Below the pieces are notes generated by a model. The model ran no database searches. It saw only the letters and a list, made by a program, of their open reading frames with translations, and had not been told where the DNA came from. From Yuukianura sp. NJ FZ-2021 (lineage: Eukaryota), in NCBI GenBank assembly GCA_046563655.1, contig CM102289.1:558001-622000 (forward strand): 64,000 nt of DNA, given 5' to 3'. The first letter of the stretch is position 1. Each line of letters opens with the position of its first letter. Position numbers and translations under genes: made by a program. This document shows, piece by piece, positions 1-64,000 of this stretch.

Positions 1-32
1 AAGTAATTAATTTATGATTAAAATAGGACATA

Positions 33-448
33 TTAAATCTTTTGTAATATAAATAAGGTATAAATACATGTTAAGTTAATTTCAACTGTTGATAGTGTAA
101 CGACATCACAAAAAAGCAATGCAGGCACTAGGAATCGAACCACCATGACTTTAATACAATGTGAAAGCATAAACCATTTAGCCAAGTCCATTTGGCTAGT
201 TGCAAGTTTTAAATAATTGTGTTTTAGGGTACTTACTGTGTTGATCGTTGGTGAGGAGCGTTCCATAGTCCTTCAATGTATGCCTTCAAGGGACAACCTT
301 TCAACTAAAAACAGTTAAATTTAATTAATGGAAATAAATAAGTTTTCAAGTGGTGTAAAAGTTAATTTCAGTTTTTAATAAAATATATAAATATTTTGGT
401 ATAAAAATATTTCGGCCTTACGGCGTCAGTAGGAGCATCGTCGGCCAT
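33..448 (-). CDS. Possible small spliced gene of unknown function (MADDAPTDA|LKGCPLKAYIEGLWNAPHQRST|HQMDLAKWF...); 3' end uncertain
   Basis: ATG at 448 with a gtaagg donor at 421; ag/gtaagt-bounded exon 304-237; phase-compatible continuation into the 33..266 ORF frame. No recognisable homology. Confidence 0.3.
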
Positions 449-1316
449 GGCGAATTCAAACTTTTTTTTTCAATTTCCCCGCTCTAACTTAGAAAGTTAA
501 ACTTATTGCAGGTCGCGGAGATTTAACACCTTTTGTAGTTAATTAGTTAATCACTTGACTTAATTAATCGATTGAGTGATGCAGGTCTTGGTTTGTGCGG
601 CTAACCTTTATGTATTGCATCTGCAACTTAAGCTAGCAGTTCCCAAAAGTCCGGAAGTAACTGCACAATTTCAAATCAAACCAAAAGCCCCAATTAATTT
701 TAAATTTAACACTCCAACTTCACATGGGAATTATGGCGGCCATTAAAGTTAAACTTAACTGTGCTAAATTTAAATTCATACATAGGAGATTTAACTTTGA
801 CGAGGAAGTCAATGCCAGTTTCATAAAATTAATTCCATATAACAACCAGATTTTCAGACGAAACCATAACAAATATTTTTTTGTACTATTCAATTTTACA
901 TTGAATAAAATGAAAAAATTAAGCATGAAAACACATATTGCCGTTGCTAGTAAACTACGTTTTTCTAAAAACTAAAAATTCCTTGAAAGTAAGAACAAAA
1001 CGAAACATGTTAAAACAAAGCACTCGAAAACCGGAGTATGAAAGTAGCGGAAGATGCTGATGGGATCTCAGCAGACAGACAGACAATGTCCTTGGATAAA
1101 ATGGCTTTTGCTACTTTTAGTAATCCCATTGCTGAAAATAGGTTTGAAACACAATGGGTGAGGCCAATGCGTATTTTTAAATATTGCCTGAAGGTTTTAG
1201 GGTTATTCAAATGTTGGAAATTGAAAAGCCCGAGCAAAAGCCTTGGGAACTCTTCTCTCAGTTGCATTTTCTTTTGTGCGGATCCTGACGCTAATAAATC
1301 GCTGAATCGCTGAACA

Positions 1317-2776
1317 ATGGACAACAAGGGGAATTTGGAATTCAACCCGAAAGGATCCAAGTCATTGCAAATTACGGGAGACGTGGTTTGCCCTTCCGCA
1401 ACCTGGGGCATTTGTGTCAACCATCGAACACGGCGGCTCACACTTGTATTGGGCACAACGCGAGGGACTCCAAGTATAAAAATACTTCTTCATATTGACT
1501 AATCTATTTAATTTCCCTTCACATCAAATTACTTTTCCAACTCACAACTTTTACAAATGTCTGTATTGTATTTAATCCTAGGGTTGTTCAAGTTCCGTTC
1601 CGTTCCGATTCCACGATGTCACGGAAACGGCAGGGGAACCGAGGCTTGAAAATGAAGCGGAATTAGTTTAAGAATTGGGAAACGGAAATGAAACGGAACT
1701 GAAACCAAAAAAATATGCATTAGTAGTTGAGCAAAATAGGTTCGAGAGTTGGAGGTATCTTATTTTTTATTCTTCTATTGTCCGAGGTAAGCGAGTAATA
1801 ACCACCATGAGCACATAAGCACGATATTTCAATATTATTCTGCATTTTGATCCATTTTCTATGAGAAATTTCCATGGAACAAGGAAAATCTGAAAATTTG
1901 AGGAACTTTTCGTTTCCAGTTCCGTGTAGAGGCGGAAACGGTTTCCACTGCCATGAAACTGAAAACGAAAACGGAAATTTTATTTCGTTTAAAAAAAAAT
2001 GAGGAAGCGGCATCGGAACTGGTTTCGTTTCCTTCCTGACACCGGAACTTGAACATCCCTATTTAATCTAAACTATTGTACAAACCTGTACCTAATTTTA
2101 AATATCTCTGTTTGCAGTTTACTAGACCATTCAATAGTCAATAGGTCTTTCGCTATTTATACCCGATTTACAATAGTTTATTTTAGTTTAAACTATTTTG
2201 ATTTGGACAGACTTGGACTTAGCTCCCATAGAATTCAGCATGACTGCGGGAAACACAATACGTTTCATCGGCGAAAACAGGATTAAAATTGGTACAACGC
2301 AACAAGGCGAGTATTTGGCAATGGAACTAACAATGCTCACCAGTAAGTGTCGCCTTATGAAAAAATATTTACAACTTTTCCTGCAATCAACTTGCTCAAT
2401 TAACCAAGTACTGAACAATTTAGGAGATTATCACACACTCATGGAAGTCATCTATGATTACATATTGTGGCACTACTACATCAGCGACTTTGTAAGTACT
2501 AACATATTTCACATATCGAGATTTGCCTAAAACACTAAAAACACAAAAGTCGTAAGCAAGCTTCGTACTTTACTACTTTGAATTTTTTTCTCCAAAAATT
2601 TCGCAAATCAATATATTTTAATTTACTCCCAACAAAAAGTGGTAAACTTTCTAGTTTGTACCAATGTTTTAAGCTCATTTTATTATAATTTGCATTCGAT
2701 AAGATTCCAAATAATCAGTATTTAATTCTTTAATTCTGTACACAAGGTGTTTGCAACCGCATACCGTGGACTGTAA
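1317..2776 (+). CDS. Orphan family 'YRGL' copy 1 (~130 aa, 4 exons: 1317-1473, 2211-2342, ~2424-2491, 2747-2776)
   Basis: Exon peptides LQITGDVVCPSATW / LDLAPIEFSMTAGNTIRF / DYHTLMEVIYDY / VFATAYRGL* align with three paralogs at 22-26.5 kb that share the same intron positions and phases. Confidence 0.7.
1579..2061. mobile_element. hAT-like MITE in intron 1 of YRGL copy 1
   Basis: TIRs tagggttgttcaagttccg / cggaacttgaacatcccta; 8-bp TSD tttaatcc/tttaatct (1 mismatch); internal ttccgt/acggaa subterminal repeats. Confidence 0.8.
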
Positions 2777-3226
2777 AATTTGGCGGAATCCAGCACGCTG
2801 TAGCCGACGCAATCGAAGTACAAGTTTTACATGACGTAATTTTAGATTTTGGTTTTAGTATTTTCAATCAGTTAAATAATGGTAAAAAGTTGAAAGTCTG
2901 TTAAAAGTTAACTAAAAGTCAAATGGAAAATTTTGTGCGTATAATAAGTTCTAGTTTTAGAAAAAAGCTAGTGTTGAGACAGACTGAAAGTTTGAGAAGG
3001 TTCCATGCCATTGGTCCGAATGAATTGCTGCGAATGATTTGTTGCGAATCCAATTTCGACGAATGGCATATTGTTACGGATAGTAAATTCTCCGAAGGTA
3101 ATTTTGTATGCTAAACAACCCAACTAAAACCAGTCTAAGCTTATGATTGTTAGCCTAAGGAATCCTAAACTTCCGGTTTTCAACCAAACATACTTCGTTT
3201 ATAAACATCAATGTACATTAGTATTA

Positions 3227-3315
3227 TTTCGGAGCATTGTGTCTTTCGGAGCAATGCGCCTTTCGAAGCAATTAGTTTCGTAGCAATTCACTTCGGAGCA
3301 TTTTGTTGGGAGCAT
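3227..3315. repeat. Short degenerate tandem repeat (core ttcggagca, ~16-17 bp period)
   Basis: About six ttcg(g/a/t)agca-like units are visible in tandem. Confidence 0.55.
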
Positions 3316-3716
3316 GCTACTGTTTGAGAACGTGTACTACTTGGTTAGAAGAATAAAATATCTTGCATGTTTAAGTCTTTAATAAATTGCAATGCTTAGC
3401 ACTGTCGACACTGTTTAGCACTTGGTAACAAAACAACTTTTGGCACTTAACTATAACTTGAAAGTGAAGGAAACCTTGACATTGCTTTTATTGAACATTA
3501 ATCCGACTAAAGTTTAATGATACAGGCTTAACTAAGCATAAAAAGATTGCGGCTTTAAGATTTTTGCTCCAGCTGTGGTTGCGAGCTCAAACATTGTTTC
3601 ACATTGGAGCAGAACCAACTTCAGACTAGAATTTGTGAATAAATTTGTTTTATTTCAAAATTCTACCAAAAATTCTTATTAATTAAAAAGTGGATATTCT
3701 TCAAACTGGTTTTGTA

Positions 3717-5174
3717 ATGGCCGAGTCTCAACCTGAGGAACCCAGGGCATACGCCGTATTTCTGTTTGGTTGGAAACTGTTTCCTTTACATGGTTAGTTT
3801 TGTACAATTTATTTTATGTTTTAAATAATATACATGTAATTCATTTAACTCCGTTTTACTTCAAGGTTTTGTATACTTTGATTTTCCTTAACAGGTTGAG
3901 TAATACCTCATGTTGTTTCTTTGGAATTTTCAAAAAAGTGTCCTTACAATTCCACACATGGTAGTCATAATAATACAGCCAGATTTTTTAAATTTTACAC
4001 ACGAAGTGGTACCAATTTTTGTTTTCTGCATTTTTTTTGTGAACAATCAAGGTAGCACTCAACCTGCTAAAGGAAGCCAACTGTTAGTTGTCAAGGAACC
4101 TTGGTTTTACTTTTTTTTTGAAATAAGTAACTATTACTGCTTTACATGTTGACAGAGTTATCAGGCACCTTGGCTCCTAGACACGTACCAAGGAAGTTTG
4201 TGCACATTGGCGTTGGAGTTTACAACAAAATTTACGAGTTCAATCAAGGCGGATGGCATTGCAATCCCAATATGGTTAGTTCTTCATTGTCAAATAATCT
4301 AAATGTCATAAATAGTTTTAAATATTTAAATTAGTAATATATAAAATAACAAATCTATAAAGTAGTAAGTTCAAAAATATATTTGATCAAACAAATCGAT
4401 AAGTTTTTAGCCCTTATTTAACTGAATATTTGTAGTTAATTTTTGTAAATAATATTTCTAGCCTTAAAAATTTGAAATTTTTTCAAAGTCTAATGAAAAC
4501 GAAAACGTCAAATACTTTTTGACAACAAAAAAAAACAAATCGACTTTGAGAGATGGCTATTTGAAGAAAATCAACAGGAACGATTTAAGTAAGTTGATTT
4601 ATTTTATACTAAATTTTAGACACTAAAACGAGAAACTTAATTAAAAATTTAAACAAAAAATAATAAAAGTGTTGTTTAAATTTAGAGCAAATTCCTACTA
4701 CCTACAAACCAACGACTGCCTGTGTTTCGCTGCAGCAGTTTGTGACTTTCTTGGCGTTCCATTTGAAGGTGAACATGAAAAGCTAAAGGAATGGTTGACT
4801 CGAAGGTATATTTAAAACAATTTAAATTTAAAAATTTAACTAATTTAAAACAAGTTAACCTTAGCATAATGTTAACCGAACATTATGTTTATATCAGTTT
4901 GAAGTTAATAAAAAAAAATTATTTTAGCGCAATGGTAACAAATGACTACGAAAGACTGCAAAACAATCCCCTTTGGGCAAGATTTCTCGGATCATCGTTC
5001 ATTTGTACACAAGCTTCAGGAAATATACCTCCAGTTCCAGTTTATGAAACAATCAAGAATGAAGTTAATGTGGGAAATGTCATGGAGACACAGTACAGAA
5101 TATCCTGTAGTGAAGCCAGGTACAGAGTTCAAGATGGTTCTGTCGATCTTAACGATGAAGAAAAGAAAAATTAA
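3717..5174 (+). pseudogene. PPPDE/DeSI-like (C97) peptidase, copy 1, probably pseudogene
   Basis: Five exons paralogous to 15126-18660; HIGVGVYNKIYEF and YYLQTNDCLCFAAAVCDFLGV motifs; exon 3 begins CCT TAA (GAA in the paralog) and has a poly-A frameshift near 4530. Confidence 0.7.
3862..4103. mobile_element. CAAGG...CCTTG MITE with 9-bp TSD (Mutator-like TSD length), intron 1 of PPPDE copy 1
   Basis: Termini caaggtt/aaccttg; perfect TSD gttttactt at 3853-3861 and 4104-4112; absent from the paralogous intron at 15202-15290. Confidence 0.85.
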
Positions 5175-5249
5175 AAATGCAGAATTTTTATTGAGTTTAG
5201 CACAAAACTGAACTTAATTTTCAAAATTTGCAAACACAAATAACAGACG

Positions 5250-5396
5250 TTACGACGTAGAACTTTGCAATTTTTCAATTTCCAGCTTCAACTTTTCCAT
5301 AACTTGTGGTACTGAAATTCGTTGTTTGCGATTGTGTTTTAATGTTTTCTTCAAAATTCGGCAAATTTCTGGATATTTGTTCTCGTCTAATAGTTC
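5250..5396 (-). pseudogene. Orphan last exon of a kinase paralog (the rest is deleted; an exon-4 remnant lies near 5720-5755)
   Basis: Clear nucleotide similarity to the terminal kinase exon at 18713-18860 (DENKYPEIC...ISVPQ...KLEI); same tail-to-tail position relative to PPPDE. Confidence 0.75.
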
Positions 5397-5443
5397 TGTA
5401 ATTTGGGATAAAATGAAATAAAAACTAAACTAATAATGAATTT

Positions 5444-5665
5444 TGCAATTACTTCAACTGCTCAATTACATCAACGCCAAACACGTCAATTGGACAGTTA
5501 AATGAGCCGTACAATTACATTAACGTCACACACATACATAGTAATTACTTCAACTGCTCAATCACATCAACACTAAAGATATCTATTACAATTGGATTCA
5601 TTGCACAGTTACATCAGCCGTGCAATTACATCAACGTCAAAAACATCCATTGTAATTACGTCAGC
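5444..5665. repeat. Degenerate minisatellite (~19-21 bp, caattacatcaacg core)
   Basis: Repeated aattac(a/t)tcaac units. Confidence 0.6.
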
Positions 5666-6054
5666 TTGAGATTTATGTTTAAAAATTTACTAAAGTAAAT
5701 TAAAGCAATGCATCATTTGAAGCGTAGTTTTTTTTTACCCGCTGGGACAATTTTTGGGAGACACAACTAATTAATTCAGCCTCTTAATTATAACATAATT
5801 AAGTACGCGGAAACTTTGTTATATAAATTGTACAGCAAATTCTCGAATGACTTTTTTTTTGCAAATCAAACCACTAACGTTACAGCTTTACCTAACTACT
5901 TTTTTAGACTGAATTAAACAACGAACTAAACCAAATTAATTAGTGAAATATATGTATTAGGAATTTGTGGTGTATATTTTATTTAAATTATTTGCAACTA
6001 TTTTTTAACTATATAATATTAATGGTATAACAATGGTATAACTACGTAACTTAA

Positions 6055-9000
6055 CTATTGCCTTACTCCACGCTGCGTTAACTCAATTGAATTTGATCTG
6101 CGTATTCTTCTAGAAGTAAATTTAGTTGTCATCCATGTTCCAACTTCTCGCAGTAGAAGTTTCAATTCTGTGCGAAACTTGTTGCCGAGGAGGCAGTAGA
6201 GGATGAAATTGACGGCAGAATTGACAATTATGGGGAGACAGACAATTGTGGCTGCCACTTCAGGCTCCACTCCCTTCAGAATAAAGTTGAGTTCCAGTGC
6301 AGCAGCCAAGGAGTTAAGAAGGATGAACACAAACACAACTGAAAGCAACATTCTAGTCAGAGAAGAGTCATGCGCAGTATCATGTGTGGTTGCCATAAGG
6401 CGCTGCGCTCTTGTTGCTTTGGTTACCTATTTAACACAAAAGAACTCATAATACTTTCCTTAACATTTTGTTTTGTATTACAACAGTTATTTTAAATTTA
6501 CCGCTCGAATGATAAGTATGTTGATTGTGACGATGGTAACAAATGGAACCAAGTAGATGAATAAATACCAGAGCAGTTGCTGGTAAATGATTTGGTACAG
6601 TGGAAATCTGTGCAATTGACGCGGGAAGGTTCTGCTCCACTCGGGGGAAGATGCTTCGTAGTTCCATTTCACAAATTCAAACCACCGCGGTAGGTTTAAA
6701 AATGTTGCAAATCCAAATACCAGCAGTGTATAACGCCGTGCTTTTTGTATTGTAAAAATTGACGACACTTGCAGTGGCTTCGAAACTGCAACAAAGCGTT
6801 CCACCGTGACCAGGACAGTCATATACACCGACGCTGTGTACACTACAAGCAGATAACAAAAAACTACAAGTAGAAAAAACAAATGTTATAACTATAAGAT
6901 ATTAACTCATATGAACAATAACAATATATGAATATTTCAACCTTGTCATAAAAATTCGGCCAAAAATTAAATTCAATGTTTACTTGTTTTGTTGGTGGGG
7001 TATGCCACGTATCCATTCAAATTTGAGCGCCGGAATTTTTCCCGAAACAAATTAGCGAATTCCTCCGACGTGACAAAGGTCGTAATCATGTACATGGAGT
7101 CGCAACATGTGAGTCCAAAAAGAAGTGTGCTTGTTGAGCTACGCATTGTGTTGCGCGTGAGCACGACAAAGCTCAAGCAGTTGCAAAGAAGTCCAATACC
7201 ACAAATGCTGTAAATAAAGGTCATGTAGGTGTTGTAAATTTGTGACAACAGCCTTGAAGTTATTTCCTCTTCCGAGAATCCATGTAATTTTAAGTAACTT
7301 CCAATTCTATACTCTCTTTTGAGCCAATCTGAAGGAAAATTGCCTCCAAACCGGTGACCGTATTCCCCGTTCAAAGTAAACCATAGTAAACCTGCTCCTT
7401 GCAAAGTGTCATCGGGAAATGTTGCATTTAAAATGGTTTTTATGACAGTTTTAACTTGAGCCTTGGCCATTTCTCCAGGATCATACACAGGCTTTCTGAT
7501 AAAGATCAACTTGGCTCGTTGTTTTGCAAATTCCAGAAGCACCCTTTGAGACAATACATCCTCCATATCCATAGTAACTTGATGTAGATAAGGAAAGGTA
7601 GCGTCCATGCTGTCTAAAATTATGCCGTCAATTGTACACCCCATGAATGACAGAATTCTCACATTTGACAACGGCCGAACTGGTAACCTTTTGACTCTAA
7701 CTTTCACAAACTGTAAAGTTAGCACTTGCAACCACTGCCCTGGGAATGACCCCAAAACAACTTCAGGACACTCTTCGTCCAAATACTGACAGTTGATGAC
7801 CAAATCTTTCAATTCATGGCTTTCCAAAATATCATCTAATTTAGTATTCCACAAATACGAATTCTGTTTGTGAAGAGATGTAAATTCTTTGGTTAAATTG
7901 AAAAGGCTAAGGTCAATGTCACCAAAGGTCACGCTAATCAAGCGTAGTTTTGTGAATTGTTGTCGCAATTGGGGAGGAGCCGAGTTGTAGCGGAAACTCA
8001 ACGACTCAGTTCTAATTTCGACGAGTGATTTGGCGGGAAGAAGTGCAACGTCAATTGCTTCGTGAAATTTGCCACGAATCCATAGGATTTCAAGGACAAC
8101 GGCAGACTTTAAAAGTTGTGATATGGTACCGCCGATGATGTTATTGTAGTACAAGTGCAACTCTTTGATAATGGTCAGGTTCAATGACCTCAGATCGATT
8201 GTGCAGTACCTTGCCCAGAATATTTTAACCTTTGTGATCATGCTGTAAAACAGTTTCCAATTGACGTCATCTGTAATGTACTCTACTTCCAACTTTGAGT
8301 TGGTTATTCCGAAGGATCCGTCTTGTTCAGCGAAGCAATAAATTTTAAAGGTCAAGGTCTGAAGAACTGAATGTACTCCGCTTCCTGCGGTTGCTTTTGT
8401 ATGAAAGAAGATGACCGACTCTAACGCCGCGCTGACAACCCAAACATGGCTCGTATTATCAATTTGATTAAATTCAAAAGTTTTTAAATTGGGGAGGTAA
8501 ATCTTTTCAAAATTCGTTTCAATTTCATACTCCCACTCTACATTCCACAAATTCAAAGTTGTCAATTTGGAACAATTGGTTAAAAAATTTACGAGCGTGA
8601 ATCTCCTCACGCGCACAAATTTCAATTCCACTTCTGTTAGGGCACAATGTCCATCGACTGTTAACCTCTCTGAGGCCCCTTGGCTACGCAAATTTAAATG
8701 CCCGCCTGACACCTTTTCATCAGATTGTCCATGGTTGCCTGTTATGTCCATACCTAACATAACTCCCCTCCTACGAGAAGTGGCGAGGGTGGCCTGCAGA
8801 ACCTACCCTCGGGGCTGACACGAAGTCATCAAAGTGGTCCCGCCAGAATGTCTCAACGGGGCCAAAACGCGTTTTTAAATTTTGAAAACAATAGGCGTAA
8901 TAATTAAAAATAACTCATTTAATTAAATTTTTTGACCCCGTTTTAAACAGTTTGAATTAAGCTCTCCTAAAATTAGGCATATTTGACTTTATTGTGACCT

Positions 9001-9321
9001 ATTGCTTTATGGAGCAAAAGTCAAATTTGATGTAAAATCATCAAAGTGGTATCAGAAAAGTTAACATTTTCTCAACTCCCTCGAAATTCTCCAGAAAAGT
9101 AGCGTTTCCTTCCATTATTAGCTTAGTTTTCTTCAAAAATATAAAAAACTATAGTTATACATGATATTCTATTTTAGTTTATAAATAATTAAACGTCCTA
9201 TATTTATTTATATAAATATTTAAAATCGCGCTATAAGTCATAATGTACTTACAGTTACATGACATTCGCCCTTCGCCTCTGAAGCTACCACAAATACCCA
9301 AAAAATAATCAAGAAATTCAT
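6055..9321 (-). CDS. Signal peptide + LRR-like ectodomain + FMRFamide-receptor-like rhodopsin GPCR, copy 1 (exon 2 interrupted by a TTAA insertion; may be a pseudogene)
   Basis: Exons 9321-9253 (MNFLIIFWVFVVASEAKG), 9130-6984, 6842-6502, 6427-6055; YTASVYMTVLVTVERFVAV (TM3), NSAVNFILY (TM7); LxxLxL-type repeats; paralog at 45149-48104. Confidence 0.75.
8665..9060. mobile_element. TTAA-specific (piggyBac-like) non-autonomous insertion in GPCR exon 2
   Basis: TTAA at 8661-8664 and 9061-9064; degenerate TIR cctctctgaggcccctt / aagtggtatcagaaaag. Removal restores FEGVEKM-LTVDGHCALTE, matching the paralog's FHGVEKI-STVDGQCALTE. Confidence 0.8.
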
Positions 9322-9740
9322 GGTTAAAACTCAAATTTATATTAATTTAAATTTCAAAGATTGACGAGAAATGTTGTTCGCCTAACGATTTTTTCTTTTC
9401 TGAACGTGAAACAAGGAATGAAGTACTAAATTTATCCTAACTCGTAGGATAAAAATTTGGGTGTAATTTATTATCTTTTCCTTTGCACAGACTAATGAAG
9501 TCTCTAATTTAATTTTAAGTTATTTTTTTTTGTAAATTAGAAACTATTTAGAATTAGAATAACGTGTGTTGAACCATTATTAATATCATTAGCAAATTTT
9601 CAAGCTAGTAAATTTTTCGCCCAGAATTTTTATTCATGTGAACGAAAACCACAAATCTTACAGTTCTTTCCTGAGTCAATTCTACGCACAACCACAACCG
9701 TACAGAAACATTCGATTAACATGGTAAAAACAAAAGTCTC

Positions 9741-10848
9741 GAAAGGGCAACGCAGTTCGCTTATGGGCGAGAGCAGACCCGTACGATTTGGCTGAAAATT
9801 TAACCAGTTGTTCTCGAGACCTATAGGAACAACTTTTGTACAGGGCTCAGACGGGGCATCAAACGGTTTGACCTCCAGAGGTCACCAAAGGTCAGCTGGT
9901 CATCCTATGACAACCCCCCTTAAATAAGATATCGTTGGAAAGGTCTTGACCTTGCGGTTCAGAAAATGTATGGGTATCCATACTTTGGTTCAGGCGTTTA
10001 GCCGTCAGAGGTCACTGAATGTCAACTATGAAAAAAGTTGCAAAGTACCAAAAAGCGAATATCGTTTCATGACAACCGACAAAATGACTTATACAAAAGT
10101 TGTTCCACTCAGAAAAATAAGCATCTTTTCCCTCTTGCATTTTTTTATACGGCGAACAGCTGATGAGATAACGACCCAGGCCAAAACTGACAAAAGTAGA
10201 TTCCAGATAGGACTTTCGCGACAGTAAAACGGAGTCTGATTCTTTCCTACAGTTTGGACTTAAACGTCAGCATACTGTTTTAAGAAGTTAGTTTCTTGAA
10301 CATTTTTCGTGTTCTGAAGGAATCTAGAGGGGTAGAAGCGTCGTTCTTACCCAATTTCCTTTGACCGTCCCGAAAGTCCTATCTGGAATCTACTTTTGTC
10401 AGTTTTGGCCTGGGTCGTTATCTCATCAGCTGTTTGCCGTATAAAAAAATGCAAGAGGGAAAAGATGCTTATTTTTCTGAGTGGAACAACTTTTGTATAA
10501 GTCATTTTGTCGGTTGTCATGAAACGATATTTGCTTTTTGGTACTTTGCAACTTTTTTCATAGTTGACATTCAGTGACCTCTGACGGCTAAACGCCTGAA
10601 CCAAAGTATGGATACCCATACATTCTCTGAACCGCAAGGTCAAGACCTTTCCAACGATACCTTACTTAAGGGGGGTTGTCATAGGATGACCAGTTGACCT
10701 TTGGTGACCTCTGGAGGTCAAACCGTTTGATGCCCCGTCTGAGCCCTGTACAAAAGTTGTTCCTATAGGTCTCGAGAACAACTGGTTAAATTTTCAGCCA
10801 AATCGTACGGGTCTGCTCTCGCCCATAAGCGAACTGCGTTGCCCTTTC
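9741..10848. mobile_element. Palindromic foldback/MITE element, family A copy 1 (~480-bp near-perfect arms, ~150-bp spacer)
   Basis: aaagggcaacgcagttcgc...gcgaactgcgttgcccttt; mirror ORFs 9946..10227 and 10347..10643; second copy at 58743-59693. No clear TSD. Confidence 0.85.
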
Positions 10849-11352
10849 CTTTCAACGAACGTGTTCATGCGAAGTGTTAAGATTATAAACATTTTTTTTA
10901 TTTTTAGTGTATAACCAGGTCAAAGGTCAATTCAAGGTCACTTACAGTGTTTGAACTTAGGTAAACCTATATTGTAGTTGAATTGTTTCAAAAATGTTAG
11001 AAGGGCTTGTGTTTTCCCAGAAGGGCGTTGCAAGTTGGACATTTGTGTTCAACGTCTTGACAACAACAAAGTGCCCAACATCCAAACCAGCAACAATCTT
11101 GTATCTAATATTCCTTTTTTAGCACCTAATAACTAATATGCGTTATTTATTTATTTATTTGCCACTGATACCCTGCATACAGGTAATTACATCGTGGATG
11201 CTTGTAGTAAAGTTAAGAAGTAGTGAGTACTGTAATGAATGAAGTATTGCGATATTCGTTAGTTTAAGTTAAGGTGTAAAATGTTTTATATACTTAAGGC
11301 TCGCGAATCCCCTTTAAACTAGGGGGTTAAAATGCGGCTGTAACTCATCAAA

Positions 11353-11634
11353 TGAAAAATGGTCTGGATCAGCGTAGGAAGGTCGTACAATCACCCACAA
11401 TATATCAAAATTTAGGAAAAGACTTGGCCTAGTATCCTGTTGAGAAAAAATTACAAAATTTTAGCCCTATCTATGTAAATATGGAGGTGGAATGTTGGGT
11501 GAATTTTTTTTCACTTTTAGAGCTAAAATTTTGTAATTTTTTCTCAACAGGATACTAGGTCAAGTCTTTTCCTAAAGTTTGATATATTGTGGGTCACTGT
11601 ACGACATTCCTGCGCTGACCCAGACCATTTTTCA
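11353..11634. mobile_element. Palindromic MITE (~115-bp arms)
   Basis: tgaaaaatggtctgg...ttacaaaattttagc inverted against gctaaaattttgtaa...ccagaccatttttca. Confidence 0.7.
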
Positions 11635-11849
11635 ATTTCAATGTCGCAGCCTCAGAAAAGTTGTTGACGAAACCCAGACGACGGCAACCGAACTTGTGTC
11701 AGTATTTTGTTTGTTTGAAAGTGCATACTTTTTTTGATCATCTTTGCACTGATCCTTTTTCACCACTCACGAGGGTGTCTCTTGTTGCCGATGTCTGCAA
11801 CTTTTACTAACTGCACCAGCTCGGTTATCGTCCCGATGTTTTATTTTAG

Positions 11850-11995
11850 GCCGAATTCATGTCTAGTGAACTCTCTCTCCTCAAAGTAGACATAGCGTGT
11901 GTAGATTGGTTCCTGTCGGTTGACCTGTGTCTAAATATTTGGACACGATGTGGGTCTCCTACTATTTTTCAGACTCCAGTAGACATGAATTCGGC
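11850..11995. mobile_element. Small MITE-like element (agtagaca-rich); related sequence at ~13405-13525
   Basis: Inverted ends gccgaattcatgtcta / tagacatgaattcggc. Confidence 0.5.
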
Positions 11996-13881
11996 ACAGA
12001 AAAGAATGCATTCCATCCTGTAAGCAATTACGTATGCAGAATATGCAATGCATTGTGTCAAGTCCGGTAATCCAAATATTTAACTTAACTTTAACCCATC
12101 ATCCGCGTATCATTTGGAAGGCTTAAATGTTTGAACTGTTACACTGGGTTTATGTTTAACAATAAATTTTTAAAAAAAAATGGTTAACTGAAGGTGAAAA
12201 AAGGCCCATTTCGAAAATTTGGCTAAATTGGCTGAAAATTGGCAGGTGACACAAAATAACCTCAAACGAGTTCGGAAAATGCCGGAAACGTTAACGTTAA
12301 CGCCATAGCTACCGGAATTCCTTTCTCGCTAATTTTGTTTTTGTTTTTTCAAATTTTTTCTTCTCTAAATTCAGATTAGAGCAAATTCGCACGTTTTTTT
12401 AAGCAGGATGTTTTCACTTGTGACTTTTACTCTGATGCTGAGGTGAGGTCATTTAATTGCGGAAAATTCCAACTACAATTAATTGTGAAGACGCAATTAA
12501 TTGTGAAACTGTAATTAATTCTTCTTTTTTTTTCTTTGCAAATGTAGTATTTCCAAATAATGTCCCCAAGGATAAACAAACTGCCAAAATTTCCGAAAGG
12601 CAAAAGAAAAGTAACGCCTGGATGGAAAAACCAGTTTTCTATATTTTTCATGAACAACGCTTATTATTTAGCATTTTGTATATTTCTAAAATTAAGAAAA
12701 AAAATAACACTGTATGGAATTACAATTGAAGAAAAATTGCAAGGAGATTACCGAATTGAGGCAATTGAGGGATTACCGAAATAAAATAACTTAAAAGGCG
12801 TAGATCAAAATTTACAAGGAATTGCACTGTAAAACACCCAAACGAGAAACAGAGTTATATACACATTCGTGTGCGAATTTGATTTTTAGTAAAAAAAAAT
12901 GGCATGCGGTTAACTAAATTCTATTATTTAAATACTACTCGCTTGAAATTTAATTCAGGCTGTTTTATAAATTTTGGGAAAATCCAATGCCAATTAATAA
13001 TGATTACGTGTTAAATTCCATAGGATTTCAAATTTTTGAACTTTTTGACCATCTCCAAAATTTCGAACCATTGCATCAAAAGAAAATGTGAGGGGTGATT
13101 TTGAGGTCACGTATTGATTTGCAGCCAAATCCAAAATAACCTGTAATGATAAGTTAACCGAATCCACGAATCGCTAATTAATAATGTAACAGATTGATCA
13201 AATTAGAGTGTGAAAATTAATGATTGAAAACTTCAAGATTAACGGATACATGACATAAAGATGAAACAGATTTAAGCAACAGTTCAGTAAAAACTGGAGT
13301 GTGGTAAGGTGGTTAGTGGGTGTAACAAAAAATGAGTGCAAGGATGCTGGCCAGTAGTTCAAATCCCAGTAAGAATGAGTTTTTTTTTCTTTTGGAATGT
13401 CTACAATACTAGACACAGCCATTTCTAAAGAGACTGTTCTCTCTACTGGACTAGACGGACACTCTCAAGCCTTCCTTTTCCGGAAAATCCTCACACTGTC
13501 TAGTCCAGTAGACACAGAAATGCATCAAGTTTGGGGGTAGAAGATTCAACATAATGCTGTACACAGCCTGTACCCAATTTCATTCACCGGGGTGGTTACT
13601 AAATTTAACGATTATTGTTTATTAGACGCATACCACACGTCCTTAAACTTAATAAACAAATTTTCTTACAACACGCAGTAGAGCTTAAGTTTCTATTTTG
13701 TGAAAAATAAAAACAAATAAAAATAGCAGTGGAAATTTGTGTTTTGCAGCAAACGCGTGCAAAATAAAAAGGCCGTTTGACTTAAAACAAACGGCTATTT
13801 AAAACTGTTAATTTTAAATTAAAACTGAGATGGAGGTCGTTTTTTTTGAAGGTTTCTGACAAACTCATACATTTTCAATTC

Positions 13882-14096
13882 ACTAGACGGAACCCGTGAT
13901 GTTTACACATCACGAAATTTACTTGAAGCATTAGTTCATCGTTGGGCCAAACGAAAGAGCTAATCGATTTTTGACATGGGGCAAGATGATTTTTAATATT
14001 TTGTCAAAAATCTCCTAGCTCTTCCGTTTGACCCAACGATGACCTAGTGCTTCAAGTAAATTTCGTGATGTGTAAACATCACGGGTTCCGTCTAGT
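13882..14096. mobile_element. Palindromic MITE (~95-bp arms, ~25-bp loop)
   Basis: actagacggaacccgtgatgtttacacatcacg... inverted against ...cgtgatgtgtaaacatcacgggttccgtctagt. Confidence 0.75.
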
Positions 14097-14440
14097 TGAA
14101 GCAAAACATATTGTGTAGGCTGGGAAGGCAAGCCCCCCCAAACCCCCCCCCCCCCTGAATTTGAGTTGAGATGGAATTTTTGGAAGTCTGTGCTTGGAGA
14201 AGTAATGTAAAAGGTACACCCCAGGATCGTTCCACTCTTCTAAGCAGAGAGTTTTTTGTACCTATAGTTTGCATTAGCATGGGTTTTCACGTTGTGACTT
14301 GTGACCAAGGGACACTCGTCAATTAGAGTATGATTCTTTAAAACTTTTTCAAAGTTCAGTTTCATTTTGAAATAAAATTTTGTTGTCACTTGGTCAATGT
14401 GCAGTTAAGTAGTTGCTCAAATCATGATTCTGGCAGTGCA

Positions 14441-14764
14441 GCCCTTATTTAACTGAATATTTGTATGCAATTTTTGTAAATAATATTTCTAGCCTCAAAA
14501 ATTTGAAACTTTTTCAAAGTCGAATGAAAACGAAGACGTCAATTACTTTTTGACAACAAAAAAACCAAATCGAATTGGAGAGATGGCTATTTGAAGAAGA
14601 TCAACAGGAGCGATTTAAGTAAACTAATTTGTTTCCTACTATAATTTAAATTTTAGTCACTAAAACGAGAAAATTTTAAGTAAAAATTTAAAGAGAGATT
14701 AATTAAATTTTTTAATTTTCCTACAACCTGCAAACCAACAACTGCTTATGTTTTGCTGTTGCAT
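14441..14764 (+). pseudogene. Truncated PPPDE fragment (exon 3 + start of exon 4) abutting the upstream region of copy 2
   Basis: PQKFETFSKSNENEDVNYFLTT...RWLFEEDQQERF and SYNLQTNNCLCFA match the full copies. Confidence 0.7.
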
Positions 14765-15125
14765 ATTTTAGTCTTTAATAAATTGCTATGATAAGCTCTG
14801 TCGACACTTTTTAGCACTTGGTAACAAATCAACTTTTGGCACTCAACTATCACTTGAAAGTGAAGAAACCTTGACATTGCTTTTATTGAACATTAATCCG
14901 ACTAAAGTTTATTGATAAAGGCTTAACTAACAAGCATGAAAAGATTGTGGCTTTAAGATTTTTACTCAAGCTGTAGTTTCTAGCTAAAACATTGTTTCAC
15001 ATTCGAGCAGAACCAACTTCAGAGCAGAATTGTGCAATAAATTTCTTTCAAACCTTTCTTTCAAAATTTTAGCACAAATTTTTAACTAATTAGAAAAACG
15101 TTGAATTGTTCAATCTGGTTTTAAA

Positions 15126-18100
15126 ATGGCCGAGGCTCAACCGGAAGAACCCAGGGCTTACGTTGTATTTCTATTTGGGTGGAAACTGTTCCCTTTACAA
15201 GGTCAATTTTATATTAAATATTAATAATAAATATAATAATAATAATTAATAAGTGCTTAATAACTTATTGCTGATTTCGATGCGGGCCAGAGTTATCAGC
15301 TACCTTAGCTCCTAAAGGGGTACCAAAGAAATTTTTGCACATTGGGGTTGGAGTTTACAACAGAATTTATGAGTTCAATCAAACTGGATTTCATAGCAGT
15401 CAAAATATGGTTAGTTCTGCATTTTAAAATAATTTATATACCAAAAATAATTATTGAAAATATATAAATTTGCTATTGTAAATGTAAAAATATATTTGGA
15501 CGAACCATTCAATAAGTTTTTAGCTTTCATTTTACTTACTATTTGTATTTATTTTTTTAAATAATATTTATAGCCTGAAAAATTTGAAATTTTTTCAAAA
15601 TCTAATGAAAACGAAGACATAAAATACTTCTTGACAACACAGAAGCAAATCGACTTGGATAAATGGTTAAATGAACAAAAACAATTTAAGTAAAGTTAAT
15701 TTTTTTTTACTAAAATTTAACTTTTATTCACTAAAACAACAAATTTTAGCTATCATTCATCTTTGTTTAAATTTAGAGCTAATTCCTACAACCTGGAAAC
15801 CAACAACTGCCTATGTTTTGCCGCCGCAGTGTGTCACTTTCTTGGCGTTCCATTTGAAGGTGAACATGAAAAACTGAAACAATGGTTGGCTCAAAGGTAT
15901 TTTTTAAATTTAAAGTTTAAAGTCAGTTGAAAGTTAAGAAAAATAATTGTTTTTAGCACAATCATAACAACTGCCTACAAAAAACTGCAAAAGCATCCCA
16001 CTTGGGCAAGGTTTTTGGGATCTTCGCTGATTTCTTCGAGAGCTGCCGGAAGTCAAACTTCCGTGGAAGTTTACGAAACAATCATGAAAGAAGTTAGTGT
16101 GCAAAATGCAATGGAGGCACAGTATAGTATGGTGGCCCCAGAGTGCCAATGCTGTTTTTCTCATTTTGTAATTCAAAAAGCATTTTCAAATGCATTTTCA
16201 ATTGTATTTCGTTTTCAAAAGCATTTTCAATTGCATTTCGTTTTCAAAAGCATTTTCAATTGCATTTCGTTTTCAAAAGCATTTTCATTTGCATTTCGTT
16301 TTCAAAAGCATTTTCATTTGCATTTCGTTTTCAAAAGCATTTTCATTTGCATTTCAATTTCAAAAGCATTTTCAATTGCATTTCAATTTCAAAAGCATTT
16401 TCAATTGCATTTCAATTTCAATTTGAAAATGAAAATGCACTTGGCCCTTCTGGGCTCCTAATTCAAATTCAATTTGAAAATGAAAATGCATTTGGCCCTT
16501 CTGGGCTCCTTATTCAAAAAGTGCGCGCTTTCATGTCAGGTGACTTTGTTATATGCGAAAGTGGAAAAGTCCTGAGTTCCTATACACATCACTGGTGCCA
16601 ACTCACAAATGGGCAAAAATAAATCTCAAATTGACGGATATTTTTTATTTTCATTTACTTTTGGTTAATTAATTATTTATTAATTACTAATTATTTGTGT
16701 AGATTATTTTGCTAAAAAACTACACATCCTTTACGTTATACCAGCTGATCAGTAACTTGGCCGGCTCGCAAACTCTGCTTGATGGAGTAAACGATGTATA
16801 TGGTGTTGATTTTACCAATTTATTAGTATCTTTGCCAATTTAATTATTTTAATCTAATTAAACAGAACTTAGAAAACTTAACCTATGTGTTTCTGTTGAA
16901 TGTTTGACTGCAGTCTTATGCCACACATACTTATGGGGAAGCAGAAAAGAAAGAATAATCGATGGCCAAGAGCTAGACGCTATCGTCGCGCTCCCTATCA
17001 CCACCCACTACTTACGAATCCGACTTGTCGGAAAGCTAGAAATTATATGAGATACTTTTAACACTTTAATTGATAAACTCCTAAAGTCTCATCAAAATCT
17101 GAGCTTTCGTTTTCTTACAAACTAACAAAATGTAATTGACAAAAATAACAGTCCGTTATCATACAATAACTTTACGCTCCCATCCTGCAAAACCGAAAGG
17201 TCAGATTTTGATGAGACTTTGAAGGGGTATTGTTTATTGTGTTTAGAATCTTCGCAAAAATTTCTAGATTCGCCATAAATGGAGTTCGATTGTAGTGGAT
17301 GATAGGGAGCACGAAGACAGCTTCTGACCTTAGGCTTTTCTTTGTTTATCTCTGTTCTCCGATTTTTGTCAGGAACCCCATCTGTGGCGAAGCTAGAAAT
17401 TTCTGCGAAGATTCTAAACACAATAAACAATACCCCTTCAAAGTCTCATCAAAATCTGACCTTTCGGTTTTGCAGGATGTGAGCATAAAGTTATTGTATG
17501 ATAACGGACTGTTCTTTTTGTCAATTACATTTTGTTAGTTTGTAAGAAAACGAAAGCTCAGATTTTGATGAGACTTTAGGAGTTTATCAATTAAAGTGTT
17601 AAAAGTATCTCATATAATTTCTAGCTTTCCGACAAGTCGGATTCGTAAGTAGTGGGTGGTGATAGGGAGCGCGACGATAGCGTCTAGCTCTTGGCCATCG
17701 ATTATTCTTTCTTTTCTGCTTCCCCATAAGTATGTGTGGCATAAGACTGCAGTCAAACATTCAACAGAAACACATAGGTTAAGTTTTCTAAGTTCTGTTT
17801 AATTAGATTAAAATAATTAAATTGGCAAAGATACTAATAAATTGGTAAAATCAACACCATATACATCGTTTACTCCATCAAGCAGAGTTTGCGAGCCGGC
17901 CAAGTTACTGATCAGCTGGTATAACGTAAAGGATGTGTAGTTTTTTAGCAAAATAATCTACACAAATAATTAGTAATTAATAAATAATTAATTAACCAAA
18001 AGTAAATGAAAATAAAAAATATCCGTCAATTTGAGATTTATTTTTGCCCATTTGTGAGTTGGCACCAGTGATGTGTATAGGAACTCAGGACTTTTCCACT

Positions 18101-18660
18101 TTCGCATATAACAAAGTCACCTGACATGAAAGCGCGCACTTTTGAATAAGGAGCCCAGAAGGGCCAAATGCATTTTCATTTTCAAATTGAATTTGAATTA
18201 GGAGCCCAGAAGGGCCAAGTGCATTTTCATTTTCAAATTGAAATTGAAATGCAATTGAAAATGCTTTTGAAATTGAAATGCAATTGAAAATGCTTTTGAA
18301 ATTGAAATGCAATTGAAAATGCTTTTGAAATTGAAATGCAAATGAAAATGCTTTTGAAAACGAATTGCAAATGAAATTGCTTTTGAAAACGAAATGCAAA
18401 TGAAAATGCTTTTGAAAACGAAATGCAATTGAAAATGCATTTGAAAATGCTTTTGAAAACGAAATGCAATTGAAAATGCATTTGAAAATGCTTTTGAAAA
18501 CGAAATACAATTGAAAATGCATTTGAAAATGCTTTTTGAATTACAAAATGAGAAAAACAGCATTGGCACTCTGGGGCCACCATAGTATAGAATATCCAGT
18601 AGTGGAGCCAGGTACAGAGTTGAAGATGCTTCTGTCGATCCTGACAATGAAGAGTCGTAA
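15126..18660 (+). CDS. PPPDE/DeSI-like putative deubiquitinase/deSUMOylase, copy 2; last exon split by a 2.46-kb foldback insertion
   Basis: Exons 15126-15201, 15291-15409, 15574-15689, 15777-15896, 15957-16127 + 18591-18660; catalytic-dyad-like motifs FLHIGVGVYNRIYEF and YNLETNNCLCFAAAVCHFLGV, typical of permuted papain-fold C97 peptidases. Confidence 0.7.
16128..18584. mobile_element. Large foldback (FB-like) palindromic element, ~1.15-1.2-kb arms, ~85-bp loop
   Basis: TIR tatggtggccccagag / ctctggggccaccata; 6-bp TSD gtatag (16122-16127, 18585-18590); the empty site is seen in the paralog near 5092; subterminal 29-bp tandem repeats. Confidence 0.9.
16173..16430 (+). repeat. 29-bp tandem repeat (ttgcatttcgttttcaaaagcattttcaa) in the left foldback arm; mirrored at ~18235-18540
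   Basis: Directly visible period of 29; the right-arm copy has extra 12-bp units. Confidence 0.85.
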
Positions 18661-18712
18661 CATAAAAAGTATTTTTGTTAATTTTCAAAATTTCCAAAGA
18701 AAAAAAAAAGCA

Positions 18713-20979
18713 TTATGACGTAGAACTTTGGAATTTGTCGATTTCCAGCTTCAACTTCTCCTTAATTTGTGGCACTGAAATTCGGTTTTTGGGATTGTAT
18801 TTCAATGTTTTCTTCACGATTTGGCAAATTTCTGGATATTTGTTTTCGTCCAATGGTTCTGAAATTTGGTTTAATATAAAAGAAAAATTAAATTCATTTT
18901 ATTTGTTTTAATTATAAAAATGAAATTATACAGTAAGTCGTTTTTGCTTACTAAACTCCCAAGGAGACTGTTTTCTAACCAACAAAACCTCTTTGATTTC
19001 CTAAATTACAAAGATTGCATCAACTTACATAAATTACATCAATGTCATTAATTAATGTATGTTTAGTGATTGTAATTCTTGTTACCTCGACTGATGGATG
19101 TTCATTCGTTGCTGAGTAAGGAACAAAAGTGTCATCTGACCAAATTTGGTACAAAACAACACCGTAAGCCCAAACATCAGATTTAAAGTCATAGATTCCT
19201 GATGGCTTTATCACAATTTCCTTCTGTGATGATTTTGGCTCATCTTCATCAGATTCTGCAACGTCATCGCTCGGTGGCTGGCCAAATTGCGTCCAGTCAA
19301 AGTTACGCGGAAGCATAGGCCGAGCTGTAATAGGTTTTTAAAAGTAAATAAAAAGTGAACAACATCATTACATCAATTCAATAACATCAAAAAACACTTC
19401 TCTCTTTTTTTTTTGCAAAATTGAAAAAACATGAGGTATTACCCAACCTGTTAAAGAAAATCAAAGTCAACAAACCTTGATTTACACAAACTAGAAATTA
19501 ATAGTTAAAAATTTAAAACTAAACTAAATTTTTAAAACCATGCAAACGTTTAGCGTCATATGAAGCGTAGTTTTTGTTTTACCTTCTGGTACAATTTTGA
19601 ACCAAGGAAACACTTCTGGTGCACAGTATTGAAGGGAATACGCTGTCCGTCGTTCATCACCTTCGCCTAGCTACAAACCCATTTTAATAGGTGTAATTTT
19701 TGTAGTTATTATTTGAAATTAAATTGGTTATTATAATAATTATACTTATTTAAATATTAATTACAAACTTACAATGATTACACCTCCACCTTGAAGAAAC
19801 GAAGTAAGGCCAAAGTCACAGAGCTTTGGTTCATAATCTTCCATGAGAAGAACATTCCTTGCAGTCAAGTCTCTGTGAACACATTGGTGAAAATGAATGT
19901 AATTGAGCCCACAAATAATTCCGTAACTGATTTTTAACTTTGTTTCTTCAGTCTGTCAAACAATCAACAATAACATTAATTAAATTTAATTAATTTATAA
20001 TTAAATTATCTACGAAGGTTTGTTGATTTACTTATCTTTAACACCTTACGTAATACCTCATGTTTTTTTCAAAATTTATGAAAAAAAAAGTTGCATTTCA
20101 GGGTATCGTAACTATGACATTATTATCAATGATTTTTAAATATTTTGCCCACGAAATTGGTATCGAAAAATTTTATTTTTGGAATTGGCACCAATGGTAC
20201 TCAGTTTTTTGTTATTTTGATTGGGGTATTACGCAACCTGCTAAACAAAACTGGATGGTTGTCATGGAACCTTGATTAATTAAGTTATAAAAATAATAAT
20301 AAACTTAATTATATGTTAAATTTACCCAGTATTCAGGAAGGCATTCCTCATCTTGTTGATGTTTATAAACCAGTTCCAGAGTGCGGTATAAACTTCCGTT
20401 TTGTGCAAATTCGAGCACAATCCATGGCAAATCAGTTTCATTTGTAGCGAAAGAAACCATGCGAATTATATTGGGATGCGAAATAAGTTGCATAATTGCT
20501 CCCTCGATGATTGTAGTCCCAATGCCTTCAATTAGTCTTCCTCTTCGTTTTGTTGGTATCTTAATTGCGACAGGAAGTCCAGTTTCAGATTTCCCTAGTT
20601 CAATTAAATCATAACACAATAAATTATAATATAATAATTAAAAAAATGCTTTGAAATGCACATATAACATGAATTTTCGTGTTTAACATTTGGAAATCTT
20701 GATATCATTTTTTGAATACTAAACAATGTTACCTTTAAACACTTTTCCAAAATTCCCGCCTCCAATTTGCTTTTCAATTTTAAACCTGGTTGAATCATAG
20801 GAGCGAATTATTCCGCCCAATTTTAAATTCCTGGGAAGTTTGAAACTTGGACTGGACATTTTCCCATCTGGTCCAACAATGTCCAGTTGCAAATGCGGTT
20901 GGGGCAATCCAACGGCTCCACCAAAGTCAAATGTTCTTATAGAAACTTGGTGGTCACAAACTGTCATTGAGTCACTCAT
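18713..20979 (-). CDS. Non-receptor tyrosine-kinase-like protein kinase (7 exons, kinase domain only)
   Basis: IGGGNFGKVFKG, VAIK, HPNII, HRDLTARNVLL, KLCDFG, YCAPE, KSDVWAYGV motifs. Exons about 20979-20733, ~20605-20326, 19953-19773, 19670-19582, 19325-19086, 19001-18951, 18860-18713. Confidence 0.88.
20014..20274. mobile_element. CAAGG-family MITE in a kinase intron
   Basis: Similar to 3862-4103 (aaggtttgttga...taatacctcatg...caacctgctaa...ggaaccttg). Confidence 0.65.
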
Positions 20980-21323
20980 TTTTCAATTTAAAAAGTAAAA
21001 TTAACGCTACAACACTGAAAATCTAAATTTCCAAACGCAATTTCAATTTTACTTCACGTCATATGCTTTGTGTTAAATCAAGCAAGACTAAATGATTCAT
21101 GTTTCCACTGGAACTGGGACCAAAATGGACCAAATTTTGTGAGAACAAATCAGCAACTTAGCCAAGTAAAAGATCACTTTTTTGCCCTTTCAGGATTTGC
21201 TAAGAGAGCAGAAAAAAGATAAAAAAGTGTGACTGAAAGCATAATCTTAGACACATTAAATCAACAGTTTCAACAGCTACAGAAACACGATAAAACATAA
21301 ACTCTTTAAAAGACGTATAATGC

Positions 21324-21635
21324 CAAGGTTCGAAAACAAATGGATGTTTTTTTCTACAACAGGTTGTCCAATAACTCGGGTTTTTTCATTTTGTGCAAGA
21401 ATTTGCAAAAATGTAACCGGTTGAGCTTCACCTCCATCACGATGGAAATTTGTAACCTTTTTTTACCTCCTATGTGATTTAGTGTTCAAAGTTTGAAAAG
21501 AAAATTGGGGGAACAAGGATAAACAAAGTTGGTGCTAAATTGGTGCAAAAAGTTGCTTGAAGCAAAATTTTTGAAAACGTTGAGTTATTGGACAACCTGT
21601 TGCAGGAATTACAAATCGGTTGGCAAGGAACCTTG
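21324..21635. mobile_element. CAAGG...CCTTG MITE
   Basis: Termini caaggttc/gaaccttg; internal inverted aacaggttgtccaataactc / gagttattggacaacctgtt; imperfect 8-bp flanks tataatgc/cataatga. Confidence 0.65.
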
Positions 21636-22060
21636 CATAATGATATAATAAGGTCCCCATCTCAGAAATTATTTTTATAATAATACCTTACAAAACACCC
21701 AAATAAGTTCAGAATTTTATCAAAGCGTCCTCTCAACCAACGTTATTCAAACTTAAAAAAAATTTATAGCGTTAGTAACTACTTTTTTTTTTCTAAAGAT
21801 TAAAAATTCTTGAAAACCGGAGTGTACGAGAGTAGCGAACGATGTCGCAGAGATAGCAACAGGCAGACAGGCATAGAAGATACGTATGCATAAAGTTGCT
21901 TTCGCTTCCTTCAAAAATCCTTTTTCTGAAAATAGGTTTGGGACCATGGGTATGGTCAATAGTTATTTTTATCTACCACCCAAATGTTTCTTGGTTGTTC
22001 AAATTTTAAACTTTAGAAAATTGAAAACGTACAAGCTTGAAACAAATCTAAAGCGTAGAC

Positions 22061-23286
22061 ATGATCCAGTTGCCGGATATGAATTTAGTCGACGTCTGTG
22101 GTGACATGACACTCCAAATTTCGGGTGACATTGTCTGCCCAGAGGCTGCCTGTAGGGTTTCCTTCAATCTTACAACGAACTGTGTCAAACTTTTTATCAG
22201 TCCAATGGGAGGAAATCCCGGTAAGGAAATATTATTTGTCTCACTGGACTTGCCAAAAATATTTAGTTCCCATGCTTGTGAGGTTAACAAAATCAATACT
22301 TCGGCCATTTTTGTTACGAAATATATATTTATTTTCCCATGCCTTTAATGTTAACTTAATCAATATCTCGGGCTTTTTCAGTAAATATTGTATTTATTTA
22401 AATATTTCGCCGGTTTTTAGTAAATATTTTTGGCAGCACTGTGATTATTCTTATTTGTTTTATTTAATTTATTTAAGTTTTCTGCTGTTGACTTTTACTT
22501 TTATTTGAATAGAGCTGGATTTGGGCCCTTTGGAGTTTAGTAAAACCGTTGGCAATAAAATTACTTTTGAAAATGATGACACCAGAAATCTGGGCAGAAC
22601 TGTCAAAATTGTGACAACGAAACAGGGAGAAATTTTAACGGTTGTGCTCAACCTGGTACGAAAGGGTAAGTTACATTATGTGAAAGACATTAATTAACAA
22701 TTAACAAGTTAATTAACAGCGAACAAATTAATTTACAACAAATTAAAGGTCAAATAACCTAACAAATTTAGTTAATTTGCAGATTATTTGTTAATGAGGA
22801 TAATATTCCGTGCGTTTATTCGCATGGGTTATGCCAACGATACCGTAAGTAATAAATTATTGACTGATCGAAATATCCGACAAAAGGTTAGGATAGTGCA
22901 AGGTTGGTTGACTTATTTTCCATAACAGGTGGCGAAATAACTCATGTTTTTTTTCGATTTCGCAAAAAAAGTTAATTTGCATTTCTATTTTAGGTTATAA
23001 GCGATTCCTTAAAGTTTTACATACGACTTGAGGCCAAAAATTCGAATTCCTGGAATCGGTACCAATGTTATTCAGATTTGTGTGATTTTTATTTATTGTT
23101 TTGAGAAAGGACGGAGTTATTACGCAACTTATTAAGGAGTTGTATATAGTTGTCAAGGAACCTTGATTACTGGAACACAGTTAATAAGCTTTTACTTGGC
23201 ATCAATTTTTTTTAAGTCAATTAATCAGAATTAAATGTTTTCATTTTTGTCAAAAGATTGGTGCAACTACATACCGTGGTTTGTGA
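22061..23286 (+). CDS. Orphan family 'YRGL' copy 2
   Basis: LQISGDIVCPEAAC..GNP|ELDLGPLEFSKTVGNKITF..|DYLLMRIIFRAF..|IGATTYRGL*; conserved splice sites. Confidence 0.7.
22899..23165. mobile_element. CAAGG-family MITE in the last intron of YRGL copy 2
   Basis: caaggttggttgact ... tgtcaaggaaccttg termini, similar to 3862-4103. Confidence 0.65.
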
Positions 23287-23909
23287 AATTATGCAGCACG
23301 CTCTAACCAGGACAATCGCAGTCAAACCTAACCTAACTGCAACATAACTTTTACTCACTTATTAAGATTTTGTCATTATTATTTTGTCAGTAAAATTGCT
23401 ACACATTTTCTCAATTCTTCACAAACTTTTTTTTCTGAAATGACAAATTCATTTAATGTAAAGACCTATTTATACTTTTTGTGTCACTGAAGTTTCTAGG
23501 ACAAGGTTTGCCGTAGGCGTCTATAACAACAGAATTTTCAACACAAACGTTATGGAATTTTCGTCACCTACGACAAACTTTTCCTATGAAACGTGAGGAA
23601 ATGAAGAAAGTATGAATTGGGCTTAAGAACTAAAGGAATTGTGTTAAAATAAAGCGGTCAAGCACTGAAGTCTACGAAATTGGCTAAAGGTGTTTCTGGA
23701 GTAGCAACAAAACGACAGACAGGCGGACAAGGTCCATACACAAAGTGACCTTCGCTACTTTTAGTATAATACTATTTCTTAAAATAAATTTGAAACAATG
23801 GGTTTGGCCACTACATACTTTTGTATATCACCCCAAGGCTTCTGGTTTTTCAATTTTGAACTTCACAAAATTGAAAAGGTGCAAGTTTAAAAAAGTCTAA
23901 AGTGTGAAC

Positions 23910-24795
23910 ATGAATCAAACGCTTGGGATGGATTCAATCAAGGTGTACCTTGGATACATGTCAGTCGAGATTTCTGGTGACATTGTCTGCCAGAAGGCTG
24001 CCTGGAGAGTTTACGCCAATCTTGATATGCGAAGTCTCAAACTGTTGTTTAGTCTATGGCCTGGAGTTCCTGGTAAGGAAATATTATATTGTTTCAATCA
24101 TTAATTTACTTATTTTATTTAGTTTATTTAACTTTTATGTTGTTTAATTTTACACTGGTTTGAATAGAACCGGATTTGGGTCCTATAGACTTTAGTAGGG
24201 CTGGGGGCAATACAATTTGTTTTATAAATCATCACACCAGAGATCCTGTCGGAAGTATCAAAATTGACATGACAACTCAACTGGGCGAAAAATTGACGCT
24301 TATGCTCACAATGGCGTCTGATCTTGGTAATTGACATTTTGTACTAAAAACAAAATTATCATATTAACATTAGGACGGTTAACAACCTAATTAATAATTA
24401 ATAATAATAATTGAAAATTAATAAAGAACAAATTAAATAAGACTTGATAAATTAGTTTCCAATTAATTTGCAGATTATTACTATCTGAGGGGAGTATTCC
24501 AGCAGTATATTTGCATGGGTTATGAGAGCAATATCGTAAGTAGCCAGTTATTTCACCGAATTAAATTAAATTATTTCATCAAAGCACTTGGGAAAAAAAT
24601 TACATTCAATTCCGGTCAATAGGAATTTGATTTTCAGTTTTTGTAACGAATTGAAAAACTAAAATTTTTCCTAAATCATAAGAGGAAACAGTTATGTTTT
24701 TAGCTGGTGCCAATTTTTTAAAGTGAATTAACCATTATTTTATTATTTTAATTTTTTTGCAAAAGATTTCAACAACTGTATACCGTGGATTGTGA
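23910..24795 (+). CDS. Orphan family 'YRGL' copy 3
   Basis: VEISGDIVCQKAAW..GVP|EPDLGPIDFSRAGGNTICF..|DYYYLRGVFQQY..|ISTTVYRGL*. Confidence 0.7.
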
Positions 24796-25383
24796 CATAC
24801 TGACGAATTCAGCAGTTTCTGACTAGAAACAATCGTAGCAAAACTTCCACTTTTAGTCAGTTTGGTTTTTATAAGCCAATATTTAACACTCCAACTTTAC
24901 TTGGGAATTAACGATTAAAACTTAATTAGTGGCTACGCTAAATTCAAAAAAACTTTGATATGCAAGTCAATGTCAATCTTATAAAATTCAAACCATAACA
25001 ACGAAAATTTCAGAAGGAAGCATACCAAAAGTGTTCTTACATTCAGTTTTACATTGAATAAATTCGAAAAAAAAGCTGAGAAAGCTCAATTGTTTTTTGT
25101 GTGTTGTTTTTTTTTCAAAAAAGGAAAAGATATGTATTTTCTTGAAAGTAGGAACAAAAGGAAACGTGTAAAAATAATCCTAATGCTGGAAATAGATTTG
25201 AAACAATGGGATTGGTCAGCAACTATTTTTACAGAGTGGTTGAAATTTCGAAATCTAAAAAATTGAAAAGCGTGAGTAGTTTTGGTAGGGAGAAGGCTCA
25301 GTGGATTTCCAACTTGCGTTGACCTTGTCACATTTCTGTACTTTCTCGTCAAATCCTTGGAGTGTGAAATAAATCGTGGAACG

Positions 25384-26470
25384 ATGGAAGAGTTGGACGG
25401 GAATGAATCAAGGTTTGTTGACTGATTTTTTTTAACAGGTTGGGTAGCACCCCATGTTTTTTTCATTTTACAAAAGAAAGTGTGTTTTCATTTTAGGTCA
25501 TCGTAGTCATAACAATACACCCGAATTATTTAAATTTTGCATACAAATTGGTAGCAGTTTTTCGGCTGGGTACTAAAATTGGCACCAATTTTTGCTTTTT
25601 ACGTTATTCTGTCAACAAGCGAAGTAGTACCCAACCTGTTAAAGTAAATTAGCTTCTCGTTGTCAAGGAACCTTGGGAATGAATGGATATTCATCCGAAA
25701 TTTGTCCGAGCCCTTACAAATTGATGGCCACATTGTCTGCCCCAGCGCTACCTGGTCAGTTGGCGTAAATAATCGCCTGCGATGCCTTAGACTCCTGTTC
25801 AATGCACCAGGTTATTATTTAATTTACATTCACATTCAATTACTTTTTTAACTTTTTGTTTTATTTCATCTGAAATATTTTAGTTTTAGGCCTGGATCTA
25901 TATGCAGTAGACTTTAGTATGACATTGGGGAACGCAATTACTTTCGCGGATGACGCTATGAGAAAAGTTAAGATTAGTGCCATGCAGCAAGGGCTGAATT
26001 TGGAACTGGAAATTAGTATGGCTCTTGGTAAGTGTCGTTTTATAAAAACGTGTTTTTAAATTTTCATGGAATCTACTTCCTGGAGGATTAGCACAACCAA
26101 TTAACAAATTATTCAACAATTTACTTTCAGATTACGATATTTTGAAAGGCATCTTCAACCTTTACAATCATCGTGGGTACATCAGCGATCCTGTAAGTAC
26201 TAAATTATTTTACATATTTAGATTTTCCTAAAACACTAAATGCAATAAGTGCCTGTCTATACTATTTTAAGTTTGGTTTGTTGCAACTTAGAATTTTTTT
26301 CTCCCAATCATAAAACCAGTATTTTTTAAATAGTATTGAAACAAAGTGTTTACTTGGCACCAATGTCTTCCTTCCCTTGATTAGAAAATTGTGTGGAAAA
26401 TAATCATTATTTAATATTTTATTTCTGGGCTGCACAAAAGATTGTGCCAACAGCGCACCGTGGGTTATGA
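25384..26470 (+). pseudogene. Orphan family 'YRGL' copy 4, exon 1 interrupted by a MITE
   Basis: MEELDGNE|insertion|WIFIRNLSEPLQIDGHIVCPSATW..; later exons intact, ends IVPTAHRGL*. Confidence 0.65.
25409..25675. mobile_element. CAAGG-family MITE with 9-bp TSD
   Basis: caaggtt...aaccttg; perfect TSD ggaatgaat (25400-25408, 25676-25684). Confidence 0.85.
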
Positions 26471-27312
26471 AATTTGGTAGAATCCAGCACCTAGCCAACA
26501 TCATCGAAACAAAAGATTTAGTTTTTGACTTAATTTTAGGTTTTAGCTATTAGCGCTTTAAATTAGTTGTTAGTATATTTATTTTATGACGTATTTGTTC
26601 TTTCTTCAAATTTGTTTTCTTAATTTTAGGATGGAAAGACGGAATGCGTACGAAATAATTTACTAGGTTGTAGGTTTGTCGTATTATTTTCTTAATTTTG
26701 TTACTTACCTGGAAATATGTAATCAATCCTAATTTAAATGTACATTTAAGGTAAGATTAAGCTTAAGATTCGTTAAGATTTTCGGAATTTGCTGCTCTTA
26801 AGGCCTTTACTTCTGATGAACAAGTCAATCTCAATTCCGCAATCGCTCCATCACAAATACACATTCCGAATAAAAAGTGTGCTAAAACTGCGCATACGTA
26901 ATACTTGTCAATAAAATTTCTCTCCATTACACAATTTCTCAATGCGTGATCTCTTTTTAGTTAAGTTTTGTCATCTTTGTTAAGTTGGACTTGGGCCAAT
27001 GTGACAAAGTGTTTTCAGAGCAGATGCCCCACCGTTGTGTCCCACCTCCCCACCCACCGAATTCCTGAGCCTCCGTTGCCATGGAAATGCACGACTAGGG
27101 GAAGTGGCGGCTAAAAATAGGTTCTCAGGTAGGTCAAGTGGAGTCGGTGCCAAATGTGTCACTGGGAAGAAGCACAGCACCATCCAACTTACCCGCATTC
27201 TACTCTCGCTTTTCAGTTTCTCAGGACACAGTGCTGGTTTTCAAAATTTCAAAACACAGTTTTTAGAAAAACAAAGTGGAGGTCAGAGGTCAATCTCTGA
27301 AGTGACCTCGCC

Positions 27313-35139
<7,827 letters not shown>

Positions 35140-35294
35140 CGCAAAAATTTAAACTTAAAAGACAAGAAAAAATAGTTATTTAATAAGTTACATAATGATA
35201 GACCAAGCCTAACGCACAATAAATCCATATTTTGAAAAATCCCACGCATCATGCAATTACGCGTAGTCGTACGAGGAATTTTTGAAACTTGTTT

Positions 35295-38174
35295 TCAGGA
35301 TTCAATTGTTTCTGCGTTAGACGTTTTTCTTGTCTTCGGTTTTGTCAACAACCTTTTCTGGACATTTTGCAACAAACTTGTAAAACTACACAGCACAAAC
35401 TTAAAAACTAATACTGCAGGTAGTATAAGTAAAAAGACAATTTTAAAAAGATATAATAGGAATTGCAAAAGTGATAGTACAAGTTGAAAAAGTGATACCA
35501 CAATTTGAAAAAGTAACTCATTGGCGTTCGTAGTGCTGAGTTTGTTGTGTTCTCCAGTCACCATAGACGTTCTATCGTTCTGTAACAAACCTTTTAACTT
35601 CTTTGATGACAAAGAAAACATAAAAGTAGTGGCTTTTACAACTACGCTGTTTCCTGAACTGGTAACACTTTCAACAGGAATCATAGAATTGTAAATTATT
35701 GTTTTTAGCTCGTAAATTAGTACTAAACTACACATGCCCAAGCCACCCAGAATCAAATAAAAACTAGTTATAATGTTTCCTGTCAACTTTAATTTTTTGG
35801 GTTTTTGTTTGAATGTCTTTGTTTTTTGGTGTTGATTCCTAATGTTGTCTAATGCATTAGGTCTAGTGATGGGGAACCATTTTTCCCACAACCCATAAAT
35901 TCCAGATTGCATGAGTTGTTGTAATTTTGTGTATTGATGCTGCTCAACTATTTCGTACCCTCGAACAACTGTACCAAGCGGTTCCGTTCCTTTCCGGAAG
36001 TTAACGCCTTCTTCAGTAGTGTTTAAGCTTGCACTTTGTACTCTATTTTCATAGTAGGCTAAAATTAAATCCAATTCTGATTCTTGTCCAAGCGGCGCAA
36101 TTTTGGAACATAGCGACAGTATTTCCGAAAGTCTCAAAAGTGTAATGTCTGGGTGTAGTAAATATTCCAAAGCGGTCAATATTTTGATTTTTGCGAGTAT
36201 AAATGCCGATGGGAATTTAGCCCTTACTTTCAAGTCACGTAAAACGATGTTATCGGTACTGTTTCCGCTACGCGTAACACGCATGTATTCATCCCCGCAT
36301 TCTACATCCGTAGTATACAAAGGTGTGCGTGTGTTGTTGGTTAAAATTTTTGGATTTTCCAGGCAGTGGAATTTGGTTGATTGTTTGAAATTTTCTATTC
36401 GCCTGAGGGCAGAATTTGATGAAATTTCAAACGGGCACGAATTAAGGTAAAACTCTGGTTGAAAATAGAATCGCGACTCAGATTCGCATTGGCAGTAGAA
36501 AAGGGAGTTGAGTTCGCGTAGACGAAATGGGTGTGAGAATTCCAACACGTCACTTGTATATATGAGTGAACCCTTTTCAACTGTTAGTACCACAAAGTCT
36601 TCCAGCTGATTGAACTTGTGGTATGTTTGCGTAATGGGTTTTGGCGTAGTTAAATACGACACAACTACTCCCTTGTATCCATTAGTAAGGACTACAGTTA
36701 ACAACATCCACAAACTAATCACAGGCAGTATGCGATTTCGTGCAATATTTTGTCGTGTTTTACAGAAAATTTCCAGCATACTTCCATAAAACACAAATAA
36801 AACGTCTAAATAAAGTAAATTATGTAATTGGACTCGAGTTACCAAGGCAACAAAACATATTAACAAAACTCCTGTTGCTAACACTGAGGCCCAGGAGTAT
36901 TTGTCATAGGGTCGTGTATAAATTTCAAAACTCATTGTTTCCCCTGTTCCATCACAAGTTAAGAAAGTTATTTTTTCCTGTTTAATTGGAAAAAAATGTA
37001 AAATAGCCCTGTCTGGATTCGGGGCAACCAAAGACAGAGCGTAAGCATTGCTCCTATCAGATATTATATAACGAACCGAATTCGGATGCAAAACAATTCC
37101 GTCTTTAAAATGTAAAACTAAGTCAATGTTGGCGTGCAGATCCAACTCCTTTCGTACCATCGCATGCGCCTTGAATGGGTTTAAAATTTTAGCCACAGGG
37201 ATTTTTCTCCGAGTTTTACGTTGGTTGAGAAAGAACATTTTATCTCTTGCCTTTGCTTCAACTTTTGTGACCTCTTCTCGGAAGCGGCTGAAAGACAACG
37301 CTTGTGTAGTGTTCATATGATACCAGTCAGATTCCATGTTAAGGTATTCTTGAAATACATGGTGTTCCCGATATAGAAATCTATTGTAGCGCAACAATAT
37401 TTTTGAAATCATGTATTCGTTACCATTTTGTGTGAATTGAGGACGTGATGATTTTTTTCTGGTTTTCTTTTTTTTTCTTGATGATGATAGTTTATGGTGA
37501 AATATGGATGCATAAGGGAGATCTTCGAGTAGTAGGCGTCTAACGCTGTAATACTTGATTTGCCCAACAAAATGAATTGAAACACCTAGTGTTCTCGTTA
37601 CATAATCGCGTTTCAAGTAAGGTACAAGCTGTCCAAACCGCAGTTCATTCTCTTCCTTTTGTGGATTAATGGACTTTGGAAATACGATGAAAATTTGAAG
37701 GTAGTTGAGTTTGTTACGAGAAATGTGCATGCGTTTAATATCATGAAACTCCTCACATGGAGGTTTGCACATTCCATTTTTGTGCCACATGTAGTACAGT
37801 TTTATGGGAACGGCAAAACTTGCTGTAATTTGGTACTGTTGATTTTCAGCAATTATCAAATTGTCACCATGTGGAAACTGATCTACAAGTTGATGTAAAT
37901 TCAGAATTTGGAAGGTATCCATTGAATGCACAATAACTGCTGATTCGGCAGAAACAGTTGGTTCCTTTGAATTCAGCGATTCTTCAGAGAGTTCTAATTC
38001 CTCCGAGTTCAGCGATTCTTCAGAGGTTTCTAATTTCTCCGAGTTCAACGATTTTTCAGAGGTTCCTAGTTCTTCCAGAATCCGCGATACCTCATCAGAG
38101 ATTTTTGATTCACAAGAAATTACTGCTGCGAATATAATAAAAACAATTTTTACCAAAACCGAAAAACGGCACAT
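35295..38174 (-). CDS. Intronless divergent ionotropic receptor (IR/iGluR-derived chemoreceptor-like), 959 aa
   Basis: Signal peptide; FLTC..IYTRPYDKYSW-M1, LWMLLTVVLTNGYKGVVVSYLTTP, LMQSGIYGLW, GNIITSFYLILGGL..YE segments match divergent-IR topology. Confidence 0.7.
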   Translation of the reverse strand: MCRFSVLVKIVFIIFAAVISCESKISDEVSRILEELGTSEKSLNSEKLETSEESLNSEELELSEESLNSKEPTVSAESAVIVHSMDTFQILNLHQLVDQFPHGDNLIIAENQQYQITASFAVPIKLYYMWHKNGMCKPPCEEFHDIKRMHISRNKLNYLQIFIVFPKSINPQKEENELRFGQLVPYLKRDYVTRTLGVSIHFVGQIKYYSVRRLLLEDLPYASIFHHKLSSSRKKKKTRKKSSRPQFTQNGNEYMISKILLRYNRFLYREHHVFQEYLNMESDWYHMNTTQALSFSRFREEVTKVEAKARDKMFFLNQRKTRRKIPVAKILNPFKAHAMVRKELDLHANIDLVLHFKDGIVLHPNSVRYIISDRSNAYALSLVAPNPDRAILHFFPIKQEKITFLTCDGTGETMSFEIYTRPYDKYSWASVLATGVLLICFVALVTRVQLHNLLYLDVLFVFYGSMLEIFCKTRQNIARNRILPVISLWMLLTVVLTNGYKGVVVSYLTTPKPITQTYHKFNQLEDFVVLTVEKGSLIYTSDVLEFSHPFRLRELNSLFYCQCESESRFYFQPEFYLNSCPFEISSNSALRRIENFKQSTKFHCLENPKILTNNTRTPLYTTDVECGDEYMRVTRSGNSTDNIVLRDLKVRAKFPSAFILAKIKILTALEYLLHPDITLLRLSEILSLCSKIAPLGQESELDLILAYYENRVQSASLNTTEEGVNFRKGTEPLGTVVRGYEIVEQHQYTKLQQLMQSGIYGLWEKWFPITRPNALDNIRNQHQKTKTFKQKPKKLKLTGNIITSFYLILGGLGMCSLVLIYELKTIIYNSMIPVESVTSSGNSVVVKATTFMFSLSSKKLKGLLQNDRTSMVTGEHNKLSTTNANELLFQIVVSLFQLVLSLLQFLLYLFKIVFLLILPAVLVFKFVLCSFTSLLQNVQKRLLTKPKTRKTSNAETIES
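37960..38070 (-). repeat. 36-bp (12-aa) coding tandem repeat SE(E/K)SLNSE(E/K)LE in the IR N-terminus
   Basis: Three units are visible in the translation. Confidence 0.75.
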
Positions 38175-38513
38175 GGTTAATCACAGCAAAAGAGTGAAGG
38201 GTGGTGCTGATTTCAATATCCGCCAAGCGTCGTATTTTTCTTGTAGCTCTGAATGTTCACAATATTGTATGCATTGCTAAATGTTTCTGAATTTGCTGAC
38301 ACTCGTAAAATAGGAATTAACATTTGAAAAGAGTGGTACCCACGAGGAGTACATGATTCTGACCTCGGTTAAATTGCTGAACCGAATCAAGAAACCTTGG
38401 CTCTCAAACTGAGTTTAGCTTAGCTTCTGTGCTTATTGCGAAGAAACAATTTAAAGCAGAAGGAGCTCCAGCTTCCACAAGAAAAGTGAAGTGTCAAAAG
38501 AAATGTCCGCGAA

Positions 38514-39230
38514 CTTTTACTAAAAATTACTACTTTGTTTAAAGCATTCGTGTTAGATGAGATAAAGGGAATTTTTTTAAACACTCCCTTCCTCACGCCC
38601 ATATAAACAATATTTCTAAAAGTCTGCCTTACACGAAATGTCAACGTTATTAATTCATAATTTTAGGCAAAAAATTCACAGACCTTGACCAAACGAAGTC
38701 CAAAATGTTCACTCGAGGTGCCGCTAATGCTACTTTATTTGTAAAGTTTCAATATCCAACTGATTTTAACTTTTAAATCCATGGCACTTGACTTTTAAAA
38801 GGAACAGTTCAAAAAAGTATGTTTTTCCATTTATTTCACACTGAAACTACCCGATTTTTTAAATTCAATGTATTCTTATGTATCACTTCAAAAAATAATA
38901 AAGTGTTCAAAATTCTCTAAATTTTTTAATCCTAACTTTTGTACCAAAATGTCAGCCCAGCATTCTAAAACCCGACCAACTTTTACTAAAAATTAATTTG
39001 CTTAAAGCATTCGTGTGACAGGTAGATGGCGAAAAGAATTTTTTAAACACTCCTTCTTCACGCCCTCATAAACAATATTTCCAAAAGTCCGTTCGACACG
39101 AAATGTCAACATTATTAATTCATAATTTTAGTAAAAAAAAAATTCAAAGACCTTGATCAAACAAAGTCCATAATGCTCACTTCACGTGCCGCTGATGATG
39201 CCTTGTCTTGTAAACTTTCATTATCCAACT
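38514..39230. repeat. Diverged ~250-bp direct repeat pair (38514-38762 and 38981-39230)
   Basis: Both units run ttttactaaaaatta..aaagcattcgtgt..acacgaaatgtcaac..gaccttga..tatccaact. Confidence 0.7.
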
Positions 39231-39498
39231 AAAGATTAATTTTAACTTGACTTTCCAGTAAATAAATCCATATTTTGAAAAATCCTTACTTTCAAAAAAA
39301 CTTGCATTCAAACTTTGTGACAAAAGTTCATTAATTTTTTCCCCGTTCTTACTTTTTTGGTGGAGAAGAGTATTGATTCAACTTTGTCTGTCTGTCTGTC
39401 TGCCACGTTCGTAAATTTGGAGACAAATTAAAACTTTTTATTCCAATTTTGTTACATTTTTGTACACGAAGTTTGTTACTTCTGAGGAGTTTTTAGTT

Positions 39499-39823
39499 TT
39501 AAAAGAATTTGGGTGGGAAGCATTGGTAAATATCGCATTCGTAGAGACAGCACACTTGGTCCTTATCACAAGCAAGTTCTGGAGTGTTTTGGCAGTGGTA
39601 TGGTTGGATATTATGATCTGGACAGTCAGAATCCTCGCTGTGTTCAATCGGTGGACACTCCAATGCTACAACAACCACAAATTGTTAAAATTGTCAAAGG
39701 AAAACACAATTTATAAAGTTTGTTTTAAATTTGAAATTGAAGTTAAAATTAAAATAGATGTTTACTTTCAGCCACGGTCACTAAGGCTACAATTGCTACG
39801 AGCAACATAACAAGCAACTTCAT
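39499..39823 (-). CDS. Secreted 8-Cys WAP-like peptide 1 (LECPPIEHSEDSDCPDHNIQPYHCQNTPELACDKDQVCCLYECDIYQCFPPKFF)
   Basis: Exon 1 signal peptide MKLLVMLLVAIVALVTVAE, phase-1 intron, 8-Cys exon 2, upstream TATA. Confidence 0.85.
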
Positions 39824-40398
39824 TCTGACTAAAGGCGGCAGTTAGGTTAATTTTGAAGTAAATGTTAAGGTTAACTTTAAACTTTAGCTAAGGTGAAGCA
39901 TATTTATAGGAATGCGATTCCGTAGAATTGAAAATACCTCAAGTACCACAGTTTACGTAAGCGATTGTGGCAGTTTCGAGTAATTAAAACTTGCCGCATA
40001 ACCCAATTAATGTTTTGTGGTTAGTTAACAATTAAGGGATTTTTAGATTCGTTAAGTAGCTACAAGCCGGAAATATAAATGTGTATTTTAAATTTTCAAA
40101 TTTAATTCCAAATGGGTAAATGTAGCGCTGGAGTTTCCAATTCAGAAATATTTTTCTTAATTAAAAACTTATTTTGGTTTCTTCCACTCAGGGAAATTTC
40201 TTTTTCAATATTTGTTGCAAAATGTCACAGTTTAAATAATTCTTTAGTCTGCCGGAGAAAACAACTGATTCAACTTTGTCTGTCTGTCCGTCCGTCTGTC
40301 ACGTTTTTAAATGTGAAAAATTAAAATGTGTAACTTTTTATTCGAATTCTGTTACATCCTCTCACACGAACTTTGTTATTTCTTAGGAGATGTTGGAA

Positions 40399-40723
40399 TC
40401 AAACAAATTTGTATGGGTAGCAATAGAGGTTGTCGCATTCGTTTTTGCAACACAACTGGTCAGCATCACAAGCCAGCCATGGAGTGTTGTTGCAATGGTA
40501 CGGTTGGAAATGATGGGTACACTCAGCCGGTTGACTTATGTCAATTGTTGGACACTCCAATTCTGCAAAAACCAAAAATTGTTAACAGAAAATTGGCAAA
40601 CCATAACAAAACTTGGAAAAAGTTTGTGATTTGAAATTTAAATTAAAGTTAAAATGGATGCTTACCTTGAGCAATGGCGACCAAGGCTGCAATACAGACG
40701 ATCAACCCAACAAACGACTTCAT
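40399..40723 (-). CDS. WAP-like peptide 2 (CPTIDISQPAECTHHFQPYHCNNTPWLACDADQLCCKNECDNLYCYPYKFV)
   Basis: Same two-exon structure and Cys spacing. Confidence 0.85.
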
Positions 40724-41323
40724 TTCAACTTAAAGCGGCAAATAGGATTGATGTATGTTATTATTAATGTTAATTTCAAATTCAGTTAAGTAAGCATATT
40801 TATAGGAACACATTTCCGTAAGAATTGGAAATATGTCAAGTAGTTACAGTTTAGGTAAGAGATTACGGCATTTTAGAGTAATTAAGGGTTCCCGCATATC
40901 CCAGTTAATTTTTTGTGGTTAATTAAACATGAAGGGAGTTGTAGATTTGTTAATTAGCTACAAAATATTTCCCAATCTATTTTTCAAATTTTCAAATTTT
41001 CGGCCAAATGAGTGAAAGTATATCGCCGGAGTTTCCAATTAAGAAAAATTCGAAGTATTTAAGTCGCGTCAAAGCTGCATTTGTGCTTTAAGTACAAATA
41101 AGAGGACACTCAAATTTAAACCAAAAGACACGAAAAAGTGTTTTAGAAAAGCTACACAATGATAGACCAAGGCTAACGCACAACAAATCCATATTTTGAA
41201 AAATCCACCTTTTACATCACTTTTTTAGTCTTCTAGAGAATATGTCTGTATGTCTTTCACGTTTTTAAGTTTGAAGACAAATTCAAAAGTCGGTAACTTT
41301 TTATTCACATTTTGTTACATTTG

Positions 41324-41672
41324 TTACACGTACTTTATGAAGTTCGATGCTGCTGGTCTGATTTGTGCGTTGGGGTAGCAATTAAATTGTCCACAGTCGT
41401 CTTCACAGCACAATTGGTTAGCATCACAAGCAAGTCCTGGATGGTTGTTGCAGTGGTATGGTATTAAAATCGCGTTACATATGGCACCCTTGCTTCGGTC
41501 AATCTCTGGACAACTCAATGCTACAACAACCGAAATTGTTAACAGGAAATTGTCAAATCAAAGAATTGTAAAAGTTTCACTTGAAATTTAAATTTAATTA
41601 AAGTTGATATTTACCCTCAGCCACAGCGACCAAGGCTGCAATGGCGACAAAAAATACAACAAACAACTTCAT
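41324..41672 (-). CDS. WAP-like peptide 3 (CPEIDRSKGAICNAILIPYHCNNHPGLACDANQLCCEDDCGQFNCY...)
   Basis: Same structure; ORF 41324..41518 is exon 2. Confidence 0.85.
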
Positions 41673-41750
41673 TTTTACTCCAGGCGGAAGTTGTGCTAAT
41701 GTTAGGTTTAAATGTTATTAAAACTAACTTTAAATTTTAGCTAAGTTGAA

Positions 41751-41877
41751 GCATATTTATAGGAATGCATTTCCGGAAGTTTTGAGAATATCTCAAGTAG
41801 CAACAGTTGAGGTAAGAGATTGTGGCATTTTCAATTAATTTGTAATCTGTCCCATAACACGATTAATTTTTGTGGTC
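41751..41877 (-). promoter_or_regulatory. Representative conserved promoter of the peptide array (TATA box, TTC-N-GAA site, GATA-like site, CTCAA-N10-TTGAG motif, TGYGGT site)
   Basis: The block gcatatttatagga..ttc..gaa..tatctcaagtagcaacagttgaggtaagagattgtggca..taattaa..tgtggt recurs upstream of essentially every copy. Confidence 0.7.
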
Positions 41878-42418
41878 AGTTGATGATCAAGGCAGTTTTT
41901 GATTTGTTAATTAGCTGCAAGGCTAAAATGTTTCATAATGCATTTTCTAAATTCACGTAAAAATGGGTAAAAGTAGCGCTGGAATTCCCAATTTGCAAAA
42001 ACTTTTGTTCATTAAAAACTCATTTTGGTTTGTTGCATTAAGGCAGCAAATTCTTTTCCAAATCTTGGTTAAACCCAATGTAAAAAAAAACGAAATTTAC
42101 ACAATACGTTTAAATAATTTTTTGAGGCTAACGCACGGTAAATCCATATTTTAAGAAATCCAGTGCAACATGCATCTTACATGCAAATTTTGTTGCAAAA
42201 GTCGTCGTTTGTTCAGTCACTTCTTTAGTCTTCTGAAGTCACTTTTTTTAGACTAAATATACGAGTGGTGTAGACTCATGCCTACAACACGATAAAGAAG
42301 ACTTTTGATTCGACTTTGTTCGTCCGTCTGTCGCGTGTTTAAATTTAAAAAAAAAACTGAAGTTGGTAACTTTTTATGCAAATTTTGTTACACGAACTTT
42401 GTTTTTCCTTATGAGTTT

Positions 42419-42743
42419 TTAGAAATACATGGTTTTGGCGGGGTAGCAATAGAATTTGCCGTAATCGTCTTCGCAGCACAATTCGTACTCAGCATCACAC
42501 GCAAATCGTGCATCGTTGTTGCAGTGTAATGCTTGGAAATCCTTCGTACACATAGCAGGCTGGCTTCGGTCAATCTCTGCACAACCCCATACTACAACAA
42601 CCAAAAACTGGTAACAAAATTTTCAAGAAAATTGTTTTCGAAAAACTTGAGATTTGAAAATTTTAATGTTGACGTGGATTTTTACCCTCAGCATGGGCGA
42701 CTAAGGCTGCAGTACCAGCGAGCAACGCAACAAACGACTTCAT
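42419..42743 (-). CDS. WAP-like peptide 4 (CAEIDRSQPAMCTKDFQALHCNNDARFACDAEYELCCEDDYGKFYC...; 7th Cys replaced by Tyr)
   Basis: Two-exon structure intact; only 7 Cys. Confidence 0.8.
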
Positions 42744-43242
42744 TTTGACTAAAACCGGCAGTTAACTTACGTTAGTGTAGGAGTAAATGTTAAGCTTAAC
42801 TTTGAGTTTCAGTTAAGTTGAAGCATATTTATAGGAATGCAATTCTAGAAGTTTTCAAAAGGTAAAACTTTGTGGTAGTTTCGAGTATTTAAAAAATGTC
42901 TCATGACCCAAATTATTTATTTTCTGGTTAATTAAACATAAACATGAAGGGAGTTTAAAGTCGCTACGAAGCTAAAAATTTTCTCAATTTAATGTAGATC
43001 CAAATTTAGACTAAATGTTTAGCCTCCATACCCGAAGTGTCAACGAAAAAAATATTTCGGGTTTCTCTGTCAGTAAATATTTATGTATTTGCAAATTGAT
43101 TCAACCGTGTCTGTCTGTCTGGCTGTCTATCTCGTTTTAAATTTGAAATTCAAATTCACAAATCGGCATCTTTTTATTCAAGATTTTTTGTTTACTTTTG
43201 CTATATTGTTTGTTAATGAACTTTGTTACTTCGTAGGCGTTC

Positions 43243-43580
43243 TTAGTCAAAAAGTGTGGGGAGTATGGGGAGACAGTTAAATTTGCCGCAGTTGTCTTCG
43301 CAACAAATTTCGTACTCCTCATCACAAGCAAGTTCTGGAAGGTTGTTGCAGTGATAAGGTTGCAAATTCATCGTGCATATAGCAGGCTTGCTTCGATCAA
43401 TCGATGGACACCCCAATCCTACAGCAATAAAATATTGTTAACTCGAAATTGTCAAAAATGAAAAAAAAATTGGAAAAAGTTTATGATTTAAAGTTTAAGT
43501 TAAAGTTAAAATGAATTTTTACCATCAGCAACGGCGACCATGGCTGCAATACCAACGAGCAACACAACAAACAACTTCAT
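43243..43580 (-). CDS. WAP-like peptide 5 (CPSIDRSKPAICTMNLQPYHCNNLPELACDEEYEICCEDNCGKFNCLPILPTLFD)
   Basis: Two-exon structure, 8 Cys. Confidence 0.85.
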
Positions 43581-44310
43581 TTTGATTAAAGGCGACAGTT
43601 AGGTTAATGTTAGCGTTAAATGTTAAGTGATCTTTAAATTAACTTAAGGTGAAGCATATTTATAGGAATACATTCTGGAAGAATTGAGAATATCTCAAGT
43701 AGCAACGGCTGGGTTAAGAGATTGTGGCAGTTTCGAGTAATTAAAAGTTGCCGCAACTTTTTTGTGGTTAATTAAAGATGAAAGGAGTTTTATATTCGTT
43801 AATTAATTACAAAGATGAAAACATATTTTTAAATTTCCAAAGTTACCTCAAATGGGTAAAAGTAACTTTTCGGTTTTCAGTTAAAAGTAACTTTTCGGTT
43901 TTCAGTTTAGAAAGATAAATGTTCATTAGGAACAATATGAACAATAAAAGGTAGATTTCAGTAGAATTTTGGTGTGAAATTCAAAAATGGAACCGACGCT
44001 GGATTTTGTATTTTCCGTAGAAAGTTGACTTTAAAATTTAAACTAAAAGATACTAAAAAGGTATTTAAAAAAAGTTACATATTGAAAACAGATATGCAAC
44101 GGCAAACGTACAATAAAACCATATTTTAAAAAATATCACGCGACATGCAACTTGTATTTGTTGCAAAAGTTTCCAGGAAATTTAGTCATTTTTAGTTTTC
44201 TGGAGAAGACTATTAATTCGACATTGTCTGTCTGTCACGATTTCAAATCCAAACACAAATGAAAATTTGTAACTTTATTCCAATTTTGTTACATTTTTTT
44301 ACATTGTTGG

Positions 44311-44656
44311 TTACAAATGTACCAATAATGGTTCAGGAACTGGTATGGCGCCGAAGCAATGGAATTTGCCACATCTGTCTTCGCAACACGATTGGGAAGG
44401 ATGACAAGCAGCTCGAGGATCGTTGTTGCAGTGGACTGGTTGAAAATCCAACGTACATGCACCAGGCTGGCTTCGGTCAATCTCGGGACACCATGCTACA
44501 ACAAACAGAAATTGTTAATAGAAAATTGTCAAAAGAAAAGGAAAATTAGACAAAGTTTGTCATTTGAAATTTAAATTTAAGTTAAAGTTGATGTTTACCT
44601 TGAGCAACGACGACCAAAGCTGAAACAGCGACGAGCAACACAACAAATGACTTCAT
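44311..44656 (-). CDS. WAP-like peptide 6 (CPEIDRSQPGACTLDFQPVHCNNDPRAACHPSQSCCEDRCGKFHCF...)
   Basis: Two-exon structure, 8 Cys. Confidence 0.85.
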
Positions 44657-45148
44657 CTTGACTGAGAAGGCGGTTAGGTTAAAGTTGGATTAAATTTTAA
44701 GCTTAACTTTAAGTTCGCAGCGGTGAGAATATTTATAGGAGTAGATTTCCGAAAGGTTTGAGAGTATCTCAAGTAGCAACAGTTGAGGTAAGAGATTGTA
44801 CCAGTTTCAAGTAATTAAAAGCCGCTGCACAAACGGATAGTTTTTTGTGGTTGGTTAAAGATGAAGGGAGTTTTAGATTTGTTAATTAGCTGCAAGACTA
44901 AAATATTTCCCAATGCATTTTTCAAATTCTTAACTTAAAATCAAATGGGTAACATCATTTCAAATTGAACTTCTCTATTTGTATTTGAATACCACTCAAT
45001 TTTCAACTCAATTTTTCAAAATTCATTGGCATTAAAAAAATGCATCTGAACTCGGAACCGGTTTTAGTCCTACGGCCAAATATAGTGTAAATTGTTTTAG
45101 ATTTATGTAATGATAGATTTCTTGTTCTTGTACGATATGTAAGTGAAA

Positions 45149-48104
45149 TTACCTTGCCCTACGATTGGTTAACTCAATCGTATTTGATCTGTCTATTGTT
45201 GTACGACTACATTTGGTTAAAATCCACGCACCAACCTCTTTTAGTAGAAGTTTCAATTCTTTTCGAAATTTGGTGCCAAGAATGGAGTAGAGGATGAAAT
45301 TGAGAGCAGAGTTGAGTAGTATGGGGAGAGAGACAATTGTTGCGGTAACTTCAGGCTCCACTCCCTTCAGAATAAAGTTGAGTTCCAGTGCAGCAGCCAA
45401 GGAGTTAAGCAGGATGAACACAAACACAACTGAAAGCAACATTCGAGTCAGGGAAGAGTCAGAAGCAGTACTGTGGGTGGTTGCAGTAAGGCGCCGCTCT
45501 CTCGCTGCTTTGGTTACCTGAAACATAACATAAACAATTCATTTTGCAACTTAGTTTTGTGTTTTTTATGCATTTGGTTTTAAATTTACCGCTCGAATGA
45601 TGAGTATGTTGAGTGTGACGATTGTAAAAAAGGGAACCAAGTAGATGCATAGATACCAGAGCAGTTGCTGGTAAATGATTTGGTAGAATGGAAATCTGTG
45701 CAACTGACACGGGAAATAATTGCTCCACTCGGGAGACGATGCTTCATAGCTCCATTTTGCAAACTCCAACCATCGCGGAAAATTTAGAAATGTTGAAAAT
45801 CCAAATGCCAGCAGTGTGTAACGTCGTGCTTTGCGAATTGTAAAAACCGATGACACTTGCAGTGGCTTCGAAATTGCAACATAACGCTCCAAAGTAACCA
45901 AAACCGTCATGTAGACCGACGCTGTGTACACTAGAACGGAAGTAAATTCTCATGCATTACACATCCACGTACATATAGGACGTACACCCGCATACAAACA
46001 CATATTCAATCCAAAATTTTAAATTTAATAAAATAAATAACTTTTTACATCAAATTTAAGTCTTATGCTTACTTGTCTTGCTGATTGGATAAGCCACGTA
46101 TCCGTTCCATTTCGAGCGCAGCATTTTTTCATGAAACAAGTTACTGAATTCCTCCGCCGTGACAAATGACGTAATCAAGTACATGGAATCGCAGCATGTG
46201 AGCCCCACAAGAAGTATGCTTGTTGAACTGCGCATTGCTTTGCGCATGAGCACGACGAAGCTCAAGCAGTTGAAAAGTAGTCCAATACCACAAATACAGT
46301 TAACAAATGTCATGTACGAGTTGTAAATTTGTGACAAGAGCGTTGAAGTTATTTCCTCTTCCGAGAATCCATGTAATTTCAAATGACGTGTAATCCTGTA
46401 CTCTTTTCTGACCCAGGGGTAATAAGCGTGGTCCAGAAGACGGTAACCAACTGTGCGATTTATTGTAAACATACGTGCCTGCTCTCCTTCAAAAGTGTTT
46501 TCGGGAAATGTTGCATTTAAAGTTGTTTTGATGAGCGCTTTAAATTGACTTTTGACTTTGAATCCAGGGTCATACATTGGCATTTTGATAGTCACAAACG
46601 TTGGAGCTAGTTGATTTACAAATGCCAAGAGCAGCCTTTGCGACAAAACATCCTCCATATTCATCATAACTCTCTCTACACGTGGAAAGATACTGCCAAT
46701 GTTGTCTAAAATTGCGTCATCAATTGTGCAGCTCATGAATGCTAAGTGTGTTATGTTTGACAACGGCGGCACTGGTAACATTTCGAATCTAACGTAAACA
46801 AACTGCAACACTAAGCTTTCTATTGTCCTTAATCCAAGTGACCCCAGGTCAACTGCAGGACACTCTTCACCCAAATACTGACAGTTGATGACCAAACGTT
46901 CCAATTCATGATTTTCCAAAATATCAACTAGTTTAGTATTCCACAAATACGAATTGTGTAGTTCAAGTCGTCGAAATTCTTTGGATAAATTGAAAACGCT
47001 AAGGTCAATGTCGCCAAACATCACAAGAATCTCCTGCAGTTTGGTGAACTGTTGTCGCAAGTGAGAAGGAGCCGAGTTGTAGCGGAAACTCAGCGATCCT
47101 GTACTAATTTCAACGAGTGAATTGGTTGGAAGATGTGCGACGTCAATTGCTTCAGGAACTTTGCTATGAATTACTATATGTGTAAGGGCAATAGAGGACG
47201 TTATAAGTTGTGATATGGTACCACCGATGAGGTCATTATCATACAAGGTCAAGCTTGTGACCGAGGTCAAGTTCACTGACTTCACATCAATTGTGCAGTC
47301 GCTCGCGCCGAATCCTTTAACGTTGATGAACGTGGTGAACAACATTCTCCAAATGGCGACATCTCTGATGCGTTTAACTTTTAAATCAGAACCCCTTATG
47401 CTAATATAAGCTCCATCACCAGAATTTATGAGAACATCTAAATTTTGGAACTTCGGAATTCCTCCGCTCCCTATTGTTCCATTTGTAAGAAAACTAATAA
47501 TGGATTCCAGGATTTCCCTGGTGTTCAAAACATAGGGCGGATAGTAAGATTGATCAAAGTGAATTTCGTTTAGACTTGGAAGATGAATTTTGCCCAAATT
47601 CGTTTCATGTTCCCAGACCCATTCTACATTGCTGAACTTCAAACTTGCCAAACAGGGAAAATTGGTTAAGAATTTAGCAAATATGGAGCTTCTCACGCGC
47701 AACAATTTTAATTCCAGTTCTGTTAGTGCACACTGTCCATCGACAGTAGAAATTTTTTCTACTCCATGGAAGTCCTGCAGCAATGTTTCGTTTCCAGTGA
47801 CTGTGATTTTGGTCCTATAAAAAGAATTGCAGAACATGTATTATATGTATTGTTCAACTACATATTGTATTTACCTGTGTATAAATAATTACATACCATT
47901 TATTTTTACATTAACATCTCTTATATTAACATTTTAAATTCCCGCTTAGCCAGAGGTTTAATGGTGCGAACAATGTCGCTTCCGTCTTTACATAGCCAAA
48001 AAAGCATTTTTAAATTACCCATATCTACTTCGGGTTTGGATATACGTTTCAGCCTTGGCTTCAGACGTAAATAAGAACACTAGAAAACTTAGTAACAAAT
48101 GCAT
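45149..48104 (-). CDS. Signal peptide + LRR-like ectodomain + FMRFamide-receptor-like GPCR, copy 2 (apparently intact)
   Basis: Exons 48104-48019 (MHLLLSFLVFLFTSEAKA), 47814-46073, 45930-45590, 45517-45149, all phase-compatible; YTASVYMTVLVTLERYVAI and NSALNFILY motifs. Confidence 0.85.
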
Positions 48105-48932
48105 AACGCGGAAATTTCAATGATGACCTTGATTTTTTGAAAATGTTGATTTCTCTCCACACCCTTCCCTTTTCTGACGGCAGAACAGGAAAGTACAGGT
48201 CTTAAATTAATCTTCAACCAACCAACTTAATCATAAGGTGTCAAACATTTTTAAAATTAAACAAAAAATGTGAGACTTCCCTAGCTAATTAACTATTACG
48301 TAATGAAGGACAATAATTTAGGACGAGGAAAAATTGATAGCTTAAATGATTATTTTGGGCCATCGATTTTTTTCCAAAAAAGGAAACCATTAACTTTACA
48401 GTTTTTTTTTCATACATATCCCCAACAAAATAGAGGTTTTCCTCAATTTCTGTCATAAATTTTCACTTTTCATTTCATTTCAACGTTCTCCAAAAAATTT
48501 CACTTTGAACGACCAAAAATGAAATCTTCTATGTCTCTGCGGTACTCACGTAATCTTATAAATTAAATACTCTATGTGACACAGATTAAACGCAGGAAGT
48601 TGAACACTAAAATTTAAACTAAAAGAAACGAAAAAAGTTATCTAACAAAAGTTATACAATTAATTATATAAATGATGGAACAAAGGCTAACGCGCAATAA
48701 ATTCATATTTTGAGAAATCCCGCAAAAAACGCCACTTGTATTTATATTTTGTTGTAAAAGTGCTTGTTTTATTTAGTCACTCATTTACTTTTCTGGAGAA
48801 GACTAATAATTCGACTTTGTCTGTCTGTTTTTCACGCCTTTAAATTTGAAAACTAATTCAAAAGTTGGTAACTTTTTATTCGAGCTTTGTTACATTGTTT
48901 GTTACACGAAATTTGCTATTTCTTGTGAGTTT

Positions 48933-49262
48933 TTAGTCCAAAAGTGGTATGGGGATGCAGTAGTATTTGCCGCAGTTGTTCCGGCAGCACATTTCGCGTT
49001 CAGTGTCACAAGCAAATCGTGGATCGTTGTTGCAGTGTAATGGTTGGAACTCCCTCGTACACGCAACAGGCTCACTTAGGTCAACCGGTGGACAACCCAA
49101 TGCTACAAAAACAAAAATTGTTAACAGTAAATGGACAAAGAAGAAGAAAATTTTGAAAAAGTTTGTCTTTTGAAATTTATCTTAAAGTAAAAGTTGATCT
49201 TTACCGTCAGCAAAGGCGACTAATGCTGCAATACCGACGAGCAACACAACGAACGACTTCAT
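48933..49262 (-). CDS. WAP-like peptide 7 (CPPVDLSEPVACTREFQPLHCNNDPRFACDTEREMCCRNNCGKYYCIPIPLLD)
   Basis: Two-exon structure, 8 Cys. Confidence 0.85.
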
Positions 49263-49814
49263 TTTTACTAAAGATGGCAGTTAATGTTAAGTTTAAATGT
49301 TAAAGTTAGCTTTAAATTTAAACTAAGTTGAAGCATATTTATAGTAATGGATTCCAGGAAGAATTGAGAGTATCTCAAGTAGCAACTGTTGAGGTAAGAG
49401 ATTGTGGCAGCAGTTTTAATTAATTAAAAGCTGTCGCATAACGCGATTAATTTTTGTGGTTGGTTAAAAATGAGGTGAGTTTTAAATTCTTTAATTAGCC
49501 AATACATTGTTCAAATTGTCAAATTTAAGCCAAAATTGTTAAAAGTAGTGCTGGAGTTAACAATTTAGAATTATCATAGAATTATCTTGAAAATTTTTTT
49601 TTCAAAGCAAAATGTGAAAAATACATCGGGAAATATTTCATCTCTGTAGCTAAATATCGGGTTATGTGGCAACTTTTAATTACTTGAACCTGCCACAATC
49701 TCTTACCTCAACTGTTGCTACTATAGATACTCCCAGAACTTCCGCAAATCCATTCCTATAAATATGCTTACATAACTAATGTTTAAATCATCCTAACTGC
49801 CGCCTTGAGTCAAA

Positions 49815-50145
49815 ATGAAGTCGTTTGTTGTGTTACTCGTCGCTATTGCAGCCATGGTCGCTGTTGCTGAAGGTAAAGATCCATGTTAATTTTAAGTTAA
49901 ATTTCAAATGACTAAATTTTTTTCCCAATTTTTCTGTTCTTTTGACAATTTCTGAGTAATAATTTTTGGTTGCTGCAGCATTGGAGTGTCCTGAGATTGA
50001 TCGAAGCCAGCCTTTTGCGTGTACGTATGAAATACCATTCGGCTGCGACAACACTCCAGAACTTGCTTGTGATGCTGACCAATTGTGCTGTCCAGACATA
50101 TGCTTTAAACACTATTGCTACCCCGCCAAAACAGTTTGGTACTGA
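49815..50145 (+). CDS. WAP-like peptide 8, inverted (CPEIDRSQPFACTYEIPFGCDNTPELACDADQLCCPDICFKHYCYPAKTVWY)
   Basis: MKSFVVLLVAIAAMVAVAE|gtaaag..gcag|; TATA at ~49757. Confidence 0.85.
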
Positions 50146-50619
50146 AAACTCCTAAGAAATAACTAAGTTGGTGTAACGAAATGTAACAATTGTAACAAAA
50201 TTCGATTAAAACGTTATCACCTTTGAATTTGTCCGAATTTTAAAACGGGACAGACAGACAAACTCTTCCTACTTATATTTTAATCTCTGTTCTCAATTGT
50301 CCATGAAAATACAAATCAAAATAAAATATATTTGAAGTGAATATGGAAATATTTTAGCGTTGTACCGATTTAACAAATCTAAAACTAAAACTAAATATAA
50401 AACGCCATCCATCTTTAACTGACCACAAAAAAGATCGGGTTATGCGGTAACTTTTAATTACTCAAAACTGCCACAATCTCTTACTTCAACTGTTGCTACT
50501 TGAGATACTCTCAAAACTCCCGGAAATACATTCATATAAATAGGCTTCCCCTTAGCTAAAATTTAAAGCTAACCTTAACATTTCCAACAACATTATCCTA
50601 ACTGCCGCCTGGAGTCAAA

Positions 50620-51289
50620 ATGAAGTCGTTTGTTGTGTTGCTCGTCGCTATTGCAGCCATGGTTAGGGGTCGCAAATTCGAAGCATTTTTGAAATTCGAA
50701 TTTCGAATTCTAAAAAAAGGCCTCGAATATTCGAATTTCGAATTTAAAATTCGAATTTCGACTTTGAAACCTCAATTATAAGCGGAACGCCAGACATCGA
50801 AATAGCATACTAAGCAATACCATTTTCAATTACCGTAGTATTGCACGTCTCGATAAATCGTTTTAGAGGACGTGGTAAACAATTTATACATAAATTCTTT
50901 AAGTTTGTTGTGAAAATCAATATTTGCCCTAATTTTTTGGTCAGATTCGAATTCGCGGCTTTTAAAACTCGAATTTTGAATTTCTAAAAGAGAGCCGAAT
51001 ATTCGAATTCAAATTCGAATCCAAATTCGAATTTGCGACCCCTAGCCATGGTCGCTGTTGCTGAAGGTAAACATTAACGTTAACTGTAAGCTAAATGTCA
51101 AATCACATTTTTTAATCCATTTTGGTTGTTTTAGCATTGGAGTGTCCACCGCATGACCCAAGCATAACCATGTGTACTTTGATGTTACAATTAACCCACT
51201 GCAACAACACTCCAAAACTTGCTTGTGATGCTGACCAATTGTGCTGCGCTGACGAATGCCGCAGATACCACTGCTACCCACCAAAATAG
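50620..51289 (+). pseudogene. WAP-like peptide 9, inverted; signal-peptide exon interrupted by a hAT MITE (exon 2 CPPHDPSITMCTLMLQLTHCNNTPKLAC...)
   Basis: Insertion at 50664-51044 inside the AAMV codons; exon 2 intact. Confidence 0.8.
50664..51044. mobile_element. hAT-like MITE (ttcgaa-rich subterminal repeats)
   Basis: TIR taggggtcgcaaattcga / tcgaatttgcgaccccta; perfect 8-bp TSD gccatggt. Confidence 0.9.
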
Positions 51290-51821
51290 TTCGAGACTAA
51301 AAACTCCCAAGATATAACAAAGTTCGTGTAACAAAATATGGTTAAAAAGTTACCAACTTTTTAATTTGTGTTGAAATTGAAAAAGGAGGTTGAATAAACC
51401 AAGGTTCGTATTGCAATGAAATAGTTTCTTTTTAACAAGTTAGACAATAAAGTTTTTCTAAAAATCTAGCTCCCAATCCCATTTAGCTAGCCTAGGTAAA
51501 ACGCTGCCGCTGAAATTAAAAATAAAAGACACGAGAAACAGTTATTTAAAAAAGTTTCATAATGATAGACTAAGGCTAACGCATAATAAATCTACATTTT
51601 AAAAAATCCATGCAACTTGTATTCAAATTTTGTTTCAAAAGTTCTCACTGTATTTCGTCACTTTTTTAGTCTTCTGGAAAAGACTATTGCTTCAACCTTG
51701 TCTGTCTGCCCGTCACGTTTTCAAATTTGAAAACAAATTAAAATTTAACTTTTTATTCTAAACTTGTTGCTTTTTTTTTACATAGATTGTTATACGAACT
51801 TTATTAATTTATGTGTAGTTT

Positions 51822-52166
51822 TTAATCCCAGACTGGCAAGGCGCCAATGCAATTGAATTTGCCGCAGGCGTCTTTGCAGCACTTTTGGAAGTAAGGATCA
51901 CAAGCAAGTCGTTGGTCGTTGTTGCAGTGGATTGGTTGGAAATCCCTCGTGCAATGAGCAGGCTTGCTTAGGTCAATCTCGGGACATTCAAAGGCTACAA
52001 GAACCAAAATTGGTAATAAAAAATTGTCAGAAGAGAAGAAAAATTTAAAAAGTTTTTTGTTTAAAAAGTGAATTGAAATTTAAATTGAAAGTTAAAGTGG
52101 ATCTTTACCTCCTGCCACGGCGATCAATACTGCAATCCCAACGAGCAACACCACAAACGACTTCAT
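51822..52166 (-). CDS. WAP-like peptide 10 (CPEIDLSKPAHCTRDFQPIHCNNDQRLACDPYFQKCCKDACGKFNCIGALPVWD)
   Basis: Two-exon structure, 8 Cys. Confidence 0.85.
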
Positions 52167-52519
52167 TCTGACTAAGGAGGCAGTTAGGTTAGTGTTGGAG
52201 TAAATATTACGGTTAACTTTAAATTTTAGCTAAACTGAAGCATATTTATAGGAATGCATTCTAGGAAGTTTTGAGCGTATCTCAAGTAGCAACAGTTGAG
52301 GTAAGAGATTGTGGCAGTTTCAATTAATTAAAACCTGCCGCATAGCTCGATAACTTTTTGTCGTTAGTTAAAGATGCAGGGAGTTTTATATATAAGGCTG
52401 AAATATTTCCGAATACATGTTTCAATTGGCCAAATAGCGTAAAAGCAGCGCTGAGATTCCCAGTTTAGTAAGATTTTTCTTTAATTAGGATCAGAATCAG
52501 GTGAAAATCGAGATCCCTG

Positions 52520-52666
52520 TATTAGCTGAGCGCTAATTCTGAGGATTAGGGAGTGGGATAAAGAGGAAACTGATGACAAGCCAGAAAAAATACAAAAACT
52601 GAGTGGGACTCGAACCCATGCCTTCATTCAGAGTACATACTCTCTAAACCATTGAGCTATCGATAG
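52520..52666 (-). mobile_element. tRNA-derived SINE-like element or pseudo-tRNA (second copy ~54733-54877)
   Basis: Minus strand has A box TAGCTCAATGG and B box GGTTCGAGTCC at tRNA spacing; the acceptor stem does not pair. Confidence 0.6.
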
Positions 52667-52965
52667 AACTGATCACTTCTAGGCTGCCTTAATGGAAGGA
52701 AACCGGTGCATGTGATGAGATTGTGGCAATACTGCAAAAATTGCAAAATTGAAGGGGAAAATGAAACTTTTATGTTGCTAACTAGCCTATATCTATTCAA
52801 CTTATTTAAAAAAAATACATGTTACTGATACACCATGACTGACGCCCAGTAAATTCATTTTTTGAAAAATCCGATGAAACGCAAATTGTTATTCATTTTT
52901 TTTATTTTGACTATTAATTCGACTGTGTGTGTCTGTCTGAGACGTTGTTGAATTTGAAGACAAAT

Positions 52966-53326
52966 TCACAAGTAGGCGATCATGTCCCCTATCTTCACGT
53001 CCCGTGGGTTTCTGTTGGTGTAGCAATGGAATTTGCCGCAGACGTCTTCGCAGCACTTGTACCCAGCATGACAAGCAAGTTGTGGAGTGTTGTTGCAGTG
53101 CGTAACTTGCAAATCCGCCGTACACATAACAGGCTTGCTTCGGTCAATCGGTGGACATTCTAATGCTACAAGAATCAAAAATTGTCAATAGGAAATTGGC
53201 AAAGGAGAACAAAATTTAGAAAAAGTTTGTCATTTGAAATTTAACTTAAAGTGAAAGTGGATGTTTACCCTCAGCAAAGGCGAACAAGGCTGCAATTGCG
53301 ACAAGCAACACAGCAAACGACTTCAT
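52966..53326 (-). CDS. WAP-like peptide 11 (CPPIDRSKPVMCTADLQVTHCNNTPQLACHAGYKCCEDVCGKFHCY...)
   Basis: Two-exon structure, 8 Cys. Confidence 0.85.
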
Positions 53327-53999
53327 TTTGACTCAAGGCAGAAGTTAAGTTAATTTGGAGTAACTGTTAAGGTTAACTTTAAATTTTAGCTAAACTGAAG
53401 CATATTTATAGGAATGCATTCCCGGAAGAATTGAGAATATCTCAAGTAGCAACAGTTGAGGTAAGAGATTGTAGCAGTTTCAATTAATTAAAAGCTGCCG
53501 CATAACCCGATTAACCGTTTGTGGGTGGTTAAAGATGAATGAAGTTTTAGGTTAGTTAATTAGCTACAAAGGTTAGGTTAGGAATATTTCCCAGTGTATT
53601 TTTCAAATTAAATTTAAGTAAAACTGGGCGTAAAAGTAACGCTGGAGTTTCCAATTTACAAATGCTAATTAAGAATTCATTTTGATTTCTTGCAATCAAA
53701 AAAAAATTAACCTGAAAGCCACTTAAAAAAAGTTAAAAGGCTACACGCATCAATTCATATTTTGAAGAATCCCGTGCAACATGCATGTTGTACTCTTGTA
53801 TTCAAATTTCGTTGCAAGAGTACCCGTTTGTTCAATTACTTTTTTCAGTCGGAAGATGCATGCCTACAACATTCTGGCTGGAGAAGACTATTGATTCGAT
53901 TTTGTCTGTCTGTCTGTTACTCACGTTTTTAAATTTGAACACAAATTCAAAAGTTGGTCACGTTTTATTCGAATTTTGTTAGAAACTAATGGTTTCTAA

Positions 54000-54355
54000 T
54001 TAAATGAAATTTAAAGGATTGGTGAGAGAGAATTGATCTCCAAATTGGTAATAGCACTTAAATTTGCCGCAGTTATCTTCGCAGCACTTTTGGAAAGGCG
54101 GACAAGCATATTCTGGATCGTTGTTGCAGTGGCGTGGTTGGAAATCCTTCGTGCATGCAACGGGCTTGCTTCGGTCAATCGGTGGGCATCCCGAAACTGC
54201 AAGACCAGAATGTGTTAAGAGAAAATTGTCAAAAGAGAAAAAACTTGGAAAAAGATTGTCATTTGAAATTTAAATTAAAAGTAAAGCGGATGTTTACCTT
54301 GAGCAACGACGACCATGGCAGCAACAGCCACGAGCAACACAACAAATGACTTCAT
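54000..54355 (-). CDS. WAP-like peptide 12 (CPPIDRSKPVACTKDFQPRHCNNDPEYACPPFQKCCEDNCGKFKCYY...)
   Basis: Two-exon structure, 8 Cys. Confidence 0.85.
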
Positions 54356-54732
54356 TTTGACAAAACTTGACCAAGAGTTTAACTAAACACAGTTAATTTA
54401 ATGTTGGAGTAAATGTTAAGGTTAACATTAAATTTTAATTAAGTTGAAGCTTATTTATAGGAATGCAGTTCCGGAAGTTCTGGGAGTATCTCAAGTAGCA
54501 ACAGTTGAGGTAAGAGATTGTAGCAGTTTCAATTAATTAAAAGCTGCCGCATACCTTGATACCTTTTTGTGGTTAGTCAGAGATGTAGGGAGTTTTTAGA
54601 TACAAGGCTAAAACTATTTCTGAATACTTTTTCAAATTGCCAAATAGCGTAAAAGTAGCGCTGAGATTCCCAATTTAGTAAGATTTTTCTTAATAAGGAT
54701 CTACTGTACTCAGAATTTGGTGAAAACACTCT

Positions 54733-54877
54733 ATTAGCTGAGCGCTAATTATGAGTTCTGGGGAGTGGGATAAAAAGGAAACGGAGGACAAGCCAGAAAA
54801 AATACAAGAACTGAGTGGGACTCGAACCCATACCCCTTCATTCTGGGTTGATACTCTAACCATTGAGCTATCGATAG
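54733..54877 (-). mobile_element. tRNA-derived SINE-like element, copy 2 (co-duplicated with the array unit)
   Basis: Same A/B boxes and flanks as 52520-52666. Confidence 0.6.
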
Positions 54878-55157
54878 CTATCAATAGAACTGATGTGCAT
54901 GTGATGGGAGTGATTCAATACTACAAGAATTTCAAAATTGAAGGAAAAAATTGAAACTTTTATGTTGCTAACTGTCCTATATTTATTCAACTTATTTAAA
55001 GAAATTACATGTTACTGATAGACATTATCTGACGCCCAGTAAAATCATATTTTGAAAAATCCAATAAAACACGCAACTTTTATTCAAATTTTGTTATTTA
55101 GACTAATAATTCGACTGTGTGTGTCTGTCTGTCACGTTGTTGAATTTGAAGACAAAT

Positions 55158-55521
55158 TCAAGCGAAGGCGATCTTCCCTTTAGGTACCTCCCCTATCAAG
55201 GGCTTTCTGTTGGTGTAGCAATGGAATTTGCCGCACGCGTCTTCGCAACACTTCTGGAACTCAAGACAAGCAAATCGTGGATCGTTGTTGCAGTGGAGTG
55301 GTTGCAAATTCTCCGTACACGGGATAGCTTTGCTTCGGTCAATCGGTGGACACTCTAATGCTACAACAATTAAAAATTGTCAATAGGAAATTGGCAAAGG
55401 AGAACAAAATTTAGAAAAAGTCTGTCATTTGAAATTTAAGTTGAAGTTAAAGGGGATGTTTACCCTCAGCAAAGGCGAACATTGCTGCAATAGCGACGAG
55501 CAACACAACAAACGACTTCAT
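55158..55521 (-). CDS. WAP-like peptide 13 (CPPIDRSKAIPCTENLQPLHCNNDPRFACLEFQKCCEDACGKFHCY...)
   Basis: Two-exon structure, 8 Cys. Confidence 0.85.
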
Positions 55522-56294
55522 TTTGACTCAAGGCAGAAGTTAAGTTTAGTGTTGGAGGAACTGTTAAGGTTAACTTTAAATTTTAGTTAAGTTGAAGCAT
55601 ATTTATAGAAATGCAGTTCCGGAAGTTTTGGGAGTATCTCAAGTAGCAACAGTTGAGGTAAGAGATTGTGGCTCTTGGCCTAACATAGTTGTTTTAACTT
55701 AAAGGTGGCCGCATTACTCGATTAATTTTTGTGGTTGGTTAAAATGAAGAGAGCTTTAGATTTGTTAATAAACTACAAAGCTGAAATACTTTCCAATGTT
55801 TTTTCCCAAATTTAAATCGAAAAGAGTAAAAGTAGGGCTGGGGTGCATAATTTACAATGATTTTTGTAAATTAAAAACTCATTTTGGTTTTTTGCAGTGA
55901 GAGAAAAAAGTGGTGCCTTACGTAGAAAGTTGACACCAAGATTAAAACTTAAAGCACGAACAAAAAAAGTTATTTAAAAAAGTTACATGATAATGATAAA
56001 CCATAATTCTAATGCACAATACATCCAGATTTTGAAAAATCTCGCGCCACATACAAATTGTTATTCAACTTTTGTTGCAAAAGTTAGCAGTTTGGTAATT
56101 TTTTAGACTCATGCCTACAACATGCCGGAGAAGACTATTGATTCGACTTTAGTCTTTCTGTCTGTCTGTCCGTTTATCACGTTTTTAAATTTGAAAATTC
56201 AAATTCGGAAGTCTGTAACTTTTTAATCAAATTTGTTCATTTTGTTACACGAACTGCGTTATTCCTTTGTAGTTTTTAGTCCCAAACTGCCGGC

Positions 56295-56598
56295 TTATGG
56301 ATAGCAATAGAATTTGCCGCAGTTGTTTCGGCAGCACAATTCGGATTCAGCATCACAAGCAAATCGTGGATCATTGTTGCAGTGGACCGGTTGGAAATCC
56401 GCCGTACAAAGAGTATGCTGACTTCGGTCAATTGGTGGACACTCCAATGCTAAAACAACCAAAAAATAGTTAGGAAATTCTCAAAAAAAAAAGTTAGAAA
56501 AAGTTTGTGAATTGAAATTGAAATGGAATTGGATCTTCACCTTGAGCAACGGCAACCAACGCTGCAATGCCTACGAGAAACACAACAAACGACTTCAT
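56295..56598 (-). CDS. WAP-like peptide 14 (CPPIDRSQHTLCTADFQPVHCNNDPRFACDAESELCCRNNCGKFYCYP)
   Basis: Two-exon structure, 8 Cys. Confidence 0.85.
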
Positions 56599-57370
56599 TT
56601 TTACAAAAAACGGCAGTTAGGTTAATGTTGTCTTGTTAAAGTTGACTTTAAATTTCAGTTAAGTTGAAGCATATTTATAGGAATGCACTTCTGTAAGATT
56701 TAAAACTGTTGTCAACTAGCAACAGTTGGGGTAAGACTTTGTGGCATTTTCAAGTTAATTAAAAACCGTTCCATGACCCCCAATTAATTCTTCGTGGTTA
56801 ACTAAAGCATGAACACGCAGGGAATTTTACATTCAAAGCTAAAATATTCCTCAATTCATTTGCCAAATTTCCAAATTCACGTCAAATGGGTAAAAGAACT
56901 TCCTAATTTAAATTTTTGTTGATTAGTACAAATGTCAAAAATATTTTAGTCTATATATCAGTAATGACAATAAAAAAAACGTTTTGGGTTTCTCTTTCAA
57001 TAAATATTTATTTGGAATCCTCAGTTAAGTAAAATATTTAGACAGTTTTTAGGAATTGTATTTTTTTTCAATAATTCGAGCGTCTTTGGTACATATTTTT
57101 GACAACCCTGTTAATTATGAACAATAAAAGTTAATAGCTAATAGCTAAAGTACAACAAATCCAAATTTGCAAAATCCCGCTGAAGAGGCAACTTTTATTA
57201 AAACTTTTTCTAGCTTCTGGAAGAGACTATTAACTCGACTCTGTCTTTCTGTCTGTCTGTCTGTCACTTTTTGAAATTTTAACCAAAATTCACAAATTAG
57301 TAGCTTTATTCAAGTTTTTTTTACATTTGTTAGATTGCTTGTTAAAGAAGTTTGATATTTCTGAGGCGTT

Positions 57371-57405
57371 TTTAGTCAAAAAGTGTGGGGAGTATGGGGA
57401 GACAC
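57371..57405 (-). pseudogene. 3' remnant of a peptide-5 duplicate at a deletion junction
   Basis: ttagtcaaaaagtgtggggagtatggggagaca is identical to 43243-43275, then jumps to sequence similar to ~44870. Confidence 0.65.
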
Positions 57406-58143
57406 GGAACGGAGTTTTAGATTTGTAAATTAGCTATTAGACTAAAATATTTACCAATGCAGATTTCAAGTTCTTAAATTATAAGTAAAATGGGTAATGA
57501 TCATTTCACAATTGAGATTCTGTATTGGAAGTATTTGGGAATCTCGCTCAATTTTTTTTAAATTCAATGGCATTCTAAAAATACATCATTTGAACTCAAT
57601 TTTTTAAATTGGAACCTCTTAAAGTTACAATATCTCAGTTGAATTTTTGTTTGAAAATCAAAATGCCGACGTACAAAAGTTACATTTCAAATGAAGTTTT
57701 CGTAACATTGAACTATTTTAGGTTAAAAAACGACCAAAATTTTTTCTCTGTTACTCACGTAGCGTTATAAATTAAATACTTTATGACGTACAGAAGTCGC
57801 AAACAAAATAAAATTAAAGGCAGAAAGTTGAACACTAAAATTTAAACTAAAAGAAACAAAAAAAGTTATTTAAAAAAAGTTATTTAAATGATGGAATGAT
57901 GGCAGACGCACAATAAATTCATGTTTTGAAAAATCCCACACACAACGCGACTTGTATTCATATTTTGTTGCAAAAAGTCCATGTCTTAGTTAGTCACTCA
58001 TTTAGTTTTGTGGAGAGGACTAATAATTCGACTTTATCTGTCTGTTTGTCACGCCTTTAAAATTTGAAAACCAATTCAAAAATTGGTAACTTTTTATTCG
58101 AGCTTTGTTACATTGTTTGTTACACGAACTTTGCTATTTCTTG

Positions 58144-58485
58144 TTAGTTTTTTAGTCCAAAAGTGGTATGGGGATGCAGTAGTATTTGCCGCAGTTGTCT
58201 TCGGCAGCACATTTCGCGTTCAGTATCACAAGCAAATCGTGGATCGTTGTTGCAGTGTAATGGTTGGAACTCCCTCGTACACGGAATAGGCTCGCTTAGG
58301 TCAACCGGTGGACAACCCAATGCTACAAAAACCAAAAAGTTGTTAACAGTAAATGGACAAAGAAGAAGAAAATTTTGAAAAAAGTTTGTCTTTTGAAATT
58401 TATCTTAAAGTAAAAGTTGATCTTTACCGTCAGCAAAGGCGACCAATGCTGCAATACCGACGAGTAACACAACGAACGACTTCAT
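58144..58485 (-). pseudogene. WAP-like peptide 15 (duplicate of peptide 7) with a +1 frameshift after CC
   Basis: ...EMCC CGA AGA CAA; the last two Cys are out of frame. Confidence 0.75.
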
Positions 58486-58742
58486 GTTGACTAAAGGTGG
58501 CAGTTGGGCTAATGTTAAGTTTAAATGTTAAAGTTAACTTTAAATTTCAGTTAAGTTGAAGCATATTTATAGGACTGCATTGCAGTAAGAATTGAGAGTA
58601 CCTCAAGTAGCAACAACTGAGGTAAGACTTTGTGGCAGCAGTTTTAATCAACTAAAAGCTGCGGCATAACGCCATTAATTTTTGTGGTTGGTTAAAGATG
58701 AAGGGAGATTCTTTAATTAGCCAACGCATTTTTCAAATGGTG

Positions 58743-59693
58743 AAAGGGCAACGTAGTTCGCTTATGGGCGACAGCGGACCCGTACGATTTGGCTGAAAAT
58801 TTAACCAGTTGTTCTCGAGACCTATAGGAACAACTTTTGTACAGGGCTCAGACGGGGCATCAAACGGTTTGACCTCCAGAGGTCACCAAAGGTCAACTGG
58901 TCATCCTATAACAACCCCCTTAAGTAAGGTGTCGTTGGAAAGCTCTTCACCTGCTGGTTCAGAAAATGTATGGGTATGTATACTTTGGTCCAGGCGTTTA
59001 GCTGTAAGGAGTCACTGAAGGTCAACTATGGAAACTGCTAAAAGTAGATTTCGGATAGGACTTTCGCGACGGCAAAAGGAAATTGGACAAGAACAACGGT
59101 TCTAGGCCTCTAGATTCCCCAAGAACACGGAAATGGTTGCAGAAACTAACTTTTTAAAACAATATGCCTCGTTTAAGTCCAAGCAGTAGAAAAGAAGCAG
59201 ATTCCGTTTTCCGTCGCGAAAGTCCTATCTGAAATCTACTTTTAGCAGTTTTCGCCTGGCTCGGTATCTCATCAGCTGTTTGCCGTAGAACAAAATTCAA
59301 GAGGGAAAAGTTGCCTATTCTTTTGAGTGGAACAACTTTTGTATAAGTCATTTTGTCGGTTGTCATGAAACGATTTTCACTTTTTGGTACTTTGCAACTT
59401 TTTCCATAGTTGACCTTCAGTGACCCCTTACAGCTAAACGCCTGGACCAAAGTATACATACCCATACATTTTCTGAACCAGCAGGTCAAGAGCTTTCCAA
59501 CAACACCTTACTTAAGCGGAGTTGTTATAGGATGACCAGTTGACCTTTGGTGACCTCTGGAGGTCAAACCGTTTGAGGCCCCGTCTGAGCCTTGTACAAA
59601 AGTTGTTCCTATAGGTCTCGAGAACAACTGGTTAAATTTTCAGCCAAATCGTACGGGTCCGCTGTCGCCCATAAGCGAACTACGTTGCCCTTT
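58743..59693. mobile_element. Palindromic foldback/MITE family A copy 2 (opposite orientation, deletion in one arm)
   Basis: aaagggcaacgtagttcgc...gcgaactacgttgcccttt; spacer is the reverse complement of that in 9741-10848. Confidence 0.85.
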
Positions 59694-60055
59694 TATTAAT
59701 TTATGTTGGATTAAACGTTAATGTTAACTTTAAATTGCAGTTGAGTGGAGGCAGAGGACAAGCCAGATAACCAATAGCTATCGATGTGCATTTGATGAGA
59801 GTGATTCAATACTGCAAGAATTGCAAAATTGAAGATTGAAGGGGAAAATGAAACTTTTATGTTGCTAACTATCCTATATATATATTCTACTTATTTTGAA
59901 AAATTATATGCTACTGATAGACCGTCGCTGACGCCCATTAAATTCATGTTTTGAAAAATCCAATGAAACACGCAACTTTTATTCAATTTTGTCATTTAGG
60001 CTATTCATTCGACTGTGTGTGTCTGTCTGTCACGTTCTTGAATTTGAAGAAAAAT

Positions 60056-60396
60056 TCAAACCCACTTCGCTGTCAAGTCGCTTATGGTGGTGTGGCAATA
60101 GAATTTGCCACATTTGTCTTTGCAACACGTTTGGAAAGGATGACAAGCCAATCCTGGATCGTTGTTGCAGTGAAGTGGTTGAATATCAAACGTACATCCA
60201 ACAGGCTGGCTTCGGTCAATCTCTGGCACTCAAATGCTACAAGAATCACAAATTATTAACAGAAAATTGTCAAACGGAAGAAAAATTAAAAAACGTTTGT
60301 CATTTGAAATTTAAATTTAAGTTGGAGTGGACGTTTACCTTGAGTAACGGCCACCATGGCTGCAAACGCGACGAGCAACACAACAAATGACTTCAT
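60056..60396 (-). pseudogene. WAP-like peptide 16 with a -1 frameshift after Cys1 (corrected: CPEIDRSQPVGCTFDIQPLHCNNDPGLACHPFQTCCKDKCGKFYC...)
   Basis: GAG TGC CAG AGA versus paralog TGT CCx GAG ATT; could be a sequencing error. Confidence 0.7.
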
Positions 60397-61103
60397 TTTG
60401 ACTACGGAGGCGGTTAGGTTAACGTTGGATTAAATTTTAAGCTTAACTTTAAGTTCGCAGAGGTGAGCATATTTATATGAATGCATTTCCGGAAGTTTTG
60501 AGCGTATCTCAAGTAGCAACAGTTGAGGTAAAAGATTGTAGCATAGTTTCAAGTAATTAAAAGTTGGCGCATCACCTGATACTGTTTTGCGGTTTGTTAA
60601 AAATGCAGGAAGCTACCGAATAACCCGTTAATTTTTTGAGTTTGGTTTAAAGATGCAGAGAGTTTTACATTAGCTAATTAGCTACAAAGATGAAGTATTT
60701 CCCAATGTATTTTTCAAATTACCAAATTTAAGTCAAAATTGTTGTAAAAGATAGCGCTGGAGTTACTAATTTACTAATGCTAATTAAGAATTTATTTTGA
60801 TTTCTCTCCATTCAGAGAAAAAATTTAAACTGAAAACAACTTAAAAAAAGTTCAATGATACACCAAAGGCTATCGCATAATCAATCCATATCTTGAAGAA
60901 TCCCGTGCAAAATGCATGTTGTATTCAAATTTAGTTGCAAGAGTACACGTTTGTTCTATTACTTTTTTAAGTCTGAAGATGCATGCCTACAACATGCTGG
61001 AGAGGACTATTGATTCGATTTTGTCTGTCTGTCTGTTTGTCACGTTTTTAAATTTGAACACAAATTCAAAAGGTGGTAACGTTTTATTCGACTTTTGTTA
61101 GAA

Positions 61104-61459
61104 TTAAATGAAATTTAATGGATTGGTGAGAGAGAATTGATTTCCAAATTGGTAATAGCACTTGAATTTGCCGCAGTTATCTTCGCAGCACTTTTGGAAA
61201 GGCGGACAAGCATATTCTGGATCGTTGTTGCAGTGGCGTGGTTGGAAATCCATCGTGCATGCAACGGGCTGGCTTCGGTCAATCGGTGGGCATCCCGAAA
61301 CTGCAAAACCAGAATGTGTTAAGAGAAAATTGTCAAAAGAGAAAAAACTTGGAAAAAGATTGTCATTTGAAATTTAAATTAAAAGTAAAGCGGATGTTTA
61401 CCTTAAGCCACGACGACCATGGCTGCAACCGCGACGAGCAACACGACAAACGACTTCAT
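61104..61459 (-). pseudogene. WAP-like peptide 17 (duplicate of peptide 12; CAA>TAA stop at the end of exon 1; loop CTMDFQP)
   Basis: ccttaagcc at ~61401-61409 versus ccttgagca in peptide 12. Confidence 0.75.
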
Positions 61460-62518
61460 TTTGGATTAAATATTAAGGTTCACTTTAAATTTTACCTAAG
61501 CAGAAGCATATTTATAGGAATGCATCTCGGAAGTTTTGAGAGTATTTCAAGTAGCAACAGTTGAGGTCTTACCTCAACTATTGCTATGTAAAGGTATTTT
61601 AGCGTTATATTCAATTAATTCTAGGCTGTTGCGTAACCCTATTAATCTTTTTGCGGTTAATTAAATATGAACTTTTATAGTTAATAAGGACTTCGTTCAA
61701 TTCGTTAATTATCTGCACGACTGAAATATTTCTCACTGCATCTCTTCAAATTTACATCAAAATAGGCAAAGGAAGTGCTGAACTTAAATGAAGTTTTCAT
61801 AATTCATGACCATCAAATTATGGTTTTATCTATCTCACAATATATTTGTACAGAAGCCTTGCAAAATCTGTAGTCTAATATCTTAGGATCAATTTAGTAG
61901 TATGAATTGAAAAGTAAACAGATGAAATAAATAAATTAAATACTTTATGTGACGCAGAGAAGCCGCGGAAGTTAAGTTAATGTTGCATTGTTAAGTTAAC
62001 TTTAAATTTTAGTTAATGTTGAGGCAAGTCAAAATTGGTAAAAGTGTGGCACCAGCGTTCACAATTTAGACTCTCGTTATTTAAGAAAGTTATATAAATC
62101 ACTAGGCAATCAGTGGCGCCGCCATTGTTACCTGGTTACAACTCACGCAACTTTGGTTTACTCATGCTGAGGTCGGACATACTTTCTTGTAAATATGTAT
62201 ATGATATTAGCGATAGAGCGCAATAAATCCATGTTTTGAAAATTTTTGATGAAGATTTAAGAAGGAGTCACACATGGCAACAGGGGGTCTCGTTTCGGCT
62301 CAAATTAATTAACTTTGGCCTTATAAGTATTCACAGGAATAACGCAGAAATGTGTATAAGGACTCTAAAAATTCGTTGTTGCCAGTAGAATAAGTTATAT
62401 TTCTCAGAATTTGCCTTTTTTGTTGTGGAATAACAATAAAAATTGCATACAACGTTTATTTTTTTCTAAGAGTGTTGCGATACAAAAATTCTGGAATTTG
62501 GCAAATATAACTTATGAG

Positions 62519-62917
62519 GGTTGGATTATACCCATGTGTACGCATGTTAAAAACAAAAATTTCGAGAAAAAGGGCAATGACATCTCAAAACAACCCAAAA
62601 AATGACCCCTACAAGAGTTGTTGGGCTTGATGAGGCGATCATTTTTTGTCCTCTGACATATGAACCTGTGACCTTCCGTTGAGGGCATAGGTCAATTTGA
62701 AAGTTTGTAAGGTTAGGTTAGGTTAAACCTACAAATTGACCTGTGACCTCAATGGAAGGTGACAGGGTCATATGTCAGAGGACAAAAAATGATCGCCTCA
62801 TCAAGCCCAACAACTTTTGTAGGGGTCATTTTTTGGGTTGTCTTGAGATGTCATTGACCTTTTTCTGGAAATTTTTCTAAGTTTTTAACATGCGTACACA
62901 TGGGTATAATCCAACCA
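62519..62917. mobile_element. Palindromic MITE (~180-bp arms) with TTAGG repeats in the loop
   Basis: ggttggattatacccatgtgtacgc... inverted against ...gcgtacacatgggtataatccaacc; loop contains aggttaggttaggtt. Confidence 0.8.
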
Positions 62918-62950
62918 AAGTTTGCATTCCATCTTTTTGGTTGTCGATTG

Positions 62951-63440
62951 CAAGGCAACTAAACAAAAAGACACATGAGCTTTCTAAGGTAGTCTCACGA
63001 GCGGTTTTTTCAGCTATTTTTGCGATATTTTTTGGTGGGGCGGATTGTTTGTTTTTTAAACATTCCTCTGACAACGTTTTCCTTCGGTCGAAGTACAAAA
63101 TCAAATTCCTCCATTGTGACCATCCAGTGTACCCAATCATTGGGCTAGTAGTGTACATTGGTTTTACGATTGGAAAATGGAGTAAACAAATTTTACGCTT
63201 ACAATTACTACGAATTCAATGGAACTCAATAACAAATAGTTGATTTGCGTAAAATACTGAACACTGGGTACAACTAACCCATCAATTTTACCTCAACCAG
63301 CCTTTGCACGAATTTTATACCGTTTTATTTCCTTGGAAACCGAACAATCCCCCCAGCAAAAAATATCGCAAAAAAATATTAAAAAACCGCTCGTGAGACT
63401 ACCTTAGAAAGCTCGTGTGTCTTTTTGTTTAGTTGCCTTG
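62951..63440. mobile_element. MITE with ~95-bp TIRs, CAAGG termini and an 8-bp TSD (P-superfamily-like)
   Basis: caaggcaactaaacaaaaagacac / gtgtctttttgtttagttgccttg; TSD gtcgattg/gtcaattg (1 mismatch). Confidence 0.75.
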
Positions 63441-64000
63441 GTCAATTGGACTAAAAACGAAAACAAACAATTAAAAATAACGATTTTAATCACGATTAGC
63501 TACAAATGTCTAACGCCCCCAGGGGGCGGCAAAAATGCCTTAGCGACCAAAACCGATTCTTTATTTGTTTACAATTTCACTCACAGTGACGTCACTCCGA
63601 GTGAAAATACAGGTTCATCCGAGTTTTTAAGCTATTTTTAAGTTTGCGGCGAAAGTATTGAGACTAAAATGCTGAAAATTTTGAACAACACTGTAAATGA
63701 GTGAACTCGGAGTCACAGAAATCCCATAGCAACTCAGTTTTGAAAAAACAATTTTCAACAACCGTACCTATAAGTATTCTATTTACCTTGTAACGCCCCT
63801 AGTAAATACGTAACTTGTTCCTTATTCCTTTATTATAAAAAACTGTGAATATAATAATACCCTTGTACCTAGAGCAAAAACATAAAAATTCTAATGCTAG
63901 AAAGCGAAAATTGACAAAATTTTAGAACGATTTCTGAAAACTTTGCGGTTATTTCTATAGACATCAGAAGAAACAAGATGACCGTCCTTGTAGTGGTGGA

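Follow-up and report, generated by a model that had tools for sequence, protein, structure and literature searches.

The window analysed here, a 64-kb stretch of DNA from Yuukianura sp. NJ FZ-2021, carries 17 two-exon genes in tandem between positions 39499 and 61459. The genes are real: they share a promoter box, poly(A) signals, GT-AG phase-1 introns, a signal sequence, and cysteine codons that have changed only synonymously, save for Cys7 to Tyr in copy c4. Our preferred reading, to which we give a probability of about 0.5, is that they form a lineage-specific, fast-diversifying family of secreted WAP-like peptides, most likely protease inhibitors.

A six-frame regular-expression search of the whole window with the full eight-cysteine pattern returned 14 matches, all within 39520-61292, and a profile of the core recovered 17 open reading frames (E 1e-27 to 2.4e-21). 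The next-best profile match (E 0.033) was the second frame of the frameshifted c15, the remainder having E values of at least 0.83, and a promoter-model scan found the same 17 units together with two short fragments. Profile and gene models agree with the earlier note, which had described 17 two-exon genes with a signal-peptide exon, a phase-1 intron and an eight-cysteine exon.

Exon 1 runs for 58 nt from the ATG, ends in phase 1 and encodes a hydrophobic signal sequence. The splice donor reads G followed by intronic GT in 16 of the 17 copies (A followed by GT in c1), and the GT-AG, phase-1 introns, 91-114 nt long in 16 copies, end in a YAG acceptor. Exon 2 follows the pattern C-x10-C-x8-C-x7-C-x5/6-CC-x3-C-x4-C, with exceptions between C1 and C2 in c9 (x9) and between C2 and C3 in c8 (x7) and c1 (x9). 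All 17 units carry a TATA box, TATAAATA, 57-104 nt upstream of the ATG, and 16 of 17 have an AATAAA or ATTAAA poly(A) signal at most 110 nt downstream of the stop. The mature peptides begin one or two residues ahead of Cys1, comprise 50-66 residues and are in the majority acidic (pI 4.2-5.8 in 11 of 15; net charge as low as -9); 10 of the 50 core columns are invariant.

Thirteen copies keep an open frame, four (c9, c15, c16 and c17) are disabled and two (c8 and c9) are inverted. These counts are those of the earlier note, whose term "intact" does not suit c4, where the frame is open and Cys7 is Tyr. In what follows, X is the second residue after Cys2. The open-frame copies on the minus strand are c1 (39499..39823), the most divergent, with one additional residue in the C2-C3 loop; c2 (40399..40723; X = H); c3 (41324..41672; X = A), in which Asn replaces a conserved Thr; c4 (42419..42743; X = K), with its Tyr codon at 42463-42461; c5 (43243..43580; X = M); c6 (44311..44656; X = L); c7 (48933..49262; X = R); c10 (51822..52166; X = R); c11 (52966..53326; X = A) and its sister c13 (55158..55521; X = E); c12 (54000..54355; X = K, codon 54149-54147); and c14 (56295..56598; X = A). 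On the plus strand lies c8 (49815..50145; X = Y), whose C2-C3 loop is one residue shorter. The previously listed X residues match ours for copies 1-17, with c1 ambiguous: X is H, or D, depending on where the extra residue is placed. A gene unrelated to the peptides is nested in the array at 45149..47840 on the minus strand; it is split over three ORF pieces, encodes a rhodopsin-family GPCR (7tm_1 E 1.7e-11; Srw E 5e-05) whose N-terminal ectodomain is large, and has a paralogue at 6055-8802 in the window.

PF00095 (WAP) was the sole Pfam family that the majority of members matched (10 of 14 in one scan, 9 of 15 in another), with a best score of 19.6 bits (E 0.0011), a best E value of 0.0006 and coverage of profile positions 4-39 of 41. 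None of the members in these scans of 14 and 15 reached the Pfam WAP gathering score of 20.8 bits, and 4 of 14 and 6 of 15 had no WAP match at all. The WAP order C..C..C..C..CC..C..C, with its central CC, is present in 14 of 17 copies as they stand, the three off-pattern copies being c4 (Cys7 to Tyr) and the frameshifted c15 and c16. Classical WAP domains are spaced C3-x5-C4 and C4-x5-C5 and linked C1-C6, C2-C7, C3-C5 and C4-C8; the array departs from the x5/x5 spacing, with x7 between C3 and C4 in every copy and x5 or x6 between C4 and C5. In the ESM-Atlas, the ten best named clusters were all WAP (score 0.85). Searches of the PDB with phmmer gave nawaprin (E 0.72) and elafin (E 0.89 and 1.0), and family profiles found nothing there at E <= 10. 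A word-indexed protein search returned no protein at E <= 0.01, and a HMMER scan of 1.84 billion representative proteins yielded no homologue, only two unrelated repeat proteins. The description of the peptides as WAP-like therefore stands in that WAP is the only family recovered by any method, with the reservation that every match is weak or below threshold.

The lowest-E single-sequence matches in the PDB were scorpion beta-KTx-like peptides (E 0.018-0.34), and 2 of 15 members gave a very weak scorpion-toxin Pfam match (E 6.1), as might be seen if the peptides were toxin-like and modulated ion channels or some other target that is not a protease, on a cystine-dense scaffold superficially like WAP. 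We regard this as improbable: the beta-KTx matches span 24-27 residues round one short motif and leave the eight cysteines unaligned, the full-length structural matches are SLPI and elafin only, and venom is not known from springtails.

These structural matches come from two AF2 models, model 1 built from c12 and model 2 from the core of c13 (pLDDT 74.9 and 88.9), both of which place a beta-hairpin across the CC...C...C part. Only two of 48,161 PDB representatives reached a Z of at least 2, the same two for each model: one half of SLPI (Z 2.9 and 2.8; rmsd 3.2 and 3.1 over 42 and 38 residues) and elafin (Z 2.6 and 2.5); all four Z values are low. With Foldseek, the top row for model 1 was the SLPI half at a non-significant E of 2.2, and model 2 gave no WAP row. 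We infer, weakly, that the mature peptides appear WAP four-disulfide-core-like in fold, with longer loops.

The loop after Cys2 has Thr in 15 of 17 copies, D, E or N at X+1 in 14 of 17 and F, L or I at X+2 in all 17, and the position before Cys2 is occupied by nine different residues among the 17 copies. By eye, this variable-Cys-Thr-variable-acidic-aromatic arrangement resembles Kazal inhibitors (MEROPS I1; ovomucoid third domains), in which the contact residues are classically hypervariable while the scaffold stays fixed. Kazal membership is not supported: PF00050 and PF07648 matched 0 of 14 and 0 of 15 members at E <= 10, and the array's eight cysteines with a CC doublet differ from the six-cysteine Kazal pattern. 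The Pfam check proposed in the earlier note returned WAP, below 20.8 bits, and no Kazal match. Querying the PDB with 21 residues of the loop gave no match. In the HMMER alignment to elafin, the conserved Thr lies opposite Ala24 and X opposite Met25; if the elafin scissile bond is Ala24-Met25, as we take it to be, the conserved Thr would be P1 and X would be P1' in the WAP register. Assignment of X as the P1 residue, as the loop sequence had suggested, is unproven. The spread over trypsin, chymotrypsin, elastase and Glu-protease specificities that the earlier note ascribed to the array is likewise conjectural. It is conceivable, though we rather doubt it, that a WAP-type scaffold has acquired a Kazal/Bowman-Birk-style loop (Cys-Thr-P1-acidic-aromatic) with X as the true P1; the array would then be a germline-encoded library of specificities (K/R, L/M/F/Y, A, E, H) against the different proteases that soil fungi and bacteria secrete, and it would represent a hybrid of two inhibitor families, reached by convergence in an early-branching hexapod, with no detectable relatives elsewhere.

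Diversifying selection on five positions, X included, is strongly supported. Under codon models in our own implementation (naive empirical Bayes, fixed topology), omega was 0.74 with M0, and M2a was favoured over M1a with a likelihood-ratio statistic (LRT) of 54.3 (p 1.7e-12; omega 5.0 on 10.7% of sites), in a test that can be inflated by gene conversion, which is evident in the array. Posteriors exceeded 0.95 at columns 4, 12, 16, 21 and 28, corresponding to C1+2, C2-1, C2+2 (X), C3-2 and C4-3. The same five sites emerged from the 13 open-frame copies alone (LRT 41.3) and with a tree from non-coding DNA only (LRT 57.0), and none of 14 data sets simulated under M1a gave an LRT above 0.94, whereas the real data, treated identically, gave 51.2. 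Across six sister pairs, the codon differences number 69 non-synonymous and 18 synonymous, and X differs in five of the six. Site models, open-frame subset, non-coding tree and simulations all bear out the earlier proposal of diversifying selection including X. Its picture of a hypervariable X on a conserved scaffold is right in that X varies and needs amending in that X is one of five selected sites and not a lone one.

Outside the cysteines, pN is 0.32, compared with an intron p-distance of 0.23, and the pooled pN/pS of 0.93 puts the mean omega of these codons near 1. Together with the four disabled copies of 17 and the missing cysteine of c4, this value could point to a decaying array, its amino-acid divergence reflecting relaxed constraint and not adaptive diversification. 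We already disfavour such decay and think it most improbable, given the preference for M2a, with omega 5, over the nearly neutral M1a (LRT 54), the strong constraint on about 32% of sites (omega 0.07), and the preservation across copies of the cysteines (save Cys7 of c4), several scaffold residues, promoters and splice sites.

Loops under positive selection would also be anticipated in toxins, antimicrobial peptides and reproductive proteins. We propose tight-binding (standard-mechanism) inhibition of serine proteases as the likeliest function, with microbial or fungal enzymes in soil, or the animal's own protease cascades, as possible targets. Positive selection would keep the exposed Cys2 loop (C2-1, C2+2 = X and C3-2) and two further positions diverse, so that each paralogue might present a different binding surface. 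The peptides could also be defence effectors that act without inhibiting proteases, either directly on microbes in the manner of waprins and crustins or as opsonins. Tandem expansion with positive selection suits immune effectors, nawaprin is among the weak PDB matches, and, among crustins, WAP-domain peptides that are antibacterial or opsonic and lack inhibitory activity have been described (PMC9680087, available text, and further abstracts). We consider this unlikely, since the acidity of 11 of 15 peptides counts against a typical cationic, membrane-active antimicrobial peptide and the selected sites cluster near Cys2, where the elafin binding loop aligns. Slightly less likely again are reproductive or signalling ligands (spermatophore, seminal or pheromone-like), diversified by sexual conflict or receptor co-evolution: these would fit the strong site-specific selection, the reproductive roles of mammalian WFDC clusters given in the accessible part of PMC11665854, and the location of a large-ectodomain GPCR within the array, with its paralogue at 6055-8802, but the receptor is tied to the peptides by position alone.

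Like the mammalian WFDC locus, the array is a cluster of small WAP(-like) genes, and the only structures that matched its models, SLPI and elafin, come from that locus. In WFDC genes the signal peptide has an exon of its own, each WAP domain is encoded by one exon and the introns are in phase 1. These genes differ in being vertebrate genes, with no profile-level sequence homology to the array detected, and the array has its conserved Thr after Cys2, followed by the variable X. Trappin/elafin genes (MEROPS I17) are likewise recently duplicated paralogues with a secreted WAP domain. In trappin multigenes of pig, cow and armadillo, according to the available text of PMC2831891, the WAP exon has changed more rapidly than introns and flanking DNA (dn/ds 1.0-1.9), with the pig paralogues under positive selection, and synonymous sites are likewise faster than non-coding DNA, as in the array, where pS (0.38) also exceeds the intron p-distance (0.23). 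Unlike the array, trappins have an N-terminal transglutaminase-substrate domain and three exons, whereas the array encodes a bare domain in two exons, with x10 between C1 and C2, x7 between C3 and C4, 17 copies and scores below the Pfam WAP threshold. Crustacean SWDs, or type III crustins, are pancrustacean and combine a secretory signal peptide with one WAP domain; provided that the domain is WAP, the array gene models fit their definition in the available text of PMC9680087. SWDs are antibacterial and in many cases carry a Pro/Arg-rich N-terminal stretch, in contrast to the array peptides, which start one or two residues ahead of Cys1 and are mainly acidic, and neither the word-indexed search (E <= 0.01) nor the 1.84-billion-protein HMMER scan found a relationship to SWDs or crustins.

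The family is previously undescribed, and the fast-evolving host-defence pattern itself is familiar. If the peptides are inhibitors, they offer a compact natural experiment of 13 open-frame variants with differences concentrated at five positions of one small scaffold, in which the effect of loop residues on protease specificity could readily be examined. They would also add a defence gene family to the little-known immune repertoire of springtails; one homology-based survey of antimicrobial peptide genes in Collembola makes no mention of WAP or crustin in its available text (PMC10051947). Short two-exon genes of this kind are absent from, or undetectable in, very large protein collections, and the number of comparable arms-race families in invertebrate genomes may be underestimated.

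The array probably grew by duplication of single units of about 0.5-1 kb and lost copies through frameshift, nonsense mutation and transposon insertion. Birth-and-death evolution, as put forward in the earlier note, is borne out by its pseudogenes and closest-relative pairs (c6/c16 and c7/c15). In c9 (50620..51289, plus strand; X = L), exon 1 is interrupted by a 380-nt TIR element at 50664-51043, with a 9-nt duplication, the direct repeat AGCCATGGT, on either side. In contigs of runs X1 and X3 the element is missing and 50654 adjoins 51044, although one side of this junction is short, at 27 letters. The other three disabled copies are on the minus strand. An extra base at 58199, ahead of Cys7, shifts the frame of c15 (58144..58485; X = R) by +1; one run X3 contig lacks this base and is possibly a cross-mapped c7 copy. 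The frame of c16 (60056..60396; X = F) is shifted by -1 through the loss of one base from its Cys1 codon at about 60227, and c17 (61104..61459; X = M), with a shortened 5' leader, has a TAA at 61405-61403 as the last full codon of its signal exon. Parts of the array may have been homogenised, and gene conversion among copies is evident: between c12 and c17, 34 of 210 sites in the upstream region and exon 1 differ, compared with a single one of 101 intron sites (Fisher p 1.2e-5).

The 17 tandem copies (c1 to c17) of a gene for a small secreted eight-Cys peptide, located at 39499..61459, were sought by three routes. A regular expression for the full eight-Cys pattern, applied to all six reading frames of the window, gave 14 matches, all within 39499-61459; a profile built from the copies identified 17 ORFs (E 1e-27 to 2.4e-21) and no other credible match, and a promoter-model search recovered these 17 units together with two fragments (62021-61964 and 59753-59701). 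The array is thus real, and the two-exon genes described in the earlier note are confirmed. In all 17 units a TATA box (TATAAATA) lies 57-104 nt upstream of the ATG. Exon 1 (58 nt, ending in phase 1) codes for a hydrophobic signal peptide and is followed by a GT..AG intron, which measures 91-114 nt in all copies but one, and exon 2 carries the pattern C-x10-C-x8-C-x7-C-x5/6-CC-x3-C-x4-C and a short variable tail. All units but one of the 17 have a poly(A) signal, AATAAA or ATTAAA, at most 110 nt 3' of the stop. We also observed a block of approximately 45 nt immediately 5' of the TATA box that is conserved in most units, as well as a (GACA)n-type microsatellite block roughly 80-130 nt 3' of the stop, whose position is conserved in 14 of 17. 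The palindrome TTCCGGAA, upstream of the TATA box, was considered as a regulatory site and rejected, being exact in just four of the 17 promoters.

Fifteen copies are on the minus strand, with c8 and c9 inverted, and the lesions of the four disabled copies could be located. Copy c9 is interrupted in exon 1 by a 380-nt non-autonomous TIR element (50664-51043) with internal TTCGAA-rich repeats and a 9-nt target duplication, AGCCATGGT; c15 has one additional base at 58199, c16 has lost one base from its Cys1 codon, and c17 carries a TAA at 61405-61403. The remaining 13 copies, previously listed as intact, do have open frames, but in c4 Cys7 is replaced by Tyr. DNA contigs of four sequencing runs were placed on 41601-61600; they are short, and many cross-map between paralogues at the 85% threshold employed. 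Contigs of two runs join the c9 flanks without the TIR element; the shorter side of this joint measures just 27 letters, which leaves a faint hint that the insertion may be polymorphic. One contig of run X3 does not have the additional base of c15, but it is possibly a copy of c7.

The most similar units are single-unit duplicates: c7 and c15 have 951 bp in common at 89.5% identity, c12 and c17 share 891 bp at 86.6%, and c6 and c16 share 517 bp at 85.3%. Since, in addition, three of the four pseudogenes are sisters of open-frame genes, the history of the array fits birth-and-death evolution, as had been proposed. Gene conversion or mosaic duplication also occurs, in that the c12/c17 pair shows 34 differences over the 210 sites of upstream region and exon 1, as compared to one over the 101 sites of the intron (Fisher p 1.2e-5).

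Mean p-distances between copies were 0.23 for both the upstream region and the intron, and 0.20 for the signal exon, where pooled pN/pS was 0.44. In the mature core, pooled pN/pS rose to 0.70 for all codons and 0.93 for non-Cys codons, with a non-Cys pN (0.32) above the intron distance. Site models were fitted with our own Python implementation of the Goldman-Yang codon model, employing naive empirical Bayes and a fixed topology. M0 gave an omega of 0.74, and the comparison of M1a to M2a favored positive selection for all 17 copies (LRT 54.3, p 1.7e-12), for the 13 open-frame copies (LRT 41.3, p 1e-9) and with a tree calculated from non-coding DNA only (LRT 57.0). Recombination can inflate tests of this kind. 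None of 14 data sets simulated under M1a exceeded an LRT of 0.94, as compared to 51.2 observed with the same fixed-branch procedure.

M2a placed 32% of sites at omega 0.07, 57% in the neutral class and 10.7% at omega 5.0. Five sites were selected with a posterior of at least 0.95 in all three M2a fits, namely C1+2, C2-1, C2+2, C3-2 and C4-3. The third of these, two positions after Cys2 and hereafter X, is the loop residue where diversifying selection had been expected; the expectation is borne out, but X is one of five such sites. In agreement with the site models, six sister pairs, a contrast that is independent of the deep tree, displayed 69 non-synonymous versus 18 synonymous codon differences. 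X differs in five of these six pairs, including c12/c17, in which the core differs at just two residues. A per-site binomial test on parsimony counts gave 18 non-synonymous and no synonymous changes at X (p 0.056); this test is too weak, and the likelihood site models were therefore adopted. Diversifying selection on the array is real, as measured with a fixed-topology model on an array that undergoes conversion.

WAP (PF00095) was the sole Pfam family matched by most members (10 of 14 ORF translations and 9 of 15 trimmed cores). These matches span nearly the whole profile, but all score under the gathering threshold, the best reaching 19.6 versus 20.8 bits. We thus retain the earlier label 'WAP-like' and do not assign certified membership of the family, the divergence being too great for the curated threshold. 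No Kazal model was matched in the scans of the same 14 translations and 15 cores. Searches of the PDB gave no match at E <= 10 with family profiles and none with a 21-residue loop query; a single-sequence search returned nawaprin and elafin at E 0.7-1.0, ranked below scorpion beta-KTx-like peptides whose matches were short and partial. All of the nearest ESM-Atlas clusters that bear a name were WAP (score 0.85), which we take as a lead only. No relative was found by a word-indexed search of 5.8 billion clustered proteins (13 candidates, none at E <= 0.01), by full HMMER on 1.84 billion representative proteins, or among metagenome contigs, where neither of two pattern matches was confirmed. Two weak HMMER matches were rejected as relatives: they are long repeat proteins without a WAP domain, aligned only over profile positions 33-51.

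AlphaFold2 models of c12 (model 1) and of the c13 core (model 2) are confident over the domain, with pLDDT values of 74.9, which includes a disordered tail, and 88.9, and both display a beta-hairpin over the CC...C...C segment. In an exhaustive structural comparison with 48,161 PDB representatives, a Z of at least 2 was reached, for model 1 as for model 2, by only two chains, which are WAP inhibitors: half-SLPI (Z 2.9 for model 1 and 2.8 for model 2) and elafin (2.6 and 2.5). In Foldseek, half-SLPI ranked first for model 1 without being significant (E 2.2), and no WAP chain appeared among the rows for model 2. Profile matches and predicted folds thus suggest, weakly, that the array peptides are WAP-type four-disulfide-core domains with lengthened loops, and this is the best reading available.

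The residues at X in c1 to c17 are H/D, H, A, K, M, L, R, Y, L, R, A, K, E, A, R, F and M; the list is as reported earlier for c2 to c17, with c1 ambiguous. X had been read as the P1 residue of a Kazal-like loop and the array as a library of specificities. Conservation around Cys2 follows the order variable-Cys-Thr-variable-acidic-aromatic, which we take to resemble the Kazal reactive loop. However, the HMMER alignment to elafin places the conserved Thr opposite Ala24 and X opposite Met25. If the domain is WAP, so that homology fixes Cys2, and if the scissile bond of elafin is, as we assume, Ala24-Met25, then X would be P1'. The Thr/X register is not fixed by this alignment, since the loop lengths differ. 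Both the P1 assignment and the specificity library are unproven. In either register, X and C2-1 are predicted to lie within the stretch from which WAP inhibitors form their primary binding loop, which favors a protease-inhibitor function; this is a reasonable proposal, to which we give about even odds. Most of the peptides are acidic, 11 of 15 having a pI of 4.2-5.8, and classical cationic antimicrobial peptides are therefore disfavored.

The window is AT-rich (GC 0.30-0.40) and eukaryotic, and has no Rfam match. At 30115-33566 (plus strand) lie exons of an alpha-1 subunit of an L-type voltage-gated calcium channel, with springtail proteins as the most similar. One of these exons gave 72% for Folsomia candida and 67% for Orchesella cincta, versus 60-63% for other arthropods; based on this single exon, the source animal probably belongs to the Collembola or to closely related hexapods. 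The closest analogue of the array is found in pig, cow and armadillo, in the trappin/elafin multigene family, whose WAP exon is reported to change more rapidly than introns and flanking DNA, dn/ds reaching 1.9 (PMC2831891). The array shares with those genes a greater divergence of synonymous sites than of non-coding DNA. [quoted passage not shown] We found no published description of the array's peptide family. A term search for WAP and crustin in a survey of antimicrobial peptide genes of Collembola gave no match (PMC10051947), and the only literature match to both 'whey acidic' and 'springtail' was PMC3060125, where one table row of a cadmium-response panel names an EST of Folsomia candida with the annotation 'whey acidic protein'. 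The array represents a new variant, in an under-studied lineage, of a known theme, the rapidly evolving tandem family of inhibitor or defence peptides.

Between c6 and c7 lies a rhodopsin-family GPCR gene (45149-47840, minus strand; 7tm_1 E 1.7e-11, Srw E 5e-05), with a paralogue at 6055-8802, also on the minus strand (Srw E 1.6e-05); each has an N-terminal ectodomain of 500-600 aa that is encoded by one long exon. An uninterrupted 961-aa ORF with hydrophobic segments (35295-38180, minus strand) adjoins the array; its label as an ionotropic receptor was dropped, no Pfam family matching at E <= 0.001. Between c15 and c16, one ORF piece is present in identical form on either strand (58797-59018, plus; 59508-59639, minus), and the very high summed contig depth of this region in all four runs indicates a probable mobile element of high copy number whose ends are inverted. 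Two inverted blocks (15931-16622, plus; 18085-18712, minus) carry long ORFs in several frames in which a peptide-like unit recurs (FSKAFS.., FQKHF..); they resemble a satellite or an inverted duplication more than they do genes. Lastly, the ORF fragment at 20305-20637 (minus strand) encodes a protein kinase domain (Pkinase E 4.1e-08) and is presumably one exon of a kinase gene.

Follow-up and report, generated by a model that had tools for sequence, protein, structure and literature searches.

Comparison of sequences and of predicted structures supports that gene B and its relatives form a family of convergent LRR-GPCRs, and the new feature of this family is an LRR ectodomain placed on a 7TM of the FMRFamide-receptor/Srw type. 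Gene B was found in a window of 64,000 nucleotides, which is the whole stretch of DNA that was analysed. It occupies 48104..45149 on the minus strand, where the ATG starts at 48104 and the stop codon ends at 45149, exactly as located in the preliminary description, and all the peptides quoted there are present in the translation. The four exons give a CDS of 2538 nt and a product of 845 aa, and all introns are GT..AG (Table 1). The predicted signal peptide, identified by reading the sequence, has a hydrophobic core and A-K-A ahead of the likely cleavage site. The ectodomain contains 7 N-x-S/T sequons and 6 Cys, and its claimed direct run into TM1-TM2 within one exon was confirmed by the uninterrupted 580 codons of exon 2. 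TM1, TM2, TM5, TM6 and TM7 were placed by hydropathy, and TM3 and TM4 by the Pfam 7tm_1 match. Single exons were used as queries for the Pfam, structure and protein searches. WAP-like peptides are encoded all around gene B. The Rfam scan of the window gave no match.

Table 1. Positions of gene B, its parts and paralog A in the window.
Feature	Position	Strand	Content and basis
Gene B exon 1	48019..48104	-	Start codon and predicted signal peptide; sequence reading, GT donor
Gene B exon 2, whole	47814-46073	-	1.74 kb, 580 codons uninterrupted; ectodomain and TM1-TM2
Gene B exon 2, first part	46434..47814	-	Predicted LRR-type solenoid ectodomain, P0001 residues 1 to ~460
Gene B exon 2, juxtamembrane ("hinge")	46302..46433	-	Between solenoid and TM1; family alignments
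Gene B exon 2, last part	46073..46301	-	TM1, intracellular loop 1, TM2, start of first extracellular loop; Pfam, hydropathy
Gene B exon 3	45590..45930	-	TM3 (E-R-Y), TM4, TM5 (conserved Pro); Pfam 7tm_1
Gene B exon 4	45149..45517	-	TM6, TM7, C-terminal tail, stop codon; alignment and profile against PDB
Paralog A	6055..9321	-	Four-exon plan as in gene B: 9321-9253, 9130-6984, 6842-6502, 6426-6055

The 7TM had been described as FMRFamide-receptor-type, and this assignment holds. The best Pfam model for TM1-TM2 was 7TM_GPCR_Srw (PF10324), with a marginal score of 22.8 bits for gene B (cut-off 22.2, E 6.5e-05) and 24.7 bits for paralog A against the same cut-off. Of the 319 positions of the model, the match covers only 4-53, since single exons were scanned and introns split the gene. 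Exon 3 of gene B matched Pfam 7tm_1 with 39.2 bits (cut-off 30.5, E 7.1e-10), and exon 4 by itself gave no Pfam match. When family profiles were compared with the PDB, neurotensin receptor 1 was the best match of the exon-3 profile (3.1e-07), and the exon-4 profile matched class A receptors (best 1.8e-05). LGR chains were absent from the best 60 of 123 PDB matches of the exon-3 profile and from the best 60 of 287 matches of the exon-4 profile. Most of the 10 nearest database relatives of the 7TM (8/10) carry PF10324, and one of the ten is named "FMRFamide receptor-like". For the remaining two, P0015 and the fragment P0012, the only models matched are PF10328/PF10323 or 7tm_1. The FMRFamide-receptor-like relatives align from TM1 to TM7 with 67-115 bits.

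Several class A landmarks are invariant in the family, namely N in TM1, D in TM2, E-R-Y/F in TM3 and P in TM5. The family lacks the CWxP of TM6 (neither Pro nor Trp is present) and the Pro of NPxxY, and TM7 of gene B reads N-S-x-x-N-F-x-x-Y. The lack of the usual TM6 proline had been pointed out as a peculiarity of gene B. The absence is real, but it is not peculiar to this gene, because the proline is missing from 7/7 alignable FMRFamide-receptor-like relatives and is therefore a clade trait. The replacement of NPxxY by N-F-x-x-Y is likewise common to the same 7/7 relatives. Gene B thus resembles the protostome FMRFamide/Srw-type receptors (PF10324) in its TM1-TM7 sequence, in E-R-F/Y of TM3, in a TM6 without Pro or Trp at the CWxP place and in the TM7 motif. 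In contrast, the expectation that such receptors normally have short N-termini proved correct: 34-146 residues precede TM1 in the 8 full-length relatives, versus 532 in gene B and about 530 in its family, including the signal peptide and LRR solenoid. Among the matches listed, the solved receptors nearest to the 7TM profiles belong to the peptide and somatostatin/opioid groups, and Krishnan et al. 2014 (PMC3963977) place Srw near these groups. Sequence evidence therefore supports a 7TM of the FMRFamide-receptor/Srw type, and the clade assignment together with the shared derived motifs supports an independent (convergent) origin of this LRR-GPCR.

The LRR character of the ectodomain had been proposed from LxxLxL-like units. 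The quoted units exist, but the motif count in the gene B ectodomain was not above that of shuffled sequences (34 versus 31.8 expected; 329/1000 shuffles did as well). A fuller LRR pattern was counted 6 times versus 2.9 expected, and 54/1000 shuffles did as well. Paralog A was an exception, with 46 LxxLxL motifs versus 30.3 expected and 0/1000 shuffles reaching this count. Fourier analysis of single ectodomain sequences gave no significant periodicity of ~24 residues, and the periodicity in the hydrophobicity profile of the family was equalled or exceeded by 820 to 995 of 1000 shuffles. Because pattern counts and periodicity were not above shuffles, motif counting was dropped as evidence, and the repeat nature of the ectodomain is drawn solely from profile self-comparison and the predicted fold. 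The self-comparison revealed super-repeats of ~95-105 residues with scores of 85.2 and 77.0, while the maximum of 30 column-shuffled controls was 18.9.

When the ectodomain family profile was compared with the PDB, all 11 matches at E<=10 were LRR proteins, with TIR1 as the best (0.0029). No Pfam LRR model reached its gathering score in the 7 ectodomain sequences, and for the gene B ectodomain Pfam gave no LRR family at all. Sub-threshold LRR families (LRR_At5g56370, LRR_4 and LRR_At1g61320_AtMIF1) were detected in 3/6 of the other ectodomain pieces, the top scores being 24.3 bits for LRR_4 in the family member L001 and 20.8 bits for LRR_At5g56370 in paralog A (cut-off 27). The paralog A ectodomain also gave a chance-level Pfam match to RVT_2 (0.093). 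ESM Atlas neighbours of the ectodomain were F-box-type LRR clusters with feature scores of 0.81-0.86, which serve as leads only. A phmmer search of the PDB with the big exon of gene B returned only 5 weak matches (E 0.36-0.42), all at the TM1-2 part.

The LRR-like ectodomain of the preliminary description was borne out as a predicted LRR solenoid in two family members. The AF2 model of the gene B ectodomain reached pLDDT 76.2 and pTM 0.76, and that of L001 reached pLDDT 80.5; both models were built on a shared alignment 7 rows deep. About 17 repeats of 19-41 residues were predicted in the gene B solenoid, grouped in the super-repeats of ~95-105 residues, and the strand spacing was 19-27 residues for most repeats in both models. 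Foldseek returned 73 matches at E<=0.001 for the gene B model, and all the matches listed were LRR proteins. The TM-scores were low (0.25-0.43), as expected because solenoid curvatures differ. When VIA-align was applied to the Foldseek top 1000, FBXL17 was the best match (Z 15.2, 283 aligned, rmsd 4.0), and all 50 matches listed were LRR proteins. When the L001 model was compared with 48,161 chains independently of Foldseek, FBXL2 was best (Z 16.8), and again all 50 matches listed were LRR proteins. These predicted structures support an ectodomain formed by an LRR solenoid with curved strand/loop(helix) repeats.

A different beta-alpha repeat solenoid, forced into LRR shape by AlphaFold2 on a shallow alignment, would agree with the lack of Pfam LRR matches above threshold, the lack of significant motif excess or periodicity, the 7-row alignment and ESM Atlas scores of only 0.81-0.86. 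However, three kinds of AF2-independent evidence (PDB profile matches, sub-threshold Pfam families and ESM neighbours) point to LRR, and both models place strands at the 19-27-residue spacing for most repeats, so such a solenoid is very improbable. There is likewise only a very slight chance that gene B, as a relic of a decaying family, lacks function or expression. Paralog A carries a 400-bp insertion at 9064-8665 of its big exon and the family member L002 is broken by an in-frame stop and a deletion, which indicates that some family members are decaying and would suit a relic. Against this, gene B keeps an intact 845-codon frame in four exons, its splice sites are canonical, every part has a dN/dS below 1, and all the class A landmark residues common to the clade are retained.

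The same architecture had been noted in a second paralog, and paralog A indeed shares it, with 57% identity to gene B across the big exon. Once the insertion is excluded, it has an open frame of 842 codons. Gene B, paralog A, L001 and the family member L003 have introns at identical positions behind TM2 and behind TM5. A signal-peptide exon lies upstream in 3/3 genes with upstream DNA (gene B, paralog A and L001), and this exon and the 7 sequons support that the ectodomain is extracellular. In the contig of a second organism, exon 3 is joined to exon 2 across a different intron of 89 nt. Among 1.84 billion representative proteins, only four ectodomain relatives were detected, all from unannotated metagenome contigs, two of which have the exon plan of gene B, and no family relative was found in the annotated proteomes. 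Word-indexed protein searches with the big exon and with a five-member alignment gave no match, but 8000 candidates were scored, so this result says little. In run X1, 751 DNA contigs map onto 3.1 kb, of which 291 are 90-95% alike and 209 are below 90%, and a single alternative base is common to up to 31 contigs, which supports many diverged copies. The family appears to be small, undescribed and multi-copy.

Both halves of the protein are under constraint. Between paralogs A and B, the ectodomain has a dN/dS of 0.54 and the 7TM one of 0.27. In the ectodomain, A-B identity is 0.31 at 94 non-hydrophobic strand positions versus 0.53 at 191 other non-hydrophobic positions (Fisher p = 6e-4), and dN/dS is 0.77 versus 0.60 at the two classes. 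Positions predicted to lie on the concave face are therefore those that diverge fastest. Their dN/dS is still below 1, so positive selection is not supported. A juxtamembrane block is conserved family-wide in the alignments and reads L-K-L-H-G-F-S-E-E-E-I-T in paralogs A and B. AF2 modelled this segment with low confidence (pLDDT <50 from residue 459 onward).

To our knowledge, no class A receptors other than LGRs have been described with LRR ectodomains. LGRs include the FSH/LH/TSH receptors, LGR4-6 and the relaxin receptors RXFP1/2. Gene B resembles them in its order of parts, in which a signal peptide is followed by a large LRR solenoid (predicted in gene B), a juxtamembrane segment and a rhodopsin-type 7TM. 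Its predicted ectodomain can also be superposed on LGR4 with Z 13.5 (352 aligned, rmsd 4.8) and on TSHR and FSHR, both with Z 12.6. By analogy, gene B is likely to have the same mode of action as LGRs. In contrast to LGRs, its 7TM is assigned to the FMRFamide-receptor/Srw clade, and its ectodomain has no detectable sequence similarity to LGR ectodomains. LGRs have Cys-rich caps, whereas the gene B ectodomain has only its 6 Cys, and Pfam at E<=1 found no LRRNT/LRRCT-type cap in the 7 ectodomain sequences. Two ectodomain Cys are invariant in the family and lie six residues apart within one repeat.

The top structural matches of the gene B and L001 models are instead F-box-type (FBXL2, FBXL17, TIR1), SDS22 and Roco LRRs, with Z of 15-16.8, and F-box-type proteins also supply the top PDB profile match, the sub-threshold Pfam families and the ESM neighbours. 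These LRRs are cytoplasmic or nuclear, whereas the gene B LRR follows a signal peptide, bears sequons and lies on the outer side of a GPCR. The likeness is at the level of fold, and homology is not supported. Adhesion GPCRs of the ADGRA2/3 type also have an LRR-bearing ectodomain on a seven-helix receptor, and in these two features gene B is like them. However, their 7TM is of class B2 with GAIN/GPS, whereas the Pfam matches of the gene B 7TM are 7tm_1 and Srw, and Pfam reported no GPS domain in the gene B exons. LRR-bearing adhesion GPCRs also appear in Table 1 of PMC12716839. A full-text literature search, with subscription journals outside it, found no LRR ectodomain on an FMRFamide-receptor/Srw-type receptor among the records listed, and the available part of PMC11589774 has no mention of leucine or of an N-terminal or extracellular domain.

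Gene B probably encodes a genuine cell-surface receptor and belongs to a multi-copy family restricted to its lineage, in which an FMRFamide-receptor/Srw class A 7TM gained a signal peptide and an LRR solenoid of ~460 residues and works in an LGR-like manner. If so, the concave face of the solenoid would bind a macromolecular ligand, such as a protein, a peptide or a surface molecule. The conserved juxtamembrane segment would pass the change to the helix bundle, possibly as a tethered agonist or inverse agonist, and the bundle might use the E-R-Y/F region to signal through G proteins. The rapid divergence of the concave face, together with the many copies, would then suggest a repertoire with differing ligand specificities. 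It is rather unlikely, yet conceivable, that a small FMRFamide-like peptide still activates the receptor via the bundle pocket and that the LRR is not the sensor and serves in adhesion, localisation, co-receptor contact or auto-inhibition. The TM1-TM7 alignment with FMRFamide-receptor-like proteins, whose motifs are kept, and the stronger constraint on the 7TM than on the ectodomain are consistent with such activation. However, the concave face, the usual LRR binding surface, is the least conserved, which fits changing specificity better than a fixed structural role, and the conservation of the juxtamembrane block across the family also argues against it.

Returning to the LGR-like reading, a wider scenario can be put forward tentatively. 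A protostome lineage might independently have joined an FMRFamide-receptor-type 7TM to an F-box/SDS22-like LRR solenoid and expanded this fusion to dozens of copies with diversifying concave faces, giving G-protein-coupled recognition of macromolecules for chemosensory, allorecognition or immune purposes. The logic would be like that of TLRs, VLRs and plant LRR receptors, perhaps with gating by a tethered juxtamembrane peptide, and some ligands might be the WAP-like peptides. A second independent LRR fusion on a different 7TM clade, if true, would offer a natural experiment in coupling a solenoid to a rhodopsin-type bundle, and it would be relevant to the question of whether such coupling is generally achieved by a tethered juxtamembrane segment. 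The family is invisible to annotation, with an ectodomain that has no Pfam domain. Since it is unseen by annotation, apparently multi-copy and has a putative binding face that evolves fast, it is a candidate sensory or recognition repertoire that has gone unrecognised in a little-studied lineage of invertebrates.

The minus strand holds three long open frames in head-to-tail order (47840-45149), and the spliced model of gene B, the receptor-like gene with an LRR-like ectodomain and a 7TM part, has four exons, GT..AG at all introns, a CDS of 2538 nt and a product of 845 aa. This model exactly matches the extent given in the preliminary description (48104..45149), and all of the peptides cited there are found in the translation. 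As had been proposed, the ectodomain and TM1-TM2 lie in one exon, the 580-codon exon 2, without interruption. TM1, TM2, TM5, TM6 and TM7 were detected by hydropathy. The N-terminal ~530 residues contain seven N-x-S/T sequons and only six cysteines. These results show gene B to be intact and to encode a secretory-pathway protein whose predicted LRR solenoid lies outside a class A helix bundle of the FMRFamide-receptor type.

The presence of a second paralog of the same architecture was also confirmed. Paralog A shares 57% identity with gene B across the big exon, and the nucleotide likeness of the two genes is limited to the coding part (74.8% across 2.6 kb). Its big exon holds a 400-bp insertion with the identical six bases at either end, and the frame without the insertion is open for 842 codons. 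Only one copy of the insertion occurs in the window. With TTAA within the identical six bases at each end, and with imperfect terminal inverted repeats, it resembles a piggyBac-type miniature element. In one register it starts with GT and ends with AG; judged from the sequence, it could be spliced out precisely, in an introner-like manner.

Gene B is located among ~900-bp units repeated in tandem, and this array contains 14 intact small exons (12 minus, 2 plus) for an 8-Cys domain (C-P-x-I/V-D-x-S ... CC ... C ... C), the products of which are secreted-peptide-like. The Cys spacing is WAP-like, and Pfam WAP was matched only below threshold (0.029, 15.1 bits versus 20.8). The 959-codon frame matched no Pfam family at E<=0.01 and no sequence in the PDB at E<=1. 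The two mutually inverted repeat arrays are a source of long spurious open frames. The calcium-channel exons identify the DNA of the window as that of an animal.

Positions of the features in the window
Feature	Position	Strand	Description
Gene B, exon 1	48104-48019	minus	short hydrophobic leader with a small-x-small site
Gene B, exon 2	47814-46073	minus	580 whole codons (translation P0001); N-terminal domain uninterrupted into two hydrophobic helices
Gene B, exon 3	45930-45590	minus	TM3 and TM4, located by the Pfam 7tm_1 match
Gene B, exon 4	45517-45149	minus	last of four exons
Paralog A	9321..6055	minus	same plan as gene B
Insertion in paralog A	9064-8665	minus	within the big exon
Array of ~900-bp units	39520-61292	both	tandem
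Intron-less open frame, 959 codons	35298-38174	minus	hydrophobic N-terminus, acidic Ser/Glu-rich 36-nt repeat region, several hydrophobic segments
Voltage-gated calcium channel alpha-1 subunit exons	30115-33566	plus	Pfam Ion_trans; best PDB matches L-type Cav1.2, Cav1.3 (8.7e-76)
Two tandem-repeat arrays (29-nt, 41-nt, 51-nt)	16183-16518 and 18141-18564		mutually inverted, ~1.6 kb apart
Exon-sized open frame, protein-kinase match	20305-20637	minus	Pkinase 4.1e-08, 33.4 bits versus 31.7

In the 7TM, the TM1-2 part matched Pfam 7TM_GPCR_Srw (PF10324) at 22.8 and 24.7 bits, just over the cut-off of 22.2, and exon 3 matched Pfam 7tm_1 at 39.2 bits (cut-off 30.5). Against the PDB, the family exon 3 profile matched class A peptide receptors (neurotensin receptor 1, 3.1e-07; neuromedin U, vasopressin and ghrelin receptors), and the exon 4 profile matched melatonin, TRH, opioid, somatostatin and orexin receptors. 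No chain of the LGRs, the class A GPCRs with an LRR ectodomain, was among the best 60 PDB matches of either profile. Krishnan et al. 2014 (PMC3963977) report PF10324-like receptors from protostomes only and place them closest to the peptide and somatostatin/opioid groups, in agreement with these PDB matches and suggesting a protostome origin of the window.

A word-indexed search of longer proteins with the exon 3 profile retrieved 10 proteins, including one gastropod 'FMRFamide receptor-like' protein and two mirid-bug GPCRs, and the spliced 7TM of gene B aligned with these relatives from TM1 to TM7 (67–115 bits). The FMRFamide-receptor type proposed earlier was supported by the Srw match of TM1-2, by PF10324 in 8 of the 10 relatives and by common TM6/TM7 motifs. 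TM6 without Pro and Trp at the CWxP place, and N-S-x-x-N-F-x-x-Y in TM7, were observed in the family and in all seven relatives with a readable C-terminal half. The absence of the usual TM6 proline is therefore real but not an oddity, and the shared traits are a derived character tying the 7TM of gene B to the FMRFamide-receptor/Srw clade. The usually short N-termini of such receptors were also verified, with ~34–146 residues before TM1 in the 8 full-length relatives versus 532 in gene B.

The LRR ectodomain of the preliminary description was upheld, though not by its motif counts. The LxxLxL units counted by eye had no statistical support (34 in gene B versus 31.8 in shuffles), a fuller LRR pattern (6 versus 2.9) was reached by 54 of 1000 shuffles, no significant ~24-residue periodicity was detected in single sequences or the family profile, and a Pfam scan of the gene B ectodomain gave no domain. 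However, the LRR nature itself was supported by four better tests, namely profile search of the PDB, sub-threshold Pfam matches, profile self-comparison, and AlphaFold2 with fold searches. When the A3 profile, built from seven family ectodomain sequences or pieces, was searched against all PDB sequences, all 11 matches at E<=10 were LRR proteins: TIR1 (0.0029) was the best, and the others were an LRR receptor kinase (0.004), ANP32A (four entries), an NLR, an LRRcap-domain protein, BAK1, a Toll/VLR chimera and SERK2. Sub-threshold Pfam matches in other family members were mostly LRR families, all below the 27-bit cut-off (LRR_4 24.3; LRR_At5g56370 20.8 and 15.6; LRR_At1g61320_AtMIF1 14.1 bits); a further match of paralog A, to RVT_2 (0.093), was at chance level. 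Off-diagonal scores in the self-comparison were 85.2 (residues 113-368 on 6-273) and 77.0 (157-273 on 251-368), compared with at most 18.9 for 30 column-shuffled profiles, which indicates that the ectodomain is built of ~95–105-residue super-repeats.

AlphaFold2 models, made from a common alignment of only 7 rows, reached a mean pLDDT of 76.2 (pTM 0.76) for the ectodomain of gene B and 80.5 (pTM 0.77) for that of the relative on metagenome contig L001. Both contain short strands every 19–27 residues in most repeats, with ~17 repeats to about residue 460; the ~35 residues preceding TM1 have pLDDT < 50. Foldseek gave 73 PDB matches at E<=0.001, and those listed were all LRR proteins. When its top chains were realigned by VIA-align, all 50 listed rows were LRR, including FBXL17 (Z 15.2, 283 aligned, rmsd 4.0), LGR4 (Z 13.5), and TSHR and FSHR (Z 12.6). 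A Foldseek-independent comparison of the L001 model with 48,161 chains also listed 50 LRR rows out of 50 (FBXL2 Z 16.8; SDS22 and Roco 16.0). TM-scores of the Foldseek matches were low (0.25–0.43). The closest fold matches are LRRs of the F-box, SDS22 and Roco types, and no cysteine-rich cap family was reported for the ectodomain.

With the ectodomain as HMMER query, four proteins (E 4.3e-49, 6.9e-35, 3.7e-19 and 4.1e-04) were retrieved among 1.84 billion representatives, three of them from JGI metagenome contigs (L001–L003). None has a functional name, and one cluster member is called only 'hypothetical protein'. The architecture recurs beyond the window paralog. L001 has the whole plan: a signal-peptide exon is followed by one exon for the ectodomain and TM1-2, one for TM3-5 and one for TM6-7, and the intron positions and the phase after TM2 equal those of the window genes. 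In L003, which lacks its 5' end, the last three exons follow the same arrangement. In L002 (3072-5120), the ectodomain is interrupted by an in-frame stop (between 3569 and 3570), and the TM3-4 exon carries a deletion and lacks the E-R-F region; this gene looks like a pseudogene. The fourth relative, P0006 (456 aa, 1665-bp contig), matches in the ectodomain only (residues 27-388), with no transmembrane part and no Pfam match at E<=0.1; it may represent a solenoid that is soluble or encoded separately, or a gene truncated by the small contig. The fusion is thus old enough to occur in genes with an identity of only ~30%.

In run X1, 751 DNA contigs aligned to gene B, 117 at >=99%, 134 at 95–99%, 291 at 90–95% and 209 at <90%, and one alternative base at a single site was carried by up to 31 contigs. 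A further 113 contigs came from run X4 of a second organism, and one of them joins exon 3 to exon 2 across an 89-nt intron. Such a spread would be expected from many diverged copies and is not a gene count. The comparison of paralogs A and B gave a dN/dS of 0.54 in the ectodomain and of 0.27 in the 7TM. When ectodomain sites were classed by the strands of the predicted model, hydrophobic strand positions were the most conserved (identity 0.77, dN/dS 0.18), and the 94 strand positions that are not hydrophobic, which form the predicted concave face, were the least (identity 0.31, versus 0.53 at 191 other non-hydrophobic positions with dN/dS 0.60; Fisher p = 6e-4). The predicted binding face is thus the fastest-diverging site class, with a dN/dS of 0.77 that does not demonstrate positive selection.

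These results show that the whole plan is conserved in divergent relatives and that both halves are under constraint. By analogy with LGRs, the concave face would bind a macromolecular ligand, and the conserved juxtamembrane block (L-K-L-H-G-F-S-E-E-E-I-T in A and B, recognisable in L001) would pass the change to the helix bundle, perhaps as a tethered peptide, with E-R-Y/F linking the bundle to G proteins. In the main rival reading, a small peptide would still be the ligand of the helix bundle, with the solenoid in an accessory role.

In a 2025 survey (Table 1, PMC12716839), the extra domains listed for rhodopsin-family GPCRs are LRR and LDLa. The text returned by full-text literature searches contained no description of an LRR ectodomain on the FMRFamide-receptor/Srw 7TM clade. 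We take the LRR and LDLa entries of the survey table to be LGR architectures. The gene B family is rated as a probably convergent LRR-GPCR, from a different 7TM clade and with a different kind of LRR.
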